Origin: Bacteroidota bacterium
GTDB taxonomy: Bacteria > Bacteroidota > Bacteroidia > Bacteroidales > WCHB1-69
Assembly (NCBI GenBank): GCA_009787115.1
Contig: WRGQ01000170.1
Location: forward strand, 21,640 to 85,639
Length of the DNA: 64,000 nt
Direction: 5' to 3'
Shown: piece by piece, positions 1 through 64,000 of the stretch
Layout of the letters: the number at the start of each line of letters is the position of its first letter
Numbering within the stretch: position 1 is the first letter of the stretch
Position numbers and translations under genes: made by a program
Notes under the pieces: model-generated
Seen by the model: the letters and a program-made list of their open reading frames with translations, nothing else
Database searches by the model: none
What the model was told of the DNA's origin: nothing

Positions 1-1
1 C

Positions 2-1567
2 CGCTATCAGGCATTAGTTTTCGCTAAAAACTACTTAGACTCTTGCGAGCCTAATGCCATTTTCTTTACAATGGGAGATAACGAAACTTTCCCCTTGTGG
101 TACGCCCAGGAGGTGGAAGGATACAGAACCGACGTGCGCGTGTGTAATTTAAGCCTCTTGAATGGAAGTTGGTACGTGGACCAAATGAAACGCAAAGCGT
201 ACAATTCAGACCCGCTTCCTATCTCTATGACCTGGGAACAATACCACGACGGAGTACGCGACCAGATTCTATTGGATGCGGCAGGAAGCCAATTCATTAA
301 TATTAAAGAGGTGATAGAATATATTAAAAGTCCTAAATTCGACAACAAAAGATTTATTGTTTTATTATCGGCAAGTAAAGGTTATAGAACCGACGGCGCT
401 ACCATTCCTGCAAGTTTCTCCATTCCTGTGAATAAAGAAAAAGTATTGGCAAATGGAACCGTGTGTCCGGAAGACGCTGATTTAATTATGGACAAAATAA
501 CCTGGAACAGAAGGAGTAACGATATTAATTATATCAATCGTAGCGAATTGATATTGATGGATATATTAGCCAATTTTAATTGGGACAGACCTCTTTATTT
601 CTCTGTTTCTTCCGGTCCGGATGCCTATTTCGGCTTGGAAGAATATTTTCAGTTAGATGGCTTGGCATATCGCTTAATACCTATTAAGTCTAAAGCAGGA
701 AGAGGATACTTAGATACGGAAAGAGTCAATACGGCTACACTGCCCGACAAATTGATCAATGTTTTCCCGAATCATTCAAGAGTAGATACTGTGAATAATC
801 CCGGAAGAAAACAAAAACCGGTGTATCCATACCTTTGGGGAGGAATTAACGACAAAAGAGTATATAGTCCGGAAGAGAGTTCCAAGTTTTTCGGAAGAGT
901 TAAATCAATATATTTAGGTACTGCTCAACAATTAGCTGCAAAAGGAAATATTGAAAAAGCAGAACAGCTACATGATAAACTCTTAGAAATATTTGATCCG
1001 GAAATAACGCCATACATTTTAATTGGAAATCACACACACAGTATGTATTCCATAATACAGGCAGAGGCATTATTCAAGTTGGGGACAACAACTGCTACGG
1101 AAAAAGCATTAAAAATGATAGAGAGAATATTAGATGAACTAAAAGTAACTTTCGATTGGTTTGAAAAATGCGATGAACGCTCAATGGTGATTCAAGAAGA
1201 GAATATTGATAACTGTATTGCTTATTTATCTCATATTGACAGAGTTATTCCTGATGAACAGCGTTTGTTATTCAAAGATAAATTTGAGCAGTTCAAAATA
1301 ACGAAAACTATAACCAAAATGGCTACACAAACAGGTTATGAAATTGATTATTGCTTCAAAAAAGGAATGGATGGACAACGCGATATGTTTAACAAATTTC
1401 AGCAATTAACTCAATTTGGAGACATTGCAGAAATAACAAACGATAATACTTTACAACACAACATTCTTCGAATAATTGAAACCAAAATTGATATGATTAG
1501 CGCTGCCGACCCGCAATTGGGAAGAATGTTCAGAAATTACTTTCTGCCGGAAAATACCGATAAGTGA
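2..1567 (+). CDS. DUF2723-like membrane glycosyltransferase-family protein, C-terminal part (5' end outside window)
   Basis: The frame is open from nt 2. 'NAIFFTMGDNETFPLWYAQEVEGYRTDVRVCN' resembles the conserved DUF2723 core. Stop TGA at 1565-1567. Confidence 0.55.
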   Translation, partial: RYQALVFAKNYLDSCEPNAIFFTMGDNETFPLWYAQEVEGYRTDVRVCNLSLLNGSWYVDQMKRKAYNSDPLPISMTWEQYHDGVRDQILLDAAGSQFINIKEVIEYIKSPKFDNKRFIVLLSASKGYRTDGATIPASFSIPVNKEKVLANGTVCPEDADLIMDKITWNRRSNDINYINRSELILMDILANFNWDRPLYFSVSSGPDAYFGLEEYFQLDGLAYRLIPIKSKAGRGYLDTERVNTATLPDKLINVFPNHSRVDTVNNPGRKQKPVYPYLWGGINDKRVYSPEESSKFFGRVKSIYLGTAQQLAAKGNIEKAEQLHDKLLEIFDPEITPYILIGNHTHSMYSIIQAEALFKLGTTTATEKALKMIERILDELKVTFDWFEKCDERSMVIQEENIDNCIAYLSHIDRVIPDEQRLLFKDKFEQFKITKTITKMATQTGYEIDYCFKKGMDGQRDMFNKFQQLTQFGDIAEITNDNTLQHNILRIIETKIDMISAADPQLGRMFRNYFLPENTDK

Positions 1568-1588
1568 TAAGTGATAAGTGATAAGTGA
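1561..1588. repeat. Tandem heptamer (TAAGTGA)x4 spanning the stop of the upstream gene
   Basis: Four perfect 7-nt units read directly. The 7-nt period places TAA/TGA in all three frames. Confidence 0.9.
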
Positions 1589-1682
1589 TTAATGGTTATG
1601 GGGTTTCACTTGTCACTTTTCTCTCGTCACATTTGTTACACGTCACTCATAACAAAATAATAATAATAAAAACCATACCCGT

Positions 1683-2276
1683 ATGTACTACTATAAATTT
1701 AAAATTTCTTTTGACGAAGTGGAAGATTTTGAACGTAATATTGAAATTCTGGCTTCCGATAATTTTGAGTCATTTCATCAAATATTGTATGATTCCATAG
1801 GGCTTAAAGGAAACGAGCTGGCGTCGTTTTCAATTTGTGATACCAAGTGGAATAAAAAACAGGAGATTACTCTTATAGATATGTTGGATGACCGTGAGGC
1901 TGAAACTCCGAGTTATGAAGAAGAAGAAGAGTTTTCAACCTCGTCGAATATTCCAAAGTTTATAATGAAAGATGCTGTTCTCAAAGATTTTATTACCGAC
2001 CCCCACCAATATATCATATATGAGTATGATTTTATCAATCCTAAAGTTTTTTACCTTGAATTGCTAAAAGCATTACCGGCAAAAGACAACGAACTGTTTC
2101 CACGCTGTACCTTATCAAAAGGCGTACTGCCAACAACAGAGGAACAATTAAAATCTATTCAACCTGAAGATGATTTTTTGAACGATTTTATTGATGATAT
2201 AGATGAAGATGATTTGGACGAATTTAATGAAGATCAAATTTGGGATGATTCTCAAACAGAATTTGATTCATTTTAA
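1683..2276 (+). CDS. hypothetical protein with highly acidic C-terminal tail
   Basis: 197-aa ORF. The C-terminus is D/E rich (DDIDEDDLDEFNEDQIWDD). I recognised no family with confidence. Confidence 0.5.
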   Translation: MYYYKFKISFDEVEDFERNIEILASDNFESFHQILYDSIGLKGNELASFSICDTKWNKKQEITLIDMLDDREAETPSYEEEEEFSTSSNIPKFIMKDAVLKDFITDPHQYIIYEYDFINPKVFYLELLKALPAKDNELFPRCTLSKGVLPTTEEQLKSIQPEDDFLNDFIDDIDEDDLDEFNEDQIWDDSQTEFDSF

Positions 2277-3174
2277 CTCCTCTAAAAATTAATACGCTTT
2301 CCTGAATTAAATATAAAATCCAAAATACAATAGCGGTAACAGCTACGCTTGCGTGAGGTAATTTGTAAAACATCGGACCTTCTTTGAAGAAAGTGGCGCT
2401 AAGAACAAACGACATGGCTAATACGGCAATGATCAATAATCCCCACCATAATCCCAAATTAAAATCGGCATTATCGTCTATATCTTTTTTAATAATATTT
2501 TTATCCAAAAGTATATAATTACTTTCGTTATATACTTCCGAGAACACCATATAGGGTTTAAAGAAATTATACACGGGGATAAACCATCCTAAATAAGCCC
2601 AGTAAGGGGAAGAACTTTTTTTCATCCAGGGAGATGTAATACGAAGGTTTCTCAGATTTTTATAATTCCATGTGCCGAAAAGAAGGATTTTAGCAACAAA
2701 TAATATGATGGTAAGCCAAAGTGTAACAGAAAAAACATTTTTTGACGATTTTACCTGATTCGTTAAATCATCAAACGGGGTTTTCACCGCTTCAAACAGA
2801 ATATTCTGCAATTGAATTGCATCATCAACTTTTGCCAATTCTGCCTGTTTGCCGGCTAAAGTATTCTCAGTTCTTTCAATTTCTTCCTGATGTTCTTTTA
2901 CTAATTTTCTGTTTTCCGGAACAGGTTGCTGTTTGAGCGTGTTCAATTTGTCGTCATAATAGTCCACTTCGGCTTGGGCTTGGCGTCTTGGTTTTTCAAC
3001 ATCCCGCAGTTCCGATTCTGCTTTTTCATACGCCGGTTTCTCCCTTACTAATTTGACATTTACTTTATCGAAACGAAGTAAACAGAACATAGAAACAATA
3101 AACATACCCAAAATGAGTACGTTGAATAACACGGCAAGTTTGCCGAAAAAAGCGTTGTTTGTGATTTTTTTCAT
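2224..3174 (-). CDS. DUF4328-like integral membrane protein
   Basis: There is an N-terminal TM helix, a coiled-coil segment and C-terminal TM helices. 'WAYLGWFIPVYNFFKPYMVFSEVYNES' resembles the DUF4328 signature. Confidence 0.55.
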   Translation of the reverse strand: MKKITNNAFFGKLAVLFNVLILGMFIVSMFCLLRFDKVNVKLVREKPAYEKAESELRDVEKPRRQAQAEVDYYDDKLNTLKQQPVPENRKLVKEHQEEIERTENTLAGKQAELAKVDDAIQLQNILFEAVKTPFDDLTNQVKSSKNVFSVTLWLTIILFVAKILLFGTWNYKNLRNLRITSPWMKKSSSPYWAYLGWFIPVYNFFKPYMVFSEVYNESNYILLDKNIIKKDIDDNADFNLGLWWGLLIIAVLAMSFVLSATFFKEGPMFYKLPHASVAVTAIVFWILYLIQESVLIFRGVKMNQILFENHPKFDLH

Positions 3175-3238
3175 ATAGTTTTTATTAATTTTTTTCGATT
3201 TTTTTTGGCGAGCAAAAGTAGAAAAATAATTTATATCT

Positions 3239-4387
3239 CTATAAACATTTTTTCAAAATTTCTTCTGCAACATAGCCATCTATATTACCGCGTTCGCCCA
3301 ATCGGGTGCCGCGGCTCAAAAACCTTTCCTTAATAGTGTTAATGGTTTCTTCTCCGATATTTAACTCATGCAGTTTTGTAACCAACCCGATAGCACAAAA
3401 GAACTGTTCGCAGGCATCAATAGTTTTATCAATGCGTTGCTCTTCTGTTCCTTCAAGAATATTAAATACACGTTCGCCAAACTGCAACAGTTTTGCTTTT
3501 TTTTGTTCGCGCATCACCTGCATAGTTCCTTGTAGCACAATAGCGAGGGTTTGTCCGTGAGTAATGCCGTGCAAAGCGGTAATTTCGTGCCCGATGAGGT
3601 GGGTTGCCCAGTCTTCGGTTACACCCATAGCAGTAAATCCGTTCAATGCCATAGTAGCGCACAGCATAAACTCTGCCATCATTTCGTAGTTTGTTTTATC
3701 GGCTTTGATTTTGGGCGCCAGTTCAATCAACGTTTGCATAATCCCTTCCGACCACCGGTCCATTAACGGAGATTCATCGGTTACCGTAAGATACTGTTCT
3801 AACACGTGAATAAAAGTATCGGCAATACCGCACGCAATTTGAAAATCGGGCAGGGAAAAAGTTACCGTAGGGTCTAAAATCGAGAACTGCGGGAAGGAAG
3901 AATAAAATGCGTATTTTTCCTTTTTTTCGGCGTTGGAAATTACGGCGCCGCAGTTCATTTCCGAACCGGTTGCCGGTAACGTAAGTACAGAAGCAAACGG
4001 AACCATTTTTCCAATTTTGGAGGGTTTGAGTACTAAATCCCACGCATCGCCATCATAGGGGATTGCCGCAGAGATGAGTTTTGTGCCGTCAATTACGGAG
4101 CCGCCGCCCACTGCCAAAATGTAGGTAATCTTTTCCTGTTTGCCCAATGCTATTGCTTTGCGCAAAGTCTCCACAGTGGGATTAGGTTCAATGCCCCAGA
4201 ACTCTATGTAGTTAAAGCCTTGTAATGCCCGGCAAACCTGTTCATAAACGCCGTTTTGTTTTACGCTACCGCCGCCGTAAGTAACTAATATCTTTTCATT
4301 TTTTGGTAACTCTTGCGCCAAGTGGGCAATAGTTCCTTTTCCAAAGATTAATTGGGTAGGATTTTGAAATTTGAAATTATTTTTCAT
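3239..4387 (-). CDS. iron-containing (group III) alcohol dehydrogenase, YqhD/BdhA-like
   Basis: 'AVGGGSVIDGTK' is an NAD(P)-binding loop. A His cluster 'THLIGHEITALHGITHG' is typical of Fe-ADH. Length 382 aa. Confidence 0.85.
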   Translation of the reverse strand: MKNNFKFQNPTQLIFGKGTIAHLAQELPKNEKILVTYGGGSVKQNGVYEQVCRALQGFNYIEFWGIEPNPTVETLRKAIALGKQEKITYILAVGGGSVIDGTKLISAAIPYDGDAWDLVLKPSKIGKMVPFASVLTLPATGSEMNCGAVISNAEKKEKYAFYSSFPQFSILDPTVTFSLPDFQIACGIADTFIHVLEQYLTVTDESPLMDRWSEGIMQTLIELAPKIKADKTNYEMMAEFMLCATMALNGFTAMGVTEDWATHLIGHEITALHGITHGQTLAIVLQGTMQVMREQKKAKLLQFGERVFNILEGTEEQRIDKTIDACEQFFCAIGLVTKLHELNIGEETINTIKERFLSRGTRLGERGNIDGYVAEEILKKCL

Positions 4388-4480
4388 TGAAATTAAGATT
4401 TAGATTGGAGTAATTTTTTGGGTGCAAAAATAGTTTTTTTGATTTGTGTATTTTCGCCCCCTCATTAACAAAATTATAAC

Positions 4481-6151
4481 ATGACAAAAAGACACTTAAT
4501 TACTACTGCATTGCCTTACGCCAACGGACCATTACATATCGGACATTTAGCCGGCGTTTATATTCCTGCGGACATCTATTGCCGCTACTTGCGTGCTAAA
4601 GGAGAAGAAGTGCTGTTTATCGGCGGGTCCGATGAACACGGCGTCCCTATTACCATTACTGCACGAAGAGAAAATACTACCCCACAGGCTGTTGTGGACA
4701 GATACCACGAAATGATTAAGAAATCGTTTGAAGAATTAGGAATTACATTCGATATCTACTCCAGAACTACAAATGCTGTACACCACGAAACTGCCTCTGA
4801 TTTTTTTACTAAATTATATCAAACCGGAAAATTAATTGAAAAAACTTCCGAACAATATTATGACGAAGAGGCGGGCGAGTTTTTAGCCGACCGCTATATT
4901 ACCGGAACTTGCCCCCAGTGCGGTAACGAAAACGCCTACGGCGACCAGTGCGAAGCCTGTGGCACATCGTTAAATGCCACCGACCTTATCAATCCTAAAT
5001 CGGTATTAAGTGGAAATGTCCCCGTATTGAAAGCAACCAACCATTGGTATTTGCCGTTAGATCAGTATGAAAATTGGCTGAAAGAGTGGATTTTGGAAGG
5101 GCATAAAGAGGATTGGAAAATCAACGTGTATGGGCAGTGTAAATCGTGGATAGAACAGGGGCTGCAACCTCGTGCCGTTACCCGCGACTTGAACTGGGGT
5201 GTGAAAGTACCTTTGGCAGAAGCCGAAGGAAAAGTGCTGTATGTGTGGTTTGATGCACCTATCGGGTATATTTCCGCTACCAAAGAATGGTGCGCACAAA
5301 ACGGTCAGCATTATGAAAAATGGTGGAAAGATGAGGAAACCCGATTGCTCCATTTCATTGGAAAAGATAACATTGTGTTTCACTGTATCATCTTTCCGGT
5401 AATGTTGAAAGCGGAAGGCACCTTCATCTTGCCCGAAAATGTGCCCGCAAACGAGTTCCTGAATTTGGAAAACAGAAAAATATCTACTTCAAAAAATTAT
5501 GCGGTATGGTTGCACGAATATTTGGAAGATTTTAAAGATAAACAGGATGTGCTGCGTTATACGCTAACTACTATCGCTCCGGAAACTAAAGATGCAGATT
5601 TTACATGGACCGATTTTCAAGCAAAAAATAACAATGAACTGCTGGCGATCTTTGGAAATTTTGTGAATAGAACGGTGGTCTTAATTCACAAATATTATGA
5701 AGGTATTATACCCGAAATGGGTGAATTAACAGAAGATGAAAAAAATATTATTGCTAAAATTGCCGAATTTCCGAACCATATCGGCGCCTCTATTGAGAAA
5801 TTTCGTTTTCGTGAAGCATTAGCGGAATTTATGAATCTGGCACGTTTGGGAAACAAATACTTAACCGACACCGAGCCCTGGAAGGTAGTGAAAACCGACC
5901 CCGAACGCGTAAAAACTATCTTGCACCTCTCTATTCAAATTTGTGCGTGCCTGTCTGTGCTGGGAGAGCCATTCCTGCCGTTCACCTCCGAAAAACTGCA
6001 AAAAATATTGAATATTAACGTTCACGATTGGAATCAAGGCGGAAATATTGATCTGCTGAAAGCCGGACAAAAAATTAACCCGCCCGAATATCTTTTTGAA
6101 AAAATTGAAGATGTTGCCATTGAAATGCAAATCAACAAATTAAAACTATAA
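4481..6151 (+). CDS. metG: methionine--tRNA ligase
   Basis: HIGH motif 'PLHIGHLAG', zinc knuckle '[18 protein letters not shown]', KMSKS variant 'KISTSKN'. Length 556 aa. Confidence 0.95.
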
Positions 6152-6165
6152 AAAATTAAAAAATT

Positions 6166-6747
6166 ATGAAACATTTTAAAAGCAAGATCATCTTTGTTTT
6201 AGCACTCACACTGCTGGCATCAACCTGCGAACCAAAACCGGGTGAAACAAAAAACATTATTACTGTAATAACAGCCGCTATAAAAAATGTAACATTGGAG
6301 GTGAAAGGTAGCGGTGATATGACTATTGACTGGGGCGATGGAAGCGCCATTGATACAGTTACACTTTCCGATACGACGATAATATCCCGTCATCACGACT
6401 ACGCATACGAAAAAGCCAATAAAATAACCATTACGGGAAATGTAACTTATTTGTATTCAAATTATAATAATGTAACAAATTTGGATATTACCAAAACAAC
6501 CGTGATAACAACATTATATTGCGGCAATAACAGGATATCTTCTTTAGATGCCGGTAAATGCAAAGCGCTAAAATATTTGGATTGTTCCGATAACAGTTTT
6601 TCTACTACAGCGCTTGATGAGTTGTTTGGAACACTGCCTATGAGCTCTATTGTGAAAACTGTTGAAATATTTTCAAATCCGGGTTGCGAAGATTGCGACA
6701 GAAGCATTGCCCAGAAAAAAGGGTGGTATGTAGGGGATTGCTGGTAG
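6166..6747 (+). CDS. leucine-rich-repeat lipoprotein
   Basis: Signal peptide with Cys ('LLASTC'). Repeated LxxLxCxxNxL-type units ('ITTLYCGNNRISSLDAGKCKALKYLDCSDNSF'). Confidence 0.6.
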   Translation: MKHFKSKIIFVLALTLLASTCEPKPGETKNIITVITAAIKNVTLEVKGSGDMTIDWGDGSAIDTVTLSDTTIISRHHDYAYEKANKITITGNVTYLYSNYNNVTNLDITKTTVITTLYCGNNRISSLDAGKCKALKYLDCSDNSFSTTALDELFGTLPMSSIVKTVEIFSNPGCEDCDRSIAQKKGWYVGDCW

Positions 6748-6906
6748 CGGAAAATTACAAAAAAATAATTTTTTCAATTCGTTAACATTGTCATTGGGCT
6801 TTTTACATGCTTGGCACAAGATATTTTTTCATAGCACCTCAAAAAAAGATTTAACCAATATTTTTAGCCTTACCAAAATTTTGGAAATATTTCTATTTTT
6901 GCCGAG

Positions 6907-8895
6907 ATGAAACCACTTCCTTTAGTACAAATAGACCCCTGGCTGAAGCCTTTCAGTTTTATTTTAAAGCGCCGCGCCGAAAAAGCAAAACTGCGTGAAC
7001 TTGAATTTACCGATGGAAAAGTGGCATTAAAAGAGTTGGCGAACAACCATTTGTATTATGGACTGTTTAAAACGGATACCCATTGGGTTTTTCGGGAAAA
7101 GGCGCCCAATGCAAAACAGATTTTTCTGATGGGCGATTTTTCTTATTGGCAACCCATGGAGCAGTACGCATTGCACCCCATCGGCAATGGCGATTGGGAG
7201 ATTCAACTGCCGCTCGCCTTTTTAAAGCACGGATCGCTGTATAAATTGTGGATGGTGTGGGATAGAGGCGCCGACGAACGGCTGCCTTCGCACGTGCGCC
7301 GGGTAGTACAAGATGAAGTGACTAAGGTTTTCTCTGCTCAGGTCTGGGACCCGGAAAAACCTTACGTTTGGAAAAACCCACAACCCCAAAAACCTGAACA
7401 TCCGCTTATTTACGAAGCACATATCGGTATGTCTTCTCAATATGAAGAAATGAACACTTACTGGCGTTTCAAAGAATATGTACTGCCACGTATTAAAAAA
7501 TTAGGATACAATACGATACAACTGATGGCAATTCAAGAACATCCTTACTACGGCTCGTTCGGATATCAGGTGGCAAACTTTTACGCACCCTCTGCGCGAT
7601 TCGGAACACCCGAAGAGTTGATGGAACTGATTGACACCGCACATGGATTGGGCATTTCCGTCATTTTAGACGTAGTGCACTCTCACTCCGTATCCAATGT
7701 GAAAGAGGGACTTAGCCTCTTTGACGGCAGCGATAACCTGTACTTTCATTCCGGCAACAAAGGTTACCATCCGGTATGGGATTCCAGATGTTTTAACTAT
7801 GGAAAAACCGAAACTGTTCTGTTTCTACTTTCTAATTTGAAATATTGGTTGGAAATTTTTAAGTTTGATGGTTTTCGTTTTGACGGCGTAACCAGTATGA
7901 GTTATTGGAATCACGGTATTGGCGTTGATTTTCTGAATTATAAGCAATATTTTGATGAAAATGTAGATGAAGATGCCATTGTGTATCTTACTCTGGCAAA
8001 TAAGTTAATTAAAGGGGTAAACCCAAATACTTTTACCATTGCGGAAGATGTGAGCGGAATGCCCGGAATGGCGTTTCCCGTTGCAGACGGAGGCATTGGT
8101 TTTGATTTCAGAATGTCTATGGGCATTTCCGATTTCTGGAGCAAACTCATTAAAGAACGTGCCGATGAACAGTGGTCGCCGGGAGAAATCTATTTTAGAT
8201 TGACCGACAAACGCGCAGAAGAGCAAACCGTCAGTTATGCCGAAAGCCACGACCAGGCGATGGTAGGAGATAAAACTATAATTTTCAGATTGATAGACAA
8301 AGAGATGTACACGGATATGTCAGCTATAAGTCAAAACTTAGTAGTAGATCGCGGGATTGCATTACACAAACTTATACGCTTACTCACGCTGTCGCTTGCG
8401 CAAGGAGGCTACCTCAACTTTATGGGCAATGAATTTGGACATCCCGAATGGATTGACTTTCCCCGCGAAGGCAATAACTGGTCGTTTCAATATGCCCGCC
8501 GCCAGTGGAATTTAGTAGATGACGACACGTTGAAATATAAATATTTGAATGATTTTGACGCCGCAATCATCCATTTTGTGGAAAAGCATAAAATATTAGC
8601 AACGCCCCCGCACGTCATTGCACGGGATGAGACCTCAAAAGTGTTAGCCTGTTTGCGCAACGGCGCAATGTTTGTGTATAATCTGCACCCAACAAACTCT
8701 TACACCGATTACGAAATTTATGCTCCGGAAGGCGAATACAAAATTGTGATAAACAGCGATTCAAAAAAGTTTAGCGGTTTTGGAAATATTGATGAAACCA
8801 TTATTTACAAAACGTTTTTAAAAAACGGTACGCCATATTTACGCTTGTATTTACCGGCAAGAACAGGAATGGTGCTTAGTGATTCGATGATTTAA
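6907..8895 (+). CDS. glgB: 1,4-alpha-glucan branching enzyme (GH13, eukaryote-type)
   Basis: GH13 conserved regions 'VILDVVHSH', 'GFRFDGVTSM', 'IAEDVSG' and 'YAESHDQ'. Length 662 aa. Confidence 0.85.
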   Translation: MKPLPLVQIDPWLKPFSFILKRRAEKAKLRELEFTDGKVALKELANNHLYYGLFKTDTHWVFREKAPNAKQIFLMGDFSYWQPMEQYALHPIGNGDWEIQLPLAFLKHGSLYKLWMVWDRGADERLPSHVRRVVQDEVTKVFSAQVWDPEKPYVWKNPQPQKPEHPLIYEAHIGMSSQYEEMNTYWRFKEYVLPRIKKLGYNTIQLMAIQEHPYYGSFGYQVANFYAPSARFGTPEELMELIDTAHGLGISVILDVVHSHSVSNVKEGLSLFDGSDNLYFHSGNKGYHPVWDSRCFNYGKTETVLFLLSNLKYWLEIFKFDGFRFDGVTSMSYWNHGIGVDFLNYKQYFDENVDEDAIVYLTLANKLIKGVNPNTFTIAEDVSGMPGMAFPVADGGIGFDFRMSMGISDFWSKLIKERADEQWSPGEIYFRLTDKRAEEQTVSYAESHDQAMVGDKTIIFRLIDKEMYTDMSAISQNLVVDRGIALHKLIRLLTLSLAQGGYLNFMGNEFGHPEWIDFPREGNNWSFQYARRQWNLVDDDTLKYKYLNDFDAAIIHFVEKHKILATPPHVIARDETSKVLACLRNGAMFVYNLHPTNSYTDYEIYAPEGEYKIVINSDSKKFSGFGNIDETIIYKTFLKNGTPYLRLYLPARTGMVLSDSMI

Positions 8896-9002
8896 GATTT
8901 ATAAGTAAAATAAAACCATTGCAACGGAAATTATCCTTTGAACATTAGTCAACCCCCGATTTGAAACAAAAGACTATTTTTGCCAAAAATTAAAATTTGA
9001 TT

Positions 9003-9713
9003 ATGAAAAAAACATTTTTATTATTGTCTTTTTTATGTTTCTCTGCGAGTGTATTTGCCCAAGACGTTATTATTACCAAAGAAAATGAACGTATTGTAGC
9101 AAAAGTTTTGAAAGTTTATGACGCTGTAGTAAAATACGCACTTTTTAGCGACCCTGATGGAGAAACATTTTTAATTTCCAAAACAAAAATTAATACCATT
9201 CTTTATGAAGATGGCGTAGTGGAAACTTACGATAACACCTCTGCCAACAATGTTGAATCTAAAACGGTTTCCGATAAGACACCGATGCCAATAAATAGTT
9301 CTGAAAAAATATTTCACAATGTTATTAAGTTAAAGCCATTTGCAACCATTGTAGGCTTAATCATCGGTCTTGTGGAGTTTGACATACAATATACGCGTTA
9401 CCTTACAAATAAAGTGGGCATCCCTGTAGAAGTGGATTTGTTCGGAGCCCCGGGTTATGGAATGAGCTTTGCTTTGATGACCGGCATTGAGGCAGTGCCT
9501 GCAACACACCGTCAAAAAAGCGGACTTTTGCTTAACGCTCTTGTAGGAGCAATTGTTTATGATAAAGCAGGGGTGTTAGTAAATGCTAACATTGGATATC
9601 AACTTGTAACCAAAAAAGGGTTCGTATTTGCTACGACTATCGGTCCCATGTACAGTGGATTAACGAACAAGGTAACTGTTAGATTTTCATTAGATTTTGG
9701 AGTTGCATTTTAA
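9003..9713 (+). CDS. hypothetical secreted/outer-membrane protein
   Basis: Signal peptide 'MKKTFLLLSFLCFSASVFAQ'. The C-terminal half is Gly-rich with alternating hydrophobic residues, like a beta-barrel. I prefer the ATG at 9003 over the track's TTG at 8997. Confidence 0.5.
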   Translation: MKKTFLLLSFLCFSASVFAQDVIITKENERIVAKVLKVYDAVVKYALFSDPDGETFLISKTKINTILYEDGVVETYDNTSANNVESKTVSDKTPMPINSSEKIFHNVIKLKPFATIVGLIIGLVEFDIQYTRYLTNKVGIPVEVDLFGAPGYGMSFALMTGIEAVPATHRQKSGLLLNALVGAIVYDKAGVLVNANIGYQLVTKKGFVFATTIGPMYSGLTNKVTVRFSLDFGVAF

Positions 9714-9732
9714 CCGTACAGAAAAACCACTC

Positions 9733-11883
9733 TTATTTCCTTATCTCCATTTCTGCAATAAGATTCTGTGCATTGGCATACTTATCCACAATAAACAGGA
9801 AGTAGCGAATATCTAAGCTGATGTTTCTACATCGGGTTATATCGTAGTTCAGGTCACTCATAGTACCTTCCCACACGCGGTCGTAATTTACGCCCACCAA
9901 TTCGCCGTTGCCGTTCAAAACGGGGCTACCGGAATTGCCGCCGGTAGTGTGGTTGCTTGCAATAAAAGCCACACGCATCTCCCCATTAGCATCGGTGTAA
10001 GGTCCAAAATCTTTATTACTAATTAAATCTTTTAATCTTCTATCCACTACATAATCGAAAATGTCAGGGTCCTCTTTTTGAAGAATGCCATCAACGGTAG
10101 TATAAGGCAGATAGAGCATTCCGTTGTAGGGGGAGAAACCTTCCATTTTGCCGAATGCCACGCGCAGAGAGAGGTTGGCATCCGGAAAATACTTACCGGT
10201 GGTGTCCAAAACGGCATATTTCACCCAGTCTCTATATTTTGCGTCAATTTGTCGGCGAATATTCGGAACTGTTTTTTCGGTAAATGAGTTTTTATTGAGT
10301 TGTGTTAATGCTTCATTAGCATCTAAAAACATACTGTTGTCATTCAACCATTTATGTAATGTTGCAATCTCTTTTTTTGAAGCGGAGGTTATAAATTTTT
10401 TAAAAGTTTCAAAACTTGAAAAAACAGAGTTATCATACAATTGTTTAGCCATATTTTGTAAAGTTTCTCTCTCAATGCCCACATATTTTTGTAAAGTTTC
10501 AGGAATACAATCTTTTTTGGTGGTGTTAAAATAATAATCCAACAACTCAACAAAAACCTCTTTGTCAATAGGTTTGTAATATGCAAGATAAAAGTTTTCC
10601 GCTTTTTTCAACAAATTTGCTTTAACATCTTCCGACCATGGATAGGATTCTTTTAATAATGGTCGAACGGATTCTATAAATCTGCCCAACTCAATTGCCT
10701 GAAATGTTTCGCGTAAAGTTACGGATTTCGTTTCTAATTCTCTATAAGTTTGATAAAGTGTTTTTAATTCGGTTAATATTTGATAACGCTTCTGCATATC
10801 CGTAGTTTGATAAGCATGCTGTTCCAAATCTTTCTCTTCATTTGCTTTTCTTTGCAGGGTATTGGTTTCTTTAATTCCTTTGCTTTCTCCAATAGATTTT
10901 TTCCATCCGTTGGCAATGGAATTGGCTTTAGCGGCATACATAAGACGAATTTCAGGCGACAGCGCCATATACTTTTTCATAACATCCAAACGAGCGCCGC
11001 GCTGATGAATGAGCGGCGGATTTCTATAATTTACCACTAAATCTACCCCGTCCGAGATGAGATATTGTTGTGTAGTTCCGGGAAAGCCAAACACTAATGT
11101 AAAATCACCTTCATCAATTCCTTTAAGAGAGATGGGGAAACAGGTTTCTGTTTTCAACGGAATATTATCGGGGTTGTAGCGCACGGGTTCGCCGTTTTTG
11201 TCTGCATAAACACGATACAGCGAAAAGTCACCGGTATGGCGGGGCCACACCCAGTTGTCGGTATCTCCTCCAAATTTGCCGATACTTTCGGGAGGCGTGC
11301 CTACCAACCGCACATCGTGAAATACGCGGTTTACAAATATATAGTATTGATTTCCATAATAAAACGACTTAATTTCGGCAACGTAGTCAGTACCTTCAGT
11401 GGCTTGTGCAATCGTAGTCTTAATATTCTTTGCAATAATATCTTCCCGTTCCTGAAGTGTTGTTGCATTTTCAACGCCTTGTAACACGTCGTTTGTAACC
11501 TCTTCCATATAAATCAGAAAAGTAACATAAAGACCTTCACAAGGAATTTCATCCTGTTCTGAAGCAGCCCAGAAACCGTTTTGTAAAATATTGTTTTCCA
11601 TTGTACTATAGCGTTGAATATAGGAATAGCCACAATGGTGATTGGTAAGGAGCAATCCTTTTTTAGAGATTACTTCAGCGGTACAGCCTCCGCCAAAAAG
11701 GACTACAGCATCTTTCATACTGCTGTGGTTTACGCTATATACATCTTCGGCAGTGAGTTTAAAACCCAACTTCTGCATCTCTGCTTCCTTTTGTTTCAAC
11801 AAAACAGGCAGCCACATACCGGAATCGGCATAACTAAAAATGATTAAAAATAATAAAATTAAGAGGGAAATTGATTTTTTCAT
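9733..11883 (-). CDS. S46 family dipeptidyl-peptidase (DPP7/DPP11-like)
   Basis: Signal peptide, catalytic His region 'LLTNHHCG', catalytic Ser region 'TTGGNSGSPVLN'. Length 716 aa. Confidence 0.85.
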   Translation of the reverse strand: MKKSISLLILLFLIIFSYADSGMWLPVLLKQKEAEMQKLGFKLTAEDVYSVNHSSMKDAVVLFGGGCTAEVISKKGLLLTNHHCGYSYIQRYSTMENNILQNGFWAASEQDEIPCEGLYVTFLIYMEEVTNDVLQGVENATTLQEREDIIAKNIKTTIAQATEGTDYVAEIKSFYYGNQYYIFVNRVFHDVRLVGTPPESIGKFGGDTDNWVWPRHTGDFSLYRVYADKNGEPVRYNPDNIPLKTETCFPISLKGIDEGDFTLVFGFPGTTQQYLISDGVDLVVNYRNPPLIHQRGARLDVMKKYMALSPEIRLMYAAKANSIANGWKKSIGESKGIKETNTLQRKANEEKDLEQHAYQTTDMQKRYQILTELKTLYQTYRELETKSVTLRETFQAIELGRFIESVRPLLKESYPWSEDVKANLLKKAENFYLAYYKPIDKEVFVELLDYYFNTTKKDCIPETLQKYVGIERETLQNMAKQLYDNSVFSSFETFKKFITSASKKEIATLHKWLNDNSMFLDANEALTQLNKNSFTEKTVPNIRRQIDAKYRDWVKYAVLDTTGKYFPDANLSLRVAFGKMEGFSPYNGMLYLPYTTVDGILQKEDPDIFDYVVDRRLKDLISNKDFGPYTDANGEMRVAFIASNHTTGGNSGSPVLNGNGELVGVNYDRVWEGTMSDLNYDITRCRNISLDIRYFLFIVDKYANAQNLIAEMEIRK

Positions 11884-11985
11884 AATGTAAAAATATTAGG
11901 CAACAAAGAAACGAAAAAATTAATAATTGATATTGATAATAAATGTATAATTTTGCGACGTTAAACCAACAAAGTATTATCTATT

Positions 11986-13020
11986 ATGCAACTTGAAGAA
12001 AAAGATGAATTGTATGAACATTATAAGTTCACTGTAGATAAGGGACAGGAGTCAATGCGTATGGATAAGTATTTACTCAATCTTATTCAAAACACATCGC
12101 GCAGTAAAATACAGTATGCGGCAAAAGCGGGTTGTATTTTGGTAAACGGCGTACCGGAAAAGCAAAATTATAAGGTAAAGCCCGAAGACCAAATTACCAT
12201 CTTGATGCCCAATCCGCCCAGAGATATTGAGATTATTGCAGAAAATATTCCTTTGGACATTCCTTATGAAGATGATGATATTATTGTGGTTAACAAGCCT
12301 GCCGGTTTGGTGGTGCACCCCGCCTTCGGCAATTATACCGGTACTTTGGTGAATGCGCTTACCTACCGATTTCAAGAGGAAATTACTCAAACAGGAGAGC
12401 CTTTGCGTCCTCTTTTAGTGCACCGCATTGACAAAAATACTTCCGGCATTATGATCGTGGCAAAAAATGAAGAAGCACAAATGAAAATTGCCCGCGAGTT
12501 TTTTAATCATACTATTGAAAGAAAATATTGGGCGTTGGTGTGGGGCGATTTTGAAGAAGAACAAGGAACTATTAATGCCAAAGTGGGACGAAATTTAAAA
12601 GACAGGCTAATTATGACCACTTTTCCTGACGACAGCGAACACGGTAAACACGCAGTAACGCATTGGAAAGTGTTGGAGCGTTTCGGCTATGTTACTTTAA
12701 TTGAGTGTCAGTTAGAAACCGGACGGACGCACCAAATCAGAGTCCATCTCAAATCTATCGGTCATCCGCTCTTTAATGATGAAATATACGGAGGAGACCA
12801 AATTCTTAAAGGTACTACTTTCACCAAATACAAGCAGTTTGTAAAAAACTGCTTTGAATTAATGCCCCGTCACGCATTGCATGCCAAGCAGTTAGGATTT
12901 ATTCACCCTTCAACAGGAAAACCTCTGTTTTTTGATTCCGATTTGCCTGATGATTTTAAAGCGGTTTTGATAAAATGGCGAACTTATGCCAAAAACAAAG
13001 GTGACATACTCTTCGACTAA
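11986..13020 (+). CDS. rluD: RluA-family 23S rRNA pseudouridine synthase (RluD-like, with S4 domain)
   Basis: N-terminal S4-like region. Catalytic motif 'HRIDKNTSG'. 'GRTHQIRVH'. Confidence 0.85.
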   Translation: MQLEEKDELYEHYKFTVDKGQESMRMDKYLLNLIQNTSRSKIQYAAKAGCILVNGVPEKQNYKVKPEDQITILMPNPPRDIEIIAENIPLDIPYEDDDIIVVNKPAGLVVHPAFGNYTGTLVNALTYRFQEEITQTGEPLRPLLVHRIDKNTSGIMIVAKNEEAQMKIAREFFNHTIERKYWALVWGDFEEEQGTINAKVGRNLKDRLIMTTFPDDSEHGKHAVTHWKVLERFGYVTLIECQLETGRTHQIRVHLKSIGHPLFNDEIYGGDQILKGTTFTKYKQFVKNCFELMPRHALHAKQLGFIHPSTGKPLFFDSDLPDDFKAVLIKWRTYAKNKGDILFD

Positions 13021-13823
13021 TCTTCAGGAACGACGCTAATATAATAGACGCAACGTACCGAGTTTGCCTGAAACTTGTTTACACTGAGTATTTCTGTTTC
13101 ATCACTATCATAAAACAATTTGAGAACATTTGCTTTTTTGTTATATCCAGAAGAGCTTGTTAAACTCCAAAACATAGTTTGCTGCCCCACTAATGAGACG
13201 AAATTGTTTGCAGCCAAACCTGCGGGATAGCAGTGCATACCGCTTTTATCTGTTCCGGAGCCTGAATTAGTGTACCATCCGGATATGGATTTAAGTTTTT
13301 GCCCGGAGATATCAGGATCTCCTATATAATCCAATAGTTGCTGATAGTCGTCATTAGTGGGCAACACCCATCCATTGGGGCAAATGCCTTGTGTGCCGCT
13401 GCCTACTGTTGTGTTGTTTGTTTGTGTTCCGGCGGCGGCGCTCCAATTGTATAAAAGTCCTAATGATTTTCTTATCTCTTTCGTAAGATTGTCGGTATAT
13501 GGAGGTTCTTTAAAATCCTGTACATCTATATAATAGGGTTTTTCTATATCAACAGTATGCTCATAAGTAGCCACAGCAATCAATTCGTCACGTCGGGGGC
13601 TCAAGGTATCATATCTTGTTACTCTTAAATTTTCTGTCATCCATATCGTCGTTCCAAACTGCTTTACAGAATAGGTATTCCCGTCAATGTCCGTTACCGA
13701 AGTAGGAGGTGGTACAGGAGGAGGGGGGGGAGGAGGGGGAGGACAAGCACATAAAACAAACATAAGAGTAATTACAAACAGTAAAGAATTATTTTTCATT
13801 TTGATTTTTTTTAATCCCTGCAA
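13017..13823 (-). CDS. FISUMP-domain lipoprotein with poly-proline linker
   Basis: Lipobox 'VLCAC' is followed by 'PPPPPPPPPVPPP'. 'DIDGNTYSVKQFGTTIWMTENL' and the C-terminal '...ANSVRCV' match the Fibrobacter succinogenes major paralogous domain. Confidence 0.7.
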   Translation of the reverse strand: MQGLKKIKMKNNSLLFVITLMFVLCACPPPPPPPPPVPPPTSVTDIDGNTYSVKQFGTTIWMTENLRVTRYDTLSPRRDELIAVATYEHTVDIEKPYYIDVQDFKEPPYTDNLTKEIRKSLGLLYNWSAAAGTQTNNTTVGSGTQGICPNGWVLPTNDDYQQLLDYIGDPDISGQKLKSISGWYTNSGSGTDKSGMHCYPAGLAANNFVSLVGQQTMFWSLTSSSGYNKKANVLKLFYDSDETEILSVNKFQANSVRCVYYISVVPED

Positions 13824-13909
13824 AAATATTTTTTTTTACTTTGCAACCAAAAAAAATTAAAATTAAAGAATATTACTCATCTCTTTACCTTTTAACCCTT
13901 TAATCCATT

Positions 13910-14542
13910 ATGCAATACAACTACATCGCCATAGAAGGCTGTATCGGAGCCGGAAAAACCTCGCTATCCGAAAGATTGGCATCCGATTTTAATGCCGAAC
14001 TGATTTTGGAACGTTTTGCCGATAATCCGTTTTTAGCCAAGTTTTATAAAGATCCCACACATTATGCTTTCCCTTTGGAAATGACATTCCTGACGGACAG
14101 ATACCAGCAATTAAAAAACTTGCTTTCTAAAAGAGACCTCTTTACCGATTTGGTGGTTGCCGACTATTTTATAGATAAATGTGCTATTTTTTCCAAAAAC
14201 AATTTGCAACAAGATGAATACAATCTTTTTTTAAGGGTTTATGAAATTATCAGCGATTTCTTACCTAAACCCGACATTCTTGTTTATCTTTATAACACTC
14301 CTGAAAATCTCCTGAAAAATATTGTAAAAAGGGGAAGAGACTATGAGCAAAATATTCAGGCAGAATATTTACTTTCCATTCAGGAGAACTATTTAACATT
14401 TTTCAAACAACGCGCCCAATTTCCTATTTTGATTGTTGAATCCCATACCCTTGATTTTGTGCAACAACAAAACGATTATGAAAAAATCAAAGAATTGTTT
14501 CAAAATCATTATGAAACAGGAGTACATAGAATAATTTTGTAG
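13910..14542 (+). CDS. deoxynucleoside kinase
   Basis: P-loop 'IEGCIGAGKTSL', 'ERFADNPFL', a DRY-like 'TDRYQQ', and the size (210 aa) are typical of the dNK family. Confidence 0.8.
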   Translation: MQYNYIAIEGCIGAGKTSLSERLASDFNAELILERFADNPFLAKFYKDPTHYAFPLEMTFLTDRYQQLKNLLSKRDLFTDLVVADYFIDKCAIFSKNNLQQDEYNLFLRVYEIISDFLPKPDILVYLYNTPENLLKNIVKRGRDYEQNIQAEYLLSIQENYLTFFKQRAQFPILIVESHTLDFVQQQNDYEKIKELFQNHYETGVHRIIL

Positions 14543-14665
14543 TGAAGAATCAGTTGTCACAAATATTGAGGTATTTGATGAAGCCTATTACCCCTCATCG
14601 CACACCCCTCATCGCATTTATACTATTTCCCAAAAATTACCGTTTTACACTGAAAATTGCATTTT

Positions 14666-15757
14666 ATGAATAAAAACTACTATTGTGTAATTATGGCGGG
14701 CGGAATTGGAGTACGCTTTTGGCCTACAAGCAGAACAGAAACTCCCAAACAGTTTATTGATATTCTTGGCGATGGTCGTACATTAATTCAAAAAACCTAC
14801 GATAGATTTTGTAATATCTGTCCCAAAGAAAATATTTATATCGTGACCAACGCAATATACAAAGAATTGGTTAAAAAACAATTACCTGATATGCCTGATG
14901 AGCAGATTGTACTGGAACCGGCAAGAAGAAACACTGCCCCCTGCATTGCTTATGCCAACTACAAAATTAAAGACAAAAACCCAAATGCAGTGATTGTAGT
15001 GGCTCCTTCAGACCATATTATTTTAAAAGAGGACGTTTTTATAGATGTAATTAACAGCGGATTGCAAGCGGTAGAACAAAATGATTGGCTCCTTACTATC
15101 GGCATTCGCCCATCTTATCCTAATACAGGATATGGGTATATTCAATATAATGAAGACAGAAATTATGAAAAAAACAAAGCCATTTTTGAAGTAAAAACTT
15201 TTACGGAAAAACCAGAATTGGAGATGGCGCAACAATTTATTGACAGCGGAGATTTTTTGTGGAACTCGGGTATTTTTATGTGGTCGTTGAAAACCGTTGA
15301 AGATGCTTTCCAAATGTTTTTGCCGGAAGTGGATTCATTGTTTAAACAGGGAGACGGACTTTACAATACAAAAGAAGAACCCGCATTTATACAAAAAATT
15401 TATGAGATGTGTAGAAATATCTCTGTGGACTACGGTATTATGGAAAAAGCGCAGAATGTTCATGTGTATGCTGCTGAGTTTGGCTGGTCGGATTTAGGAA
15501 CGTGGGGCGCACTTTATGATATTAAAAACAAAGATGATAACAAAAACGCTATCGTGGGAAAACGGGTTAAAACTTACGATACTAAAGGTTGTATTGTGAA
15601 TGTAAAACCTTACAAAGTTACTGTTTTACAAGGCTTGGAAGATTTTATTGTAGTAGATACCGACGATGTGCTTTTGATTTGCAAACGTTCCGAAGAACAA
15701 CAGATTAGACAATATGCCAACGATGTAAAACTTTGTTTTGGAGATAAATATTGTTAA
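14666..15757 (+). CDS. mannose-1-phosphate guanylyltransferase
   Basis: 'VIMAGGIGVRFWPTSRTETPKQF' nucleotidyltransferase loop, 'VAPSDHII', 'GYGYIQ'. I prefer the ATG at 14666 to the track's alternative start at 14657. Confidence 0.8.
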   Translation: MNKNYYCVIMAGGIGVRFWPTSRTETPKQFIDILGDGRTLIQKTYDRFCNICPKENIYIVTNAIYKELVKKQLPDMPDEQIVLEPARRNTAPCIAYANYKIKDKNPNAVIVVAPSDHIILKEDVFIDVINSGLQAVEQNDWLLTIGIRPSYPNTGYGYIQYNEDRNYEKNKAIFEVKTFTEKPELEMAQQFIDSGDFLWNSGIFMWSLKTVEDAFQMFLPEVDSLFKQGDGLYNTKEEPAFIQKIYEMCRNISVDYGIMEKAQNVHVYAAEFGWSDLGTWGALYDIKNKDDNKNAIVGKRVKTYDTKGCIVNVKPYKVTVLQGLEDFIVVDTDDVLLICKRSEEQQIRQYANDVKLCFGDKYC

Positions 15758-15763
15758 TGTGAG

Positions 15764-16396
15764 ATGACCATAGTTGAAAGATACAATTTCCTGATAGATT
15801 ATTTTCAGCAAAACAACCCTAATGCTGCTTCGGAATTGCATTTTTCCAACGCTTACGAATTAATGCTTGCAGTGGTATTGTCGGCGCAATGTACCGACAA
15901 GCGTGTAAATATGGTTACTCCTGTGTTATTTACCAAATATCCAACTCCTTATGATTTAGCGAATGCTTCGTACAATGATGTTTACGAAATTATTAAATCC
16001 ATATCTTATCCTAATAATAAAACAAAGCATTTGCTCGGCTTAGCGCAAAAGTTGGTTACAGATTTTAACGGTACGGTTCCGGATAGTTTGGAGGCATTAA
16101 CCACATTGCCCGGCGTAGGCAGGAAAACCGCCAACGTAATATTGTCTGTGGTTTTCGATTTGCCCGCTATGGCAGTGGACACTCACGTTTTTCGGGTAGC
16201 GAACAGGTTAGGCATTGTGGAAAATGCAACCACACCCTTAGAGGTGGAAAAGCAGTTGGTGCAGCATTTTCCGGAACATTTGCTGGCGCGCGCCCACCAC
16301 TGGCTTATCCTGCACGGGCGCTACGTTTGTCTGGCACGCGCCCCGAAATGTTCGGAGTGCGGTATTGCAAGTGTTTGTAAAACAGCAAGATTGTAA
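15764..16396 (+). CDS. nth: endonuclease III
   Basis: HhH-GPD 'LPGVGRKTANV', catalytic 'DTHVFRV', and a 4Fe-4S cluster Cx6Cx2Cx5C ('CLARAPKCSECGIASVC'). Confidence 0.9.
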   Translation: MTIVERYNFLIDYFQQNNPNAASELHFSNAYELMLAVVLSAQCTDKRVNMVTPVLFTKYPTPYDLANASYNDVYEIIKSISYPNNKTKHLLGLAQKLVTDFNGTVPDSLEALTTLPGVGRKTANVILSVVFDLPAMAVDTHVFRVANRLGIVENATTPLEVEKQLVQHFPEHLLARAHHWLILHGRYVCLARAPKCSECGIASVCKTARL

Positions 16397-16402
16397 ACCT
16401 GT

Positions 16403-16420
16403 GTTCCGCTTAAGCGGAAC
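16403..16420. terminator. Hairpin between convergent nth and the last gene of the T6SS block
   Basis: 'gttccgc ttaa gcggaac' forms a 7-bp perfect stem with a 4-nt loop. It sits in the 29-bp gap between two convergent stop codons. Confidence 0.5.
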
Positions 16421-16425
16421 TCCGA

Positions 16426-17073
16426 TTAATACACCGGAAGTTTTGTTAAAAACTTGTTATTTACCATAGGATCAATGGGAAATCCTTTGTATCGTAATTC
16501 AAAATGTAAATGAGGTCCTGATGAAATACCGGTGTTCCCTCCCAGACCAATTATTTGTCCGGCTTTTACTTCCTGATCTGCAGCAACCAATATCTTTTCT
16601 AAATGGGCATACACCGTTTCACTCATATTGTAATGGCGTACCACAATCACATATCCGTAAGTTTTGTCCCATTTGGCAACACGCACTTTTCCACAAAAAA
16701 TACTGCAAACCGGATCGCCAACCGCCACGCGGAAATCTACACCGAAATGTTTTCTACCGTTTCTCATCCCATATTTGGAAGTTAATTCTAAATTTCGTTG
16801 CAACGGTGAACATAAACTGTCGTTAAATGAAAAAGTCTTCACATTTTCTCCTTCCCGAAGAGAGCGAAAATCAATAAAGGTGGTTTTGAAAAAATTATAA
16901 AAATTTTCAGGTTCGGGCGGACATATTAGGGTGGTGTGAGATACTGTTTTCTTATTTAGTTCATAATAATTTTCATAACATTCAATCAGTAAATCAACGA
17001 TATTTTTTTCTTTTTGAGCAAAAATACAATTGATTCCGGCAAGAAAAACGAATGCCAAAAAAATTTTTTTCAT
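16426..17073 (-). CDS. secreted M23 (LytM-type) peptidase, last gene of the T6SS block
   Basis: Signal peptide 'MKKIFLAFVFLAGINCIFAQ'. HxxxD 'HFGVDF'. HxH 'GPHLHFELRY'. It starts 9 nt after the tssF stop. Confidence 0.85.
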   Translation of the reverse strand: MKKIFLAFVFLAGINCIFAQKEKNIVDLLIECYENYYELNKKTVSHTTLICPPEPENFYNFFKTTFIDFRSLREGENVKTFSFNDSLCSPLQRNLELTSKYGMRNGRKHFGVDFRVAVGDPVCSIFCGKVRVAKWDKTYGYVIVVRHYNMSETVYAHLEKILVAADQEVKAGQIIGLGGNTGISSGPHLHFELRYKGFPIDPMVNNKFLTKLPVY

Positions 17074-17082
17074 AGAATAAGA

Positions 17083-18702
17083 TTAAGATACATATACCTT
17101 AAAGGGCAAAATACCGGAAGACCTTAGGGTTATCTTAGTTTGAAGTTCTTCAGCAACCAGATCCGTTTTTTCCATCTTTCTGATATAACTGTCATTCTTT
17201 AAGGATATAATGATGTTAATAATATCTTCCTTCGGCACGATTGAAAGATTCATAATTTCATCGCCCAATCTTTTCTCTCCATAATAATAAGTTTTGATAA
17301 AAGCAATAATATCTGCCTGAGTTACCAAACGATCTTTGGTTTGAAAATAATATTTAGCAATATCTTCCTTTTGTGCTTCATTTTGAATGGCATCTCTGCC
17401 TCCTTTGGTTTCCATAAGCAGAAAAGTTTTAGCCATATCTAAAGCAAGAGGTGTTTTAACCGCTTTCCCATCTCTAAACATTCCATTTACAGAAGTGCCC
17501 TGAGTAATTAAATAGTTCAGATCCACTTTTTTTACATCAATGTTTTCCTTCTTTAAAATAGCATAGTAATGGTCTTTTATCTTTTTATCATCTGATTTGC
17601 TGACAATGCTTCTGATTTCGTTCATCATATACTGCAAATTTTCCCACTTGTCGGTAGTGTTAAATTCTCTGATATTTTGGAAAGCAAAATAGTCGGAATA
17701 GTATTTATTCAACATCTCTTGAATCTGTTCAAAAAGTTTATTGGAATTAAATCTTTCAACGCCGTGTTGTCGGACAAGAATATTGTCAAAATCTTTCTCA
17801 TATCCTTCCATACACAAAAGGTTCAAAAACTCTCCGGAATCGGTTGAAAATTCCTTAATAGGATTTCTAATATCCAAAACAATCTCTTTCTTTTCCACAT
17901 TAACAATAGGGATACAGTTGATTTTCAATATATTATAAATATCAACAGCGCTATTAAAAGTAATTTCCAATTGGATGGTTCTTCCATCTAAATGGATAGC
18001 AGACGGGTCGTATTGGTCAATAATGTATAATTTATTTGAATGAGTTAAAAAAACCTCCCGCCAATAATCGTGAGTTCCAAACAGATAGTAGTTATGTTTC
18101 AGGAGCAGATGATTGTTGTTGAACCATTTTGTAAAGGGCAAATCATTGTATTGCGAAGGTTTGATTACAGGTAATTCATCGCCTCTGTACTTAATGCTCT
18201 CAATGGTTACAAAATCTGGTGTATCAATATAAAATGAGAGACCTGTAAGATTATCAAGCGGAGCAGTACATTCCAGCGCAATTGTCCAGACATTATTGTC
18301 AATTTTATTAACGACTTCCAATTCTGCATTGATTACTTTGGTATTCAGGAGTGGGGCGAAAGCGAATTTCTGTTTTTTGCTACTACTCATAAATTCAAAG
18401 GAGCAAGTTTCATCAATTATCTTTTCATCGGAACCATCTTTTAATTTGGTTTCAATAATAGTGAATGCCGGATATGGTTTCAATAAATGAAAAGGAACCG
18501 TCCTGTCCCGCAAATCCCGAAGCGTTCTCTCCTCATACTGATCAATATAATTGTAGATGTGGTAGGCTTGATACGACAAAGCCGTAATAAACAGATTCAC
18601 TACGGGGTCTGTTTCCACATTCTTAACCATATAGCCGTCTTTTGCCCACAGGTCAATAATATTTTTTCTTATTTCATTATTGTAGTCATCAAATCTTTTC
18701 AT
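17083..18702 (-). CDS. tssF: T6SS baseplate subunit TssF-like
   Basis: The N-terminus 'ETDPVVNLFITALSYQAYHIYNYIDQYEERTLRDLRDRTVPFHLLKPYPAFTI' parallels the TssF N-terminal consensus (DPhv..Lie..A.l....ld...P.....P.P). About 540 aa. The ATG at 18702 makes an ATGA overlap with the tssE stop (the track's TTG start is at 18714). Confidence 0.65.
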   Translation of the reverse strand: MKRFDDYNNEIRKNIIDLWAKDGYMVKNVETDPVVNLFITALSYQAYHIYNYIDQYEERTLRDLRDRTVPFHLLKPYPAFTIIETKLKDGSDEKIIDETCSFEFMSSSKKQKFAFAPLLNTKVINAELEVVNKIDNNVWTIALECTAPLDNLTGLSFYIDTPDFVTIESIKYRGDELPVIKPSQYNDLPFTKWFNNNHLLLKHNYYLFGTHDYWREVFLTHSNKLYIIDQYDPSAIHLDGRTIQLEITFNSAVDIYNILKINCIPIVNVEKKEIVLDIRNPIKEFSTDSGEFLNLLCMEGYEKDFDNILVRQHGVERFNSNKLFEQIQEMLNKYYSDYFAFQNIREFNTTDKWENLQYMMNEIRSIVSKSDDKKIKDHYYAILKKENIDVKKVDLNYLITQGTSVNGMFRDGKAVKTPLALDMAKTFLLMETKGGRDAIQNEAQKEDIAKYYFQTKDRLVTQADIIAFIKTYYYGEKRLGDEIMNLSIVPKEDIINIIISLKNDSYIRKMEKTDLVAEELQTKITLRSSGILPFKVYVS

Positions 18703-19151
18703 TGTTTTTTCCAAATATAAAATTCTATGTCTTGTTTATAGTCTCTAAATTCATCTTTTATCATTCCTCTTATAGAAATGGTAAGTTTTGATATTTTTTT
18801 GTCAAAGACTGTTTCGGTTTCCAGGTTTTGCAAACGTGTTTCAAACAGGGAGATCGCTTTTTCCAAATCTTTGGCATAATTGTTCAGATTGTCGCTTTTG
18901 CCCCCAATTTTCTTTCCTTTGAGTTCGTCTTTAGAATCTGCATTTTCAAATTCACAGTTTTTAAGCGAAAAACCGAAGCGGGGATCGGGTTTAAAACTGC
19001 CATTGGGAGAGTTAATCAGTAACTTAATAAAATCACTAATAGACTTTTGAATGCTTTTATCCAGATGTTCCTCGTTATGATCGGCATAACATTGGTTTTT
19101 GTCGTAAAAACTTCCGGGTGAAAAATCTAAAGGTATTTTAAGTCCGCTCAT
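18699..19151 (-). CDS. tssE: T6SS baseplate wedge TssE / gp25-like protein
   Basis: 150 aa. 'SIQKSISDFIKLLINSPNGSFKPDPRFGFSL' matches the gp25/GPW pattern (I...l.T..Ger...P.fG). It lies immediately upstream of tssF. Confidence 0.6.
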   Translation of the reverse strand: MSGLKIPLDFSPGSFYDKNQCYADHNEEHLDKSIQKSISDFIKLLINSPNGSFKPDPRFGFSLKNCEFENADSKDELKGKKIGGKSDNLNNYAKDLEKAISLFETRLQNLETETVFDKKISKLTISIRGMIKDEFRDYKQDIEFYIWKKQ

Positions 19152-19161
19152 AGTTCAGTGG

Positions 19162-20034
19162 TTAAATTTTAATTTCGTCCAATACCGGTTCAGGTTTTTC
19201 ATCAAAATTTTCATTAACAGTCATTATGCACTCGTAGCCTGATTTCATCAATTTGCCAATTTCAAGATGATTGTACCTTTCATCAATAAAACTTTTTATT
19301 TCAGGTATGTTATCTCTGTTTTTTTCACTTTTTAAGTACAACTGAAAGATGTGGCAGAATTTTTTCAACAACAGTATAAATTCTTTCGGAGATTCTTGCG
19401 AAGTATAATGTTGCAATTCCAATTGGAACATCGTAATATGAAAAAACAACGGATTATCTTCCGGTAATTTTCTGATAATTGTATTGATAACATAGTTAAT
19501 TTCGGCATACCTCCTCATAATATCATCTACAGAAGATAATGCAATAGAAGGCGGAATATAATCCTGATCAAATTCCCACTCGGAGTAATTTCTAATTAAT
19601 TTCAAAATCGGGATACCCTGTTTAACGGGGTTTGTTGTATTGTGTAAAACAAGGTTGTATGCAGGACAGACGTGCAGCCCCTTTTCATCTAATTGCGAAG
19701 TAGAATAAGGATCAACCGTTAAAACCACATAATATTCCGAGTTTGAACTATCCTGTAAATTCAATTCTTTTTGATAATGTGTATCTCGTTGTATGTTAAT
19801 GGGATATCCATCTACTGTCAAGGCTAAGCATTCCAAATGTTGAATACGGATTCTATCGTTGTCAATACTTTTTTCAATGTAAAAATTACTGTCGGGCAAA
19901 ATGCCGCAAGTACAGGAAGCAACGAAATAGCCTAAGAGATTTCGTTCGGAGATATGAAAATTGTCTAAATCAACAAATATTTCAGGAGTGATATCCAAGC
20001 CTTTTTTCCAGTGTATTTTATAATGTTTTTCCAT
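19162..20034 (-). CDS. tssK: TssK-like baseplate protein (short form, 290 aa)
   Basis: The N-terminus 'KIHWKKGLDITPEIFVDLDNF' parallels the TssK N-terminal signature (W..G..l.P..FQ). It sits among tssG, tssE and tssF. It is shorter than typical TssK proteins (about 440 aa). Confidence 0.5.
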   Translation of the reverse strand: MEKHYKIHWKKGLDITPEIFVDLDNFHISERNLLGYFVASCTCGILPDSNFYIEKSIDNDRIRIQHLECLALTVDGYPINIQRDTHYQKELNLQDSSNSEYYVVLTVDPYSTSQLDEKGLHVCPAYNLVLHNTTNPVKQGIPILKLIRNYSEWEFDQDYIPPSIALSSVDDIMRRYAEINYVINTIIRKLPEDNPLFFHITMFQLELQHYTSQESPKEFILLLKKFCHIFQLYLKSEKNRDNIPEIKSFIDERYNHLEIGKLMKSGYECIMTVNENFDEKPEPVLDEIKI

Positions 20035-20036
20035 AT

Positions 20037-20816
20037 TTATAAATGTGTATTATAATCAAGTATAAGTGAATCTTCTAATTTGAAAGGTTTTTTGTAATCT
20101 TTAATTCGATAGTCGTAGTGGTGTTCAACAGGGAGAAACCATTGACAGATAAAGTCGAAACACGGTTTCATCTCTTTATCCATATTCAGGTATTCCTCTT
20201 TCTTTAAGCCTTCAATATGAATTATAAACAGAGAAAAGAGCGGTTCTGTTTTTTTGACTTCAATTTTAGCAGCAGAAAATATATCTTTCAGTATATCAAT
20301 TAAAAGAGGAATATTTCCTCGCATTTGATTAGCGAAGGGGAGGAGTTCTATAATTTTAGCTAAGTATTTATTAGTGGTTTCTTTTTCAGGGATATCCAAA
20401 AAAGAGTCTATTAGCGGATTATTACCGGTTTTTGCAAAGTCATTAAGAAGATGTTCAAATTCAAGAGTCAGTTTAAAGAATGCGGTATCGAAAGGTTGGA
20501 AAAATGATAATGCTTCTTTTTGCTGTCTTTTTAGTTCTCGGAGTTCTTTATCGAACTCAAAATGAGATTTTTTATTACCGCTTAACAGGTTTTCCTTAAA
20601 AAAGAGCCCTTGGGGGAGAAGGTGAAAAATACCATCGCGGGCAAGCGCTATTGTTGTTCTATCTATTTCATTATCAACAGACAGTAAGTCTTCCGAATAA
20701 TTTCGGGAGAAAATACCTTTCATTTTAACGAAAAGATCTTCGTGAACGTTCAATAGCGAAACTAAAGTTTCCGCTTTGATACCTTTTATTTCCGATATTT
20801 CATTGATATTGTTCAC
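20037..20816 (-). CDS. tssG: TssG-like baseplate protein
   Basis: 259 aa. 'GIFHLLPQGLFF', 'ALSFFQPFDTAFFKL', 'LLPFANQMRGNIPLLIDILKDIFSAAKIEVKK' and the C-terminal 'LILDYNTHL' follow the order of TssG conserved blocks. Its GTG start overlaps the E1 stop (GTGA). Confidence 0.5.
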   Translation of the reverse strand: MNNINEISEIKGIKAETLVSLLNVHEDLFVKMKGIFSRNYSEDLLSVDNEIDRTTIALARDGIFHLLPQGLFFKENLLSGNKKSHFEFDKELRELKRQQKEALSFFQPFDTAFFKLTLEFEHLLNDFAKTGNNPLIDSFLDIPEKETTNKYLAKIIELLPFANQMRGNIPLLIDILKDIFSAAKIEVKKTEPLFSLFIIHIEGLKKEEYLNMDKEMKPCFDFICQWFLPVEHHYDYRIKDYKKPFKLEDSLILDYNTHL

Positions 20817-22045
20817 GCTTCAAACAGATTTTCAAAATGTTTAATATCGGCAGTTAATTCTACATAAGCATACCCGTTTTCAGTAGTAACCTGCAAAACA
20901 TCAAGATATGGGATTCCAATCTGCCGGAAGGTCATATCAAGGTATGGAAACTCTTCATCAATATTTTCATACGAGTGTTGGTAAAGTCCGCCGTCTGATA
21001 TAGAAAGATATACCATCTCCTGAGAAGCATCAATAAAGTTTGGAATTTTAGATTCGGGCATCATCGCTACAAACTTTTTATTGTCGGTACGTGAAGAGAG
21101 GAAATCCACAAATTTATCGTTTCGCAGGTTAATATCCACCTGTTCAACTTTTAACGTTTCCTTAATTATTTGTATTGCATCTCCAATTTTAGTATCTGCA
21201 CTTAGTGTTGGAATTTCAACGATGTTACCCCAAAATTCGTGCGAAATACAATCATTGTTATAATAACTGAATTCAAAAGTTCCGGCTTGGGAGTTTTTGC
21301 CTTGATAATTGAACATTATCCCGATGAGCGTATCAAAGATGCCTGCTTCTACTTCTTCCGAATGAATAATTTTCATCACTTCCTGTGCCTGTATGGCGCC
21401 AATAATAGAAGCGCTCACAGGGGTAGTGGCAACACGTCCGCGTTCGGCATTTCCCTGAGCAATTTGAGGACAGGAGGTTCTGTTTTCGTGACTGTTTCCG
21501 GTGTCGTCTGCAACCTCCTCTTCCGCAACACGGCATTCGTAACAGTTTTTACCCAATTGATAGGCGGTAACTTGTCCTTCCAAATCTCCGATTCCTCCTT
21601 CAATCCAGATTTTTCCGGCGCGAAAGCACATACGATTTAGCAATGTACGCGCTTTCAGACTGTCCAAACAGCCCACTACCACATCCATACGGCGATACAC
21701 GCCCAATCCGACGGCAGTAGAGAGGTCGCCGCAAATAGCCTTTACATTTATAGTTGGATTAATCTCTAACAGACGTTTGGCAGCAATTTCGGCTTTGTAG
21801 AATCCTTTATCCGCATCTTCCGGGCGGAACAGGATAGAACGTGTAAGGTTGCTAAATTCAATCTGGTCGAAGTCCACCACTACAATATTGCCTACTCCGA
21901 AGAGGGCTAAATTTTTCAATACTTCATTGCCCAAAGCGCCGGCGCCAACCACCAGCACTTTTGCATTTTTTACTTTGTCGATTTTAAACCACGAGAGCAA
22001 AGGAAAAACATCTTCACCCCATTTTTTATTCTTATTTGTTTGCAT
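20813..22045 (-). CDS. ubiquitin-activating-enzyme-like (E1, ThiF/MoeB superfamily) adenylating enzyme
   Basis: Rossmann Gly loop 'VLVVGAGALGNEVLKNLALFGVGNIVVVDFDQIEFSNLTRS'. 'CYEC' zinc dyad. A crossover-loop Cys ('RTSCPQIA') is followed by 'ATTPVSASIIGAIQAQEVMKII'. An extra C-terminal region of about 180 aa is a possible UFD-like domain. Confidence 0.85.
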   Translation of the reverse strand: MQTNKNKKWGEDVFPLLSWFKIDKVKNAKVLVVGAGALGNEVLKNLALFGVGNIVVVDFDQIEFSNLTRSILFRPEDADKGFYKAEIAAKRLLEINPTINVKAICGDLSTAVGLGVYRRMDVVVGCLDSLKARTLLNRMCFRAGKIWIEGGIGDLEGQVTAYQLGKNCYECRVAEEEVADDTGNSHENRTSCPQIAQGNAERGRVATTPVSASIIGAIQAQEVMKIIHSEEVEAGIFDTLIGIMFNYQGKNSQAGTFEFSYYNNDCISHEFWGNIVEIPTLSADTKIGDAIQIIKETLKVEQVDINLRNDKFVDFLSSRTDNKKFVAMMPESKIPNFIDASQEMVYLSISDGGLYQHSYENIDEEFPYLDMTFRQIGIPYLDVLQVTTENGYAYVELTADIKHFENLFEA

Positions 22046-22060
22046 TTGGATAATCTTTAA

Positions 22061-24472
22061 TTACTTTTCAATATATTGGAATTTCGTATTACCGATAGTA
22101 AATTTCATACCGTGCTTCAAAGGAATGAGGTCGTCTTTATGGGCTTCTCTACCATCGCATACCACTCCGTTTTCAAGCGCTTTCATCATAGGCACTCTTC
22201 TTTTGGGGTCTATGTAGAGTTTTACTTGTTTGTCGTGAATATTTTCGTTGCTGTCCCAATTCATTTGAATAACACAGTGGTTGGATTTACCAATAGTTAC
22301 TTCGTTACTACCGCCCGAATCGTTCATCCATTTATGAATAGCAATTTCTCCATCTCTTTTTTCGCCTTTATATTTTAAGAAATATTTTTGAGCGAGGTGG
22401 TGTCGGGCGATAATAGAGATACCTAATCCGGCGCTGCATAGCATAAAACTGAACATCACGCCGAAATCAGAAAAATAAGAAGTAGTATAGAGAATAACAA
22501 AACTGATTACTCCTGAAATAAGCCCGCCTATTAAAGCATCCTGCCATTTGATAGTGCTTTTAAAGGCTAAACAAAGCGCCACACTACCTCCGAACAGGAT
22601 CCACGGAATGGCATCTAACCACCATACATTACCGGCTTTTCCCAACAAAATACAAATCATAGAACCCAATAAGAAAGTTGTAAATCCTACGAGAGCTCCA
22701 AACAAAGCACGACTGAAAAATGAAAAGAGCACTTTTCCTCTTTTTTGTCGGAAGTCGTTGATATAACTGAACAGAAAAGTTAAAACAAACCCCAGCAAAA
22801 TACCTGCAAATAAAAGTCCTGTTATTTTTACACGAAAAGTATCGTAAACATTGTGTGGAATTGCAGTAGCGCCTTCAATCACCTCTTTAAATTTTGCAGG
22901 ATAGAAGGCATTTACCAAAGTTTTGATGAACCCGGCGAATATTTCCCATTTAGAACTTATTTTGAAAATAATCCAAATAAAGAATCCGCTAATCATACCC
23001 GACATTGCCCATTTCAAGTAGTAAGGACTTTTTTTCAAATCAAACGGATGTCTTTTATCGAAATGATATTGAATCCCATCTTTACAATTTTGTCCATATT
23101 CCACGCATTTGTAACCGTTTTCTTTCCAGCAGTCCCAATGGATTTTATGGGGACATTTCACTACTATCAACTCTCCTCTTTCTAAAGGTTCTTGACAATA
23201 GGAACAGGTTTCATACACTTCCCCTTCGCTGGTATTAATAGGTTCATAAGGTTTAACATATTTCTTTTCAAAGTTATTGGTACGGGAAATAATGAAAGGA
23301 ATGATTACCTGCATTATAAAAAATGCAATAAAAAGAATGATAACTCCAAATATAACAGCTATGTAAGTACTCTCGGATGTTTTGCCGGGACCTTTGGGGT
23401 TTTCTTTACTGGCAATAGCATAATCAATTTTACCGACTGCCTTTCCATTTTCTTCGTCAATGCCTACTTGTAAGGTAAATGTTTTTCCATTATAGGTTCT
23501 GTTTTTGTTATGATTCACAAGTATCAATTCATAATCAGCGGAGAGATTATTTACAAAACCACGAAGAGAATCAACAATACCGTTTACATTAGTGGCAGGA
23601 TAGAAACCTCCTCTCAAGTCTGCATACTGACGTTGCAAACAGATATTGTCCAGCACTTTATCTACAAGACTGCTGCCGTTGCCATATCTGAAGGCATGGA
23701 TTTGTACCTGATTTTTAATGGTATTATCTATATTTTTAATATACTCATCCGATTTATCCAGATTATCAATTTCCGTAAACGAATTAAGGTTAATATTTCC
23801 ATCGGTAAAAACAAGTAAATACTTGGATATCGGCTCGGTACTTTTCTTTTGCATAGATGTATCTTTGGCAAATTTTTCAAAATTATCCATAATACTCTGA
23901 TACAAATCTCGCGGTTCCAGTTTTACTCTAAACTCTTTTTCAAATTCGTAGAAATTATATTTGGTAATCAGTTGTTTTTCGCCGGTTCGTCTGTCAAAGA
24001 AAGAGATGTAGGCGCAACTGTCCGGCAAATTTTCTACTGTTTTTTGTATGGCAGCCTTCATACTTTTCATATCTTCGTCGGAAATAGTTCTTCCTCTGTC
24101 CACCATAAACCAAAAAGCAACATTCTGAGAGATGAGTTCGGCTCCGGTGGCTCCCGATTTTTGGGAGATTCTTTCAACAATGATATCCTTTTTAGGCCAT
24201 GCGTAATCACCTTCAATAATGGTAAATTTGTTATTTTCCAGATTAGACCAGATTACTTTTTTGTTAGAATTATTATCGGTAATTCTAAAGCGCAGGAATA
24301 GGGTGTCTGCTTTTTCCGACCACGCACGTTTTGCAAAGTGCATATTAACAGTGTATTCTGCATCTTTCCATTTCTCCTGACGGATTAAATCATTTTTGGT
24401 GTCCACTTTTTGGTTTTGGCATGCCATAAGAAGGAACAACGGCATCAATAGGAACAGGTATCTTTTTTTCAT
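22061..24472 (-). CDS. polytopic membrane protein: lipoprotein signal + vWA-like domain + RING-H2-like zinc finger + 6 TM + C-terminal FHA domain (E3 candidate)
   Basis: Lipobox 'LLMAC'. vWA blocks 'FWFMVDRGRTISDEDMKSMKAAI', 'YLLVFTDGNIN', 'VQIHAFRYGNGS'. TM at aa 370-396. Finger 'CSYCQEPLERGELIVVKCPHKIHWDCWKENGYKCVEYGQNC' (nt 23084-23206). About six further TM helices. FHA 'VTIGKSNHCVIQMNWDSNENIHDKQVKLY...LKHGMKFTIGNTKFQY' (nt 22064-22360). Confidence 0.75.
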   Translation of the reverse strand: MKKRYLFLLMPLFLLMACQNQKVDTKNDLIRQEKWKDAEYTVNMHFAKRAWSEKADTLFLRFRITDNNSNKKVIWSNLENNKFTIIEGDYAWPKKDIIVERISQKSGATGAELISQNVAFWFMVDRGRTISDEDMKSMKAAIQKTVENLPDSCAYISFFDRRTGEKQLITKYNFYEFEKEFRVKLEPRDLYQSIMDNFEKFAKDTSMQKKSTEPISKYLLVFTDGNINLNSFTEIDNLDKSDEYIKNIDNTIKNQVQIHAFRYGNGSSLVDKVLDNICLQRQYADLRGGFYPATNVNGIVDSLRGFVNNLSADYELILVNHNKNRTYNGKTFTLQVGIDEENGKAVGKIDYAIASKENPKGPGKTSESTYIAVIFGVIILFIAFFIMQVIIPFIISRTNNFEKKYVKPYEPINTSEGEVYETCSYCQEPLERGELIVVKCPHKIHWDCWKENGYKCVEYGQNCKDGIQYHFDKRHPFDLKKSPYYLKWAMSGMISGFFIWIIFKISSKWEIFAGFIKTLVNAFYPAKFKEVIEGATAIPHNVYDTFRVKITGLLFAGILLGFVLTFLFSYINDFRQKRGKVLFSFFSRALFGALVGFTTFLLGSMICILLGKAGNVWWLDAIPWILFGGSVALCLAFKSTIKWQDALIGGLISGVISFVILYTTSYFSDFGVMFSFMLCSAGLGISIIARHHLAQKYFLKYKGEKRDGEIAIHKWMNDSGGSNEVTIGKSNHCVIQMNWDSNENIHDKQVKLYIDPKRRVPMMKALENGVVCDGREAHKDDLIPLKHGMKFTIGNTKFQYIEK

Positions 24473-24502
24473 TGGAATATAAATTATAATTGGTTAATAA
24501 TA

Positions 24503-24955
24503 TTAGCCCACAAAAGTATTAAAAAATTTAGGATCATTCGTACAATTTGGTTGAAAATTAAACATAAATGCCGGATCAACATCTTCAAAGTAACCTGTTT
24601 CATAAAAAAAATTACTTGCCACAATTGAATTTTCAAACACAGAATTTCGAATAGATAAAATATACCATAATGGCATGTAAGGAACCTCTTTAATAATCTG
24701 TATATACAGTTGTTCAGCTATGTTTCTTAATAATGCAGTATCATTTCTTGCTTTCAATTTTAGATAAAAAATATCAGATGTTCCAATGGGCGGAGCATCT
24801 CCACGCTCAAAAAAAGGATAAACATTATTGCTATCTAAAGATAAACTGATAGGTTCACCTTTGTAGTAATAAAAATATTCTTCTACAATATTTTGCGTTT
24901 GTGCCCAAGTACTGAATAAAAGAAAAACTAAAAATAAAACTGTTTTTTGTTTCAT
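24503..24955 (-). CDS. hypothetical secreted protein
   Basis: The best start is 'MKQKTVLFLVFLLFSTWAQTQ' (signal peptide) at 24955. The track's longer N-terminus would overlap the upstream gene. I recognised no family with confidence. Confidence 0.5.
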   Translation of the reverse strand: MKQKTVLFLVFLLFSTWAQTQNIVEEYFYYYKGEPISLSLDSNNVYPFFERGDAPPIGTSDIFYLKLKARNDTALLRNIAEQLYIQIIKEVPYMPLWYILSIRNSVFENSIVASNFFYETGYFEDVDPAFMFNFQPNCTNDPKFFNTFVG

Positions 24956-24960
24956 AACGT

Positions 24961-25668
24961 TTAGTAGATATGTACATTTAAAGAAACAACAGCATTTGCA
25001 GGAAGTTTGGCTACCAATATTTTTCCAATCCATGGGGTTAATGCAGTTGTCCCCTTTCCTAATAATTCAACATCAAAATTATAAGTTTTTTCTCCTGTTT
25101 TTGTCAATTGTGTGTTAATATAATATACTCCGTAATCATTAACGCCCGTTGCCCACAGTAAAGTATATTTTGAAAAATCAACTTTTGGGTAAATGCCTTC
25201 CGCACATTTAATATTTTGTTCCAATTCTTCGCTGCTATTAATTAGAATTAGTCTTGGAAAATAATAACTTAAAGGCGCCCATTGGCATAGCGTATTAGAT
25301 AAAGTATATGTAAACCAACTATTTTTGGTTACTAATCTCCATTGCTGCAGGTCATTTGGTCCGCTATCATTCTTTACGTTTACCTCTAAAATGTTTCCAA
25401 TGCTTTCTTTTACAATTAAATATTTACTGTCCGTTTCATCAGTAATATTTACATAATATACCCGGCACGGGTAATCCAATTCTATTGTTTCGCCGGTAGC
25501 GGTGGTAATTTCAAAACCAGTTTGCACATCCGCTTTGGCATAAAGAGTAAAATTGCTTGTTTCATTGCTCATGCGTTCCATCACAATTTGGTTTGCCTAT
25601 TCTTGGGTAATTTGCGCGTGCAAAGAGGCAGTACAACAGAAAAAAATAAAAAGGGTAAATTTTTTCAT
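24961..25668 (-). pseudogene. secreted-protein paralogue of 46828-47097, interrupted by an in-frame TAG just after its signal peptide
   Basis: ATG at 25666-25668 encodes 'MKKFTLFIFFCCTASLHAQITQE', then TAG (25597-25599). The same frame then continues 'ANQIVMERMSNE...' to 24961. The paralogue reads 'ITKEQANAIV' at the equivalent position. Confidence 0.55.
25608..25654. repeat. 47-bp signal-peptide cassette, copy 1 (45/47 identical to 47031-47077)
   Basis: 'taatttgcgcgtgcaaagaggcagTacaacaGaaaaaaataaaaagg' versus 'taatttgcgcgtgcaaagaggcagCacaacaTaaaaaaataaaaagg'. Confidence 0.85.
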
Positions 25669-25715
25669 TATTTATAGAGATTTAATATTGGTGCAAAAGC
25701 AATAAAATGGCGCGA

Positions 25716-28217
25716 CTACCTTTTCCTTCTTGTCCACTCTTTCAAGGTCATAGCGAAGATGAATGTTATTTTATCTAAAGTAGCCGGATAGTTACCCTGT
25801 TCATCTTTAATGAGAATATAGAGATTTCGATTTTCAAAAGAATAAAAGATTGAGAAACTGAAACCGGAAATCACTTGCCGATACTCGTTTACTGTTTCGG
25901 GTACGGAAAATTGTGGCACGGTTAAGAAACCGCCTATCGGGTTGTTCTCTTTTGCAGTAACCTCTTTACAGTCATCAATAGTGATTTCGTTTCCTTGGCA
26001 GGCGCCATAAAAGTAGCCTTGCAAACCGAAGATACCCGGCATAATGATAGTATCCATATCAATAATAGCGGAGCCACTGAAATTGACCTTGCCGATATTA
26101 TTTGTCTTATTCAAAATATCGAGGGAAAAATAACTCACGTTAGTAGCGGCAGGCGCTTTTTCCTGTTGAGGACCGGGCAAACTTTTAGCCCACTGATACA
26201 GGGTTTCCAATGCCAGAGTTTGTTTCAGGTCTTTGTCATTATTCATACTTCCGTTTTGTTTCGGAGTAAAGAAAGCCATTTCAAAATCGGGAGAGTTACT
26301 GTCAATGACTATTGCCAGCAGGCGAGCCTGATGCTGACTGTGCGCCAGTTGTGACTGCACGTTCAAGTCCTGGCTTGACAAGAATAACCCTAATCCCGGG
26401 TGCGAGTGCATCCAGGCGGTATGTACGTATTCATTTCCTGTTTTTTGGCACAAATTTTCGAGTGCATAAGTAAGAGTAATACCAATTTTGGCGCCAAAAT
26501 TCAGATTATATTCGCCGTACACCGCATCATCGCCGGGCTCTACAAGTTCTTCAATACTGATGTCATACATCTGGTTTCCGCTATTGGGAACATAATCCCA
26601 ACGTCCTACTAAGAAACAACCGGTTTCGTTGGTTTTGTCGTCATATTTCAAAAATCCCGAAAAGAATTTATAAATATCCAGAATTGCTTTTCTACTGAAA
26701 TATACGCTTCTAATGCCTGTATCATTGAGCATAGAAAGCATATTCACTTCAAAATAGTCTGTACCTGCTTTTTCCCGTATGTTTCCCAAACCTGTTTTGT
26801 AGGATTTAATTTCAATAAAATCGTCATCATCTTCTATCAGCAGTCCGCCCATATCGGATTGTCTTTTTTGTTTTTCTTTTTTTTCAAGCCTTTTGTTTTT
26901 CAGGATGGTTATCACATAAAAAAGGATTCCGAAAATAAACAATAACAATAATACGCCGGTAACCGACAGCATCAAATATGGAATTTGAATTTCTGCGAGC
27001 CTTTCATAACAATACTGAATATCTTTATATTCAACAGGAATTTCATTAGCCAAATCTGCTATGGCTGCTCTGTCATTTTCGTCAGGGTATTGTTTTTGTT
27101 TTTGTGCAATAAAATTTTTACTGCTTGTATTAATTTGATCGTACCGTTTTTTAATTTTATCCAATTGGGATTTGATAGCCTCTTTTCCAATCCATCCTGT
27201 AGTAGAGTGTTGAAGACGTTCTTCAATTTCTGCTTTAATACCCCCTAAAATTTCAAAATCATCTTCCATTACGGATTCGGCAGGTAAAACAGTACCTCTG
27301 TATTCTTTTTTCCAATTTAATACCACACTATCATCTACTCTCTTCAGGGCATTAACGATTCTTCTTTTCACATTGTCAATATTTGTTAACATCTTTTCGG
27401 AAGATAAAATCAAAATATCGCAATCTTCACATTTAACGTGGGTATCCCTTTTTCTATCCCATAAATCTTTTAAATATTCTTCAATATTTAGTGTTTGGTC
27501 GTTCAATTTATTTCTCAGGTCTTTTAGATTTTCTCTATCCCTGTCGCTTAGAGTTCCTTTTTGAAGCAAACTGTTACATTGATTAATCAATGCGGCGATT
27601 CTGTCTGTAAAAGGATTGATGACTATTTTTTTAACTTCTTTAGGAGTTTCCTGTTTTTTTGGTTCGCTTTGTTTGGGTGATTTTGGAGATTCCGGTTTTA
27701 CGGTGTTACTTGTCGTAGGATTAGTGGGTTCGCTTGGAGTGGGTTGGGAATTTTCAGTTCCCTGAAATTTCACGGGCGCTATAATCATTTTGCTGATTTT
27801 TTGCCCTTCTACAACATAACAGGTAAGGTAATCCTGTGTTTTCTTTATTTGCGTAATCTCTTTGGTTCGGGTATTTTTAGAGATATGGGTAGCATTTCCG
27901 GGTACCGCGTCAAACTCTAATCCACATTTCCTTATTTCTTTACCGATATTGGAATTGTCGGCAATGGTTAAGTTGGCATAGCCAATTTGATTGTCTTTTA
28001 TTTTTACCAATGCGGGATCGTCGGTATGAAACAGAATAATTTCCTTACCGGTATTATTTTCGACCGTTATTGAATGTTTAGCTTTATCATAAGTTGCTGT
28101 TACTTCCTGTCCTGAAGTGTTGGGAAGGCTTATGGCACAAAAAACAACCATCCACAAAAATGCCCAAATCTTTACAAAGAGCGTTTGTCTATTTATCATT
28201 TTAATTCGTTTATTCAT
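25716..28217 (-). CDS. membrane-anchored JAB/MPN (JAMM) metalloisopeptidase with large periplasmic N-terminal region
   Basis: Signal peptide, a P/S/T/K-rich linker, coiled-coil segments, and a TM 'YLMLSVTGVLLLLFIFGILFYVITIL' followed by KNKRLEKKEKQKRQ. The JAMM motif is exact: E531 ('NETGCFLVGRW') plus 'HSHPGLGLFLSSQD' (HxHx7Sx2D; the H604 codon is at 26406-26408). Its ATG overlaps the upstream stop (ATGA). Confidence 0.85.
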   Translation of the reverse strand: MNKRIKMINRQTLFVKIWAFLWMVVFCAISLPNTSGQEVTATYDKAKHSITVENNTGKEIILFHTDDPALVKIKDNQIGYANLTIADNSNIGKEIRKCGLEFDAVPGNATHISKNTRTKEITQIKKTQDYLTCYVVEGQKISKMIIAPVKFQGTENSQPTPSEPTNPTTSNTVKPESPKSPKQSEPKKQETPKEVKKIVINPFTDRIAALINQCNSLLQKGTLSDRDRENLKDLRNKLNDQTLNIEEYLKDLWDRKRDTHVKCEDCDILILSSEKMLTNIDNVKRRIVNALKRVDDSVVLNWKKEYRGTVLPAESVMEDDFEILGGIKAEIEERLQHSTTGWIGKEAIKSQLDKIKKRYDQINTSSKNFIAQKQKQYPDENDRAAIADLANEIPVEYKDIQYCYERLAEIQIPYLMLSVTGVLLLLFIFGILFYVITILKNKRLEKKEKQKRQSDMGGLLIEDDDDFIEIKSYKTGLGNIREKAGTDYFEVNMLSMLNDTGIRSVYFSRKAILDIYKFFSGFLKYDDKTNETGCFLVGRWDYVPNSGNQMYDISIEELVEPGDDAVYGEYNLNFGAKIGITLTYALENLCQKTGNEYVHTAWMHSHPGLGLFLSSQDLNVQSQLAHSQHQARLLAIVIDSNSPDFEMAFFTPKQNGSMNNDKDLKQTLALETLYQWAKSLPGPQQEKAPAATNVSYFSLDILNKTNNIGKVNFSGSAIIDMDTIIMPGIFGLQGYFYGACQGNEITIDDCKEVTAKENNPIGGFLTVPQFSVPETVNEYRQVISGFSFSIFYSFENRNLYILIKDEQGNYPATLDKITFIFAMTLKEWTRRKR

Positions 28218-28918
28218 AATTGTGATGCATTTAATGTAACAATATTGCTGTCGTCGGATAAAAGTCTTTGTTTTTCGGCTTCTTCCTTTTGCAGTTTGGC
28301 TTGTAGTTCCTGCATTTTCTTGGCTTTTTTCACCATAGTGCTGGCTTTAATTTGATTAAATATAGGAATACCCACCATAACCACCACTAAAATAATACCC
28401 AGATACACAAATTTGTTTTGCGAAGAGCCTGAACCTTTTGTCTCTTTCAGTTGATTAAGTTTAGTTAATTCCCGTTCGCATGCAAAATCAAATTGATTGC
28501 GCAGTTCATCCAATTCATCATTGGCTTGCCACAACCCGTTGGTCTCTTTCCGATTCAAAAAATCTTTTTTTAAGTTATTGACCTGAAGAATAAAATTCTC
28601 AATCTCTTCTTTCTTAATTTTACCTGATTCTTTTTGTTGAATAGCCTCAGCAATTTGTTGGATCTCTCCGTTTTTTCCAGACAGATAGTTTTTCCATTTG
28701 TCGTTAACTAACTGCAAGGAATCCTGCTTTGTTGCCGGCGCTTCTCCTTGTGATGTACTTTTAGGGATATCGTGATCTACCACCATGGTCACTCCGTTGG
28801 GTTGTTCATTGTTGGTATTTTTGTTTTCTTTTTCAAGCAGATCGTCAATATTTTGAGCCCACGTGACAAAAATGGCTACTTTAAATATTACGATAAGCAA
28901 TAAACATTTTATTTTCAT
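28214..28918 (-). CDS. bitopic envelope protein (signal peptide, coiled coil, C-proximal TM)
   Basis: Signal 'MKIKCLLLIVIFKVAIFVTWAQ', TM 'FVYLGIILVVVMVGIPIF', and a K/E-rich tail. It may be a T6SS-iii membrane-complex subunit, but I cannot assign it by eye. Confidence 0.5.
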   Translation of the reverse strand: MKIKCLLLIVIFKVAIFVTWAQNIDDLLEKENKNTNNEQPNGVTMVVDHDIPKSTSQGEAPATKQDSLQLVNDKWKNYLSGKNGEIQQIAEAIQQKESGKIKKEEIENFILQVNNLKKDFLNRKETNGLWQANDELDELRNQFDFACERELTKLNQLKETKGSGSSQNKFVYLGIILVVVMVGIPIFNQIKASTMVKKAKKMQELQAKLQKEEAEKQRLLSDDSNIVTLNASQL

Positions 28919-28924
28919 AAGCTA

Positions 28925-30052
28925 CTATTTTAATCGGTTTTCAATTCTGGTACATAAATCGGTGAATGTGCCATATTCTTTTTTACAGGTTTTGTAATCG
29001 GCGTTAATCGTGCTTTTTATTCTGTCATATTTTTGTTTTAGGGACGCTGTGCTTTGTTTACTGTTTTTAATATCCAATAACAGTTCTGTCAGTTTTTCAT
29101 TAATTTGGTATAATACGCGACAATCTACGGCAGCGGCGTGTCCTCCCCCTCCTTTTTGTTTTTTATCACTCAGGATTGTATTATAAATAAGAATGGTATT
29201 GTTTCTGTCTTCAAGGGCGCCGTTATATCTTGCAATACTTGCTTTCAAATTATCGCATTCGTTATATTGCTGGTCTTTGGTGCCTGTAAATTTTTCTTCG
29301 GTGCCCACCGTTTTACTTTGTAGTTCTTTAATTTTAGCGGAGGGCAAGTCATATAGTTGATCCAATGCTGCTGCTGCCGCATCTTTTTGGGATAACAATT
29401 TTTCTGTTTCCTTATCCAGGTAGCTGATTACCATCTTCAGTTCGGGGCTTTCGCAAACCTCTAACGTGAGGATGTTAAGGGTAAATTTTACTAAATATTC
29501 CACTTTTTTATCTCTTGGCGATTTTGCGGTTTTGGCATTTTTTGAAGCCACATATAGCGTTACGGGGATTTTACAGTCTTCGGCATTCATTTTAAAATAA
29601 TAGATTAACCGAGATTCAGGATCTCTTAATTCTAATGTTCTGGTTACATCAGGAGTGCCGTCTAAAATAACATTCACCAGTCCGCTTTCATTAATACACG
29701 GCACCACCTTTTTGTCTTTCATATATTTCTTTACCATATCCTTATCAAACCAAACATCATCTTTTTCTTTCATAGCTTTGCTGTAGGGCTGTTTTTTCGG
29801 AAAAGCATAAACAAATAATCCGTCATCGCTATCTCCATAGAAGATCATTTTCAATTGTCCGATATTGTTATCCCAATTGAATGTAACGAGGAGATTGGCT
29901 TCGGGTCCCATGCCAAAAGCGGGTTGCAAGGGAATAGTGGTTTTACAATCTCTCATAGGAACTACATTCACATAAATGTCTGTGCTGCCTTGAGAAAAAC
30001 ATTTTAAACTTGCAATAAAAAAAATAAAAATAAATAATCTTTTTTTCGTCAT
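28925..30052 (-). CDS. hypothetical periplasmic protein
   Basis: Signal peptide 'MTKKRLFIFIFFIASLKCFSQ'. 375 aa, with no TM helix and no recognisable motif. Junctions to both neighbours are 5-6 nt. Confidence 0.5.
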   Translation of the reverse strand: MTKKRLFIFIFFIASLKCFSQGSTDIYVNVVPMRDCKTTIPLQPAFGMGPEANLLVTFNWDNNIGQLKMIFYGDSDDGLFVYAFPKKQPYSKAMKEKDDVWFDKDMVKKYMKDKKVVPCINESGLVNVILDGTPDVTRTLELRDPESRLIYYFKMNAEDCKIPVTLYVASKNAKTAKSPRDKKVEYLVKFTLNILTLEVCESPELKMVISYLDKETEKLLSQKDAAAAALDQLYDLPSAKIKELQSKTVGTEEKFTGTKDQQYNECDNLKASIARYNGALEDRNNTILIYNTILSDKKQKGGGGHAAAVDCRVLYQINEKLTELLLDIKNSKQSTASLKQKYDRIKSTINADYKTCKKEYGTFTDLCTRIENRLK

Positions 30053-30057
30053 TATGA

Positions 30058-30624
30058 TTATGGTTTGAGTGTTAATTCAATTTCAATAGGTTTGCATCTT
30101 GCTAAGAAAATATATGGAAAATTGGAGTCGGGTTGGGTAACGTAGAATTGTAAGGAAAAAGTTATCGGGGCATTGGAAGGGAGATTACTGATGTCGAAAA
30201 AAACAGGTTTTGCATTTTTCTTCACCACTTCGTAACCATCTTCAAAAGAACGGAAGTAGGTCATTTTCCCTCTCGACAGAAATTTATACAATACCCTGTT
30301 TTGATTTTTGAATGTTTTTGAGGCATTCACGTTACGGTTTTTTCTCATCAGTTCGGCAAGGTCTGTATCTTTGGCAAAGAACCAAACGCTGCGTTCGTAG
30401 TTTAACGTAAAGTCGTTACCCACCATAATGATGAGTATTTTTTTATCGGTAATACTGAACGTAAGGGGTAAGTTCATCAAATAATTATCCGTTGCTTTGA
30501 AATAGTCGCACAACCGCACCTCAGTTTTTTGAGGTTTTGTTGGGGAAATTTCGATTTTGAGTTGTGCGGATACCCACAAACAACACCAAAAAAGGAGTGC
30601 AAAAAGGATAATTTTTTTCATCAT
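30058..30624 (-). CDS. hypothetical periplasmic protein
   Basis: Signal peptide 'MMKKIILFALLFWCCLWVSAQ'. 188 aa. It starts 3 nt after the E2 stop. Confidence 0.5.
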   Translation of the reverse strand: MMKKIILFALLFWCCLWVSAQLKIEISPTKPQKTEVRLCDYFKATDNYLMNLPLTFSITDKKILIIMVGNDFTLNYERSVWFFAKDTDLAELMRKNRNVNASKTFKNQNRVLYKFLSRGKMTYFRSFEDGYEVVKKNAKPVFFDISNLPSNAPITFSLQFYVTQPDSNFPYIFLARCKPIEIELTLKP

Positions 30625-30627
30625 ATA

Positions 30628-31182
30628 TTAATCCTGTTTAAATTCGACCCATCCTTGTGGTTCGCCTTGTTTCAGCACCCATTCGGCAACGTCGAGGTCT
30701 TCGGGGTAGGGGTATTCGTTTTTGGCGTGGTAGTCGTCGTAAGTAAGGTAATCAATTACGCGGTCAATATAGTCCACTAAGTGGGTATGCACGCCGCTAT
30801 CTCCGGTATTGAGGCACACGCGCCCCTTAAAGTCTCCGAAGAATCGCACGTTGGGGTGCCACACATCGGTAGTGAACGAGAACTGCGGCTGTCCGTCTGC
30901 GCTGGGGTAGTTGTTGGGCAGGGTGATACGCATTACATGTTCATAACCGAAAATAGGAAGTTTCAGTCCCTGTTCATTTTCCGGCTTAACACCGGTAATA
31001 CTTTTTACATTAAAAACGATGTCATACACAATAGGCAATCCCAATCCGTTTCTTTTGCGGATGATGTAGGAGCCCTGCGTATCGTTTTCATATCTGCGGT
31101 CTATCAGTTCCCATTCTTTAAACAAACGGGCATCTTTGCCGTTATAGGTCTTTCCTTTGTAGGTTTCTATTTCTCTTTCCAT
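30628..31182 (-). CDS. ubiquitin-conjugating-enzyme-like (E2, UBC fold) protein
   Basis: 'ITLPNNYPSADGQPQFSFTTDVWHPNVRFFGDFKGRVCLN' reproduces the UBC core (YP...P...F.t.i.HPNi...G.iCl). It has the HPN triad and catalytic Cys123 (codon 30814-30816). 184 aa. Confidence 0.85.
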   Translation of the reverse strand: MEREIETYKGKTYNGKDARLFKEWELIDRRYENDTQGSYIIRKRNGLGLPIVYDIVFNVKSITGVKPENEQGLKLPIFGYEHVMRITLPNNYPSADGQPQFSFTTDVWHPNVRFFGDFKGRVCLNTGDSGVHTHLVDYIDRVIDYLTYDDYHAKNEYPYPEDLDVAEWVLKQGEPQGWVEFKQD

Positions 31183-31511
31183 TATCCCGCAATTACTCTT
31201 TTAATAATAATTAATTTATCGCCTTCTTTAACGCCGTAGTCGAAGAGGCTTTGTTCTTCCCCGTTGTTTTTTTCTTTGAGGATTTCGCTTTTGCCGTCTT
31301 CCGACATACGTCCGAGGTAGTATTTAATGCGGTTTCCGCCGTTATCCATTTCCGGCAGCACCCATAGTTTATCGGGCATATTTCTTGCTTCCTCTCTCAC
31401 TTTTTCGAGGGTAAATTTAATGTTTTCTTTAGGATTGAGAATCCTGATGACGCAACTCTTATTTTCATAAGAGAAGATCACTTTCATACCTTGTTTTTCT
31501 TGATTTTCCAT
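31182..31511 (-). CDS. ubiquitin-like beta-grasp protein ending in a free C-terminal Gly
   Basis: The C-terminus 'SLFDYGVKEGDKLIIIKRVIAG*' aligns with ubiquitin '[22 protein letters not shown]'. 109 aa. Its TAA stop shares one nt with the E2 ATG (TAATG). Confidence 0.8.
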   Translation of the reverse strand: MENQEKQGMKVIFSYENKSCVIRILNPKENIKFTLEKVREEARNMPDKLWVLPEMDNGGNRIKYYLGRMSEDGKSEILKEKNNGEEQSLFDYGVKEGDKLIIIKRVIAG

Positions 31512-31531
31512 ATTGATATAATATTAATAAA

Positions 31532-31572
31532 TTTAAGATTTAAGATTATTCATTAGTCATTATTCATTATTG
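31532..31572. repeat. Six phased heptamers (tttaaga x2, ttattca, ttagtca, ttattca, ttattg) between the 345-aa gene and the Ubl gene
   Basis: Read directly. On the minus strand each unit carries a TAA. The array includes the stop of the 345-aa gene. Confidence 0.8.
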
Positions 31573-32604
31573 TTGGCTTGGTGGAAGATAATCATAAATA
31601 AAATAATCATCGTAAATAACGCTTCTAACGTAATTAGTCATTTTTATTTTACGAAGTTGTTGTTTGAGTTCCATATCATACTCACTTTTTGGTATTAGAT
31701 CCTGTATTTTTTCTAAAAACGCATTTTCCATTTTATGTAAATCTTCTGTAATTTTTATTTTAATTTTTGTTACTTTATTTGCCCATTTTGTATATTCTTC
31801 AGGAGCCACTGCACCAAATTCATGTACTGTCTCATGCCACATTATCTGTGCATCCAAATTTTTATAGTCTTGGTATCTTATATAAGATTCAGCGAAGTAA
31901 GCGCCTGCTTTAAAGGCTTTTTTAACGGATTTTGCTCCCGGAGTATTGTCAATAATTGTGTTCACATATCTATTACTTATCATCATTTTCTCCCATGCCT
32001 GAATATCTCTTTCATTCGGAGCAGAAAAATTGTCATATATCGACTTTCCAGCGGAGCCGACTTTCCAAGCATAGCCACCATATTCCTTAGTGTAATCGAC
32101 AACCTTTTGTATATTGGGTGAAAGCGGAGGAAGTAAAGATTTTGCAGGTTCACTACTTGCTCCTCTCTTAGCGGAAACTCCCCCCAATATCGCAGCTCCT
32201 AAATTTTTAACTCCTTGCCAAGCGTTATACTTAACATCTTCTTCAGCCTTTTGTCTTAATTTTTTTAATTCTTCCCAAAAATCAACATCTAATTTATAAG
32301 TAAAATATTCCAGTGTTTTATTTGCAAAATTAATCCAATCTTCTCTTGCTATTCCATTGATTATGTAATTTTTAATTCCTTCCCACGAATTTCTTTCCAG
32401 GTCAATAAAAATTTTGGGTTGATTTCCATACTCCACTGCCATTGCCAATAAATAATTAATATAGGAGCCATCAATGCGAACTGCATTGCCTCTTTCCTTA
32501 TCGGCTGCATCTGCAGAACACAAGTACGTATATTCTTTGCTTGTTCTTGTTATAGGAAAGAATTTACTTCGGGCAACAGGATTGTAAGGGTTGGGGATAG
32601 CCAT
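31567..32604 (-). CDS. hypothetical cytoplasmic protein (single HExxH motif)
   Basis: 345 aa, with no signal peptide or TM helix. It contains 'WHETVHEFG' (HExxH), but I could recognise no further metalloprotease context. Confidence 0.45.
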   Translation of the reverse strand: MAIPNPYNPVARSKFFPITRTSKEYTYLCSADAADKERGNAVRIDGSYINYLLAMAVEYGNQPKIFIDLERNSWEGIKNYIINGIAREDWINFANKTLEYFTYKLDVDFWEELKKLRQKAEEDVKYNAWQGVKNLGAAILGGVSAKRGASSEPAKSLLPPLSPNIQKVVDYTKEYGGYAWKVGSAGKSIYDNFSAPNERDIQAWEKMMISNRYVNTIIDNTPGAKSVKKAFKAGAYFAESYIRYQDYKNLDAQIMWHETVHEFGAVAPEEYTKWANKVTKIKIKITEDLHKMENAFLEKIQDLIPKSEYDMELKQQLRKIKMTNYVRSVIYDDYFIYDYLPPSQQ

Positions 32605-32718
32605 TTTGTTTATTTTATATTTAGTTTTTGCATTATAATATTTTGTTTAATTTTATCGTTCTTTTTTTACGTTGCAAAAATATTTATTTTTTTTAGTGCA
32701 TTGTTTCTTTTTGTTTTT

Positions 32719-35700
32719 TTAATCTGCTTTATTGAACTCTTCCAGACTGCTTGCAATTTTAGTTTTTAGTAACTGAACAGTGTATTTATTCTTGGCATCT
32801 CTAACCATAGTAATCTTATGCCGAAGAAACAAATATTGCGACATATTATTTTTTGAATAAGGTAACGTTTTACTTCCGTCACATTGGAAGGTAATACAGG
32901 TAGTAATATATACACGACGCGGAGCGCCGGACAGACCATTTACCCAAATTGCCTGACTCCTAAAAAAAACATTATCTTCTAATGATTCATATTGCTGTTT
33001 AGTATAATAGTCATTATTATTTTCTGTATAAGATACTTTAGTTTCTTCGTTGCTAACATAAGTAATAAGGTTATCTACTTTTATGCTGTAGGCATAATAA
33101 CGTAAATCAATACGATAGCGAAGATAAAACACGCTACTCATGTCGGGCGATGGCCGATTATTTTTTTCAAACTTCACATCAAAGTCTGCACTGTAACTCT
33201 CAAGTGTAATATGTGGAATATGTGATAGACACATTGAATACTCTTCTAACATAAATTTATAATTACCCAATTTTTCTTTCTTCAGTTTTTCCGTAACTGA
33301 TATAGGGTTCTTAGATGTGTCTATCTTGTTAAAGTTTATGTTACACTCGTTGTTGCTACAGAATATTGAGTTTTTGATAAAACTTTCCATTGCCGTATCG
33401 GTAAGCCATTCGGCTATTATAGTGAAGACAATAGCTGCAAGTGATACTATAATTCCCAGCACTCCAAAAGCAGCGCCTTGTGCAAATACAAGGATAGCAG
33501 AAGTAGCGTACGCTACCACTGACAAACCATAAAATGCCGCTGCCGCATTATTATTTTTCATGAGCCTACCGTATGCCTTAATCCAGGAATCATATATGTC
33601 AACACCCGTTCCAATAACCGAAAATACCTTAAAAGCAACATCAAATTTTTTTAGAAGAAGAGTATTTTTCTTAATATTTTTTTTTGCAAATCCTTCTAAG
33701 AACGTGGTTCCCAGTGCACCTACGTTTGCCCCGAATTTTATTTTCTCTTTTATATCTTTTTCCTGTATAGAAGAAAATAAAGAATATATATATATTCCCG
33801 ACATAACACTCTGAAAACCTTTGTGGTTTGAGATATATTCTATGAACCTGTTGCTTTTAATACTGGCGGCGCTCCTGCTGAAAAAAGAGTCTTCTTTGTT
33901 TACTATTTTCTTAATGGGTTCTACTATAGAATTCTTTGCTAACTTAATCTGTTCTTGTATTTTTGATTTTATGCCAGTACCTTTGTTTCCGACTTGCTTT
34001 TCCAGTGCATCTGTTACTTCCTTGTCTCTTTTGCACGCACTCTCGTTTCCCACTTTTGAATTATTCTCCAATATTTCGTTGTCAAAAATATCATTCCGAA
34101 AAGTAACATACGTTGAGTGTAAAAAATCAAAAAGTGTATCAATGTTGGCAGAACTCTTTGTTCCTTCCGAATAATCAGAGAATAATGCTATCATATCAAG
34201 CTCTTTATACAGCAGTTTTCCCACTTGATTTCTCTTTTTAGATATGTTTTTCAAGTATTCTTCGCCAGGGTCTTTGTACGCTTTTTGAATCAGTGTTCCA
34301 AAGCAATAGATATCTTTCTTTTCGCCGTCTATATGTTGGTCTTTGGTGTGAGGCAATATGGATAAAGTACAGCACAAATCCATTACTAATTTTTTTACTT
34401 CTAAGAGCATTTTATTAAAAGCCTCCTCTTGATTAGAATCAGTAGGAGGTTTTAATTGCGCAAAAAAGCCACAATACTTTTCGAAAGAATCACTTTTTAA
34501 ATTTATTACCAGGTTTTCTCTGTATTTGTCTATGTGTTTTCTTATGGACTTTCTCCGCTCAACTGCTAAAATCTGTTCAAGAAACTCTTTTTTTGTTACT
34601 TTTCTTGCCTTATCTAAATCGTCTCTATATCTTTCTCTTATCTGTTCATCTTTTATATCTTCAACATCATTATCATTAACATAGAGGCGATAATACATCA
34701 TCATACCCAGATTATGTATGGCAGCATAATGTTCCAAATCGGAAGAATTGCCCAAGAGGGTTGAATCTGAAATTATAATTTCATTTTTTTCGAGAATTTT
34801 AGTCTCAAACATCTTCTTTTTTATCGTTGAGAAACTTACTCCTGTTCTTATAGAACGAATAAAGGCTTCATGATCAAGATGTTTATCTTGCAGATACCAT
34901 TCCATTTGTTTGGCTACGCCAACAGGGTCGTCCACAACAAAGAACAGATCTTTTTTTCCTTCCGGCTTGTCATAGTTGTATTTTGCTTCTTTTACAAGGT
35001 TGTTTAAACGAGATTCGCTATATTTGCCAATTCCTGATATCTGATGGTAAACAGCCATATCCTTTACACTAATTGCCCGAGATTCAGAATCAAATGATTG
35101 TAAATCAAGTTTGTGCATAAAATCATCTCTTTTTTCCTTAAGAACACCTATCGCCTCTGGGGTGAGTTGCACTTCGCTATAAAACAAGGCTATCTTATCT
35201 GTTTCGGATACGATGAGATAGCCACTACCTGCTTTAACTTTTCTACCGGAAGTTTTATTTGTTTCTTTAAACGTAATATTTTCTTCATCATATTTCAATT
35301 CATATATATCTCTGGCTGTTTCGCTATATACATAAAGCCAACCAAATCTCAAAGGCATCGGATAGAGGTGGTCGGGGGCGGTTACCGTAGAATTATCGTT
35401 AACTTTCTCCTCGTCCTTTTTTAATGTATATTTACTGTTGTTTTTGTTCGGATCTGTTATAAAACAATGGATTCCATATCTGAAAGGATATACTCTAATT
35501 CCACTCTCAATGGTGAGTAGATTTTTCTTCTCAATAAAATCTTCTACAAAAGGATCGCTTTGTTTAATTTCAATATGCAACTCTTTATCAATCATTTTGG
35601 TGGTAATCTCAAATTCTTCTCTAGAATAAGATTTATTATCCTCCACTGTTAGAGTAGTGTTACCCACTTTTTCATTTTCTTTATCCAAAATGGTAATATC

Positions 35701-35952
35701 AAGATTTTTGCCAATAGCTTCTTTAGGATATAATATGCCCAGTTCTATCTTGACCTTGCTTCCCTGTCTTGCACTTTCAATGGGAATGTATTTTTGATCT
35801 TTGGTAACAATTACCCACCTTGAAATTTCAATTTTAGGGGTCGGTTTCTTTGGATCTCCTGCTTTCTTCGCATCATTCTTAGAACTTTCTTTTCTTTGAT
35901 CTTTATTGGAAGTTTCCCCAGTAGTTTTTTTTTCTCCTTGTTTATTTCTCAT
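32719..35952 (-). CDS. large T6SS effector candidate: shared N-terminal domain plus C-terminal hydrophobic helices
   Basis: 1077 aa. Residues about 35-150 are homologous to the N-terminus of the neighbouring M23 effector. Hydrophobic stretch 'FYGLSVVAYATSAILVFAQGAAFGVLGIIVSLAAIVFTIIAEWL' at about nt 33410-33555. It lies downstream of vgrG and the PAAR-like gene. Confidence 0.55.
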   Translation of the reverse strand: MRNKQGEKKTTGETSNKDQRKESSKNDAKKAGDPKKPTPKIEISRWVIVTKDQKYIPIESARQGSKVKIELGILYPKEAIGKNLDITILDKENEKVGNTTLTVEDNKSYSREEFEITTKMIDKELHIEIKQSDPFVEDFIEKKNLLTIESGIRVYPFRYGIHCFITDPNKNNSKYTLKKDEEKVNDNSTVTAPDHLYPMPLRFGWLYVYSETARDIYELKYDEENITFKETNKTSGRKVKAGSGYLIVSETDKIALFYSEVQLTPEAIGVLKEKRDDFMHKLDLQSFDSESRAISVKDMAVYHQISGIGKYSESRLNNLVKEAKYNYDKPEGKKDLFFVVDDPVGVAKQMEWYLQDKHLDHEAFIRSIRTGVSFSTIKKKMFETKILEKNEIIISDSTLLGNSSDLEHYAAIHNLGMMMYYRLYVNDNDVEDIKDEQIRERYRDDLDKARKVTKKEFLEQILAVERRKSIRKHIDKYRENLVINLKSDSFEKYCGFFAQLKPPTDSNQEEAFNKMLLEVKKLVMDLCCTLSILPHTKDQHIDGEKKDIYCFGTLIQKAYKDPGEEYLKNISKKRNQVGKLLYKELDMIALFSDYSEGTKSSANIDTLFDFLHSTYVTFRNDIFDNEILENNSKVGNESACKRDKEVTDALEKQVGNKGTGIKSKIQEQIKLAKNSIVEPIKKIVNKEDSFFSRSAASIKSNRFIEYISNHKGFQSVMSGIYIYSLFSSIQEKDIKEKIKFGANVGALGTTFLEGFAKKNIKKNTLLLKKFDVAFKVFSVIGTGVDIYDSWIKAYGRLMKNNNAAAAFYGLSVVAYATSAILVFAQGAAFGVLGIIVSLAAIVFTIIAEWLTDTAMESFIKNSIFCSNNECNINFNKIDTSKNPISVTEKLKKEKLGNYKFMLEEYSMCLSHIPHITLESYSADFDVKFEKNNRPSPDMSSVFYLRYRIDLRYYAYSIKVDNLITYVSNEETKVSYTENNNDYYTKQQYESLEDNVFFRSQAIWVNGLSGAPRRVYITTCITFQCDGSKTLPYSKNNMSQYLFLRHKITMVRDAKNKYTVQLLKTKIASSLEEFNKAD

Positions 35953-36077
35953 AATCTTTATTTTTTGCTTATTATTATTTGTTTGTTATTAATTAGGCAC
36001 AAGTTACGATTACATCTCCACTTGCAACACAATGGGGGAACTCTATTTTTGAGTTTATTTCATTATGGTGGTGCTTG

Positions 36078-38738
36078 TTACCGATGTTGTGCCGGTGGTG
36101 GCGTTGCTGATGGTGTAGGTGTTGCTGCGGCTGCTTTTTTTGAATTATCATTCAGTCGTTTCATATTATCTTCTACTTCCTTCTTTTGTTTTTCTAATAT
36201 ATCAGGTCTCTCTTTTTCAACCCGATCATTAAGCACAAGGTCATCAGTTGCTTCGTTCATATCATAGTCTGATGAATCATACTTTATTATTTCACTGTCC
36301 TGTTTGAATTTAAGAATTGCTTTCCGGGTATCACTTGTATTATTTCCCCAATCTCCGTCTATTAACTTACCTATATTATATCCTAAAAATTTTAGTTGAG
36401 CCTGGATTCTTCTTTTTCTTCTTCCTTCGTCATTCATGTGTGGACATATCAATTCATGAACCGCCCAACATGCAGTTACGTAAGTACTATTATTAAAGTT
36501 ACATCTACCCTTGGGACCGTCAGCGGTAGGATTATTACTATCCTGACTATTAATTGCACAATAACATGGGAACATTAGTGGAAAGTCATTAAGTGGTATT
36601 AGATTCAAATTCTCTTCGGGTAAACCGTTTAGATTTTCTCTAAGCCCAACTCTAAAGGGGGCTTGTTCATTTCCTGCTTGTATATTTAGATGCACATGAC
36701 CGGGCCATTTTGAAGGATCATCAAGATTTCCGGTACGTCCGGCATGTGCTATAATTTGTCCTGCCATAACATATTGTCCGTTTTTTGCCACAAAATCATT
36801 TAAATGTAAATAACTGATTGTGTGACGTTCATATAGACTTTTACTTGCAACGAATGTCTTAAATGTTAGCACACTAAACCTTCCTGCTTTATTTTGGTCC
36901 CCCTTATTCCAATTCGTATTACCGACTGTTCCTCCATGTATTGCATAGACATTGGCTCCTTTTGTAGCATGGATATCAATACCTGCATGTCCGGTTGTTC
37001 TCCACAAATGTGCGTTGCCTGGCGCATTTCGCTTCTCTTTAATTGTTTTCGGGGCCTTAGAATTCGTGGAATAGTCCGGATTCGGCACATCCACATAGAT
37101 ATATTTCCTGTTTTCTGTTTTTCCGTAACCTTTTCCTCCATAATCGTCACCGGTGACCTTGTTGTTTCCTCCAAGATCAAAATATGTTGTAGGAATATGC
37201 ATATTCAAATTTTTATACCTGTCATCCTGTATATGGGTTTGAGTACCATTATCCTCTATCTCATCCCACACCGGTTGGCACCATTTCATAGCAAAGAGTG
37301 TAAAGTGAAATCCATGTACCTCGCAAAATGGAGAAAAGAGTTTAGTGTCGAATTTTTCAAATTTTCCGGTATCTTCTTTAATGACAAACTTTTCAGAAAC
37401 TTTAAGTTCACTCTTTTCATCTCCATGTTGAATCTCCCATCCGAAAGGCTTTCCCCAATCGGTTTCTTGCTTAGCCCCTTTTGGCCAAACAATTTTAAAT
37501 GGTGTATCCTGATAGGTAATGTGCATTTTATTGTCTTTCATATGGTTGTGTCTAATCACAGCAGTAGTATTTCCTGTAATTCTTTCCAATACCACAGGGA
37601 AATCAAAAAATCCTATTTCAATATCTGCTTTTTCATTATCTAAAAAGGGTTTCGGAATAAACAGGGTGAGCCACCCCTCCTCATCAGTAGTCACATGTGA
37701 GTTATAGTGCAACACCATTTTCCTCAGCAACGGCAAATATTTTTTCTCGTCTTCATTCTCCTTTATTTCAATGTTGCTACCCTCTGGCGCTCTCTCCTTC
37801 CAATATTCCTTAAAAAGTTTTTTAAATTCCGAGTCATATTTATATTCTTTGTCTTTTTCTTTTTTCTTTTTATAGGAAACAGCGGGAAGTTGATCCATTT
37901 TGATTTCTTTGTTTCTTACACCTTCTTTACAAAATGAGCCAAGAACAGCCATTGAAGATTGAATCAGTTCATTTCTGTTACGATAATTGTATCGTCTCCC
38001 ACCATTATTAAATTTATATTTTGCATCGCTATCTATCTTTTCTGCTGCCTTTCTCTTCTTTTGTTCTTCCTTTGTCTCCTCTCTCTCCTTTGGTTTCTTC
38101 GGTATCTGTACACTTAAAATATAGTTTTCGGCATTTCTGTCAAATTCTTCGGTTATTTTTTTATTTCCTGCGGTAAAGACTATTTTTTTAACCATTGCAT
38201 ATTTAAGGGGTTGCCGTGAGCGGGCATCAATAACCTTTATATATATTTTGGCAAATTCAAACATCATCACCTGAAGTCTGGCATCTCCGATAAACTCTTT
38301 TTTAAAAGGTTCTTTTTGTTCTACTTTAACATATAGATCTTTAAAAAGCCATTCGGGTTTTATTTCAATTTCCTCAGAATAGGAAGTTTTGGCATTACTG
38401 TCTACTGTCAGTTTTGTTTTAGTTACTTCTTTTTCCTTTTCGCCATCTATAATTATAATATCAATGACATTTCCTGCTACTACGTCACTATTTTTTATAG
38501 ATAACTCTATTTTAACCTTAGTTTCTATTTTAGCTTCAGAAATCTCTTTGTATGTATCATTATTATTTTTGTCTTTGGTAAGGATTACCCACTTTGAGGT
38601 AAGGATTTCGGGTTTTTTAGATTCTTTTTCCTTCTCGGTTTGTTCTTGTTGACTATCTTTTTTAGAAGATTCGGCTCTCACTTGAGAATTACTGATAGTT
38701 CCTTTAGTCCCTGGCGTTGTGGATTGTTTGTCTGCCAT
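36078..38738 (-). CDS. T6SS effector candidate: N-terminal shared domain + M23 peptidase + peptidoglycan-binding domain
   Basis: M23 HxxxD 'HAGIDIH' (about nt 36975-36992) and HxH 'GHVHLNIQ' (about 36684-36706). PG_binding_1-like 'RIQAQLKFLGYNIGKLIDGDWGNNTSDTRKAILKFKQ'. No signal peptide. It follows the PAAR-like gene. Confidence 0.8.
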   Translation of the reverse strand: MADKQSTTPGTKGTISNSQVRAESSKKDSQQEQTEKEKESKKPEILTSKWVILTKDKNNNDTYKEISEAKIETKVKIELSIKNSDVVAGNVIDIIIIDGEKEKEVTKTKLTVDSNAKTSYSEEIEIKPEWLFKDLYVKVEQKEPFKKEFIGDARLQVMMFEFAKIYIKVIDARSRQPLKYAMVKKIVFTAGNKKITEEFDRNAENYILSVQIPKKPKEREETKEEQKKRKAAEKIDSDAKYKFNNGGRRYNYRNRNELIQSSMAVLGSFCKEGVRNKEIKMDQLPAVSYKKKKEKDKEYKYDSEFKKLFKEYWKERAPEGSNIEIKENEDEKKYLPLLRKMVLHYNSHVTTDEEGWLTLFIPKPFLDNEKADIEIGFFDFPVVLERITGNTTAVIRHNHMKDNKMHITYQDTPFKIVWPKGAKQETDWGKPFGWEIQHGDEKSELKVSEKFVIKEDTGKFEKFDTKLFSPFCEVHGFHFTLFAMKWCQPVWDEIEDNGTQTHIQDDRYKNLNMHIPTTYFDLGGNNKVTGDDYGGKGYGKTENRKYIYVDVPNPDYSTNSKAPKTIKEKRNAPGNAHLWRTTGHAGIDIHATKGANVYAIHGGTVGNTNWNKGDQNKAGRFSVLTFKTFVASKSLYERHTISYLHLNDFVAKNGQYVMAGQIIAHAGRTGNLDDPSKWPGHVHLNIQAGNEQAPFRVGLRENLNGLPEENLNLIPLNDFPLMFPCYCAINSQDSNNPTADGPKGRCNFNNSTYVTACWAVHELICPHMNDEGRRKRRIQAQLKFLGYNIGKLIDGDWGNNTSDTRKAILKFKQDSEIIKYDSSDYDMNEATDDLVLNDRVEKERPDILEKQKKEVEDNMKRLNDNSKKAAAATPTPSATPPPAQHR

Positions 38739-38796
38739 AATTCATAGATTATTAATTGTCCTACATTTTGTTGTTTAAATATTTTTTTCAATTTTC

Positions 38797-39183
38797 TTAT
38801 GTTTTTACCGTAACATTACCTGCAAATGTAACTTCAATCACACCGCCCCATATACACATACATTTACAGTTGTCAACCAAAGCGGGCATATTTTTCACCA
38901 ACACGGTAGGTTTTCCGGGTATCCAGGGTGCTACTGTATTGGGGATGCAGGGCATTGGGGTTAATACGCCGCTGGCAGAGGCGGTGGCTGAGGCTACTGT
39001 TGGATTTGCCAAAGACTGGCACATTCCGAAGGTAGCAATATTCACCATAGGTTTAAAATCCATAATATTTGCCATAGGTACCCCCGCGCAATTGATCATT
39101 TTATCGGGCAATACCGTGAAAGATCCGGGTGCTATCCCGAAAGTGCATTTCAATAAAGCGCCGTTAACTACAAAAAATCCCAT
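38797..39183 (-). CDS. DUF4280 / PAAR-like spike-tip protein
   Basis: 128 aa. 'VVNGALLKCTFGIAPGSFTVLP', 'NIATFGMCQSLANP', 'PCIPNTVAPWIPGKPTVLVKNMPALVDNCKCMCIWGGVIEV' follow the DUF4280 pattern. It lies directly downstream of vgrG. Confidence 0.7.
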   Translation of the reverse strand: MGFFVVNGALLKCTFGIAPGSFTVLPDKMINCAGVPMANIMDFKPMVNIATFGMCQSLANPTVASATASASGVLTPMPCIPNTVAPWIPGKPTVLVKNMPALVDNCKCMCIWGGVIEVTFAGNVTVKT

Positions 39184-39244
39184 AATTAATTTTTTTTTCT
39201 TTTTTCTATCAATTTTTGATTAGAACCGATAAAATTCGTTTTTA

Positions 39245-41248
39245 CTATCCTATTTGAATCATAGCGCCCTTAATGGTAGTGCTGGCGCCGCCGTCAAATT
39301 CTCCTGTGGCAGATCCTGCTACTTTTATAGACGCCCCTGCATTCACTTCGGTATTGACATCACTTTCCACAGTAACGTTCATCCCTTTAATTGTGCAATC
39401 GCCGGTTGCGGTAATTTCCGTAGCGCCCTGCACAGCAACTGTTTTATCTCCATCCACTCCAATTTCCATATCTCCACTAACATTCATACTGGTATTTCCG
39501 TCAGAGGTTGTAATTATATCTGCTTTTGCCGATACTCTTGTATCCTCATGACTTAATAGTATAATATTTTCATCCGCCTCCCCGTCAATATCTGTAGCTG
39601 CTTTCAGAATAATACTGTTTCCGGCTTCCAAATAAATATCTTCATCTGCATACAAACGGATATTACCTGCGGACCTTAGCTGTATCAATTTGTCATCCGT
39701 ATCAAACATGATTTGATATGTAAAATCATCTTCTGTACCGTCGGTAATCAAAATTCTTCCACCATCGTCTTTGTCGTGAAATTCGATGGAGTGTCCGTTT
39801 TTAGTACGAATACCTTTAAATTCGTTTTTCTCATCTTCAGCCCAGGTGTTCCATGGTTTTTGGTTTCCATGATAGAGCGTACCTATTACGTAAGGTTTTT
39901 CGGCATTACCGTTTTCAAACCCAATCAACACTTCCTCTTCAATTTCGGGGATGAAGTAGAACCCTTTGTCAGTTCCGCCGTGTGGTTGGGCAATGCGGAT
40001 CCATGGGGTCATCCAGTTTTCATCCTGTTGTTTTTGCCAGAGGAACTGTACGCGCACGCGCCCCAGTTTTTCGGGGTCTTTGTTGTCCATTACCACTGCG
40101 CGTTGCGGTTCGGCTTTGGGGTAGTAGTCGCCGTAAATAAAAGGCGGGTATTCGCATTCGGCAGGGATTGCCGTAAATTCGTTTTCGTAGTTGCCCATAT
40201 TATCCACATAATGAGAGATGCGGCAAATTAACAGTTCATCGTGAGGACATGTACCTGTCTTATCATTATTTTCATAATATTCTTTCATTTTAATCACGCT
40301 GCCTATTTTCAGGTCGGCGCGGTTGCTGCTTCCGTAACATACCATCATCTGTGTTTTTCTACCCAGCCCCTGTACTTTGGCAGAGATCTCAAGTTCATCA
40401 AAATCCTCTTCCGGATTGGAAGAGATTCTGTCTTGAAAGGTTTCTTTAGTATATAGTGCTTTAGATTCGTCGTAAGCAATGTCGATCATATTGTGCATGG
40501 CAGGATCGGTAACATCCGCTCCTTTTTTTGTCGGCTCATCATATTTTAAATAATCGTGGTAGGCATGTGTAAATTTCAGATGCTCCATATTTAACCGGTA
40601 CTGGTAATTAAGTATATCTGATCCCACGCTCAACTCTAAGGATTCTGTTTTTTCAATCTTTCCAAACACCAATTTCTCATTATCATAATAGAGCCATTCA
40701 CCGTACCGGCAAGCCAACCGGCTCAAAAAGCCGTAATTGGTTTCATTATATTGTACAGTATATGGAATCTCTTTTTCAAATCGGGGATTATTACTTACGG
40801 GGATAGTTTCGTTGTCATAAGGTTTCAATGTTTCTTCGACAATATTCTTCAACGTTGTCTTTTCATAAGAGGCGCAATGAGGAGAGTCGTACAGCAGATA
40901 ATCGGGGCTGTAGGCAGTCACTTCTATTACAACGCCCGACCGGAAACTTTTGCGTATAAGATTGGCGTTAAAAATGATTCCGGTAAATATCATCGAATCG
41001 TGTTGTTCTTTTACCTCTTCATCATATCGGGAAGTAGTAATAGAAAATTCTACTTTTTTCCCCAACAGCTTTTTCGAAAGAGAGAAATGAATATCATCTG
41101 CGTCTCTATTCAGATTTACTTTTCGCATCTGAAAGCGAAATTCGTTAGGTTTGTGCAATTCCTGCACTAAACTGACTTCGGAAAAATCGTATTCATTATA
41201 CATTTCTCCGTCAATAGTAATGGTTACTTTTTCAGTTAGAATAGACAT
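39245..41248 (-). CDS. tssI: T6SS spike protein VgrG
   Basis: gp27-like N-terminal half. gp5 OB-fold 'VMDNKDPEKLGRVRVQFLWQ...WIRIAQPHGGTDKGFYFIPEIEEEVLIGFENGNAEKPYVIGTLYHG'. C-terminal beta-helix-like repeats. 667 aa. Confidence 0.9.
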   Translation of the reverse strand: MSILTEKVTITIDGEMYNEYDFSEVSLVQELHKPNEFRFQMRKVNLNRDADDIHFSLSKKLLGKKVEFSITTSRYDEEVKEQHDSMIFTGIIFNANLIRKSFRSGVVIEVTAYSPDYLLYDSPHCASYEKTTLKNIVEETLKPYDNETIPVSNNPRFEKEIPYTVQYNETNYGFLSRLACRYGEWLYYDNEKLVFGKIEKTESLELSVGSDILNYQYRLNMEHLKFTHAYHDYLKYDEPTKKGADVTDPAMHNMIDIAYDESKALYTKETFQDRISSNPEEDFDELEISAKVQGLGRKTQMMVCYGSSNRADLKIGSVIKMKEYYENNDKTGTCPHDELLICRISHYVDNMGNYENEFTAIPAECEYPPFIYGDYYPKAEPQRAVVMDNKDPEKLGRVRVQFLWQKQQDENWMTPWIRIAQPHGGTDKGFYFIPEIEEEVLIGFENGNAEKPYVIGTLYHGNQKPWNTWAEDEKNEFKGIRTKNGHSIEFHDKDDGGRILITDGTEDDFTYQIMFDTDDKLIQLRSAGNIRLYADEDIYLEAGNSIILKAATDIDGEADENIILLSHEDTRVSAKADIITTSDGNTSMNVSGDMEIGVDGDKTVAVQGATEITATGDCTIKGMNVTVESDVNTEVNAGASIKVAGSATGEFDGGASTTIKGAMIQIG

Positions 41249-41297
41249 AATATTAAAATAAGGCGGTTACCGTTTATGCTTTTCTATTTTAGTTTCT

Positions 41298-41801
41298 CTA
41301 TTTTGTGTTTTCAGTGTTTGCTTTTTCCGGAATATCGGGTCTTTGTCCTGTTGATGGTTTTTCCCCCGAAGAATTATTAATTGTTTTTTCTTTGACGTCA
41401 AAGAGTACTGCATTTGCCTCTTCGCCGAAAATAATTCTGGCAGGGAATATGGATAATCGCGTGTACATCTGGTCGGAGGAGTGCATATTGAAGTACTCGT
41501 ATAAACTTACGCAAAAAGCGTCTTCAAATCTAATGTATCTATCTGAGGAACTTCCTTTGCTCACCACTTTCATATAAATCCAGCCACTCTTTTTTTCGTT
41601 GGGTTTTTGCATCCAGTCGTGAAAGAACATATCCGCGTCATCGGGAGCTACCACTGTAAATGTGATTACGCCGGGTTTGGGTTTTTCTGCCGGCTGTGCG
41701 GTATCCCGTTGCATCTCCTGCGTTAAAGTGTAACTACATTCCATAACAAGGTATGGGTCGTCGTTTTTGTTATCAATAAATAAATATGCTTCGTGTGCCA
41801 T
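41298..41801 (-). CDS. second Hcp/TssD-like protein with C-terminal extension
   Basis: 167 aa. The block order (…ECSYTLTQEM…GVITFTVVAP…FHDWM…GWIYMKV…IRFEDAFCV…LSIFPARII) parallels the adjacent Hcp (…SYSYSFNQSI…GLIKVTVKAQ…LLGWM…GAIIIMKA…ITFKKAYCV…IIISCQEIKI). It has an extra polar tail of about 30 aa. Confidence 0.5.
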   Translation of the reverse strand: MAHEAYLFIDNKNDDPYLVMECSYTLTQEMQRDTAQPAEKPKPGVITFTVVAPDDADMFFHDWMQKPNEKKSGWIYMKVVSKGSSSDRYIRFEDAFCVSLYEYFNMHSSDQMYTRLSIFPARIIFGEEANAVLFDVKEKTINNSSGEKPSTGQRPDIPEKANTENTK

Positions 41802-41842
41802 ATTTTTGATTTTAAAGGGTTAATTTTTTTAATTAAAATGGG

Positions 41843-41900
41843 TGGAAATGTGAGATAACCCTTTCGGTCACGCGTCGCGTGTCACTATCTCACATTTCCA
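41843..41900 (-). promoter_or_regulatory. 15-bp perfect inverted repeat (28-nt loop) in the hcp-hcp2 intergenic region
   Basis: 'tggaaatgtgagata' (41843-41857) pairs with 'tatctcacatttcca' (41886-41900). The loop contains the nested palindrome 'cacgcgtcgcgtg'. It lies 22 nt after the hcp stop on the transcribed strand. Confidence 0.45.
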
Positions 41901-41921
41901 TCCGGCTTTAGTTAATGTAGA

Positions 41922-42332
41922 TTACTTCCAAGCATTTTTATAATCTACGTTTCCGATTTTGATTTCCTGACAGGAGATGATAATGGTTTCAGTGTGAGCA
42001 ATGTCCACATTTTTGCTTGCATCAGCCCAGTCTTCTTTGTAGTCCACGCAATAGGCTTTTTTAAACGTAATTTGTTTCATCTCATTCTTGATGTCATTCG
42101 CTTTCATAATAATGATAGCGCCGTCCTTTTTCATGTCAGGGTCTAACATCCAGCCCAGAAGTTCGATGTTGCCATCGTTTTGAGCTTTAACGGTTACTTT
42201 GATAAGTCCGCCTCTAGGAATTCCGGCGGGTTGATTCTCTTTATCAATAGATTGATTAAAAGAATAACTGTAGGATTGTACTTCACGTTTTGCGAAGCCA
42301 TCCACTGCTAATAGTACAGGTGTTTCTGCCAT
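41922..42332 (-). CDS. tssD: T6SS tube protein Hcp (TssD, Bacteroidota type)
   Basis: 136 aa. It sits directly after tssBC and before vgrG. Its size and pattern are as in subtype-iii TssD. Confidence 0.75.
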   Translation of the reverse strand: MAETPVLLAVDGFAKREVQSYSYSFNQSIDKENQPAGIPRGGLIKVTVKAQNDGNIELLGWMLDPDMKKDGAIIIMKANDIKNEMKQITFKKAYCVDYKEDWADASKNVDIAHTETIIISCQEIKIGNVDYKNAWK

Positions 42333-42382
42333 AATACATTTGGTTTTTAAAAATTAATAAATAAGGTTAATAAAAAGGGTTT

Positions 42383-43759
42383 TTAATCAGTTGATTCACA
42401 TTTTTTGCTGTTTTTATCAGCGGATAATTTGATGGTAAAGTTCTTTGCTGCAAAGAACGGTACGATGTCAATATCAATTTTGATCTCTTTGGTTACCGGA
42501 TCCTGGAAAGGATTTTCAATGGTATAGTCTTTAAACAATTTGCCTGCTCCCTTGTATTGGTTGAGGAAAGCCTGAATGGTAGATCTTAATTGTTTAGGAG
42601 AGTTGAAGGGGTCCCAGTTTTCGAGGGCAACTTTGTGTACGTAGTGCATCAGGTTCTTTTTCACCCAGTCGAAAACGCGCACGATAGGATACTCTTGCAT
42701 AGCGGTATTGCTGCCGGTATAGAGGTTGGTATTGTTGTAAGCCATTACGCGACCTTCGGAGATTACCATAGGTATTACGTGATTGTCCCACAAGCCTGTA
42801 ATCTCTTCTTTCATCATATCTAAGTGAACGCCTTTAATTTCGCTCAGGGTACCATATTTTTCACCTGCGGTACCTTGTGCCATCGGGGTATTTCCATTTA
42901 ACAATTTTCCTGCCAGCGCTCCTGCGGGTGGAATATAGAGCGGGTTCATTTCGCCGGCAATAGATTCGGTGGGACGTCCTACTAACCAGTTAGCGGTAAC
43001 AATCACATTTTGCAACTCTTTATCTGCATCTTTGTATTCTTCGGTCTGTTCTTTCAGGATGTCATACTCTCTGCAATCTTCGGAGTCGGTAACCACCATA
43101 AATTTGTATTCGTAAGCCATTTTAGCCCACATATCACGCACTTGTTTATCTTTAAATACGTGTCCGGGTAATGCCAGCAAACTGTAGTTGTCTTTCAAAC
43201 TCAAACGTCCGAAAGCATTGTACAGCAAACTCTTTATTTCTTTGAAACTTTCGGAGTCGCTGTTTTGGAGTTCGTCGGTTTCGCCGCTACCGGAGTATTT
43301 TTCTACATTTATCAAACGGAGATTGGTAATTTTATCCATTCCGGAGTTTTTGAAGAAAGAGTCTAACGTACGGTACGAAGTTTCCAACTTTTTAATTTTA
43401 TAAGAAGCAATCTGGAGATTGTCTTTCAGGAGATTTTGATATTTCTCGCTTTTTTGGATGCAAAGGGCCACATATTCAGAAGCGGAGGTTTTGTCTTCGC
43501 TTAGAATTTCCAACCACGTAGTAATATCTTTTGCCAATCTTTCGCGTTTGCTTTTAAACTGGTTTTCGTTTAAGAACATCATTTTGGTAGCCTTGCTTGC
43601 CGGGTCGAGGTCGGCGGCGTCGGGCATAATAGAAGCAAATGTTCTGAATCCGCCAAATTTGGCTAATAGGTCAGCTACCGATTTACCGGGTTGCGCTTGC
43701 TGTTTAACCTCTTCCTGGGTTTGTACAGTTTCTTGTTGTTGTAATTTAGGTTCAGCCAT
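42383..43759 (-). CDS. tssC: T6SS contractile sheath large subunit TssC
   Basis: 458 aa. It follows tssB by 18 nt. The C-terminal region 'YPIVRVFDWVKKNLMHYVHKVALENWDPFNSPKQLRSTIQAFLNQYKG...IDIDIVPFFAAKNFTIKL' is sheath-like. Confidence 0.85.
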   Translation of the reverse strand: MAEPKLQQQETVQTQEEVKQQAQPGKSVADLLAKFGGFRTFASIMPDAADLDPASKATKMMFLNENQFKSKRERLAKDITTWLEILSEDKTSASEYVALCIQKSEKYQNLLKDNLQIASYKIKKLETSYRTLDSFFKNSGMDKITNLRLINVEKYSGSGETDELQNSDSESFKEIKSLLYNAFGRLSLKDNYSLLALPGHVFKDKQVRDMWAKMAYEYKFMVVTDSEDCREYDILKEQTEEYKDADKELQNVIVTANWLVGRPTESIAGEMNPLYIPPAGALAGKLLNGNTPMAQGTAGEKYGTLSEIKGVHLDMMKEEITGLWDNHVIPMVISEGRVMAYNNTNLYTGSNTAMQEYPIVRVFDWVKKNLMHYVHKVALENWDPFNSPKQLRSTIQAFLNQYKGAGKLFKDYTIENPFQDPVTKEIKIDIDIVPFFAAKNFTIKLSADKNSKKCESTD

Positions 43760-43777
43760 AACTATAAAATTTTAAAA

Positions 43778-44275
43778 TTATTTAACTTGATTTAATTCTT
43801 CGAGAAGAGATTCCAAAAGCGCTTTCAAATCGCTACGACCTTCGGGGTCTTTTAAGATGTCGCGTAAACGGGCGTTTTTCTCAATCGTTTTTTGCACATT
43901 TTCACAGTTTTCTTTTTTGGTGCGCAAATCACTTAAAAACGGGCTGTTGGTAACAAGATTACCTTTACCGTTGTTGATTTCAAAATCTTTCATTTCTTTA
44001 AAATTCAAGACCTCTTTTTTGGTCTCACCACCGTCGGCAGTAAAATCAATTTCAACTTTGGGTTTAAAGTAGTCGAAAGTGTCTTTGAGGTTTTTAGGAT
44101 ACACACCTCTTTTTTGTCCGTCTTCTTCTACTTCTTTCATTGCCAGTCCACGGTTGTCGAAAGTAACTTCCGACGTAAACTGGTCCACATACATAGTTTT
44201 GTTCTGAGATAATCCCTCAATACCTGCTGAGGAATCCTCATCTTCCAATCTGGATAGAAAATTTTCTTTACTCAT
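43778..44275 (-). CDS. tssB: T6SS contractile sheath small subunit TssB
   Basis: About 165 aa from 'MSKENFLSRLED'. 'LNFKEMKDFEINN...SPFLSDLRTKKE' resembles the VipA/TssB C-terminal pattern. The track's longer start (44332) would overlap clpV. Confidence 0.75.
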   Translation of the reverse strand: MSKENFLSRLEDEDSSAGIEGLSQNKTMYVDQFTSEVTFDNRGLAMKEVEEDGQKRGVYPKNLKDTFDYFKPKVEIDFTADGGETKKEVLNFKEMKDFEINNGKGNLVTNSPFLSDLRTKKENCENVQKTIEKNARLRDILKDPEGRSDLKALLESLLEELNQVK

Positions 44276-44319
44276 ATTATTTTGTTTTTTAAAAAGGTTA
44301 ATAATTTTTTTTATAATGT

Positions 44320-46797
44320 TTAATAAATCCATTCGAATTTGTCATTTTGGTATTTTAATTCTACTTTTCCACCGGCTTTCACATCGCCGGCAATAATCAT
44401 TTTAGAAAGCGGACGGCGGAGTTCGTTCCGGATAATACCTAAAATAGGACGTGCACCCAACTGCGGTGAAAATTCCGATAACGCTAACTTCTTCTTAGTC
44501 TCATCTGAGATAATCAGTTTAATATTCAATTCGTTTAACGTTTTCATAAGATTTTTCAGGTGAATGTTGAATATCATCAATACGATCTCTTCGGTAATTG
44601 GCGAGAAGGGAATGATTTCGGTAAGACGACCCAAAAATTCCGGCTTGAATTTTCGTTCTATCATAATCTGTTTTAAATCGTTGGAAGAAGGAATTATGCC
44701 TGCTTCAAACGACTTGAAGATATAGTCGCTCCCTACATTGGAAGTAAATACTACTAATGAATTGGAGAAATCGCCGGTACGGTTCAGTTTGTCGTGAATT
44801 CTACCTTCATCCATAATTTGGAGGAAGATGTTGAACACATCAGGGTGTGCTTTTTCAATTTCATCGAACAGGACGATAGAGTATGGTTTCTGACGGATTT
44901 TGTTTACTAACAAACCGCCTTCTTCGTAGCCTACGTAACCTGCGGGGGCGCCTGTCATCGTTGCCACCGAGTGAGATTCCATAAATTCGGACATATCGAA
45001 GCGAATAATAGCGGACTCATCCTGAAATAGAAACTCTGCCAATGCTTTTGTTAATTCTGTTTTCCCTGTACCGGTAGGACCGAGGAAGAATACGGAAGCG
45101 ATGGGTTGTCCTTTTTTGCTCAAGCCGGAACGCGATTCGTAAATAGCGTCCAACACGGTTTTAATGGCGTGGTCTTGTCCAACTACGCGCTCTTTGATAG
45201 TAGCCTCTGCGCTCACTAATTTATCGCGCTCTTTGCTCTGCACCTTCCCGATGGGAATACCGGTTTGTTGGGCTATTACCAACGAAAGGTCGGTGAGTTC
45301 AATGTGTGTGCGTTTGATTTGCACTAATTTGTGTAATTCTTTTAAGACTGCTTCAAGATGCTTGATTTTCTCGTCGTTGTTTTTCAACCCTGCAAAGTCC
45401 ACGCTGTCGTCTAATTGAGAAGTAAGCAGGAAACTCAGGCGGTTGAATATTTCGTGGTTGAGCCATTTCAAATCGAAGGCTGTTTTTTCAACTCCTTTTT
45501 CTTTGGCGGCATCTTTAATTTCCGTCAGTTTTTCTATCATCAAATCAATCTCTTTTTCGGAGATTTCATTGAGTGTATGAATATGCGACAAGGTTTTGTC
45601 AATCAGGTCGAAGGCAGAATCGGGGAGGCTGCGTTCGCCCATATATCTTTTGGAGAGACGAATTGCTTCTTCTACCACTTCGTCCGAAACCTGCAAGTCG
45701 TGGTGATCTTCGTAGCGTACCTTAGCGCCTTTGATAATACGGGAGGTCATTTCAAAACTTGGTTCTTCAATAGTAAGTTTTTCCAGTTTACGGGTAAACT
45801 CCTTATCGGTTTCAATGTTTTTGGTAAATCCTTCAACGGAAGTAGTGGCAACTAAGCGGATAGCGCTTTTGGTCAATTCTTTTTTCAACAGATTTGCGAT
45901 ACCGTACAGCATACTTTGTTTATCAAAAATCTTGTCAATACCTTCAATGAGCAGCACGGCGTTATCAATGTTGGCAATTTCAGTGAGCACTTTTTTCGCG
46001 CGGTCTTCAATTTCACCTTTGTAGTTGGCTTCGGAGGAGAGGGCAGACAGGTCTAACTCGTAAACAGAGCCATCTTTAAGAAAGTCGGGGACTTCACCTT
46101 TGATAATCCGTTGTGTAAGGGCGTCAATGAGGGCGGTTTTTCCAATTCCGGATTCCCCTACAATCAATACATTGGATTTATTTTTCTTGCCCAGAATTTC
46201 AAAAATGGCTTGCATCTCTTTTTCGAAGCCGATAATAATGGGCATATAGCCGTTTTTGGCTTCAATGGTTTTGTCTATAGTGTATTTTGCCAAACTGTTT
46301 CCGGTTCCGGTAGCAGATGTTGAGGAAGCCGCCGAAGATCTTTTATGGTCTTTGGCAGGCGCCGAACTTTCAAAATTTACCAACAATTCATCGGCAGTGA
46401 GCGGTAATGTTTTCAACTGGTCGAAAGGAAATCCCACGCCGGGGGTTATGGTAGCCGCCATCAATACCACGGGGGTAATGGTGTCTAATCCATATTTGCG
46501 TTGAAAACTTTCGGCTTCTTCAACCACAGCAACTAAAGCATTGGAAATAGGAAAATCGAATTTGGGAGAAGGCGACTTGGGCAGCATCTTCACCCGTGCA
46601 TTTGCCCAATCTACAAGATAGTAGTAGTCTTTATTGAGATCTTTCTCAATAAATTCAACCAACCCGATATCTTTATGCAGCAAAGCTTTTAAAAGATGGG
46701 CAGGTTCAATTTCTTCGTTCATAAATTCTTTTGAATACGACTCAGCGATCTTAAGCGCATTTCTTGATTCAACGGAAAATATACTGTTATCAATCAT
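44320..46797 (-). CDS. tssH: T6SS AAA+ ATPase ClpV (TssH)
   Basis: Clp_N-like N-terminus. Two AAA+ modules with Walker A 'GESGIGKTA' and 'GPTGTGKTE', and Walker B 'LLIEGID' / 'VLFDEIEKA'. 825 aa. Confidence 0.9.
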   Translation of the reverse strand: MIDNSIFSVESRNALKIAESYSKEFMNEEIEPAHLLKALLHKDIGLVEFIEKDLNKDYYYLVDWANARVKMLPKSPSPKFDFPISNALVAVVEEAESFQRKYGLDTITPVVLMAATITPGVGFPFDQLKTLPLTADELLVNFESSAPAKDHKRSSAASSTSATGTGNSLAKYTIDKTIEAKNGYMPIIIGFEKEMQAIFEILGKKNKSNVLIVGESGIGKTALIDALTQRIIKGEVPDFLKDGSVYELDLSALSSEANYKGEIEDRAKKVLTEIANIDNAVLLIEGIDKIFDKQSMLYGIANLLKKELTKSAIRLVATTSVEGFTKNIETDKEFTRKLEKLTIEEPSFEMTSRIIKGAKVRYEDHHDLQVSDEVVEEAIRLSKRYMGERSLPDSAFDLIDKTLSHIHTLNEISEKEIDLMIEKLTEIKDAAKEKGVEKTAFDLKWLNHEIFNRLSFLLTSQLDDSVDFAGLKNNDEKIKHLEAVLKELHKLVQIKRTHIELTDLSLVIAQQTGIPIGKVQSKERDKLVSAEATIKERVVGQDHAIKTVLDAIYESRSGLSKKGQPIASVFFLGPTGTGKTELTKALAEFLFQDESAIIRFDMSEFMESHSVATMTGAPAGYVGYEEGGLLVNKIRQKPYSIVLFDEIEKAHPDVFNIFLQIMDEGRIHDKLNRTGDFSNSLVVFTSNVGSDYIFKSFEAGIIPSSNDLKQIMIERKFKPEFLGRLTEIIPFSPITEEIVLMIFNIHLKNLMKTLNELNIKLIISDETKKKLALSEFSPQLGARPILGIIRNELRRPLSKMIIAGDVKAGGKVELKYQNDKFEWIY

Positions 46798-46827
46798 AAA
46801 TTTGTTATTTGGTTTATTATTATAATT

Positions 46828-47097
46828 TTATTGTTTAATTACTTTTATATCGGAGTGTTCGTTCAAATAATACGCCCAACAAGCATATTTTACCTTTATT
46901 GTTTCTTCATTATGCGTGGTTAAAACAAGATCTGCTTCACTTGGCACATGAGTAGAGACGTATAAAACGTAAGGCGGGGTTACTTCGTTTTGAAGATACT
47001 GAAGTACAATGGCATTTGCTTGTTCCTTCGTAATTTGCGCGTGCAAAGAGGCAGCACAACATAAAAAAATAAAAAGGAAAAAGCTAAATTGTTTCAT
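46828..47097 (-). CDS. small secreted protein, first gene of the block (paralogue of the 24961-25668 pseudogene)
   Basis: Signal 'MKQFSFFLFIFLCCAASLHAQ'. 89 aa. It shares the signal cassette and 'ETI.v.Y.C..YY.N' with the 25.6-kb copy. Confidence 0.55.
   Translation of the reverse strand: MKQFSFFLFIFLCCAASLHAQITKEQANAIVLQYLQNEVTPPYVLYVSTHVPSEADLVLTTHNEETIKVKYACWAYYLNEHSDIKVIKQ
47031..47077. repeat. 47-bp signal-peptide cassette, copy 2
   Basis: 45/47 identity with 25608-25654. Confidence 0.85.
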
Positions 47098-47130
47098 TGT
47101 TTTTTTATTTATTTAGTTATTTTTTTGCTT

Positions 47131-47150
47131 TATAGGCAAAATTGCCTATA
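47131..47150. promoter_or_regulatory. Operator-like palindrome upstream of the T6SS block
   Basis: 'tataggca aaat tgcctata' has 8-bp arms and a 4-nt spacer. It lies 34-53 nt upstream of the ATG at 47097, in a 377-bp AT-rich divergent intergenic region. Confidence 0.35.
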
Positions 47151-47266
47151 TGTTTTTTTAAGGGTTTAAGTTAACTTGGTCATACAATCTTATATTATTT
47201 TAAAAAGTCAGACAAAATAGTGCAGTTTTTTAGTGTGTGAATACCTCCCCAACAGCTTTTTTAAGC

Positions 47267-47286
47267 AAATAGCGAAAGCGCTATTT
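47267..47286. promoter_or_regulatory. Second 8-bp/4-nt-spacer inverted repeat in the divergent intergenic region
   Basis: 'aaatagcg aaag cgctattt' read directly. Confidence 0.3.
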
Positions 47287-47510
47287 TTGAAGTATATAAG
47301 AGAGATTGTAGTAACAAAATTAGTAATAAAACACATTTTATAAAACTTTTTGGGAGGCAAAAATATATTTTAATTTTAATTTTTCAATTTTTGTTATATC
47401 AGGATAAAAAAATGACATATTCGGGTTTTCATCAACGGAAAAAATTATCATTATTAAACTCCATTGTATAATCTATGTCAATGCAACAGTTTTTTTTTAG
47501 TTATCAGTTT

Positions 47511-50213
47511 ATGAGATATAAAACCCACTCATTTTTTTTCTACTTATTTATAATTTTCAATTTTCAATTTTCAATCTTAAATTCTTTTGCTCAACCCGGC
47601 GGTGGTCGTCCGGCGGGCGGTGGGCAAGGCGGACAAATGCCGGATCTCGGTTCGCTGGGCGCTGTGGTGGGTATGATTGTAGATGAGAACAAAGCCCCCG
47701 TGCAGTATGCTACGGTTTATGTGATGAACGCTCCAGATTCTACTACTGTTACCGGCGGAATTACCGATGAAAACGGCAGAATTGTCATTATAGATATTCC
47801 CTGGGGAACCTATTTTGTTCAGGTCAATGCTATGGGATACAGCAAACATTTCAGTCCCGAATTTACTTTAACGCAAAGCAGCCCGCGCTATGTGATGCGG
47901 CAGTTTGCCATTACCCAACGACCCCAACAACTGAAATCCATAGAGGTTACTACTCAAAAAGAGATGTTGCAGCAAAATTTGGACAAAAAAGTTTACAATG
48001 TGGAAAACAGTATTATTACCGAAGGCGCTACTGCCGTGCAGGCATTAGCCGAAATCCCCTCTGTAGATGTGGATATTGAAGGCAATGTTTCACTGAGAGG
48101 CTCAGGAAATGTTACTATTTTAATAGACGGAAGACCCACCAACCTCACGTTAGACCAAATTCCGGCATCCGAAATTGAGAGTATTGAAGTCATTACCAAC
48201 CCTTCCGCACGATTAGACCCTGACGGTATGGGGGGGATCATCAATGTGATTCTTAAAAAGAAAAAACAACCCGGCTTTAATGCCTATTTCAGCGGAGGTT
48301 TGGCAACTTCGGTATTTATGAAAAAACTTTACTTAGATGGCGGAAATTTTTCGGCAAACCTGAATTATACTTATAATAAGATAACAATGTTTTTGAACTA
48401 TAGTTTCCGAAGCGGACAGTGGCGCAACGCCGGCGAAATGGAACGTACCTCGTGGTTTCAAAGAAATGAAGAAACTCCTGCGGATTCTACTTATCTCAAA
48501 CAAAATAATTTCAGCAATGCGCAGTTTTTCGGAAATAACGTACGCGCCGGCTTAGATTATTTTATTAACAAACAAAACACACTGTCATTCTCTTTCGGAT
48601 ACAACAAACACGACAACAAGGATACTACCCGTTTAACTGCCGATAATCTACGCTGGATGTTGAATGATAATCAAATATTGACCAAACAGTCATTTAACAC
48701 TTACGGACAGGACGGTGCCGGAACCCGATACGGCAACAACTTTTCAGGAAATATCAGTTATAAGAAGGTTTTTAACAAGCAGGGCAGAGAATTAACCTCA
48801 GACCTGTACTATACCGAAATCATCGGAAATCAAAAAAGTCAATATTTGCAGCATTTTACACTGCCCGATACGTTGCCCGATTATTTCCAGAAAACATACA
48901 CCGATATGCGCAACAGATCTGCTACCGCGCAGGTTGATTTTATTACCCCCATAGGAAACGGCGGACGCATTGAAACCGGTTATAAGTTTTCGTACCGGTC
49001 TATTGGTCAGAAATATCGTTTGTTTTACGGAAATACATATTTAGATGCTCACGAGGATCAACAGCAAAGAAACGACTTTCTGTATCAGGAGTTAATTAAC
49101 GCCGCCTATTTTATCTATTCCAATTCGTTTTGGAAAGTCTTAAAAGTACAGTTAGGATTACGTACGGAGTTTGCTCATACGTGGTCGGAACTGTTTCCCG
49201 CGAACGCAGAATCTAAATCTTACATCAAAAATTATTTAAAACTCAAAAATATTCTTTATCCCACCATTCATATACGATATGATATCAATGATTATCACGC
49301 TTTGCAGGTAAGTTTTTCGCGAAGGGTAACACGTCCGAGATTTTTTAGTTTAAATCCGTTTGTAGATGTTTCCGACAAACAGAACCTGCGTATGGGAAAT
49401 CCCAATTTGGGTCCCGAATTTGCCAACAATGTAGAGTTAGGATATTCAATGAATATTAAGAGTTCATCTTTTAGCGCTACCGTTTTCTATCGCCAGCGTA
49501 CCGATTTAATTACGCGCTATACCGAAATGCGTCAGGCATATATTAAAGACGGATTGATTTACTATACGCTTATTGATGATGAGGTTTATACTTTGCCTAT
49601 TGATGAAAACTATCTGGGATTGGATACCTTTACTTATACACTAACCTCTTCACAGAATTTGAACAAAAGTCAAAGTATTGGATTGGAGTTAGTTTATGGA
49701 CAAAAATTATGGGGTTTCTGGCGTATTAATTTCAGTGGCGACTGTTATTATGTAAAGATTAACAGCAATGATTTGATTGACCCTAACCTGTCTGACGATT
49801 GGGCGTATGGGTTTCGATTAAATCAAACGTTTAACTTGCCGAAGAGTTGGGATTTGCAATTAAATTTCCGTTTTCGTTCGCGCTCTATTACCACAGGCAG
49901 TATGGGCTGGGGCGGTGGCGGCGTTGGGCAGGGAAGACGCAATGCGCAGTATTCGCTCAACCTCGGTGTCAAAAAATCGTTCCTGAAAAACGCTATGTCG
50001 GTAAGTTTAAATATTCGTGACTTAATCTATAATCCCAAGACCATCGTTACCTCTTACGATTATACAAAGCCCACAAGCGGTTACTATTCTACGAGCACCC
50101 GCTGGCGCAGTGTTCTTCAGGCGAACCTGACACTGACCTACAAGATGAATAACTACAAACAGCGCAGAGAGCAAACGCGCGACGTGGACACCGGCGAGGC
50201 ACCAACCGATTAA
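47511..50213 (+). CDS. TonB-dependent receptor / outer-membrane beta-barrel protein with CarboxypepD_reg N-domain
   Basis: CarboxypepD_reg-like 'VVGMIVDENKAPVQYATVYVMN...GRIVIIDIPWGTYFVQVNAMGY'. Plug 'IEGNVSLRGSGNVTILIDGRP'. Long beta-barrel region. I prefer the start at 'MRYKTH' (47511). Confidence 0.8.
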   Translation: MRYKTHSFFFYLFIIFNFQFSILNSFAQPGGGRPAGGGQGGQMPDLGSLGAVVGMIVDENKAPVQYATVYVMNAPDSTTVTGGITDENGRIVIIDIPWGTYFVQVNAMGYSKHFSPEFTLTQSSPRYVMRQFAITQRPQQLKSIEVTTQKEMLQQNLDKKVYNVENSIITEGATAVQALAEIPSVDVDIEGNVSLRGSGNVTILIDGRPTNLTLDQIPASEIESIEVITNPSARLDPDGMGGIINVILKKKKQPGFNAYFSGGLATSVFMKKLYLDGGNFSANLNYTYNKITMFLNYSFRSGQWRNAGEMERTSWFQRNEETPADSTYLKQNNFSNAQFFGNNVRAGLDYFINKQNTLSFSFGYNKHDNKDTTRLTADNLRWMLNDNQILTKQSFNTYGQDGAGTRYGNNFSGNISYKKVFNKQGRELTSDLYYTEIIGNQKSQYLQHFTLPDTLPDYFQKTYTDMRNRSATAQVDFITPIGNGGRIETGYKFSYRSIGQKYRLFYGNTYLDAHEDQQQRNDFLYQELINAAYFIYSNSFWKVLKVQLGLRTEFAHTWSELFPANAESKSYIKNYLKLKNILYPTIHIRYDINDYHALQVSFSRRVTRPRFFSLNPFVDVSDKQNLRMGNPNLGPEFANNVELGYSMNIKSSSFSATVFYRQRTDLITRYTEMRQAYIKDGLIYYTLIDDEVYTLPIDENYLGLDTFTYTLTSSQNLNKSQSIGLELVYGQKLWGFWRINFSGDCYYVKINSNDLIDPNLSDDWAYGFRLNQTFNLPKSWDLQLNFRFRSRSITTGSMGWGGGGVGQGRRNAQYSLNLGVKKSFLKNAMSVSLNIRDLIYNPKTIVTSYDYTKPTSGYYSTSTRWRSVLQANLTLTYKMNNYKQRREQTRDVDTGEAPTD

Positions 50214-50884
50214 GAGTTGATTAATCCAAACGGTGTCTCCACCTCAATAATTTTTTTTGCAATGGGATGTTCAAAAATTACTTTTTGGGCTTGCAATGAA
50301 ATAGAGCCGTCGGGGTTGGAGCGTTTGGCGCCATATTTTAAATCTCCCTTGATACAAGCGCCATTGGCTGACAATTGCGCACGAATTTGATGATGTCTTC
50401 CGGTAAACAGTTCTACTTCCAACAGATGATAGTTTCTGGTAGAGGTCAGATATTTATAATGTAATGAAGCATTTAAATAACCCTCTTTGGGTTCGTTAGA
50501 GATTACGCTTCGATTTAATTTTTCATTTTTTCTAATAAACTGTTCCAGTGTTTGTTCCTCAATTTGAGGTTTTTGTTCTACTAAAGCGTGATAAAACTTT
50601 CTGATTTTCCGGTGCTTGAAAACTTCGTTCATACGAAGAAGACCTTTTGAGGTTTTGGCGTAAATCACTATGCCACTCACCGGTCGGTCAATGCGGTGAA
50701 CGATTCCCACAAAGACGTTGCCGGGTTTTTGGTATTTCTCTTTCAAAAATGTTCTGATTTTTTCCGACAGCGGTTCGTCACCGGTTTTGTCGGCTTGCAC
50801 AATCTCGCCTGCAAGTTTGTGTACAATAATTAAATGATTGTCTTCGTATAAAATACGTTCAGATAAAGGGACAATATCTTTCAT
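50210..50884 (-). CDS. RluA-family pseudouridine synthase
   Basis: 'HRIDRPVSGIV' catalytic motif. 'GRHHQIRAQL'. 224 aa. Confidence 0.85.
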   Translation of the reverse strand: MKDIVPLSERILYEDNHLIIVHKLAGEIVQADKTGDEPLSEKIRTFLKEKYQKPGNVFVGIVHRIDRPVSGIVIYAKTSKGLLRMNEVFKHRKIRKFYHALVEQKPQIEEQTLEQFIRKNEKLNRSVISNEPKEGYLNASLHYKYLTSTRNYHLLEVELFTGRHHQIRAQLSANGACIKGDLKYGAKRSNPDGSISLQAQKVIFEHPIAKKIIEVETPFGLINS

Positions 50885-50944
50885 TATTTCTACATTATTT
50901 TTATGTGCGGCGAAAATAGGATTTTATTAAGACCGCAAGACCGT

Positions 50945-51262
50945 TCACCGCTTCACCACTTTCCTCATCACCACTCCTTGTTCCGTTGCTATCCTGACAA
51001 AGTAAACCCCCGTTTGCAAATGCGAAATGTTGATTAGATGATTAGATAATACATTTTTCCCGTAAACATCAAACACCTCAACATTGTTCATTATTAATTG
51101 TTCATTGTTCATTAATATTCGCAGTTCTCCGCTCGTGGGGTTCGGATAAATCTTGACCTCTGCCAAATCGTTTTCCAAAATGCCAACCGGAACGACTTCA
51201 AGAGTGGCTATTACTTCGTGCCACGAATGTATAGCATCATTATTACAGCATAATTGTAATAA
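50945..51262 (-). pseudogene. orphan T9SS C-terminal sorting domain (gene remnant)
   Basis: 'VKIYPNPTSGELRI...LQTGVYFVRIATEQGVVMRKVVKR' is a Por/T9SS CTD. The frame is open only back to a TGA at 51263-51265 and has no ATG. The upstream neighbour (the ABC ATPase) ends at 51353, so no room remains for a cargo domain. Confidence 0.6.
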
Positions 51263-51352
51263 TCAAAGTTTTGAGCGGTAAGTGTAAGGGTATAGGGCAT
51301 AAAATTTGTTCCTTGTTTTTGAACGGTAAAATTAAAGTTATTTTTTTATTGA

Positions 51353-53095
51353 TTACATTTTTATTCTGTAGGAGTTTTTGGGGATACTTACAATCGGTAT
51401 TGCCTCTATTAACTTTCGGGTGTACGCCGTTTGCGGGTTATTGTAAATCTCCTCCGCATCGTTGAGTTCCACAATCTTGCCCCGTTGCATCACGGCAATT
51501 CTATCCGACATATATTTTACTACCGATAAATCGTGAGAGATAAATAGATACGTAAGTTGAAACTCCTGCTTTAAGTCGTTGAGCAGATTGAGTACCTGCG
51601 CTTGCACGGAGACGTCTAAGGCAGAAACCGACTCGTCGCAGATAATGAATTTCGGATTTACCGTGAGCGCTCGCGCAATGGCAATGCGCTGACGCTGTCC
51701 ACCGGAAAACTCGTGCGGATAGCGATGCAGGTGCGCCTCACACAGTCCTACACGCTCCAGCAGTTCTATCGCTCTCCGCTTCCGTTCTTTATCGTTATTT
51801 AAAATGTGATGTACTTTCATCGGCTCTAACAACATTTGACCAATAGTTAAACGTTGATTTAAAGAAGAGTAGGGGTCTTGCAAAATGATTTGTATCTCTT
51901 TTCTCAACCGACGCATAGCAGCATCAGAGAACTCCATCAAATTGTTTTCTCTGTAAAAAACAGTTCCGGAATCGGGCTCCACCAATCGCAGCAAAGTTCT
52001 GCCCAGCGTAGTTTTTCCACATCCCGATTCGCCCACAAGCCCTAAGGTTTCCCCTTCGTAAATGGTAAGGTCAATATTTTCTAACGCTTGAAAATAAGAT
52101 TGCTTTTCAAACAGTTTTTTTTTGCGAACAGGATAATATTTGTTAAGGTTTTGGATTTTGAAAAGAGGAGGGGCTTTTGAGACTGTAAGACTGTAAGATT
52201 GCTTTTTGCTTTTTGCTTTCTGCTTTCTGCTTTCTGCCCTCTGCATTGTTTCTTCCACAGTAACTAATCTTTCCGGTTTTTCGTCCAATTTTGGTCGGCA
52301 GGCTAACAAGCCTTTGGTATAAGGGTGTTGCGGATTTTTGAAAATGGTTTGCACATCACCCTGTTCAACGATAGCGCCTTTGTACATTACCAGCACACGG
52401 TGGGCAATTTGAGCCACCACCCCCAAATCGTGTGAAATGAAGATAATGCTCATCCCATATTTCTCTTGCAGTTGTTTTAAGAGTTCAAGAATATTTTTTT
52501 GCACGGTAACATCTAACGCAGTGGTGGGTTCGTCTGCTATTAAAATATCAGGATTACAACACATTGCCATAGCAATCATAATGCGCTGCTTTTGTCCGCC
52601 TGAAAGTTCGTGGGGATACGAATGCCATACTTTCGTCGGATTTGGAAGTTGCACATCGCCAAGTAACTCAATAGTTTTTTGCTTCGCTTCTTTTTTAGAC
52701 AAATGAGTGTGCAGCAACAACGCTTCCTCAATTTGCTGCCCGCACTTGATCACAGGATTTAACGAAGTCATCGGCTCCTGAAAAATCATCGCAATTCTGT
52801 TTCCGCGTATTTGCCGAATCTCTTTTTCAGATTTTTTTGTTAATTCATTGACGGAATTGTTATAATCCAAAAAAATTTCTCCATCAACAATTTTAGCGCT
52901 TTTGTCGGATAACAACCGCATTATAGAGAGCGCCGTTACCGATTTGCCGGAGCCAGACTCGCCCACTACGCCAATGGTTTCCCCCTTTTTTAATGTGAAT
53001 GATAAAGAAGATAAAACCGGATTCCAATTTTCATCTTGTTTAAGTTCTAATGAAAAATTTTTTACTTCAAGAAGAGGTGCTGCTTCATTTTCCAT
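51353..53095 (-). CDS. ABC transporter ATP-binding protein with duplicated ATPase domains (oligopeptide/YejF-GsiA type)
   Basis: Walker A 'GESGSGKS' and 'GESGCGKT'. Signatures 'LSGGQKQR' and 'FSGGQRQR'. Walker B 'ILIADEPT' and 'FIICDESV'. 580 aa. Confidence 0.9.
   Translation of the reverse strand: MENEAAPLLEVKNFSLELKQDENWNPVLSSLSFTLKKGETIGVVGESGSGKSVTALSIMRLLSDKSAKIVDGEIFLDYNNSVNELTKKSEKEIRQIRGNRIAMIFQEPMTSLNPVIKCGQQIEEALLLHTHLSKKEAKQKTIELLGDVQLPNPTKVWHSYPHELSGGQKQRIMIAMAMCCNPDILIADEPTTALDVTVQKNILELLKQLQEKYGMSIIFISHDLGVVAQIAHRVLVMYKGAIVEQGDVQTIFKNPQHPYTKGLLACRPKLDEKPERLVTVEETMQRAESRKQKAKSKKQSYSLTVSKAPPLFKIQNLNKYYPVRKKKLFEKQSYFQALENIDLTIYEGETLGLVGESGCGKTTLGRTLLRLVEPDSGTVFYRENNLMEFSDAAMRRLRKEIQIILQDPYSSLNQRLTIGQMLLEPMKVHHILNNDKERKRRAIELLERVGLCEAHLHRYPHEFSGGQRQRIAIARALTVNPKFIICDESVSALDVSVQAQVLNLLNDLKQEFQLTYLFISHDLSVVKYMSDRIAVMQRGKIVELNDAEEIYNNPQTAYTRKLIEAIPIVSIPKNSYRIKM
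52201..52242. repeat. Six tandem heptamers (ctttttg x2, ctttctg x3, ccctctg) inside the ABC ATPase inter-domain linker
   Basis: Read directly. They are preceded by (actgtaag)x2 at 52181-52196 and encode 'RAESRKQKAKSKKQSYSLTVS'. Confidence 0.85.
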
Positions 53096-53100
53096 AAAAC

Positions 53101-55032
53101 TTATTTATTATTTATAAACAACTGATTATTAGTTAATCTTGTTGTATAAGATTGAATAATGGCTTTGAGTTTTTGTTCATAAAGCGCTGCAACCTCCGGT
53201 AACTCCGGAAGCAAGTTTTTTTGCATCAGCATATCATTTTTAATATCATAAAGTCCGATGCTTGTTTCGCCGTCAAATTGCAAAATAAAATCATCGGAAA
53301 CAAGTTGATACACCCCCCACGTATAGTTGGCTGAATATGAAGTATAGGTGGAATCAAAGATATTATTTCCATACGAAAAGAGCGGTTCATCAATATGAAG
53401 ATATGAAAACAGGGTGGGCATAATATCCAATTGTTGCATAGCGCCAATTTTCTGATTTACAGTTGCTTTCGGATAATAAAAGAAAATAGGAATTTGCAGC
53501 GTATGGAAGATGCTCATCTTGTCGGGACGAGATCCATCTCCGGTATGATCTCCTGTAATAATAAACAGGGTATTGTCGTACCACGAATTATGAGATACTG
53601 TTTCAAAAAATTCTCTAACGGCACAGTCGGTATAAGAAGCCAGTGCGTGAATGGGACGTGTTCCGGTTTTAAGGTCAAGCCCTTTTGCATCTTTGGGAAT
53701 TACAAACGGATTGTGCGAAGAGAGCGTGAGTACACTTGCAAAAAAAGGTTGTTGGACGGTATTTAATTCTTGAGCAACAAATTTAAGAAACGAGCGGTCA
53801 CTGATGCCCCAAACTCCGTCATAATCGGAAGGATTAGGATATTCATTTTTTCCATAACAGGTTTCAAAGCCCATAGAATAACAATAACTTTCAATATTCA
53901 TTGAGCCGTTTTTAGCGCCGTGAAAAAAGAGCGTGTTATAACCGTGTTTCTTTAACGCTTCCACAGAAGAGAAGGTAACATTGCTGGCAAAATGAGTTTC
54001 ATTGGCGCTCCTGTCTAATAATTTGGGTATCCCTGCAAAAATCGCCTGCAACGCATCAATAGTGCGGTGTCCGTTGGCAATCCCGTTAAAAGAGACAGAT
54101 TGATGCATCAAACTGTCTAAAAACGGGCAATACCCTTGCGAGCCATCTATTCCGTTAATAAGATATTGCGAAAATCCCTCCAGAATAATAACAACCACAT
54201 TTTTAACAGGATAACAGTAATTATAACAAGGTTTTATGCAATTAATAATGGGAGAATAATATTGTTCAGCTTCATTTAAACTTGTAAAATAGTGTTTTTC
54301 AACATTATAATTTTCTCCATAACTTTTAATCAAAGTAAAAGGAGTGTTGGATATCAGTGCAGAGTTTTGAATAGAGGCATATTTTCCGCTATCAATCAAC
54401 CCGAGTGGTCGTGTTTGCCATCCGCCTCTCATACAAAAAAATGAAAGAAAAAGACCGAAAAGAAAAATTGAGATCTTGTAAACAAAAACTTTCCACGAAA
54501 AAGGTTGCCGTAGCGTTTCCTTTGTCATCATTCTGTTTGAGAGTTTTACAATATAAATGATTACAAAAATCGTTACAAAAAACAACAATATCAAATACCA
54601 AAACTGTTTACAGAAAGAGGGAAGTAAACTCTTAAAATCAAATCCAATTTGTATGTAAGAAAAAAAATCGCAGGTCATTCTTTTTAAAACATAAGGAAAG
54701 TATGCCGTATCGAAGTAAGAAACAAGCGCTGCAAAGCCATTGATGATGATAAAATAACCATCGAAAACAGTTCGGTATATTTTATTCCGGTAAAATGCAA
54801 AAGGCAACAGAATGGCAATGATATAAGGAAGATTACAAAAAAATATAGCGGATAAATCAAATCTTAATCCATGGAAGAAAAGGGAAAAATGGGCATTGGG
54901 CAAGGTATGTGCGTTTACTGCAAAAAAAAGAATGCGAAAAAAAGAATAGAGAACCAACAATAATCCCAAACGTATGCAAAGAGGGTATAATTGATTGTGA
55001 ATGTAATGTTTGAGAGATGGTATTTTTTTCAT
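53101..55032 (-). CDS. LTA-synthase-family / sulfatase-domain membrane protein
   Basis: An N-terminal block of about 5 TM helices is followed by an alkaline-phosphatase-superfamily domain ('VVVIILEGFS', 'FHGAKNGSMN', 'LFIITGDHTG'). 643 aa. Confidence 0.8.
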   Translation of the reverse strand: MKKIPSLKHYIHNQLYPLCIRLGLLLVLYSFFRILFFAVNAHTLPNAHFSLFFHGLRFDLSAIFFCNLPYIIAILLPFAFYRNKIYRTVFDGYFIIINGFAALVSYFDTAYFPYVLKRMTCDFFSYIQIGFDFKSLLPSFCKQFWYLILLFFVTIFVIIYIVKLSNRMMTKETLRQPFSWKVFVYKISIFLFGLFLSFFCMRGGWQTRPLGLIDSGKYASIQNSALISNTPFTLIKSYGENYNVEKHYFTSLNEAEQYYSPIINCIKPCYNYCYPVKNVVVIILEGFSQYLINGIDGSQGYCPFLDSLMHQSVSFNGIANGHRTIDALQAIFAGIPKLLDRSANETHFASNVTFSSVEALKKHGYNTLFFHGAKNGSMNIESYCYSMGFETCYGKNEYPNPSDYDGVWGISDRSFLKFVAQELNTVQQPFFASVLTLSSHNPFVIPKDAKGLDLKTGTRPIHALASYTDCAVREFFETVSHNSWYDNTLFIITGDHTGDGSRPDKMSIFHTLQIPIFFYYPKATVNQKIGAMQQLDIMPTLFSYLHIDEPLFSYGNNIFDSTYTSYSANYTWGVYQLVSDDFILQFDGETSIGLYDIKNDMLMQKNLLPELPEVAALYEQKLKAIIQSYTTRLTNNQLFINNK

Positions 55033-55160
55033 TTGATTTTATTACAAGTGCAAAAATACATTTTTGTAATCTTTTTTGTGCTAATTTAAAGATTTATATT
55101 AATAAATTTTCTTTTTTTGCGACTTAGAAAAAAAAATATTCATTTAATACATTATTACAT

Positions 55161-55367
55161 ATGAAAAAAGTTGTCATTCTTTTAATTGCTGCCACCGCAT
55201 TAATATCTTTTTCCTGCAATAAATATTGTTATTGCAAACATTACATTGACGGGGTACTTGATAAGAATTATACGCAAGGTGAATTTGTGAATGAATCGGG
55301 TTCGTGCGCAGATTATAATGAAGAGAAAACAATAGAAGGAGTAACTTATGAATTAAAATGCAAATAA
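55161..55367 (+). CDS. small Cys-rich lipoprotein
   Basis: 'MKKVVILLIAATALISFSCNKYCYCKH...'. 68 aa. The lipobox Cys is followed by a CxC. Confidence 0.5.
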   Translation: MKKVVILLIAATALISFSCNKYCYCKHYIDGVLDKNYTQGEFVNESGSCADYNEEKTIEGVTYELKCK

Positions 55368-55948
55368 CCTGCATTTTCTGCATCTAAGAGTTCTATTTTC
55401 TTTTCAATTCCCCAGTAAAAACCTCCCATTTTTCCTGTTTGTGCAATGACGCGGTGACAGGGGATAAGGTATAATATCGGGTTTCTTCCTACAGCCGTAC
55501 CCACAGCCCGTTGGGCATTAGGATAGCCGATAGAAGCGGCAATTTTTCCATACGTTGATAAAGAGCCTGTTGGAATTTTCAATAAGGCTTCCCAAACTTT
55601 CAGTTGAAAGGTAGTTCCTTTTAAATAGAGCACCAACTTGTCTCCTTTTTCCCATTTTCCGGCAAATAGTCTCTTCACATGGTCGTGCTGTTTATTTTTA
55701 TGTCTTCGAAATATGCCGTTGGGAAACCTGTGTCGCAATTCCTCTAATGCGCATTCGCGGGAGCGTGCATATCCTACAAAACAGACCCCGTGGGACATAG
55801 AGGCTACCACTATTTTTCCAAATGGAGAAGAAAAGAAATGGTAAGAAATAATGCACTTATTTTCCCATTCTTTAGCAGGAACCGGCTTTATTTTTACAAA
55901 CATCTTATTGGGAATACCCATATTGGAAAGTTCTTTCTTTTTTCTCAT
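55346..55948 (-). CDS. ogt: methylated-DNA--protein-cysteine methyltransferase
   Basis: Active site 'LIPCHRVI'. 'YGKIAASIGYPNAQRAVGTA'. 200 aa. Confidence 0.85.
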   Translation of the reverse strand: MRKKKELSNMGIPNKMFVKIKPVPAKEWENKCIISYHFFSSPFGKIVVASMSHGVCFVGYARSRECALEELRHRFPNGIFRRHKNKQHDHVKRLFAGKWEKGDKLVLYLKGTTFQLKVWEALLKIPTGSLSTYGKIAASIGYPNAQRAVGTAVGRNPILYLIPCHRVIAQTGKMGGFYWGIEKKIELLDAENAGYLHFNS

Positions 55949-55975
55949 AGAAACATAGTTATGGTATTTAAAACA

Positions 55976-56146
55976 TTAAGAACATTCGCCTAAAATATCG
56001 CCGGAACGGTCGCCGCAATTTTCGGAAGGATCTACTTCAATCTCTTGCACGTGGTTATTTGCATCTTTGCAAACACAGGTTTTGGTACACGATTGTAAAA
56101 AAAGAGCCGTAAGCCCAAAAGAAATAATGAATAGTGTTTTTTTCAT
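55976..56146 (-). CDS. small Cys-rich lipoprotein (56 aa, not in the ORF track), paralogue of 55161-55367
   Basis: My own translation gives 'MKKTLFIISFGLTALFLQSCTKTCVCKDANNHVQEIEVDPSENCGDRSGDILGECS*'. It shares the 'SC(T/N)K(T/Y)C(V/Y)CK' start of the mature part with the 68-aa protein. Confidence 0.45.
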   Translation of the reverse strand: MKKTLFIISFGLTALFLQSCTKTCVCKDANNHVQEIEVDPSENCGDRSGDILGECS

Positions 56147-56157
56147 AGAAACATTGA

Positions 56158-57534
56158 TTATGATTGTAAAATATTTTCAATTTCAGAGACGGATTTTGGG
56201 AGATGCGTACCTAAAACACGATGTCCCTCTTCGGTAATCAACACACAGTCTTCAATTCTGATACCGCCGAAGTTCCGGTAAGTTTCCACTTTATCATAAT
56301 TGATAAATGCTTCAAATCTCTTTTCATTCTTCCAGATATCAATCAAATGAGGGATAAAATAGATACCGGGTTCCACAGAGATTATGTGTCCCGGTTTTAA
56401 AGTTTTTGCCATACGCAACGAGCCCCATCCGAAGATTTTGCTGCGTTGTATAGTTTCATCGTAGCCCACAAAATTTTCGCCCAAATCTTCCATATCGTGC
56501 ACATCGAGACCAATTTGGTGTCCCAAGCCATGAGGCATAAACAAAGCATGAGCACCCAGCGCTACCGATTCTTCAATGTTTCCTTTCATCAATCCTATTC
56601 TTTGCAGCCCTTCGGTTAAAACAGTTACGGCAAGTTTGTGGTTTTCAATATTTTGTATTCCAGGTTTACAGTTAGCAATGCCTGCCATATTGGCTTGATA
56701 TACCGTTTCGTAAATCTCTTTTTGCATAGGCGAGAACGTACCGGAAACCGGCATAGTGCGCGTATGGTCGGAGCAATAGTTCATCACATTTTCGGCACCG
56801 GCATCCATCACCAAAAGTCTCCCTTTTTCCAAAATCAGATTGTGGTTGTGGTTGTGCAGTGTTTGACCGTTTTGTGAAAGAATAATGGGGAAAGAGGGAC
56901 CGCTTCCCATACTTAGCGCTATACCTTCCGCTATGCCGAAGAGTTCCCGTTCGCTAACCCCCGGCTTGCAATGTTTCATCACGAAAGTGTGCATCTGTAC
57001 ACCAATTTCATTGGCATTCTCCATCTGCTCAATCTCTTCCGGCGACTTAATTTCACGAAGCGCTACGATTCTTTTAATCAATTCTGTGGAAGGTATTAGT
57101 TCTTCAATATTTTTTTTCAGCAAACGCGTCAGTTCAATTTTGTTATCTGCCCGATAGGGCGGCGTAAAATGTACCTGTTTATTTTTTAAGAATGAGGATA
57201 ATTCAGACAGCGGGCGTACCTCATCTACGGCAACCTCGACAGCCAAATCAGATAATTTGGGTTGGTCGCCCATCCAAATAATATCATCAATCTCAAAATC
57301 ATTGCCAAATAACAACGATTTTTTTTGTTCAAAATCAATGACGCCTACAATATTTGGTAACGATAATCCGAAAAAATACAAAAAATTACTGTCTTGCCGA
57401 TAATGATACGTATTGGACGGATAGTTTGCCGGCGATTCATTATTGGATAAAAAAAGCGCTATACCTGTTGAAAATGCCGCACTTAATTTATTTCTTCGTT
57501 CCTGATAAATGTTTGATGCAAATAGAAAGTTCAT
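56158..57534 (-). CDS. pepP: Xaa-Pro aminopeptidase (M24B)
   Basis: 'LVMDAGAE', 'HGLGHQIGLDVHD', 'SVEPGIYF', 'GGIRIEDCVLIT' metal-ligand blocks. 458 aa. Confidence 0.85.
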   Translation of the reverse strand: MNFLFASNIYQERRNKLSAAFSTGIALFLSNNESPANYPSNTYHYRQDSNFLYFFGLSLPNIVGVIDFEQKKSLLFGNDFEIDDIIWMGDQPKLSDLAVEVAVDEVRPLSELSSFLKNKQVHFTPPYRADNKIELTRLLKKNIEELIPSTELIKRIVALREIKSPEEIEQMENANEIGVQMHTFVMKHCKPGVSERELFGIAEGIALSMGSGPSFPIILSQNGQTLHNHNHNLILEKGRLLVMDAGAENVMNYCSDHTRTMPVSGTFSPMQKEIYETVYQANMAGIANCKPGIQNIENHKLAVTVLTEGLQRIGLMKGNIEESVALGAHALFMPHGLGHQIGLDVHDMEDLGENFVGYDETIQRSKIFGWGSLRMAKTLKPGHIISVEPGIYFIPHLIDIWKNEKRFEAFINYDKVETYRNFGGIRIEDCVLITEEGHRVLGTHLPKSVSEIENILQS

Positions 57535-57644
57535 AAATTAACAGATTTAAAAAAACATTCACAAAAAAACAAAAATTTTATTACACACCCAAATTATAAT
57601 AAAAATATATTTTTGCTGTTTACATAAAATAGATCTATAACATA

Positions 57645-58235
57645 ATGTCCGGAATACATACTTTTTTCTTATCACCCAAAAAATTAGGCTTCCATATATT
57701 ATTGGTTACAGGGGTGTTCATAGTGATTTGCGTGGTGGCTTTGTTTGTTTTAGATTCTTATACAAGACACGGCACAGAAGTAATGATGCCCAATTTTATC
57801 GGGATGGACTCAAAGGAATTATTGAATAAAAATGATGTTTCCAAAGATTATATTATTGTTGTTTCCGATTATTTATTTGATAAAAAAACAGTTCCCGGAA
57901 CTGTTTTGAAACAGGATCCACACGTAGGCGAAATGGTGAAAAAAGGAAGAAAAGTATATGTTACGGTGGCATCGAGTACACCTCCGAAAGTAATTATGCC
58001 CCAATTGCAGGATGTTTCTTTGAGGCAGGCAGAAATTATGTTAAAAGCGATTGGACTTCAATTGGGCCCTGTTATCTACAAACCGAGTCCTTATGAAAAT
58101 GCTGTATTGGAACAACTTTATAACGGCAGAGAGATCAGACTGGGTACAGAAATCAGTGCAGGGGAAACGGTGGTTTTGGTGGTAGGGAAAAACCCCGAAG
58201 ACTTATCATCAGAGAATGATAGTAATGAACAATGA
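57645..58235 (+). CDS. PASTA-domain membrane protein
   Basis: N-terminal TM helix. Two PASTA-like units ('MPNFIGMDSKEL...', 'MPQLQDVSLRQAEIMLKAIGLQLG'). Confidence 0.7.
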   Translation: MSGIHTFFLSPKKLGFHILLVTGVFIVICVVALFVLDSYTRHGTEVMMPNFIGMDSKELLNKNDVSKDYIIVVSDYLFDKKTVPGTVLKQDPHVGEMVKKGRKVYVTVASSTPPKVIMPQLQDVSLRQAEIMLKAIGLQLGPVIYKPSPYENAVLEQLYNGREIRLGTEISAGETVVLVVGKNPEDLSSENDSNEQ

Positions 58236-58259
58236 GTAATGAATAATGAATAATGAATA
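58221..58259. repeat. Phased heptamers (agtaatg aacaatg agtaatg aataatg aataatg) bridging the stop of one gene and the start of the next
   Basis: 'aatg' recurs every 7 nt from 58224 to 58255. The array contains the TGA stop (58233-58235) and the ATG start (58253-58255). Confidence 0.8.
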
Positions 58260-60244
58260 CATACACTAAATTTAAACACATCATCCTGTCGGGAACACTT
58301 TTTGTATTTTTAATATCAGTATTGTGCAGTTCTGTTCAGGCGCAGGAATTTTTAACGGGAAGCAGAATAAATCCTCAGGTTTTCAATAAACCTCAACAAA
58401 GAGGCGATATTTCGGGTAATCCAAAAACTGAGACACAACCCCTGTTGCTTCCTTTTTTTGAAGATTTTTCAAATTATACCGGTTATCCGAATGAAAATCT
58501 TTTTATTGACAGGCAGGCTTTTGTAAACAGTACATTTCCTGTTTTTCCCCCTTCTATTGGCGTGGTCACTTTGGATGCCTTAAATGAATACGGTGAAATT
58601 TATCCGCATTTGAATACAGTGCCAAAAGGAGCCGACACTCTTACTTCGCAATATATTAGATTAGATTCGGTGTTTGTAGATGCTACAGGACGAGAAATTA
58701 CACTTGCAGATTCTATCTATTTCAGTTTCTATTTTCAACCGGGCGGCGCCGGTATTGCTAATGCCGGTCCCGGTGAGCGTATCGGAAATCAACCCGATAA
58801 CGGAGACTCATTAGTGTTGGAGTTTAGATATTTCCGTCCGGGAGATACTGTTACTAACTGGAAACACGTCTGGTCAACTCCCGGATTTAATGCAAATATC
58901 TGGATTGAGGAGAATCCTTACCAGTATTTTAAACAAGTGATGATTCCCATCACTGACGAAAATTATCTACGCGATAATTTTCAGTTCAGGTTTAGAAATT
59001 ATGCAAGCCTTGAACCCCAGCAGGGAATTACCGGTTGGGAAGGTAATGTAGATCAATGGCATATTGACTATATCCGATTAGATGTCAATAGAACTCGTAA
59101 CGACGTTTTTACAAACGACCTTGCCTTTGTAACTCCTACTACCTCTTTTTTACAAAATTATCAAGCGATGCCGTGGAAACAGTTCAGGAGTTCCACAGAT
59201 ATGAAATCCAATTTTACAAACCATCTCACCAATCTCAGCGAAGGAATGCGTACTTCTAAATATCAATATACTATTACTCAAAAAAATAATATTGTAGCAG
59301 AATATGTATCCGGTTCTATTGACATTGCTCCTTATGCTACGCACGGATTGCATTCTTATCCTTCTCAGGCTTCGCCGGACATCTCTTTGAAACCAAATTT
59401 AACCGATACGGCAACTTTTACCGTAACCCACGTTTTTCAAAATGCTGCGGGAGTTGATATTTATCCTCAAAATGATACTTGTGTTTTTGTACAAAAATTC
59501 TACAATTACTATGCTTATGACGATGGTACTGCAGAGTATGGCTATTGTCTGAATAATCAATTTAATATCGCTTCTTTGGCAATGAAGTTTTCGTTGCGTG
59601 TTCCCGATACATTAAGCGCTGTGCGTATGTGGTTTAATCAAACAAAAAATCACGAAAATGAAAATGCCTCATTTTCTATTATCGTTTGGGAAGATAACAA
59701 CGGAGAACCCGGCAAAGAAATCTATACAATGGAAGAAAACAAACCCGAATTTGCCAATGAATTTCTCAACTTTGTCGAGTATAAACTCGACAAAAAACTT
59801 TTGGTATCGGGCGACATCTGGATAGGATTTAAACAGCAAGGCAATCTACAATTGAACATTGGCTTTGACCAAAATAATGATTCAAGAAATTTCTTTAAAT
59901 ATAACACCAATGGAACGTGGAGTATCTCTGCTTTTAAGGGAACTCCAATGCTGAGACCGGTGTTTGGCGAACTCGAAATACTAAATCTCTTTGACCATTA
60001 CGACCAAACAACAAATACCGTTATTGCTCCTAATCCGACGAGCAACAGTTTTCAAATTTCAAATTACAAATTTCAAATTACAAAGGTGGAGGTCTTTACT
60101 GTTGCAGGAATGAAAATAGATGAAAAACAGTGTAGAGATAACTATGTACAAATGAATGTTGCAAACTATCCGGCAGGAATCTATTTGGTAAGAGTATATA
60201 AAGAAAACAGCGCCCCTGAAATATTTAAACTAATTAAAAAGTAA
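58253..60244 (+). CDS. T9SS-sorted secreted protein of unknown function
   Basis: Signal peptide. C-terminal Por/T9SS CTD 'IAPNPTSNSFQI...YPAGIYLVRVYKENSAPEIFKLIKK'. 663 aa. Confidence 0.7.
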   Translation: MNTYTKFKHIILSGTLFVFLISVLCSSVQAQEFLTGSRINPQVFNKPQQRGDISGNPKTETQPLLLPFFEDFSNYTGYPNENLFIDRQAFVNSTFPVFPPSIGVVTLDALNEYGEIYPHLNTVPKGADTLTSQYIRLDSVFVDATGREITLADSIYFSFYFQPGGAGIANAGPGERIGNQPDNGDSLVLEFRYFRPGDTVTNWKHVWSTPGFNANIWIEENPYQYFKQVMIPITDENYLRDNFQFRFRNYASLEPQQGITGWEGNVDQWHIDYIRLDVNRTRNDVFTNDLAFVTPTTSFLQNYQAMPWKQFRSSTDMKSNFTNHLTNLSEGMRTSKYQYTITQKNNIVAEYVSGSIDIAPYATHGLHSYPSQASPDISLKPNLTDTATFTVTHVFQNAAGVDIYPQNDTCVFVQKFYNYYAYDDGTAEYGYCLNNQFNIASLAMKFSLRVPDTLSAVRMWFNQTKNHENENASFSIIVWEDNNGEPGKEIYTMEENKPEFANEFLNFVEYKLDKKLLVSGDIWIGFKQQGNLQLNIGFDQNNDSRNFFKYNTNGTWSISAFKGTPMLRPVFGELEILNLFDHYDQTTNTVIAPNPTSNSFQISNYKFQITKVEVFTVAGMKIDEKQCRDNYVQMNVANYPAGIYLVRVYKENSAPEIFKLIKK

Positions 60245-60255
60245 CAAGTGTCAAT

Positions 60256-60297
60256 CATTTAATATTTAACATTTAATCACTAATCACTAATCACTAA
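60256..60297. repeat. Six phased heptamers each ending in TAA (catttaa tatttaa catttaa tcactaa x3), abutting the next ATG
   Basis: TAA at 60260, 60267, 60274, 60281, 60288 and 60295, exactly 7 nt apart. The last one overlaps the ATG at 60297. Confidence 0.85.
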
Positions 60298-61106
60298 TGA
60301 ATTTATTATTATCCCGCCCCATTGTATTTTTTGATGTTGAAACCACAGGATTGAATGTTGGTAAAGACAAAATTATTGAATTAGCCTTGCTGAAAGTTTA
60401 TCCCGATGGCAGCGAAAAGGAAAAAGTTTGGCGTATAAATCCTGAAATACCTATATCAAAAGAGGCTGAAGCTGTGCATGGCATTAGTAACGCCGACTTG
60501 AAAGATAAGCCGGTTTTTGCCGAAGTAGCCAACGAGATCTTCAACTTTCTTCAAGATTGTGATTTAGCAGGATTTAATTCCAATAAATTTGACCTCCCTC
60601 TTTTAGTAGAAGAGTTTTTAAGAATAGGTATGAGTTTCGATTTAAGAGATAGAAAATGTATTGACGTCCAAAATATTTTCCATAAGATGGAGCCAAGAAA
60701 TTTAAGTGCGGCGTATCGTTTTTATTGTCAAAAAGAATTGGTGAATGCCCACCAAGCCCTTGCCGATACCCGGGCAACTTTTGAAATTCTTAAAGGACAA
60801 TTAGATAAATACGATGGAAAACAATATGAAGACACCAGGACGGGCAATATATTCACATTGAAAAACAATGTTAAGGTACTCAGTGATTTCTCACGCGAAG
60901 TCCGAACGGTGGATTTTGCCGGTCATATTGTTTTTAATGAAGCAGATGAAGAGGTCTTTAATTTTGGAAAATATAAAGGAGTTCCCGTAAAAAAGGTTTT
61001 TATCATAGAGCCTCCCTATTATGACTGGATGATGAAAGCTGACTTTCCATTATATACTAAGGAGATTATTTCAAAAATATATAGAAATGTAAAAATGAAA
61101 CAGTAA
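60297..61106 (+). CDS. DEDDh 3'-5' exonuclease domain protein (DnaQ/epsilon-like)
   Basis: ExoI 'VFFDVETTGL', ExoII 'LAGFNSNKFDLPLL', ExoIII 'HQALADTRATFEIL'. 269 aa. Confidence 0.8.
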   Translation: MNLLLSRPIVFFDVETTGLNVGKDKIIELALLKVYPDGSEKEKVWRINPEIPISKEAEAVHGISNADLKDKPVFAEVANEIFNFLQDCDLAGFNSNKFDLPLLVEEFLRIGMSFDLRDRKCIDVQNIFHKMEPRNLSAAYRFYCQKELVNAHQALADTRATFEILKGQLDKYDGKQYEDTRTGNIFTLKNNVKVLSDFSREVRTVDFAGHIVFNEADEEVFNFGKYKGVPVKKVFIIEPPYYDWMMKADFPLYTKEIISKIYRNVKMKQ

Positions 61107-61144
61107 TCTGTGATTAATTTAAGGTTCAAAGTTTAAAGTAAAAT

Positions 61145-61549
61145 ATGGAAACAGAAAAGATTATTTTTATCGTACTTGCCCTCGTTTTCTCGGTTTTTAG
61201 TATGGTTTTAAAATCAAAGAAGCAAAAGCGATCTTTTCCTGAAAAAGAATCTGCCGATACCGATTTTTCTATTTCATCTGAAATTTTTTCTCCTTTTTAT
61301 TCGGAACCATTGTTTAAGCAATCTGATACTGAACATTTGCAGGAAAATTTCAATATTTATTCAAAAAATGTTAAAAAGAAACTCAAAATACAAAATTTTG
61401 AAAAAAATAATTCTGAGATAGAAAATTCTAAAAAAAATTCGCAAAATATTGATTTAGAAAATGAAATTATACTATTGGAGGATATTGAATGTACTGAATT
61501 ACAAAAGGCATTCTTATATAGCGAAATTTTTAAAAATCCTATAAATTAG
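61145..61549 (+). CDS. hypothetical membrane-anchored protein
   Basis: N-terminal TM 'IIFIVLALVFSVFSMVL'. The rest is low-complexity and K/N/E rich. Confidence 0.4.
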   Translation: METEKIIFIVLALVFSVFSMVLKSKKQKRSFPEKESADTDFSISSEIFSPFYSEPLFKQSDTEHLQENFNIYSKNVKKKLKIQNFEKNNSEIENSKKNSQNIDLENEIILLEDIECTELQKAFLYSEIFKNPIN

Positions 61550-61674
61550 CGGATTACTATAAATTTCATATAAATTTCACATTTTTTTTAAAGACTTAAT
61601 TATAACCGAAAAGAAATTATTTTATCTTTACGCCCTTGAATAAAATTCAAAATTTTTATGTTTAATATAATTTA

Positions 61675-63999
61675 ATGGCTATGATTAAAAAATTACTCTT
61701 TACACTTTTTTTGTGTATGCTGTTTGGAGGCGCTATGTATGCCCAAAGCACTATTAAAGGGGTGATCACTGATCCAAGCGGTAAACCCATTCCGTACCTT
61801 CAAGTTCTTTTAAAACAAGAGGATAAGGTAATTAATGGAGCTTATACCGACGAGGGTGGCGCCTATCAAATTTTTGGTGTTCCTGCAGGTACGTATGACA
61901 TTACGGCCGGAGGAACCATGGTATGTTTAACTACTCACACCGAAAAGGGTATTTATGTGCCAAGTTCGGAGGTGAAGTTTGTTAATCTGAAGATTGACTG
62001 TTCATCAACCGAATTGGAGGAAGTGGTGGTCGAATACAAACCTCCCATTTTTTCTCAGGACAATACGACTTCATCTACTAAATTAACAGGAGATGAAGTA
62101 CGTAAAACACCGGGGCGTTCCATCTCTAACGTTCTCTCCAGTATGGGAGGGGTAGCAAGTGTAGATGGATCTGTTTCTTCTGTTCGCGGCGCTCGCAGCG
62201 ATGCACACACAACCATCATTGACGGTGTTCGTGTGAGTGGTAATAGCGGAGTTGCCTGGGAAACGATTGAAGGCTTCGAACTTATACAGGGTGGTATTCC
62301 CGCTGAATTTGGAGATGCTACCAGTTTCACCGTTTTAACAACACGCGGAGTATCTAAAGACTATCACGGAAGCATAGGCCTCCGTAGCTCCCTTGAAGGA
62401 TATGGGCAAATGTCAATGGATCTTATGCTTACCGGACCTATCCTCAAAGGTAAAACTCCACAAGACCCCGCACGAATGGGCTTCTTAATTGCTGCCGAAG
62501 GGAATTATAATGTTGACGGTCACCCTGCAGCAGGAGGCACTTGGGAAGCAAAACCCGAAGCAATTCAGGAAATACTTGCTAACCCTGTGGATATTATACC
62601 CGAAGGTAATGGATATAAATCCGTTTATAATGCAAATTACCTTGACAAGGATAATTTTCAAAAATTGAGAGTACGTAAAAATGCACAAAATTGGGGATTC
62701 CTTGCTCAGGCTAAAATTGATATTATGGGAGGCGGGAAAGATGCACGCGGAAGGTCAAAGAATAATCTCAGATTCTCTTTGAGCGGTTCTTATCAATATG
62801 TCAATGCCCTTAATTGGGGAAGATATGCCGCATTATTTAATTCTATAAATAATAGTGTAACTACTCAAAGTACGGTTCGGTTAAGCGCCAGAATAAATCA
62901 CCGCGTAAAAACAGATACTGCTGCCAATGCCATCCTTAAAAACATTATGTATGACATTAATGTTAATTATCAATTATATAATTCTAAACAAGAAGATAAA
63001 ATTCATAGAAATAATCTCTTTAATTATGGTTATGTAGGTAAATTTACTACCGATAGAACCAATTTTTATGCAATAGAACGACAGAATTTTCCAATTGGTC
63101 AGGGAGATTCAATGACTTATGATGTACCTACATTAAAAATATATCAGGGTATTTCATGGGTTGCTTTTGATAAAGACGGATATAAATTTGACGGCAACTA
63201 TATTAATCCGGGCTTAGTACCTTATACACAAAATTTCGTAGATTTTATTCTTAGAGAGACAGGAGTGGATATTCGTAATGCAAGCGAAGAAGAGCGGATG
63301 ATAGTTCAACAATTTTTGGCACGAACTTTGGATGATGAGCAATACACTTTCTATTCCGGATTACTTAATGGAGATGCACCGAAATCGATTGGCAATGGCT
63401 TATTTCAAGCTCCCGGCGTTGGCAATGGCTCTGTCGGTAAAGCAAGAACAGCAACCATCGGCGGAAAAGCAAATTTAGCACTAAACATTAAAAACCACGA
63501 AGTTAAATTCGGGGTTGAATTTGAAAAACGTACCGCCAGAAGTTATTCCTTGGGTGCAAGAGGATTATGGGGGCTTATGAGAGGTTTGACTTATAATGCA
63601 ACTGCTATCTTTGCTCTTGACTATGGAAAACCCTACTGGAAAAGCGGAGAAAAATACCCTATATTTATTGATGGCGTTATTGCAGATACTCTGATGTATG
63701 AAGTCATTTCAACTTTTTCAAATTTTGATATGAACTTCAGAAAACTCAAAGGAATTACGGATGATGGCATACTGCTTGATATTGACAGTTATGACCCCAG
63801 TGAATTTTCAATAGACTTATTTTCTAATTATGAATTGTTCAATGGAGGAAAACCCAATACCATTTTGATTAGTTATAGTGGATATGACTATACAGGGAAA
63901 CTTTCGAAGTCAAAAATAAATTTAAAAGAATTCTTCTCGGGAGGAGATTTGCATAATCAGGGCAAATATGCTATTGGCGCTTATGAACCTGTTTACATG
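61675..63999 (+). CDS. TonB-dependent receptor (SusC/CarboxypepD_reg type), 3' end outside window
   Basis: My own translation gives 'MAMIKKLLFTLFLCMLFGGAMYAQSTIKGVITDPSGKPIPYLQVLL...' (CarboxypepD_reg) and then the plug 'LTGDEVRKTPGRSISNVLSSMGGVASVDG...VRGARSD'. The frame stays open to the window end. Confidence 0.8.
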   Translation, partial: MAMIKKLLFTLFLCMLFGGAMYAQSTIKGVITDPSGKPIPYLQVLLKQEDKVINGAYTDEGGAYQIFGVPAGTYDITAGGTMVCLTTHTEKGIYVPSSEVKFVNLKIDCSSTELEEVVVEYKPPIFSQDNTTSSTKLTGDEVRKTPGRSISNVLSSMGGVASVDGSVSSVRGARSDAHTTIIDGVRVSGNSGVAWETIEGFELIQGGIPAEFGDATSFTVLTTRGVSKDYHGSIGLRSSLEGYGQMSMDLMLTGPILKGKTPQDPARMGFLIAAEGNYNVDGHPAAGGTWEAKPEAIQEILANPVDIIPEGNGYKSVYNANYLDKDNFQKLRVRKNAQNWGFLAQAKIDIMGGGKDARGRSKNNLRFSLSGSYQYVNALNWGRYAALFNSINNSVTTQSTVRLSARINHRVKTDTAANAILKNIMYDINVNYQLYNSKQEDKIHRNNLFNYGYVGKFTTDRTNFYAIERQNFPIGQGDSMTYDVPTLKIYQGISWVAFDKDGYKFDGNYINPGLVPYTQNFVDFILRETGVDIRNASEEERMIVQQFLARTLDDEQYTFYSGLLNGDAPKSIGNGLFQAPGVGNGSVGKARTATIGGKANLALNIKNHEVKFGVEFEKRTARSYSLGARGLWGLMRGLTYNATAIFALDYGKPYWKSGEKYPIFIDGVIADTLMYEVISTFSNFDMNFRKLKGITDDGILLDIDSYDPSEFSIDLFSNYELFNGGKPNTILISYSGYDYTGKLSKSKINLKEFFSGGDLHNQGKYAIGAYEPVYM

Positions 64000-64000
64000 G

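Follow-up and report, generated by a model that had tools for sequence, protein, structure and literature searches.

A Bacteroidota type VI secretion locus with interleaved ubiquitin-like conjugation genes and a candidate envelope module in place of TssN-R

How does a type VI secretion system (T6SS) cross the cell envelope when none of the known membrane-complex subunits is recognisable among its genes, and why is a ubiquitin-like (Ubl) conjugation cascade encoded between them? Both questions are raised by a locus in 64 kb of one MAG contig from a gut Bacteroidales bacterium; this whole stretch is called the window below. The locus (positions 16426-47097) consists of 26 tightly packed, co-directional genes, and all of them (26 of 26 open reading frames) lie on the minus strand; an earlier reading of the sequence alone had put the recognisable genes on one strand. 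It encodes ClpV, TssB, TssC, two Hcp proteins, VgrG, a DUF4280 PAAR-like protein, two effectors and TssG, TssK, TssE and TssF. The tail, sheath and effector genes are found in its first part:

g1, 46828-47097, minus: small exported protein (89 aa, signal peptide) that opens the co-directional block
g2, 44320-46797, minus: ClpV/TssH-like double AAA+ ATPase, sheath recycling (AAA_2 6e-61, ClpB_D2-small)
g3, 43778-44332, minus: TssB, small sheath subunit (1e-10 to canonical Bacteroides TssB)
g4, 42383-43759, minus: TssC, large sheath subunit of the Bacteroidota family (PF17541 4.3e-99; 36% to canonical T6SS-iii TssC)
g5, 41922-42332, minus: Hcp/TssD tube protein (PF17642 9.7e-32)
g6, 41298-41801, minus: second, divergent Hcp with a C-terminal tail (PF17642 5e-21)
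g7, 39245-41248, minus: VgrG/TssI spike (Phage_base_V 1.4e-23, Phage_GPD 1.2e-15, TIGR01646)
g8, 38797-39183, minus: DUF4280 PAAR-like, IglG-like spike tip (PF14107 5.5e-33; NF041248 IglG 2e-15)
g9, 36078-38738, minus: putative effector with a C-terminal M23 peptidoglycan peptidase (Peptidase_M23 5e-12)
g10, 32719-35952, minus: putative membrane-targeting effector, VasX_N/BTH_I2691-like (VasX_N 1.9e-13; NF041559 2.7e-13)
g11, 31567-32604, minus: 345-aa immunity or adaptor candidate that varies between loci

The names that the sequence-only reading gave to the core genes (clpV, tssB, tssC, two hcp, vgrG, DUF4280 and tssG/K/E/F) are confirmed by Pfam and NCBIfam and by a canonical Bacteroides T6SS-iii locus, which all nine core proteins match (ClpV at 8e-175). 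The TssC and Hcp families (PF17541 and PF17642; 4e-99 and 1e-31 in Pfam) are those of Bacteroidota subtype iii, and canonical T6SS-iii (Bacteroides GA1-3, Flavobacterium johnsoniae) has TssB, VgrG, the DUF4280/PAAR tip, ClpV and TssE/F/G/K in common with the window as well, together with a Bacteroidota host. The label "subtype-iii-like" thus stands as far as these families go, but the identity of TssC to its canonical T6SS-iii counterparts from three Bacteroidota classes is only 34-39%, whereas the canonical proteins of those classes are 54-64% identical among themselves; identity inside the window's own clade is 53-78%. On TssC identity, the locus is therefore placed in a deep sister lineage of Bacteroidota T6SS-iii, present in at least 80 GTDB species genomes. 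In related loci the tssB gene is always directly upstream of tssC. The two putative effectors have an N-terminal domain in common (140 aa, 41% identity), and two transmembrane (TM) helices are predicted in the C-terminal part of g10. Neither g1 (Pfam, NCBIfam) nor g11 (Pfam, NCBIfam, PADLOC) gave a family match.

The T6SS is complete, with a conventional tail (TssB/C, Hcp, VgrG, PAAR-like protein), recycling ATPase (ClpV) and baseplate (TssE/F/G/K). A locus without a recognisable membrane complex and with a PAAR-like (DUF4280) tip might instead encode an eCIS/PVC-like extracellular contractile injection system or a T6SS-iv-like particle, but this is extremely improbable: the sheath is split into TssB and TssC of the T6SS-iii family, ClpV, TssK and TssF/G are all encoded, and Pfam/NCBIfam scans of the 26 open reading frames gave no tape measure, tail fibre, cap or single Afp-type sheath. 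The split sheath, ClpV, TssK and TssF/G effectively refute such an identity, and with TssE they bear out the earlier opinion that an eCIS was unlikely.

The baseplate genes and a cell-wall peptidase close the locus:

g22, 20037-20816, minus: TssG baseplate subunit (1.4e-12 to canonical Bacteroides TssG)
g23, 19162-20034, minus: short TssK of 290 aa, shoulder and neck only (TIGR03353 9e-13)
g24, 18699-19151, minus: TssE, gp25-like (GPW_gp25 6.5e-6; TIGR03357 1.5e-4, weak)
g25, 17083-18714, minus: TssF (1.6e-6 to canonical TssF)
g26, 16426-17073, minus: exported M23 peptidoglycan endopeptidase (Peptidase_M23 4.9e-30, signal peptide)

Residues 6-190 of the TssK align to positions 2-206 of the 429 in TIGR03353, that is, to the N-terminal part of TssK only, and the protein was aligned with relatives of 298-383 aa. 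It is indeed short, as had been remarked, but the shortening was overstated by comparison with a usual length of about 440 aa, which is that of T6SS-i; canonical T6SS-iii TssK has 359-382 aa. Among TssF orthologues the match to Pfam T6SS_TssF is weak in locus L009 and faint in L003. The M23 protein g26 probably clears a path through the cell wall for the apparatus, and an M23 or other peptidoglycan hydrolase is also encoded 3' of tssF in L003, L004 and L009.

No Pfam or NCBIfam match to TssJ, TssL, TssM or TssA was obtained among the 26 window proteins, in agreement with the sequence-only reading and as in canonical T6SS-iii. That reading took the absence to be expected for T6SS-iii, which uses TssN-R instead, and this explanation proved wrong. 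The T6SS-iii membrane complex is TssNQOPR (Bongiovanni et al. 2024, PMC10781749); almost every T6SS-iii has tssN and tssP, tssN is a neighbour of tssK/tssG, and TssK is the subunit that contacts TssN (PMC10781749). When the 26 products were compared with the Pfam profiles, as had been proposed, none matched TssN, O, P, Q or R or DUF5457 at E<=0.01, and in the window tssG directly abuts tssK. With canonical TssN/O/Q/P/R as queries, phmmer and tblastn gave no match in either the window or 89 related loci, and hhalign comparisons of the window's RING-protein family with TssR and TssN stayed at noise level. The positive control, a canonical Bacteroides locus (L090), does give matches in this Pfam library to TssN (3e-67), TssO, the TssR domains and DUF5457, and these models recognise TssN/O/R in three Bacteroidota classes. 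As T6SS-iii genes are sometimes spread over several loci (PMC10781749), TssN-R genes could lie elsewhere in this genome, outside the 64-kb window.

In place of TssN-R the window carries, within the operon, a full Ubl/E1/E2/RING/JAB cascade and new exported proteins, which canonical T6SS-iii does not have. Three of the cascade proteins are the Ubl, the E2 and the E1:

g12, 31182-31511, minus: ubiquitin-like protein of 109 aa ending exactly at a C-terminal Gly (VIAG-stop)
g13, 30628-31182, minus: E2 ubiquitin-conjugating enzyme with W-H-P-N and Cys123 (UQ_con 1.7e-5)
g21, 20813-22045, minus: E1, ThiF-fold adenylating enzyme with a C-terminal extension (ThiF 1.3e-52)

The terminal Gly of the Ubl is invariant (7 of 7 orthologues end there), and the family profile matches eukaryotic ubiquitin. 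In the E2 the HPN motif and the Cys are invariant among aligned orthologues, and its family profile matches UBE2K/UBE2N at 6e-8; the family counts just 213 representatives among 1.84 billion, and all seven members whose surroundings were examined (the window, L003, L004, L006, L010, L019 and L089) are in T6SS loci. The best PDB matches of the E1 are eukaryotic Uba1/Uba7/SAE2 (6e-26), ahead of MoeB/ThiF. The remaining cascade proteins are at the membrane, among the envelope proteins:

g14, 30058-30624, minus: exported 188-aa candidate periplasmic envelope subunit (signal peptide)
g15, 28925-30052, minus: exported 375-aa candidate periplasmic subunit (signal peptide)
g16, 28214-28918, minus: exported helical bitopic protein with a short cytoplasmic tail (signal peptide, C-terminal TM 170-188)
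g17, 25716-28217, minus: bitopic membrane JAB/JAMM deubiquitinase-like protein (motif HxHx7Sx2D)
g18, 24961-25584, minus: variable 207-aa protein, missing in L003
g19, 24503-25033, minus: small, variable exported protein (probable true start giving 150 aa with a signal peptide)
g20, 22061-24472, minus: polytopic E3-like lipoprotein, vWA-RING-FHA, seven TM helices (lipoprotein signal peptide)

Signal-peptide and TM prediction confirms the envelope proteins that had been pointed out earlier (the trio at 28214-30624, the JAB and the RING protein) and adds g1, g19 and the M23 peptidase g26 to the exported proteins. Orthologues of g14 occur in L003 and L010. In g15, aligned with its orthologues, a beta-rich N-terminal part is followed by a helical, Cys-containing C-terminal part; its positional counterpart in L006, of 373 aa, matches it weakly (hhalign E 4e-4, probability 34%), and at the position of g16 that locus has a 285-aa protein of the same architecture.

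From its N-terminus, g17 has a signal/anchor, a periplasmic beta-sandwich, a disordered linker, a helical bundle, a single further TM helix (about 414-445), a cytoplasmic MPN/JAB domain and an extra alpha/beta domain. The JAMM motif is exact (H604, H606, S614 and D617 invariant); the AF2 model is moderate (pLDDT 68, low around the active site), Foldseek gives weak matches to CSN5/Rpn11/BRCC36/BilC (E 0.01-0.1), and the PADLOC JAB model is matched at 5e-5. In g20 the lipoprotein signal peptide is followed by a periplasmic beta-sandwich and vWA, a TM helix, a cytoplasmic RING-H2, six TM helices and a cytoplasmic FHA domain (AF2 pLDDT 80; Foldseek TMt 0.65-0.68 for vWA and 0.6-0.8 for FHA). All eight Zn ligands of the RING are conserved (C423, C426, C440, H442, H445, C448, C456, C463), and domain matches in the family are zf-RING_2 in 21 of 32 members, VWA in 14, FHA in 5 and Prok-RING_1 in 4. 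Judged by the terminal Gly, HPN and Cys, Zn ligands and JAMM motif that they keep, and by the closeness of the E1 to eukaryotic Uba1/SAE2, the Ubl, E1, E2, RING and JAB proteins look active. Topology and AF2/Foldseek results give E3 and deubiquitinase large periplasmic domains and cytoplasmic catalytic domains, and would therefore put the Ubl chemistry on the inner side of the membrane, at the site of baseplate docking.

The cascade is tied to the apparatus by gene order. The Ubl and E2 genes overlap by 1 nt, gaps of 3-6 nt separate the E2 gene, g14, g15 and g16, g16 overlaps the JAB gene by 4 nt, the RING gene is 15 nt from the E1 gene, and the end of the E1 gene and the start of tssG share 4 nt. 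Loci with RING proteins of just 44%, 31% and 27% identity (overall range 25-44%) keep the order Ubl-E2-[exported proteins]-JAB-RING-E1-TssG-TssK-TssE-TssF-peptidoglycan hydrolase, and at 62% TssC identity the entire locus is collinear with the window (L003/L014). In nearly every related locus with a long enough flank the E1 gene is immediately upstream of tssG; L046 and L060 have tssG-K-E without an adjacent E1. A wider clade, type B (L006, L072, L089), keeps Ubl, E2, RING and E1 and adds PEGA-domain and RRF-like proteins, and JAB is not recognisable in these three loci; the set of envelope proteins is therefore not constant.

We hypothesize, giving it an even chance, that g14-g17 and g20 are an envelope module non-homologous to TssN-R and that reversible Ubl conjugation at the cytoplasmic face gates baseplate docking or firing. 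The membrane-complex role of these proteins is suggested by topology, position and the lack of alternatives. They would form an envelope-spanning anchor and conduit replacing TssNQOPR, with the peptidoglycan opened by g26. Ubl would be charged by E1 and E2 at the cytoplasmic face and ligated by the membrane RING to a membrane-proximal target. That target might be one of the two membrane enzymes (RING or JAB) or belong to the baseplate, with TssG and the truncated TssK as candidates; ligation would create or stabilise a baseplate docking site and license sheath assembly, and the membrane JAB peptidase would strip the tag and reset the system. The FHA domain may tie this switch to Ser/Thr phosphorylation, a role that Fha has in T6SS-i. 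We favour this explanation because a T6SS-iii-like core occurs without TssN-R under a working positive control, because the Ubl genes are interleaved and tightly coupled with structural genes in conserved order, and because TssK, the partner of TssN, is cut to 290 aa in exactly this type of locus. If it is true, protein tagging controls or builds a T6SS; our literature search turned up no publication that connects a T6SS with a Ubl cascade.

The membrane complex might instead be homologous but extremely diverged, with Ubl-enzyme domains grafted onto ancestral subunits: g14-g16 would be TssO/Q/P, g20 a TssR-like lipoprotein-vWA combined with a TssN-like multi-TM hub, and g17 a protein with TssO/P-like periplasmic parts. 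The sequence-only reading had named this as the first of its two options. In T6SS-iii a vWA domain is carried by the lipoprotein TssR, a cytoplasmic docking domain by the multi-TM protein TssN, and helical or beta-sandwich periplasmic parts by the single-TM proteins TssO/Q/P, of which TssO/Q are known to diverge past sequence recognition (PMC10781749); the lipobox, vWA and seven TM helices of g20, the periplasmic beta-sandwich and helical bundle of g17 and the helical, single-TM g16 all recall them. We nevertheless consider this unlikely, since Pfam, phmmer, tblastn and hhalign gave zero signal with models that catch TssN/O/R over three classes, TssO/Q/P have an N-terminal TM helix and a periplasmic remainder where g14-g16 have cleavable signal peptides, TssN has five TM helices and a beta-grasp domain where g20 has seven with RING and FHA, and vWA is a common fold.

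It is likewise doubtful that the cascade tags cargo, be it effectors, Hcp, VgrG or immunity proteins, so as to load or activate it, control its quality or protect the producing cell, E3 and deubiquitinase being at the membrane only to reach the firing site. The Ubl-E2 pair does follow the effector genes directly, both effectors have a Lys-rich N-terminal leader along with their common domain, and Bil offers a thematic precedent, its target being a phage-tail structural protein (cited in PMC10557695); but effectors vary by locus while the Ubl module and its link to E1-tssG-K-E-F are constant, and neither the absence of TssN-R nor the large periplasmic domains would be explained. Bil (BilABCD) and CBASS Cap2/Cap3 have E1, E2, JAB deubiquitinase and Ubl like the window, and related bacterial operons are anti-phage systems (PMC10557695), so the Ubl genes might be an independent, Bil-like island in a T6SS locus, the real membrane complex lying elsewhere in a genome of which the window is only a part. 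This is very improbable. Bil and CBASS are cytosolic, stand-alone defence operons without a RING E3, and the context in the window is a secretion apparatus; its PADLOC matches are generic E1 and JAB similarity (CBASS E1-E2 and JAB models), with none for Ubl, E2 or RING, which also favours the envelope-module explanation. Furthermore, the Ubl genes form two blocks interleaved with baseplate genes, with overlapping stop and start codons, an arrangement kept in at least 20 species genomes at loci diverged to 25-30% identity; the E2 family is small and, where examined, confined to T6SS loci; and the base composition of the locus is that of its flanks.

The cascade also resembles the prokaryotic Ubl systems with a RING E3 (Pfam Prok-RING_1) that Burroughs, Iyer and Aravind reportedly described in 2011; the Caldiarchaeum operon encodes Ub, E1, E2, RING and Rpn11. 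Features in common are the C-terminal-Gly Ubl, E1 near eukaryotic E1s, HPN-type E2, RING-H2-like E3 with TM helices and JAB/JAMM protein, as well as the Prok-RING_1 matches of 4 of 32 RING-family members. They differ in that the window's E3 has an extra periplasmic vWA, six further TM helices and FHA, its JAB is membrane-anchored with a large periplasmic part, and its Ubl genes lie among T6SS baseplate genes, to which they are translationally coupled. In T6SS-i, post-translational regulation involves Fha/TagH with PpkA/PppA, and TagX/MltE are the cell-wall enzymes. The window proteins are non-homologous to those of this phosphorylation (TPP) pathway, FHA is fused to a membrane RING E3, and the proposed switch would be Ubl conjugation instead of or besides phosphorylation. 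An FHA domain attached to the apparatus and an operon-end peptidoglycan hydrolase are nonetheless common to both, and a Ser/Thr kinase, encoded in one related locus (L004), fits the FHA domain of the RING protein.

The 26 open reading frames at 16426-47097, every one on the minus strand, include a complete tail, baseplate and ATPase set of a T6SS. Family scans recognise a ClpV-like AAA+ protein (g2; Pfam AAA_2, 6e-61), TssC (g4; PF17541, 4.3e-99) and two Hcp proteins (g5 and g6; PF17642, 9.7e-32 and 5e-21), the latter two families being specific to Bacteroidota, together with VgrG (g7; Pfam), a DUF4280 PAAR-like protein (g8; Pfam, 5.5e-33), TssK (g23, whose N-terminal part matches TIGR03353 of NCBIfam at 9e-13) and, weakly, TssE/gp25 (g24; Pfam/NCBIfam). 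No Pfam model for TssB, TssG or TssF works even on canonical Bacteroides proteins, and the core was therefore compared directly, by phmmer, with the canonical T6SS-iii locus of Bacteroides finegoldii (L090).

Core proteins of the canonical locus L090 compared with the window proteins (phmmer)
ClpV: E 8e-175
TssC: E 3.5e-86
VgrG: E 4e-55
Hcp: E 2.7e-15
TssG: E 1.4e-12
TssB: E 1e-10
TssF: E 1.6e-6
TssK: E 6e-4
TssE: E 2e-3

The sequence-only reading had described a subtype-iii-like tail and baseplate, and this is borne out: TssC and Hcp of the Bacteroidota families, TssB, TssE, TssF, TssG, TssK, ClpV, VgrG and a PAAR-like tip are all present. Its preference for a T6SS over an eCIS also stands. 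That the locus is an eCIS (PVC/Afp-like or T6SS-iv) is extremely improbable, because a split TssB/TssC sheath, ClpV and TssK/F/G are present; no single Afp-type sheath, tape measure, tail fibres or cap, and no other eCIS-type family, were detected among the 26 ORFs (Pfam/NCBIfam). As given, the TssB ORF (g3, 43778-44332, minus strand) encodes 184 aa and shares 13 nt with clpV. Its relatives (152-156 aa) are shorter by about 30 aa at the N-terminus, and translation may really begin at an internal Met, codon 20.

The window TssC stands apart from those of canonical subtype iii. It is 36% identical to the Bacteroides GA-type protein, 34% to that of Capnocytophaga and 37% to those of Bernardetia and Hymenobacter (34-39% across the canonical T6SS-iii of Bacteroidia, Flavobacteriia and Cytophagia), while the canonical proteins of these four genera are 54-64% identical among themselves and identity within the window clade is 53-78%. 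In a neighbour-joining tree (simple distance, midpoint-rooted, no outgroup), the two fall on opposite sides. The TssC phylogeny proposed in the sequence-only reading thus gives a divided answer: the core families are those of subtype iii, but this unrooted comparison sets the locus opposite canonical T6SS-iii without deciding its grouping. Because the tree has no outgroup, we speak of a sister lineage rather than a nested one; by midpoint-rooted distance, the window lineage appears to have split off deeply, as sister to every canonical T6SS-iii sampled. A TssC profile matched no PDB sequence, and there is therefore no sequence-level placement against the solved T6SS-i and T6SS-ii sheaths. A 2024 survey still names GA1-3 as the sole Bacteroidales T6SS architectures (PMC10942478).

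The more striking difference lies in the envelope. As had been remarked from the sequence, TssJ, TssL, TssM and TssA are lacking: none has a Pfam or NCBIfam match among the 26 window proteins. This absence had been called expected, on the ground that T6SS-iii uses TssN/O/P/Q/R; that explanation fails, as TssN-R were not found in the window either. When all 26 products were searched against the TssN-R profiles, none matched TssN, TssO, the TssR domains or DUF5457 at E<=0.01 in Pfam. The NCBIfam scan was likewise null but is uninformative, NCBIfam having no Bacteroidota TssC model (TIGR03355, for the TssC of T6SS-i, reaches only E 0.059 in the window), and a Pfam control on L090 was used instead. 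There Pfam recognises TssN (3e-67), TssO (6.5e-27, and 1.4e-6 for the paralogue at the TssQ position), PKD in TssP, DUF5457 and four TssR domains, TssR_VWA (3.5e-42) among them; in PGAP annotation, Capnocytophaga has TssN, TssO and TssR, Hymenobacter has TssN and Bernardetia has TssO. Canonical TssN/O/P/Q/R gave only noise against the window proteins in phmmer, and tblastn with them matched nothing across the full 64 kb of the window or across 89 related loci. By sequence and profile searches of the 64-kb window, the canonical membrane complex is absent from this locus. The 2024 work that resolved how Bacteroidota T6SSs cross the envelope concluded that every T6SS-iii has TssNQOPR or part of it, that almost all have tssN and tssP, and that tssN adjoins tssK/tssG (PMC10781749); in the window, by contrast, tssG and tssK lie 2 nt apart. 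A free Ubl derived from a detached TssN beta-grasp domain was also considered, and found no sequence-level support (hhalign of the Ubl family against TssN gave noise).

Between the effector and baseplate genes lie two tight gene blocks. The one comprises the genes for Ubl (109 aa), E2, three exported proteins (g14, g15 and g16) and a JAB peptidase, the E2 gene overlapping the Ubl gene by 1 nt, the gaps before g14, g15 and g16 being 3, 5 and 6 nt, and the JAB gene overlapping g16 by 4 nt. The other comprises the genes for a RING protein, E1, TssG, TssK, TssE, TssF and an exported M23 peptidase; E1 begins 15 nt downstream of the RING gene, and tssG overlaps E1 by 4 nt. The Ubl genes are thus coupled to the T6SS at the operon level, in an arrangement that is evolutionarily conserved.

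The encoded cascade is complete and, judging from its conserved residues and profile matches, apparently catalytically competent. An invariant Gly forms the exact C-terminal end of the Ubl in seven of seven orthologues, whose profile matches eukaryotic ubiquitin; the E2 (g13) has an invariant W-H-P-N...Cys123, and its profile matches UBE2K (6e-8) and UBE2N; and the E1 (g21; Pfam ThiF, 1.3e-52) resembles eukaryotic Uba1/Uba7/SAE2 (6e-26) more than it does MoeB/ThiF. The RING protein (g20; AF2 pLDDT 80) is modelled as a lipoprotein signal peptide, a periplasmic beta-sandwich and vWA domain, a TM helix, a cytoplasmic RING, six TM helices and a cytoplasmic FHA domain, with Foldseek supporting vWA (TMt 0.65-0.68) and FHA (TMt 0.6-0.8), and with eight conserved Zn ligands in the RING (C423, C426, C440, H442, H445, C448, C456 and C463). 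Across its family, zf-RING_2 is matched in 21 of 32 members, VWA in 14, FHA in 5 and Prok-RING_1 in 4. The JAB protein (g17; AF2 pLDDT 68) is modelled as a signal/anchor, a periplasmic beta-sandwich, a disordered linker, a helical bundle, one TM helix and a cytoplasmic MPN domain, which carries an exact JAMM motif (HxHx7Sx2D; H604, H606, S614 and D617 invariant) and resembles CSN5, Rpn11, BRCC36, a Caldiarchaeum Rpn11 homologue and bacterial BilC in Foldseek. Its AF2 alignment is shallow because the homologue search gave only nine clusters, low-complexity words having saturated the candidate list. The E3 and the DUB are therefore both membrane-anchored, with predicted cytoplasmic catalytic domains and large periplasmic domains. 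The proteins g14-g16 all have cleavable signal peptides, and g16 also has a C-terminal TM anchor. The sequence hallmarks of prokaryotic E1/E2/RING/JAB systems (Ubl C-terminal Gly, E1, HPN/Cys E2, RING and JAMM) are found in this locus.

Both the RING-protein and E2 families are small, with only 64 clusters among 5.8 billion for the former and, for the latter, 213 representatives among 1.84 billion at E<=1e-3, 122 at E<=1e-10 and 19 at E<=1e-30. Around RING genes at 44%, 31% and 27% identity, the context is still Ubl-E2-...-(JAB)-RING-E1-TssG-TssK-TssE-TssF-peptidoglycan hydrolase, and one termite-gut MAG contig (loci L003 and L014) reproduces the whole window order with a TssC 62% identical. 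The linkage of Ubl genes to the T6SS is a property of the lineage and not an accident of the window's contig. TssC relatives number 211 in GTDB species genomes, the best 80 of which are all 50-78% identical, so that the TssC lineage occurs in at least 80 species-level genomes. The closest (72-78%) are MAGs of termite-gut Bacteroidales, Lentimicrobiaceae and Dysgonomonadaceae; cultured carriers include Parabacteroides distasonis An897 and An863, Mediterranea massiliensis, Caecibacteroides pullorum, Bacteroides mediterraneensis and Millionella massiliensis, of which P. distasonis An897 and M. massiliensis, for example, have the type-B form described below. Several related loci have additional genes: two tandem E2 genes, not one, follow the Ubl gene in L003 (3687-4815), L023 and L031; a protein of 300-333 aa with a weak OMP_b-brl_2 match (E 0.0015) lies between RING and E1 in L003 (12384-13286) and L009 (62-1063); and L004 has a Ser/Thr protein kinase gene (15899-17422) three genes downstream of tssF, which fits the FHA domain of the RING protein. 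The window locus has no kinase.

More distant loci (type B; TssC 50-55% identical, as in L006, L072 and L089) usually have the order ClpV-B-C-Hcp-Hcp-VgrG-PAAR-(PEGA protein, RRF-like protein)-E1-G-K-E-F, followed after TssF, where visible, by Ubl-E2-x-x-RING. E1 was seen in nearly every locus whose flank extends past the PEGA/RRF-like genes (exceptions L046 and L060), and no JAB is recognisable in type B. Proteins with architectures like those of g15 and g16 stand at the corresponding places; for g15 the link has weak hhalign support (E 4e-4), and g16 gave a negative hhalign result against a 285-aa protein of L006, so that the likeness is in architecture only. Between the PAAR and E1 genes, 37 of 89 loci encode a signal-peptide PEGA-domain protein (about 445 aa) and 45 of 89 a protein of about 240 aa with a weak Pfam match to 'ribosome recycling factor' (RRF), for example in L006 (130-1458), L072 (7104-9181), L022 (19373-21233), L089 (18725-20810) and many others. 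Both are absent from window-type loci and may be periplasmic and cytoplasmic accessory subunits of the 50-55% TssC subgroup. TssK differs as well: window-type loci encode one of 290-323 aa, type B one of about 380 aa, and canonical T6SS-iii one of 359-382 aa; type-B TssK has a helical 'ELYxxLY' repeat extension of about 90 aa that window-type TssK (g23, 19162-20034) lacks, and TssK across the clade ends in a short conserved acidic/hydrophobic tail (..EEFxPLI, ..DEIKI).

The two genes that follow the PAAR-like gene encode putative effectors:
36078-38738, minus strand: g9, with an M23 peptidase at its C-terminus
32719-35952, minus strand: g10, VasX_N/BTH_I2691-like, with two TM helices, pore-forming-like
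They have in common an N-terminal domain of about 140 aa (41% identical, E 1e-17), which comes after a disordered Lys/Ser/Glu-rich leader. This domain may be a delivery or adaptor domain of the T6SS lineage, or a Ubl acceptor.

We propose that g20, g17 and g14-g16, with the exported M23 peptidase g26 as helper, would form an envelope module; that Ubl ligation at its inner face would create or stabilise baseplate docking; that the JAB peptidase would reverse this ligation; and that the FHA domain would provide a phospho-dependent input, a Ser/Thr kinase being encoded in one related locus. Taken jointly, we give these proposals about an even chance. A more specific version, in which the assembly of the secretion machine includes Ubl conjugation as a structural or licensing step, is rather improbable: the membrane RING E3 would tag a membrane-proximal acceptor, a docking site would be made, and the JAMM peptidase would erase it after firing. 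The acceptor could be a baseplate subunit (TssK/TssG, for instance), the E3 or the DUB, or, in the manner of Atg8, a membrane lipid. In canonical T6SS-iii the built-in beta-grasp domain of TssN supplies the docking site; in the window lineage a conjugated Ubl would do so.

Other explanations can be weighed against Ubl-gated docking. The membrane proteins could be homologues of TssN-R diverged beyond recognition, which we consider unlikely; compared by hhalign, the RING-protein family reached only noise against TssR and TssN (probability 0.1-0.2%). It is similarly doubtful that the cascade tags cargo rather than the apparatus. That the Ubl genes form an unrelated defence island is very unlikely, and we reject it: synteny counts against it, PADLOC gives only generic similarity for E1-E2 (2e-15) and JAB (5e-5) and nothing for Ubl, E2 or RING, and the genes sit in a T6SS operon flanked by housekeeping genes and not in a stand-alone island. 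The anti-phage Ubl systems Bil and CBASS are stand-alone defence operons, a context that the window locus does not share.

Burroughs et al. 2011 reportedly predicted, by computational means, bacterial Ubl operons that contain a RING; the Pfam family Prok-RING_1, whose description mentions TM helices, derives from that work. To our knowledge, complete bacterial E1-E2-RING-DUB cascades are rare, and no physiological role for them outside phage defence is known. Full-text searches found no literature linking a T6SS to a Ubl/E1/E2 cascade (a T6SS neighbourhood was possibly noted in Burroughs et al. 2011/2012). If conjugation does license assembly, the lineage would be a T6SS subtype of its own, whose membrane complex is non-homologous and operated by ubiquitination, and its E1-E2-RING-DUB cascade would be the first in bacteria to serve the cell's own biology and not defence. 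For the T6SS field, the lineage would offer a third, independent solution to envelope crossing, because no TssNQOPR was found in its loci, yet it occurs in so many species-level genomes, cultured ones included. For the ubiquitin field, it offers a cascade tied firmly to one defined machine whose activity is easily read out (Hcp secretion, killing); how a bacterial ubiquitin switch works, and what it targets, are therefore directly testable. The eukaryotic Cdc48/ubiquitin system likewise combines an AAA+ unfoldase, a ubiquitin tag and the turnover of a large assembly, an evolutionary parallel.

The locus is flanked by housekeeping genes: one flank set encodes MetRS, an S46 peptidase, a TonB-dependent receptor, an ABC ATPase and a sulfatase, and further flank genes encode an HhH-GPD glycosylase, a nucleotidyl transferase and a deoxynucleoside kinase. 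The G+C content of the T6SS block is similar to that outside. Proteins with a Por_Secre_tail (the T9SS C-terminal sorting domain) are encoded nearby in the window (58253-60244, plus strand) and in L003 (401-3190, between the PAAR-like and Ubl genes), and the host therefore also has a type IX secretion system.

Follow-up and report, generated by a model that had tools for sequence, protein, structure and literature searches.

The locus analyzed here raises the question of why a gut Bacteroidales should encode a ubiquitin-like tag (Ubl), an E1, an E2, a predicted membrane RING E3, and a Rpn11-like JAB peptidase together, and what such genes would do among those of a T6SS. The window, by which we mean the whole 64,000-nt stretch of DNA that was analyzed, is from a Bacteroidota bacterium (GTDB Bacteroidales WCHB1-69; GCA_009787115.1, contig WRGQ01000170.1, positions 21,640-85,639 of the forward strand), and its features are located in Table 1. 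Folds, catalytic residues, domain architectures, conserved synteny, and, from hydropathy, membrane topology were established computationally. We consider it fairly probable that the full module is a thioester Ubl-conjugation cascade, integral to a distinct T6SS subtype and likely controlling the apparatus at its membrane complex. Embedding of the module in a T6SS in every informative relative suggests a weapon that is built or controlled via protein tagging.

Table 1. Location in the window of the Ubl module and of the adjoining T6SS and effector genes.
Feature	Position	Strand	Basis
T6SS baseplate block: 259-aa protein (putative TssG), TssK, TssE (gp25-like), 543-aa protein (putative TssF)	17083..20816	-	Pfam, NCBIfam
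E1, 410-aa single-domain ThiF-type adenylating enzyme (predicted)	20813..22045	-	Pfam ThiF, PDB profile
Predicted E3, 803-aa vWA/RING-H2/TM/FHA-like membrane protein	22061..24472	-	Pfam, family scan, PDB profile, hydropathy
JAB/JAMM peptidase (predicted), 833 aa, membrane-anchored	25716..28217	-	Pfam, PADLOC, PDB, JAMM motif
234-aa bitopic membrane protein, N-terminal anchor and TM 170-188	28214..28918	-	Hydropathy
375-aa conserved core partner (u375), signal-peptide-like N-terminus	28925..30052	-	Iterated HMM
188-aa accessory envelope component, N-terminal signal/anchor	30058..30624	-	Hydrophobic residues 1-19
E2, 184-aa UBC-fold conjugating enzyme (predicted)	30628..31182	-	Pfam, PDB profile, AF2, invariant residues
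Ubl, 109-aa ubiquitin-like beta-grasp modifier	31182..31511	-	ORF, AF2, Foldseek, invariant terminal Gly
Two effector candidates: 886-aa M23 peptidase, 1077-aa VasX_N pore-former-like protein	32719..38738	-	Pfam
T6SS tail block: ClpV, TssB, TssC, two Hcp, VgrG, DUF4280 PAAR-like protein	38797..46797	-	Pfam, NCBIfam

The core Bacteroidota T6SS genes TssB, TssC, Hcp, VgrG, ClpV, TssK, and TssE are all present, and the Ubl module has the effector genes on one side and the baseplate genes on the other. Proteins of the tail block matched AAA_2/ClpB_D2, TssC (4e-99), TssD (1e-31 and 5e-21), Phage_GPD/base_V, and DUF4280 (5.5e-33) in Pfam and VgrG and IglG-like models in NCBIfam. In the baseplate block, TssK and gp25/TssE were matched by Pfam and NCBIfam models, whereas only position and size were used to assign TssF and TssG. 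With both ClpV and TssK present, the cluster is read as a T6SS and not as an extracellular contractile injection system. Relatives of the module occurred in 161 stretches of GTDB species-representative genomes, and among the best 80 of these, which were examined, T6SS structural genes lay within 10 kb in 73 of the 80 species-level loci, the remaining seven being contigs that end at 13 kb or less. Baseplate genes accompanied the module in 40-64 loci. There were two gene orders, both of which keep Ubl, E2, u375, and the RING/FHA gene together and E1, the 259-aa protein gene, and TssK together; in the second, E1 and Ubl are separated by the baseplate genes, and Ubl and E2 follow TssF. The closest relatives are from MAGs and other carriers are from rumen and other animal-gut samples, with several carriers of the module being cultivable type strains. 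Cultivable carriers include Mediterranea massiliensis Marseille-P2645, Millionella massiliensis Marseille-P3215, Bacteroides mediterraneensis An793, and Caecibacteroides pullorum AN421. Synteny of this kind is linkage, not function, and the module could serve some other process that is co-regulated with the T6SS.

The Ubl ends in SLFDYGVKEGDKLIIIKRVIAG (...KRVIAG) with TAA directly after, which bears out the earlier note on this DNA. Relatives comprised 49 close homologues and, when clustered at 50% identity, 88 representatives; A108 and G109 were invariant in 30 close homologues and G109 in 74 diverse homologues, a conservation that rules out a frameshifted or accidental ORF. Neither family-wide C-terminal extension nor loss of the Gly was found, the Gly and stop being the exact end in 72 of 79 genomic Ubl copies and the other seven carrying 2-4 extra residues. 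The beta-grasp with a free tail that had been predicted for this protein was also recovered: the AF2 model (pLDDT 85.5) has bb-a-bb-b topology, and it had 44 Foldseek matches in PDB at E<=1e-3, the top-ranked being Ubl domains or ubiquitin, with Caldiarchaeum ubiquitin and EccD Ubl domains among the matches. There was no match to Pfam or NCBIfam at E<=0.1. Position-by-position alignment of the tail with that of ubiquitin, as earlier proposed, survived in part, in that hhalign placed Ubl 88-106 on ubiquitin 55-73 in the same register, but the score by itself was not significant (E 0.028, probability 1.8%) and was not counted as evidence of homology. Membership of the ubiquitin-like family is assigned because of fold and context, not sequence score. 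As part of the cascade reading that we favor, the 109-aa protein would be a conjugatable ubiquitin-like modifier, made mature with a free C-terminal Gly.

The E2 carries the motif WHPNVRFFGDFKGRVCLN, in which the HPN triad (H109, P110, N111) is followed by C123, 12 residues past the Asn, as earlier described; together with W108 these residues were invariant in 28 sequences of 49-83% identity, and more than 192 homologues were found. Pfam UQ_con (PF00179) matched over residues 83-125 only (E 1.7e-5, 24.9 bits, cut-off 27), many E2 homologues have a precomputed match to PF00179, and none of the Prok-E2 Pfam families matched. The E2 profile found only UBCs in PDB (3.8e-7), and the AF2 model (pLDDT 87.4, pTM 0.83) has the full UBC fold with an N-terminal helix, four-strand meander, active-site loop, and two C-terminal helices, its top 50 Foldseek matches all being eukaryotic UBCs (E2s) aligned over about 160 columns. 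The proposed likeness to canonical eukaryotic UBCs holds for the fold, the HPN, and Cys123 but not for the loop from HPN to Cys, which has 3-4 residues more than that of the eukaryotic UBCs aligned by HMMER. One nucleotide, at 31182, is shared by the Ubl stop and the E2 ATG (TAATG; reverse complement ...GCG GGA TAA TGG AAA...), again as noted before. In related loci the two genes mostly lie some 3 to 50 nt apart, and in a few cases they seem to overlap slightly; these values are approximate since E2 starts were assigned heuristically. What is conserved is the order and adjacency of Ubl and E2, not the 1-nt overlap itself, and it is from this non-conserved overlap that the putative translational coupling is drawn.

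The E1 matched Pfam ThiF (PF00899) at 1.3e-52, and its best match in PDB was the active adenylation domain of Uba1 (5.9e-26), followed by UBA7 and SAE2; MoeB and ThiF ranked lower. Its nucleotide-binding motif GAGALGNE is conserved and C126, C168, C171, C192, and C266 were invariant in 68 sequences, with C168 and C171 forming a CxxC; C192, which sits between the CxxC and the ATTP motif, may be the catalytic residue, assigned by position only. The E1 stop overlaps the start of the downstream putative TssG gene by 4 nt (GTGA).

The predicted E3 consists of a lipoprotein signal, a periplasmic vWA-like domain, a TM helix (373-391), a cytoplasmic RING-H2, about six TM helices, and a C-terminal FHA-like domain, and it was found in 76 of 85 related loci. 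Eight RING metal ligands in C3H2C3 order (C423, C426, C440, H442, H445, C448, C456, C463) and W449 showed 95% or higher conservation across 74 sequences, the last ligand pair being C-x6-C, which is atypical compared with C-x2-C. Matches of the single protein were below gathering thresholds both for Pfam zf-RING_2 (0.006, 17.3 bits against 27.3) and for Prok-RING_1 (13.1 bits against 29.1). A scan of 20 family members found zf-RING_2 in 11 (E<=0.01), FHA in five (6.5e-7), and VWA in five, and the family profile matched an integrin I-domain (5.8e-4) and the RING-H2 of ARK2C/RNF165 and Arkadia (0.002) in PDB. Hydropathy puts the RING, FHA, and JAB domains all on the cytoplasmic side. The E1, this membrane RING/FHA protein, and the T6SS embedding are points beyond those discussed in the earlier note.

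The JAB protein has a TM helix at 13-31, a periplasmic region, a second TM helix at 421-439, a cytoplasmic Rpn11-like domain, and a conserved C-terminal domain. Its metal site HSHPGLGLFLSSQD (HxHx7Sx2D) and an upstream Glu were conserved in 36 sequences; matches were to Pfam JAB (0.0095, sub-gathering), to PADLOC JAB (5e-5), and, best in PDB, to Rpn11 (1.1e-6), CSN5, and the Caldiarchaeum Rpn11-like protein. JAB was found in 38 of 85 related loci searched. That it should be unneeded for Ubl maturation, as the earlier note had argued from the Gly end, is borne out by the relatives, because in the 43 of 79 loci where JAB was undetectable every Ubl ends at Gly. All seven Ubls with short extensions were in JAB-positive loci (Fisher p=0.003, kinship ignored), and in relatives JAB probably both trims Ubl extensions and deconjugates. 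JAB is missing in about half of the loci, so reversibility would not be universal.

Adenylation, thioesters, conjugation, and targets of the cascade are what we infer from these parts, and they can be arranged as follows. The neighboring E1 would adenylate Ubl and hold it as a thioester, probably on Cys192, and would hand it to Cys123 of the UBC-fold E2; the cytoplasmic RING-H2 of the inner-membrane RING/FHA protein would then steer Ubl onto target lysines, and the membrane-anchored JAB could strip the tag, probably also trimming the extension in relatives with an extended Ubl. Taking place on the cytoplasmic side of the membrane complex, reversible conjugation of this kind would most likely control assembly, baseplate docking, or turnover of the apparatus, and the FHA and vWA domains may give the input signal. 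A stronger version, which we put forward tentatively and regard as rather doubtful, is that the T6SS can be built only by way of Ubl conjugation as a switchable step, with the RING/FHA protein as both E3 and core of the membrane complex, tagging itself or a baseplate or membrane-complex subunit so as to make covalently the ubiquitin-like docking hub that in canonical Bacteroidota systems is a fused domain of TssN, and with JAB removing the tag to dismantle or reset the apparatus. If that were true this would be the first bacterial secretion machine under ubiquitin-type control with enzymes closest to eukaryotic ones.

Bacterial Ubl conjugation is established for phage defense in Bil and CBASS, and Bub appears linked to defense by genomic context. 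An alternative explanation could be a mobile, self-contained Ubl-conjugation system, anti-phage or "selfish" in the manner of Bil or the E1/E2/JAB operons of Iyer and Burroughs, that tags phage or other foreign proteins and was inserted in the T6SS locus by chance. This is unlikely. It would fit the defense linkage of characterized bacterial Ubl pathways (Bil, CBASS Cap2/Cap3, and Bub by genomic context; PMC11601596), the view taken in earlier comparative genomics that E1/E2/JAB operons are mobile elements (PMC3417536), and the weak matches of E1 to PADLOC E1-E2 (Cap2) models and of JAB to the PADLOC JAB model, but it would not account for T6SS linkage in 73 of 73 informative loci, with no locus in another setting, for genes placed among baseplate genes in two different orders, or for an E3 and JAB that are integral membrane proteins with periplasmic domains. 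Moreover, the Ubl, E2, and RING protein had no match in PADLOC (2.0, dated 2023), which argues against a catalogued defense system.

Bil (BilABCD), a bacterial ISG15-like anti-phage ubiquitination system, likewise has a Ubl, an E1, an E2 with a catalytic Cys, and a JAB that can both mature Ubl and deconjugate (PMC11601596), and lysine-directed thioester chemistry would be expected here as well. In contrast to the IAD-AAD-CYS type of Bil, the 410-aa E1 here has just one ThiF domain; there is also a RING E3, and the setting is a T6SS cluster rather than a defense island. The Bub or 6E (DUF6527) system also combines Ubl, E1, E2, and a peptidase, with a conserved C-terminal Gly in Ubl, but it forms Tyr and Ser oxyesters without catalytic cysteines, Tyr being the catalytic residue of its E1 and Ser that of its E2, requires the serine protease BubE, and has an E2 lacking the C-terminal UBC helices (PMC11601596), whereas here E1 C192 and E2 C123 are invariant and E2 has both C-terminal helices. 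No match to DUF6527 was found in the cluster with Pfam.

Ubl could also act without covalent attachment, as a structural or assembly subunit comparable to YukD/EccD of type VII secretion or the ubiquitin-like TssN domain of T6SSiii, with E1, E2, and RING degenerate or otherwise employed. The T6SSiii of Bacteroidota has a TssNQOPR membrane complex, in which TssN has a ubiquitin-like domain at the membrane/baseplate interface and TssR is a vWA-containing lipoprotein (Bongiovanni et al. 2024; PMC10781749). The present cluster shares with it the Bacteroidota-type TssC and Hcp families, ClpV, VgrG, TssK, and TssE, but no cluster protein matched the T6SS membrane-complex families of Pfam and NCBIfam, the databases searched, and the canonical position of tssN, normally between tssK and tssG with its ubiquitin-like domain docking TssK (PMC10781749), is here without a TM protein; the protein beside TssK has no TM helix. 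A free Ubl taking over the part of TssN would suit this arrangement, as would the EccD Ubl domains among the fold matches and the finding that YukD is not conjugated (PMC1779556). Such a subunit would not explain an invariant terminal Gly, nor C-terminal extensions only where JAB is present. Little or no variation was seen at E1 C192 and the ATP motif, at E2 HPN and C123, at the eight RING ligands, or in the JAMM motif, which would not be expected of inactive relics; we regard a purely non-covalent role as quite unlikely. What distinguishes the present locus from T6SSiii is a free, predicted conjugatable Ubl that comes with E1, E2, and a vWA-RING-TM-FHA protein, and descriptions of GA1-GA3 T6SS do not mention ubiquitin or ThiF genes (Coyne 2016; PMC4714493).

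There were two effector candidates upstream of the module, with Pfam matches to Peptidase_M23 (5e-12) and VasX_N (1.9e-13). The M23 protein was matched in three related loci only (L001, L002, and L008, at 30-38% identity) and the VasX_N protein in none of the related loci, and for this reason we read the effector region as variable cargo. ORFs of 345, 207, and 176 aa in the window had no homologues in related loci by iterated HMM and were therefore treated as variable cargo, immunity genes, or spurious. With the module genes directly downstream of this variable region, with E2, E1, RING, and JAB each most similar to eukaryotic proteins, and with the closest relatives from MAGs and other carriers from rumen or animal gut, Ubl and/or E2 could themselves be T6SS cargo, i.e. 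eukaryote-mimicking effectors that subvert ubiquitination in protists or a host. This we consider very unlikely, given that the cluster has its own E1 and anchors E3 and JAB in the bacterium's own membrane, that the block from Ubl to E1 is conserved whereas the adjacent effectors (M23 and VasX-like) and the 345-aa ORF are not, and that the second gene order puts Ubl and E2 away from VgrG, PAAR, and effectors. In addition, the sequence of Ubl is not significantly similar to that of ubiquitin, so a host E1 would be unlikely to use it.

Finally, a ThiS/MoaD-type sulfur carrier for cofactor or thio-modification chemistry, which the small beta-grasp ending in Gly and the E1 matches to NCBIfam ThiF/MoeB models (1e-37 to 1e-29, all far under cut-offs) might recall, is so improbable as to be nearly negligible, in view of the E2, RING E3, and JAB that set the module apart, as the earlier note had held for the E2, the lack of rhodanese domains and thiamine or molybdopterin genes in the cluster, an E1 nearer to Uba1/UBA7/SAE2 than to MoeB or ThiF, and a Ubl tail of AG or PG as opposed to the GG typical of ThiS/MoaD.

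For the conjugation cascade that we prefer, the nearest precedents are the eukaryote-like E1/E2/RING-E3/Rpn11 ubiquitin operon of 'Candidatus Caldiarchaeum subterraneum' reportedly described by Nunoura in 2011 and the sporadic prokaryotic Ub/E1/E2/RING/JAB operons that Burroughs, Iyer and Aravind are said to have described in the same year (cited via PMC3417536). One archaeal ubiquitin operon has been reconstituted. The module shares with those operons the beta-grasp Ubl, the ThiF-type E1 of one domain, the UBC-fold E2 bearing HPN and Cys, the RING E3, and the Rpn11-like JAB, each most similar to its eukaryotic counterpart. It differs in that E3 and the DUB are here large and membrane-integral, with periplasmic domains (vWA) and FHA, that Ubl is mature (AG and stop) where theirs is a precursor and JAB is optional, and that the genes are found amid those for T6SS structural proteins in more than 70 species-level loci. 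Control of a T6SS by reversible modification has a parallel in the H1-T6SS of Pseudomonas, which is regulated by threonine phosphorylation via Fha1/TagH with PpkA/PppA. There too an FHA protein is tied to the T6SS envelope complex and a reversible switch is encoded in the cluster, but here the modifier would be a ubiquitin-like protein instead of phosphate, and Pfam revealed neither a kinase nor a phosphatase in the cluster.

A full-text literature search found no paper linking T6SS to ubiquitin-like proteins, E1, or E2 in Bacteroidota, although an earlier description may still exist. Prokaryotic RING/E1/E2/JAB operons were reportedly catalogued by Burroughs et al. in 2011, and a system with this T6SS-linked Ubl module is not described in the Aravind-group papers examined. 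What appears new is a full set of E1, UBC E2, RING-H2 E3, and Rpn11-type peptidase, every part closest to eukaryotic enzymes, hard-wired into a contractile secretion system as opposed to a defense island. The module is common in animal-gut Bacteroidales, the relatives counted above including cultivable carriers, so that genetic testing is possible now. If the cascade reading is true it would add a new layer of T6SS regulation or assembly, would hint at a new kind of T6SS membrane complex, and would give a tractable bacterial model of membrane-embedded RING E3 and DUB pairs relevant to the origin of eukaryotic ubiquitin.

The remaining genes of the module differ in how widely they occur. The 188-aa protein, with no family match in Pfam or NCBIfam, had homologues in 28 of 85 related loci searched, and the 234-aa protein in 26 loci. 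The 375-aa protein, for which there were only weak coiled-coil or 2TM-like matches, was recovered by iterated HMM in 78 of 85, always downstream of E2. The two effector candidates share an N-terminal domain of about 140 aa that is 41% identical between them (E 1e-17).

The Ubl-pathway genes lie within a single long minus-strand cluster, from 46797 to 16426, that is identified by its sequence as a Bacteroidota type VI secretion system (T6SS). It begins with ClpV, TssB, TssC, two Hcp, VgrG and a PAAR-like DUF4280 protein, followed by two effector candidates and a 345-aa ORF, then by Ubl, E2 and envelope proteins of 188, 375 and 234 aa, then by the JAB protein and two non-conserved ORFs, the RING/FHA protein and E1, and finally by the 259-aa protein (putative TssG), TssK, TssE, the 543-aa protein (putative TssF) and an M23 peptidase. 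The patterns detected point to a eukaryote-like Ubl cascade, with a membrane-embedded E3 and deubiquitinase, integrated into a T6SS subtype; the observation of the earlier note is confirmed, and its interpretation supported and extended.

Features of the T6SS cluster and its flank, all on the minus strand (window coordinates)
Feature	Coordinates	Length (aa)	Remarks
VgrG	39245-41248
PAAR-like DUF4280 protein	38797-39183
Effector candidate	36078-38738	886	M23 peptidase
Effector candidate	32719-35952	1077	VasX_N-like
Ubl	31182-31511	109	tail ...SLFDYGVKEGDKLIIIKRVIAG then TAA
E2	30628-31182	184	H109-P110-N111 and C123
JAB	25716-28217	833	two TM helices around a periplasmic region; cytoplasmic JAMM domain
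Two ORFs	24503-25584	207 and 176	GTG start (207 aa); 73-nt overlap
RING/FHA protein (predicted E3)	22061-24472	803	lipoprotein-type signal, periplasmic vWA-like domain, TM helix, cytoplasmic RING-H2, about six TM helices, C-terminal FHA-like domain
E1	20813-22045	410	ThiF family, 1.3e-52
M23 peptidase	16426-17073	215	small, secreted; signal peptide; last T6SS-operon gene
Fib_succ_major-domain lipoprotein	13017-13823		outside the cluster

E2 relatives turned up in 161 stretches when one genome per GTDB species was scanned, and among the best 80 of these 161 loci, from records mostly named Bacteroidales with a few bins under other names, T6SS structural genes occurred within 10 kb in 73, the remaining 7 being contigs cut off at no more than 13 kb. 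Carriers include Alistipes, Prevotella, Parabacteroides, Muribaculaceae, Paludibacteraceae, Tannerellaceae and 'Candidatus Limimorpha', mostly as MAGs from the rumen and other animal guts, and the isolates Mediterranea massiliensis, Millionella massiliensis, Bacteroides mediterraneensis and Caecibacteroides pullorum. When the cluster proteins were compared by BLAST with 85 related loci, Ubl was found in 79, the RING/FHA protein in 76, E1 in 70, the 259-aa protein in 63, the PAAR-like protein in 57, TssK in 53, and TssE and the 543-aa protein in about 40; an iterated HMM placed the 375-aa protein in 78 of the 85. In the class A order, which is that of the window, PAAR and effectors precede Ubl-E2-(188)-375-234-(JAB)-RING/FHA-E1-259-TssK-TssE-543, and in class B (Alistipes, Prevotella, Mediterranea and others) the order is PAAR-x-E1-259-TssK-TssE-543-Ubl-E2-375-~281-RING/FHA, with housekeeping genes from there on. 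The baseplate genes of class B separate E1 from Ubl, and in the window E1 is tied to a baseplate gene by a 4-nt overlap (GTGA) between its stop and the start codon of the 259-aa gene; both argue against chance insertion and for the Ubl module and the T6SS genes being one functional unit. No paper linking a T6SS to an E1/E2/Ubl system was found in the literature searched, and the association appears to be undescribed so far. It is strong and widespread, and cultivable gut bacteria offer a way to test it.

Ubl and E2 are real genes, since homologues are plentiful: 49 close ones for Ubl (62–100% identity, one of them identical and annotated in a Bacteroidetes MAG), with 88 family representatives at 50% clustering in a profile search, and more than 192 for E2. 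The coding-strand junction GCG GGA TAA TGG bears out both the claimed Gly directly before the Ubl stop and the single nucleotide shared between that stop and the E2 ATG. In the AlphaFold2 model of Ubl (pLDDT 85.5, 30-sequence alignment) the predicted order is b(9-15) b(18-24) a(31-44) b(61-69) b(75-78) b(99-107), a ubiquitin-like beta-grasp whose final strand ends before the last two residues, as the note's proposed fold check had anticipated. The top of the Foldseek PDB list consists of ubiquitin-like domains throughout (among them the UBLs of USP11/USP15 and TBCE, EccD Ubl, Caldiarchaeum ubiquitin, ubiquitin, SUMO and a bacterial Ubl-DUB complex). The proposed tail register against ubiquitin recurred in hhalign, with residues 88-106 on 55-73 and G109 equivalent to G76, at a score not significant alone.

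A108 and G109 are invariant in the close homologues; roughly half of these run on for another 2–8 residues. Among 74 diverse sequences, G109 is invariant. A family regularly extended or lacking Gly would have spoken against the earlier reading; the Ubl directly upstream of E2 stops at Gly in 72 of 79 loci, each from another species, with the tail IAG, VAG, FPG or IPG, and runs 2–4 residues further in the other 7. More widely, the family takes in proteins with Ubl in tandem or poly-Ubl form, and a few of its members lack the Gly. The homologue P0128 (298 aa) is an apparent E2-Ubl fusion with Ubl at residues 190-297 and a tail ...RVIS without Gly; P0172, P0191, P0193 and others, which reach 672 aa, have 2–7 tandem Ubl-like stretches and recall polyubiquitin-like precursors. 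In P0178, P0205 and P0239 a conserved 'YACPIP..W' extension of about 20–25 residues past the ...IAG motif may be a distinct propeptide or fused motif. Two Ubl genes occur in the T6SS cluster of locus L020 and two adjacent, paralogous E2 genes in that of L029, and a pair of one kind or the other lies on the L008 contig (P0098/P0099) and on a 127,641-bp contig (P0087 and P0126); such duplicates in one T6SS cluster hint at more than one conjugation branch.

The eukaryote-like character claimed for E2 held up. It matched Pfam UQ_con at 1.7e-5, under the gathering score, and none of the Prok-E2 families in Pfam, and PDB searches returned only eukaryotic UBCs (4.8e-4 with the single sequence, 3.8e-7 with a profile). 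Its AF2 model (pLDDT 87.4, pTM 0.83) has a predicted N-terminal helix, four-strand meander, active-site loop and both C-terminal helices of the UBC fold, and canonical eukaryotic E2s fill all of the first 50 places among its structural neighbours (UbcH7, UbcH5, Cdc34, Ubc13 and UBE2K). W108, H109, P110, N111, G116, G120, C123 and L124 are invariant; the HPN-to-Cys loop is 3–4 residues longer than in aligned UBCs. Among proteins of known structure, E1 is best matched by the active adenylation domains of Uba1, UBA7, SAE2 and UBA6, with MoeB and ThiF behind; C168, C171, C192 and C266 are invariant among 68 sequences, and C192 occupies the position expected of a catalytic Cys in the crossover loop. 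The eight RING-H2 ligands and the next Trp are at least 95% conserved in 74 sequences. The JAMM domain best matches Rpn11 (1.1e-6), CSN5 and the Caldiarchaeum Rpn11 homologue, with its E...HxHx7Sx2D site conserved. From these matches and conserved sites, all four enzyme types are nearest to their eukaryotic counterparts, with the catalytic residues (in E1 a putative one) kept.

BLAST and an iterated domain HMM agreed in detecting JAB in 38 of the 85 loci; it was found neither in class B clusters contained in a single locus (e.g. L044, L065) nor in L013, a cluster of class A order. Extended Ubls occurred in 7 of 36 JAB-positive loci and 0 of 43 JAB-negative ones (Fisher p=0.003, relatedness ignored), which supports the earlier view that the Ubl of the window requires no processing, and hence no JAB, to mature. 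Because all seven extended Ubls sit in JAB-positive loci, the data suggest that JAB, where present, trims extensions as well as deconjugating.

Identity with ThiS/MoaD sulfur-carrier systems was rejected, as the earlier note had held. Bil was rejected on the single-domain E1 and the presence of an E3, and Bub on the retained catalytic cysteines, an E2 with C-terminal helices and the lack of DUF6527 (PMC11601596). The nearest parts list is that of the Caldiarchaeum operon, reportedly with eukaryote-like Ub, E1, E2, RING and Rpn11, and similar parts are said to occur in sporadic prokaryotic operons. The latter were noted by the Aravind group (PMC3417536).

Folds, catalytic motifs, domain architecture, hydropathy-based membrane topology and conserved synteny are established; beyond them, the proposed pathway would hand Ubl on as a thioester, from C192 of E1 to C123 of E2, and the RING domain would help to place it on lysines on the cytoplasmic side of the inner membrane, with JAB undoing the attachment and with a presumed role in T6SS assembly or control. 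Supporting context is offered by the canonical Bacteroidota membrane complex, TssNQOPR, in which TssN, encoded between tssK and tssG, has five TM helices and a cytoplasmic ubiquitin-like domain and docks TssK, and TssR is a vWA lipoprotein (PMC10781749). No protein of the present clusters matched a known membrane-complex family in Pfam or NCBIfam; the TssK-adjacent protein is without a TM helix, and conserved envelope proteins are limited to the 375-aa, ~234-281-aa and RING/FHA proteins. A covalently attached Ubl might stand in for the fused Ubl hub of TssN, though we consider this rather unlikely.

Several other features of the region may be described. Behind a Lys/Ser-rich leader, both effector candidates carry a shared N-terminal domain of some 140 aa (41% identity, E 1e-17); no family matched it, and it may serve both of them in T6SS loading or as an adaptor. 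The PAAR-like protein and the VgrG C-terminus match the Francisella IglG and TssI models respectively (NCBIfam, both below cut-off), an unexpected likeness to the T6SSii spike. The overlapping ORFs between the JAB and RING genes had no homologues in any related locus; possible explanations are a frameshift within one gene, an insertion specific to the strain, or a gene of the immunity type. The same gap holds different genes elsewhere, e.g. an OMP_b-brl_2 protein in locus L001. The 215-aa M23 peptidase, with BLAST matches in only 2 related loci, may be a peptidoglycan remodeller for apparatus insertion rather than an effector. The Fib_succ_major lipoprotein has a polyproline run of 9 consecutive prolines right after the lipobox Cys, then V and three more prolines (ACPPPPPPPPPVPPP).

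Follow-up and report, generated by a model that had tools for sequence, protein, structure and literature searches.

The window, the 64-kb stretch of DNA analysed here, contains a T6SS cluster in which the spike and two large effectors are encoded one after another on the minus strand. Two Hcp (TssD) paralogues of 167 and 136 aa (41298..42332; PF17642, E 5e-21 and 9.7e-32) are situated just upstream of the gene for VgrG (39245..41248), a spike protein with Phage_GPD and Phage_base_V domains that is the presumed carrier and has the Bacteroides fragilis VgrG as its closest solved relative (9jg8_G, E 6.9e-52). A PAAR-like spike tip of the DUF4280 family (38797..39183; PF14107, E 5.5e-33), sharing 77-88% identity with its counterparts at L005, L008 and L012 and 54-55% with those at L001 and L006, is located directly upstream of effector 1 (36078-38738, 886 aa), which is followed by effector 2 (32719-35952, 1077 aa). 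Both effector genes are thus found directly downstream of the VgrG and DUF4280 genes, in agreement with the place after vgrG and a PAAR-like gene given by the initial annotation. No adaptor of the DUF4123, DUF1795 or DUF2169 families was found in the T6SS cluster of the window. Directly downstream of the effector block, a ubiquitin-like gene set encodes a 109-aa protein ending in Ala-Gly, an E2-like protein and a ThiF E1.

Effector 1 is composed of a leader, an N-terminal domain, a middle region, an M23 metallopeptidase and a C-terminal tail. The leader (residues 1-40, 38619..38738) is polar, rich in S, K, Q, T and E, and predicted to be disordered; its modelled stretch (residues 30-38) has a pLDDT below 50 in AlphaFold2. 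The N-terminal domain occupies residues 41-160 (38259..38618), and the Peptidase_M23 domain occupies residues 583-690 (nt 36669-36992, E 5e-12) with intact motifs, HAGID at 584 and HVH at 681. Orthologues of this toxin body are present in P0003, P0004, P0005 and P0012. In the case of effector 2, a polar, K-rich leader (residues 1-34, 35851..35952), of which the first modelled residues also have low pLDDT, precedes the N-terminal domain (residues 35-149, 35506..35850) and a VasX_N region (residues 149-286, 35095..35508, E 1.9e-13). The C-terminal part matches NF041559 BTH_I2691_fam (residues 748-866, E 2.7e-13) and includes a hydrophobic segment at residues 816-850; effector 2 is annotated as a putative pore-forming toxin of the VasX/BTH_I2691 type, and P0006 is a homologue with identical architecture. 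Candidate immunity genes are located downstream of the effectors in this family, namely those for secreted SH3_3 proteins after the M23 effectors and a lipoprotein-like gene after P0013.

The N-terminal regions of the two effectors are homologous. Residues 11-150 of effector 1 align with residues 10-140 of effector 2 in BLASTP at 41% identity and 58% positives (composition-corrected E 1e-17), and the domain-only Smith-Waterman score of 182 compares with 38 +/- 7 in 2000 composition-preserving shuffles (z = 20). The family profile matches residues 39-160 of effector 1 (E 7.7e-43) and residues 35-149 of effector 2 (E 1.4e-38), giving a domain of ~115-120 aa, close to the 120 aa first proposed, and tblastn detects exactly two copies in the window. 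The leaders have weak mutual similarity (p about 0.016). Beyond this region the two proteins are unrelated, as had been stated at the outset: the next BLASTP segment reaches only E 0.42, and an M23 body stands against a VasX-like one. Both N-terminal regions have a high content of K, E and I, and the two genes are neighbours, but a compositional artefact or a recent local duplication devoid of functional meaning is refuted by the shuffle statistics and the corrected E value, by members on different toxins in at least seven independent loci, and by an identity of 41%, which indicates old copies, the effector 1 copy being closer to copies of other loci (53-55%) than to its neighbour.

AlphaFold2 predicts an all-β structure for both copies, with a pLDDT of 86.5 and a pTM of 0.78 for effector 1 and a pLDDT of 80.7 and a pTM of 0.71 for effector 2. 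The models contain 9-10 strands and one short helix, and their strand order is the same, so that the β-sandwich appearance suggested by the initial annotation is borne out at the level of prediction. On these models, the domain falls into the Ig-like two-sheet β-sandwich fold class. The residues W13, K39, K96 and L118 (alignment A2 numbering) are invariant across clades. Foldseek neighbours include Ig V domains, RhoGDI, the Wzt C-terminal domain, MG domains and 6oe6_B, all with E >=1e-3 and TM <=0.6. Neither copy nor any of the 11 family members matches a Pfam or NCBIfam entry (E up to 1), and the PDB sequences contain no match for the domain, consistent with the earlier remark that it was not a recognised one. 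Marginal Pfam hits were to MG2, MucBP_2 and Invasin_D3. The effector 1 model resembles 9jg8_C of the B. fragilis VgrG cargo complex (TMq 0.60, E 4e-3; the identity of chain C is assumed), and this lead was demoted to generic sandwich similarity: 9jg8 is absent from the top 50 structural matches of the effector 2 model, no PDB chain matches in sequence, and no structural relationship to 9jg8_C is established because the second model failed to reproduce the match of the first. The shared region is, as modelled, a previously uncatalogued Ig-like sandwich module of ~115 aa.

Only 11 true members emerged when 1.84 billion representative proteins were searched with a HMMER profile. Local searches added L012:14244-16130, in which two tandem copies are present, the second directly behind the first, and a divergent version of the domain on phage-lysozyme effectors (hhalign probability 69%, E 4.5e-5). 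The domain is N-terminal throughout, with its first residue at 17-46 in the 11 representatives and at 17-49 once the local additions are counted, and it is found solely in fused form. At least five toxin types are fronted by it: the M23 peptidase (effector 1, P0003, P0004, P0005 and P0012), the VasX-like toxin (effector 2 and P0006), a HExxH metzincin-like protein (P0007), PG_binding_1 with a C-terminus that has no assigned family (L012:14244-16130), a 215-aa protein of 24 kDa with a small C-terminus (P0013) and, in the divergent version, phage lysozymes, the L009 lysozyme effector among them. In a large protein database, the domain-only query had no match and two profile queries retrieved only P0011 and P0013; no relative turned up when 185,579 species-representative genomes were scanned twice, with patterns drawn from the two clades, a pattern-limited result that leaves absence unproven. 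Two further candidates were rejected. The β-rich N-region of the L005 lysozyme effector (L005:8485-9816) is not a hidden copy (hhalign probability 0.3%), and L006:3585-3962, a 125-aa protein upstream of a phospholipase C effector, is negative in hhalign against both profiles as a stand-alone form. By eye, L006:3585-3962 resembled the domain. The initial idea of a module that prefixes diverse toxins near vgrG stands with respect to toxin diversity and the proximity of spike genes, but not with respect to breadth, since only 11 members exist in the profile search. The domain is not a general T6SS marker; it belongs to a narrow, uncultured lineage with 11 representatives.

Mainly non-T6SS contexts had been named by the initial annotation as evidence against a loading domain; each of the seven independent loci recovered is a T6SS effector block. 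VgrG and/or DUF4280 is encoded within five genes upstream in six of the seven. A domain-bearing gene is the first after DUF4280 in four of the seven (P0013, P0007, P0006 and effector 1), effector 2, P0005 and P0003 are encoded by the second gene after it, and P0004 and the tandem-copy protein are located within a VgrG-DUF4280 effector array. The pair of VasX-like and M23 domain-bearing effectors recurs in L008 in reversed order. Neither VgrG nor DUF4280 was found within 8 kb upstream of P0012. The same loci also carry effectors that lack the domain, including Tle1-like, phospholipase C and L005 lysozyme effectors. L012:3346-5385, encoded directly after DUF4280, is a distant homologue of the P0007 toxin, collinear with its body, and begins with a disordered leader of ~100 aa and no domain; at least one toxin family can hence do without the domain, and the real signal may be the leader. 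In the domain tree, copies group by locus lineage and not by toxin type. The domain of P0012, an M23 effector, shares 48-49% identity with those of P0007 and P0013, and 35-39% with other M23-type domains. Such a lineage-wise tree is the pattern expected of a module that is matched to host machinery and recombined with toxins. Conservation of the domain across copies (35-55%) is below that of DUF4280 (77-88%), and co-variation of the domain with VgrG C-termini or DUF4280 across loci yielded nothing informative. In its N-terminal place, its unrelated toxin partners and its neighbourhood of spike genes, the domain conforms to the general class of N-terminal trafficking domains of polymorphic T6SS toxins.

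Within the VasX_N region of effector 2, PLRFGWLYVY at residues 200-209 and FYSEVQLT at residues 257-264 form what we take to be a MIX-like core, judged by the consensus that Salomon et al. 2014 reportedly defined, with a central hRxGhhYhh. No MIX motif was found in effector 1 or in the shared domain. MIX is an N-terminal module common to unrelated vgrG-adjacent T6SS effectors and needed for loading (PMC12909789, PMC10673891); it is an alpha/beta domain, defined by its motif and bound by DUF4123 adaptors, and the VasX/BTH_I2691 family carries it at the N-terminus (PMC12909789). The shared domain resembles MIX in being N-terminal on unrelated T6SS effectors near vgrG, one of them from a toxin family that normally bears MIX. 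However, it is predicted to be all-β, has no motif, and lies ahead of the MIX-like core of effector 2 (200-264), and the cluster of the window lacks DUF4123 genes.

Other marker domains differ in scope. FIX is a substrate marker (PMC6688995), and WHIX was reported to be sufficient for secretion (PMC12135965). Similar to FIX, RIX and WHIX of proteobacterial T6SS, the domain described here is a conserved N-terminal region fused to polymorphic toxins, but it occurs in another phylum and T6SS subtype and has a far narrower spread (11 representatives). It has no Pfam or NCBIfam match to FIX/FIX-like, LysM, DUF2345 or PG_binding_1. Small non-toxic domains between VgrG and toxin (DUF2345, LysM, PG_binding_1, FIX-like) aid VgrG-effector recognition (PMC10673891); such accessory domains at vgrG loci are stand-alone or fused, whereas only fused forms are found here.

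Among Bacteroidota T6SSiii, two systems of B. fragilis are the closest for comparison. The GA3 V1 N-terminal region (NTR) of Bte1, Bfe1 and LysM, which functions with Hcp2-Hcp3, is ~70 aa long with an antiparallel β pair and less than 17% identity between members, and its small effectors lie inside Hcp (PMC13035841). The domain of the window departs from this ~70-aa hairpin fold with lumen-sized cargo: it is a sequence-conserved sandwich of ~115 aa on effectors of mostly 65-130 kDa (886 and 1077 aa in the window; P0013 has 24 kDa), encoded after DUF4280. The second system, Bte3-Ate3-Pte3(DUF4280)-VgrG or BtpeA-BtaeB-BtapC-VgrG, likewise combines a DUF4280-capped VgrG with large effectors, and the VgrG of the window is most similar to that of the solved complex. 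Bte3 contains N-terminal β-sandwich domains, resembling the predicted fold of the shared domain. The Ate3/BtapC adaptor is an 11-strand open β-barrel, and the shared domain has no sequence similarity to 9jg8_C. According to PMC13402684, which cites Li et al. 2025, one adaptor lets two synergistic effectors be secreted together in B. fragilis.

We favour, at a probability of about one half, the reading that leader and sandwich form a cis-encoded spike-loading module of Bacteroidota-type (T6SSiii) cargo effectors. In this mechanism, the short polar disordered leader, which precedes the module in every case, would act together with it as a cis trafficking handle that docks large effectors (24-130 kDa) onto the DUF4280-capped VgrG trimer. 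One polypeptide would thereby do the job of the separate adaptors, DUF4123 Tap in Proteobacteria and Ate3/BtapC in gut Bacteroides. Because VgrG is trimeric, a single spike might carry effectors of more than one type, such as the M23 cell-wall peptidase together with the VasX-like pore former. Judged from the sequences and by analogy, the shared domain probably serves in loading; we further infer that it would bind VgrG and/or DUF4280 physically, that export would require it and that effectors 1 and 2 would be loaded together. The reading draws on the homology of the copies, their shared fold, the N-terminal place, the diversity of toxins, the T6SS context, the lineage-wise tree, and the lack of known adaptor families in the cluster of the window. 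Effectors larger than 40 kDa are typically spike-loaded (PMC13035841), and Bacteroidota offer precedents both for N-terminal loading modules common to several effectors and for spike complexes that depend on DUF4280 (PMC13035841, PMC13402684).

Several observations argue against loading. The P0007-type toxin directly after DUF4280 and other effectors at these loci lack the domain, effector 2 has a MIX-like element of its own, and P0012 has no VgrG or DUF4280 in the 8 kb upstream. DUF4280 is far more conserved than the domain, and the VgrG C-termini are uninformative. Tandem Ig-like copies are typical of generic spacer or binding domains, and their presence in one protein is explained by a generic Ig-like module no less readily than by a specific docking tag.

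Of the other readings, a role after delivery, though improbable, survives best: the Ig-like module would bind the envelope (peptidoglycan, glycan or membrane) and position or retain the toxin in the target periplasm, being common to these toxins because all of them act on the envelope. Every assignable toxin domain (M23, PG_binding_1, lysozyme, VasX-like pore former) is indeed envelope-directed, from which such a periplasmic role follows as a possibility, and the models resemble binding sandwiches of a generic kind, among them the Wzt carbohydrate-binding domain, RhoGDI and macroglobulin MG domains. The marginal Pfam hits and the tandem duplication, common in binding modules, point the same way. 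However, all members carry the domain at their very N-terminal end, preceded only by a leader, and this end of polymorphic toxins normally serves trafficking. Furthermore, the domain tree tracks the lineage of the producer rather than toxin or target chemistry, and the carriers of the domain include, besides wall hydrolases, a pore former and a metzincin-like protein.

Somewhat less probable still, the disordered leader might itself be the export or loading signal, with the Ig-like domain serving as a spacer, solubility module or linker that holds the toxin off the spike or tube. N-terminal disordered packaging signals are known in extracellular contractile injection systems. At these loci, the first 15-160 aa of 14 putative effectors, with or without the domain, form a polar leader of low complexity. 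The short-leader clade, including the L009 lysozyme effector with its divergent domain, shares the start M-x-x-x-G-T/S-G-A, and L012:3346-5385, directly after DUF4280, carries the leader only. Nevertheless, the leader sequences are poorly conserved (the p of about 0.016 between effectors 1 and 2), whereas the domain retains its four invariant residues across clades, and a mere spacer is unlikely to stay homologous over five toxin types.

That the domain is an Hcp-binding module, comparable with the structurally conserved N-terminal loading region by which Hcp2-Hcp3 heterohexamers recognise the GA3 V1 effectors, is less probable again. Two Hcp paralogues are encoded just upstream of VgrG, Hcp2-Hcp3 recognise cargo by a common N-terminal fold on divergent effectors in gut Bacteroidales (PMC13035841), and a 12-kDa sandwich could fit the Hcp lumen, as might P0013 with only 24 kDa. 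Against this, effectors 1 and 2, with ~100 and ~120 kDa, are too big for the lumen and exceed the 40-kDa size above which loading is typically on the spike (PMC13035841), the domain genes cluster with DUF4280 and not with hcp, and the GA3 loading region of ~70 aa is built on a β-hairpin pair instead of a 115-aa sandwich (PMC13035841).

The ubiquitin-like gene set suggests one more, purely speculative and very improbable reading, in which the effector N-terminus, with its Lys-rich leader and the lysines of the Ig-like domain, would be a substrate of the ubiquitin-like protein (Ubl), and covalent tagging would couple or license spike loading. It starts from gene adjacency, from Ubl and E2 genes that are 78-95% conserved between loci, and from the invariant Lys residues. 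Two large proteins of the cluster have weak, below-threshold JAB and RING matches, one of them with a hydrophobic membrane-spanning stretch.

The choice of spike cargo by T6SSiii in Bacteroidota is a current topic, with Hcp2-Hcp3 loading regions, Ate3/BtapC adaptors and DUF4280 tips described in 2025-2026. The value of the present family is limited because it is tiny and known from metagenomes alone, with no experimental host. If the spike-loading reading is true, a compact module fused to spike cargo would represent an adaptor-free loading route and might offer a portable tag for cargo engineering. It would also help in finding new toxins among uncultured Bacteroidota, and it already flags the uncharacterised C-termini of P0013 and L012:14244-16130.

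The T6SS cluster of the window is of the Bacteroidota type and occupies roughly 16.4-46.8 kb of the minus strand, along which ClpV (44320-46797), a TssB-sized gene without family match (43778-44332), TssC (42383-43759), two Hcp/TssD paralogues (41922-42332 and 41298-41801), VgrG (39245-41248), the DUF4280 PAAR-like gene (38797-39183), effector 1 (36078-38738, 886 aa), and effector 2 (32719-35952, 1077 aa) are arranged, with TssK-like and TssE genes farther downstream. The nearest solved relative of this VgrG is that of Bacteroides fragilis (9jg8, E 7e-52; 8gra, E 9e-51). The M23 peptidase of effector 1 (residues 583-690) keeps both its HxxxD and its HxH motif intact; effector 2 has VasX_N (149-286) together with a C-terminal part of the BTH_I2691 family and a long hydrophobic stretch. 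As claimed in the initial annotation, these otherwise unrelated toxins share an N-terminal domain: residues 11-150 of effector 1 align with residues 10-140 of effector 2 at 41% identity (E 1e-17), and the next segment is no better than E 0.42. Chance or composition is excluded as the source of this similarity, the domain alone giving a local alignment score of 182 versus 38 ± 7 in 2000 shuffles (z = 20). The leaders, the polar disordered stretches ahead of the domain, resemble each other marginally (p about 0.016), and the 64-kb window holds exactly two domain copies.

No Pfam or NCBIfam model matches either window copy or any of the 11 family members, no PDB chain is similar in sequence, and what marginal hits there are fall on sandwich domains of other families (MG2, MucBP_2, and Invasin_D3 among them). 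AlphaFold2 models built on a four-sequence alignment are confident and all-beta for both effector 1 (pLDDT 86.5, pTM 0.78) and effector 2 (pLDDT 80.7, pTM 0.71), with identical strand order (9-10 strands) and a single short helix, bearing out the beta-sandwich guessed from the sequence; the portion of the leader included is disordered. The Foldseek neighbours are generic Ig-like or sandwich folds (E 1e-3 or weaker, TM ≤0.6), including antibody V domains, RhoGDI, the Wzt C-terminal domain, MG domains, and the uncharacterised 6oe6_B. The top TM-score of the effector 1 model (0.60) is to chain C of 9jg8, the B. fragilis VgrG spike with its BtpeA-BtaeB-BtapC cargo complex; since the independent effector 2 model does not repeat this match, it is treated as generic similarity, and any relationship to Ate3/BtapC is tentative. 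As a putative N-terminal marker or loading module of polymorphic T6SS effectors, the domain is placed by function with MIX, FIX, RIX, and WHIX and with the Bacteroidales N-terminal loading region. Neither the motif nor the fold of MIX was found in it, which places it outside MIX, and it matches none of the profile-defined accessory families. The domain is a new family of very narrow distribution.

A HMMER profile from the two window copies, run against 1.84 billion representative proteins, gave 13 matches, two of which were repeat proteins and were discarded. In all 11 real members, the domain lies at the extreme N-terminus behind the leader, starting at residue 17-46. The bodies behind it are M23 peptidases orthologous to effector 1 (P0003, P0004, P0005, P0012, and the fragment P0008), a VasX-like body (P0006), an HExxH metzincin-like body (P0007 and the fragment P0011), and, in the complete 215-aa P0013, a C-terminus of ~90 aa without assignment. 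Two further cases emerged when the fetched loci were scanned locally with the HMM. One is a 628-aa effector (L012:14244-16130) in which an N/Q-rich leader precedes tandem domain copies (residues 49-164 and 177-282), PG_binding_1 (293-351), and an unassigned C-terminal domain that, judged by eye on its motifs (HMGKALD ... WLHLD), looks like an M15/LAS peptidase. The other is a divergent version on phage-lysozyme effectors (L012:5998-7170 and L009:3465-4562; HMM domain E 0.002; hhalign probability 69%, E 4.5e-5). A 125-aa protein (L006:3585-3962), with a short leader and beta-strand-like alternating residues by eye, was rejected as a stand-alone domain by profile comparison; its gene immediately precedes those of a phospholipase C effector that has no leader and of an ankyrin-repeat protein. 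A 5.8-billion-protein collection yielded no further members, and two pattern-based scans of 185,579 species-representative genomes yielded none; every member derives from a metagenome or read-archive assembly. The domain heads several toxin types in T6SS loci, and its family is a very rare one.

Seven independent loci were recovered, the window (VgrG, DUF4280, effector 1, effector 2) included. In L008, the order is Hcp, VgrG, a 70-aa ORF, DUF4280, P0006, P0005, and an SH3_3 protein, so that the VasX-like and M23 pair of the window is present in reversed order. In L005, VgrG and DUF4280 are followed by a lysozyme effector without the domain, P0003, and an SH3_3 protein; in L012, Hcp, VgrG, and DUF4280 are followed by a metzincin-like effector without the domain and, farther on, the lysozyme effector, P0004, and the tandem-copy protein. 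L006/L007 contains a VgrG fragment, DUF4280, and P0007, L001/L002 contains Tle1-like, DUF2931, DUF4280, P0013, and a lipoprotein-like gene, and L009-L011 contains an effector array including P0012, with neither VgrG nor DUF4280 ≤8 kb upstream. Given this gene context, the domain is not mainly a component of loci outside T6SS. The domain tree splits into a long-leader clade (window, L005, L008, L012) and a short-leader clade (L001, L006, L009), matching the locus lineages, and DUF4280 divides into the same two groups. Domains on unlike toxins of one clade are closer to each other than to domains that head matching toxins in the other: the P0012 (M23) domain is 48-49% identical to P0007 and P0013 versus 35-39% to other M23-type domains, and the effector 1 domain is 53% identical to the first tandem copy. 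On these sequence comparisons, the pattern is the signature expected of an N-terminal module tied to the producer machinery while toxins swap.

Behind the M23 effector, four other loci encode a secreted SH3_3 protein of ~290 aa (L005:12315-13151; L008:14168-15037; L009:10095-10976; L012:13359-14222), a candidate immunity protein with several paralogues in L012. No SH3_3 homologue occurs anywhere in the 64-kb window, though the catalytic motifs of effector 1 are intact, and the gap between the effectors is just 125 bp; self-protection would involve either an immunity gene elsewhere or a different mode of protection. Directly after effector 2 lies a 345-aa protein (31567-32604, minus) without family match, homologue among the related loci, or signal peptide or membrane segment visible by eye; it may serve as immunity protein or adaptor, or be another effector. 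A second, small M23 peptidase (16426-17073, minus; 215 aa, E 4.9e-30) at the distal cluster edge may help assembly by remodelling the wall instead of acting as an effector. In the second Hcp paralogue (41298-41801; 167 aa), a polar C-terminal extension of ~40 aa follows the TssD domain; in gut Bacteroidales, paralogous Hcps form cargo-specific heterohexamers (PMC13035841). A ubiquitin-like conjugation set also lies in the cluster, flanked by the effector block and the baseplate genes: a 109-aa protein ending in ...RVIAG, an E2-like protein (UQ_con E 1.7e-5, which falls short of the Pfam threshold), and a ThiF E1 (E 1e-52). Two ~800-aa proteins of the cluster match JAB (E 0.0095) and RING (E 0.006) weakly, the former with a hydrophobic membrane-spanning stretch (genes of the set and of these two: 20813-22045, 22061-24472, 25716-28217, 30628-31182, and 31182-31511, minus). 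The 109-aa and E2-like proteins recur in L005:14723-15683 (93-95% identical) and L009:14429-15354 (78-81%), far above VgrG at 54%; no T6SS-linked Ubl system was described in the literature searched.

The best-supported reading is that the leader and the Ig-like module form a cis-encoded trafficking handle, a plausible role in which they would load large cargo onto the VgrG-DUF4280 spike. The domain-bearing effectors are mostly 65-130 kDa (P0013, 24 kDa, is the exception), a size class that is typically spike-loaded (>40 kDa; PMC13035841); their genes directly follow DUF4280; and no DUF4123, DUF1795, or DUF2169 adaptor exists in the window cluster. Separate adaptors hold cargo elsewhere: DUF4280-capped spikes of gut Bacteroides require one (Ate3/BtapC) for one or two effectors (PMC13402684), and in Proteobacteria, DUF4123 adaptors hold VasX-family toxins through MIX (PMC12909789). 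The domain is, however, neither general nor obligatory. It is absent from the Tle1-like, phospholipase C, and L005 lysozyme effectors and from L012:3346-5385, the first gene after DUF4280 in its locus, whose product runs collinear with the toxin body of P0007 (E 2e-7) behind nothing but a ~100-aa disordered leader; with P0007 (L006:1009-2790), it makes a natural presence/absence pair usable experimentally. A polar leader begins all effectors with or without the domain, except the Tle1-like and phospholipase C ones, and the short-leader N-termini (P0007, P0011, P0012, P0013, and L009:3465-4562) share an M-x-x-x-G-T/S-G-A-x start (MGKTGTGAGNV, MASPTGTGAINA, MGKTGTGAASV) that may be an N-terminal signal. 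Because leader or start is kept where the domain is absent, as in L012:3346-5385, or divergent, as in the L009 lysozyme effector, the real signal could reside in the leader, leaving the domain as a spacer. A target-side binding module is a possible alternative, in keeping with the tandem duplication and with the envelope-directed nature of every identifiable toxin. The size of the cargo makes action in the Hcp lumen, as in GA3 V1 effectors (PMC13035841), unlikely.

A trimeric VgrG could in principle carry effectors 1 and 2 together, and the similar pair in L008 fits, we infer, the joint delivery of a wall hydrolase and a pore former. Directly behind the domain, effector 2 (149-286 region; window 35095-35508) and P0006 (residues 215-287) contain PLRFGWLYVY and PLRSGYVYVY, respectively, then FYSEVQLT, which we take to be a MIX-like core. 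As both proteins keep this core, the module is in their case an addition to an older delivery element and not a substitute for it. The window cluster has no DUF4123 gene, and the core would represent a MIX-type element in a T6SSiii effector.
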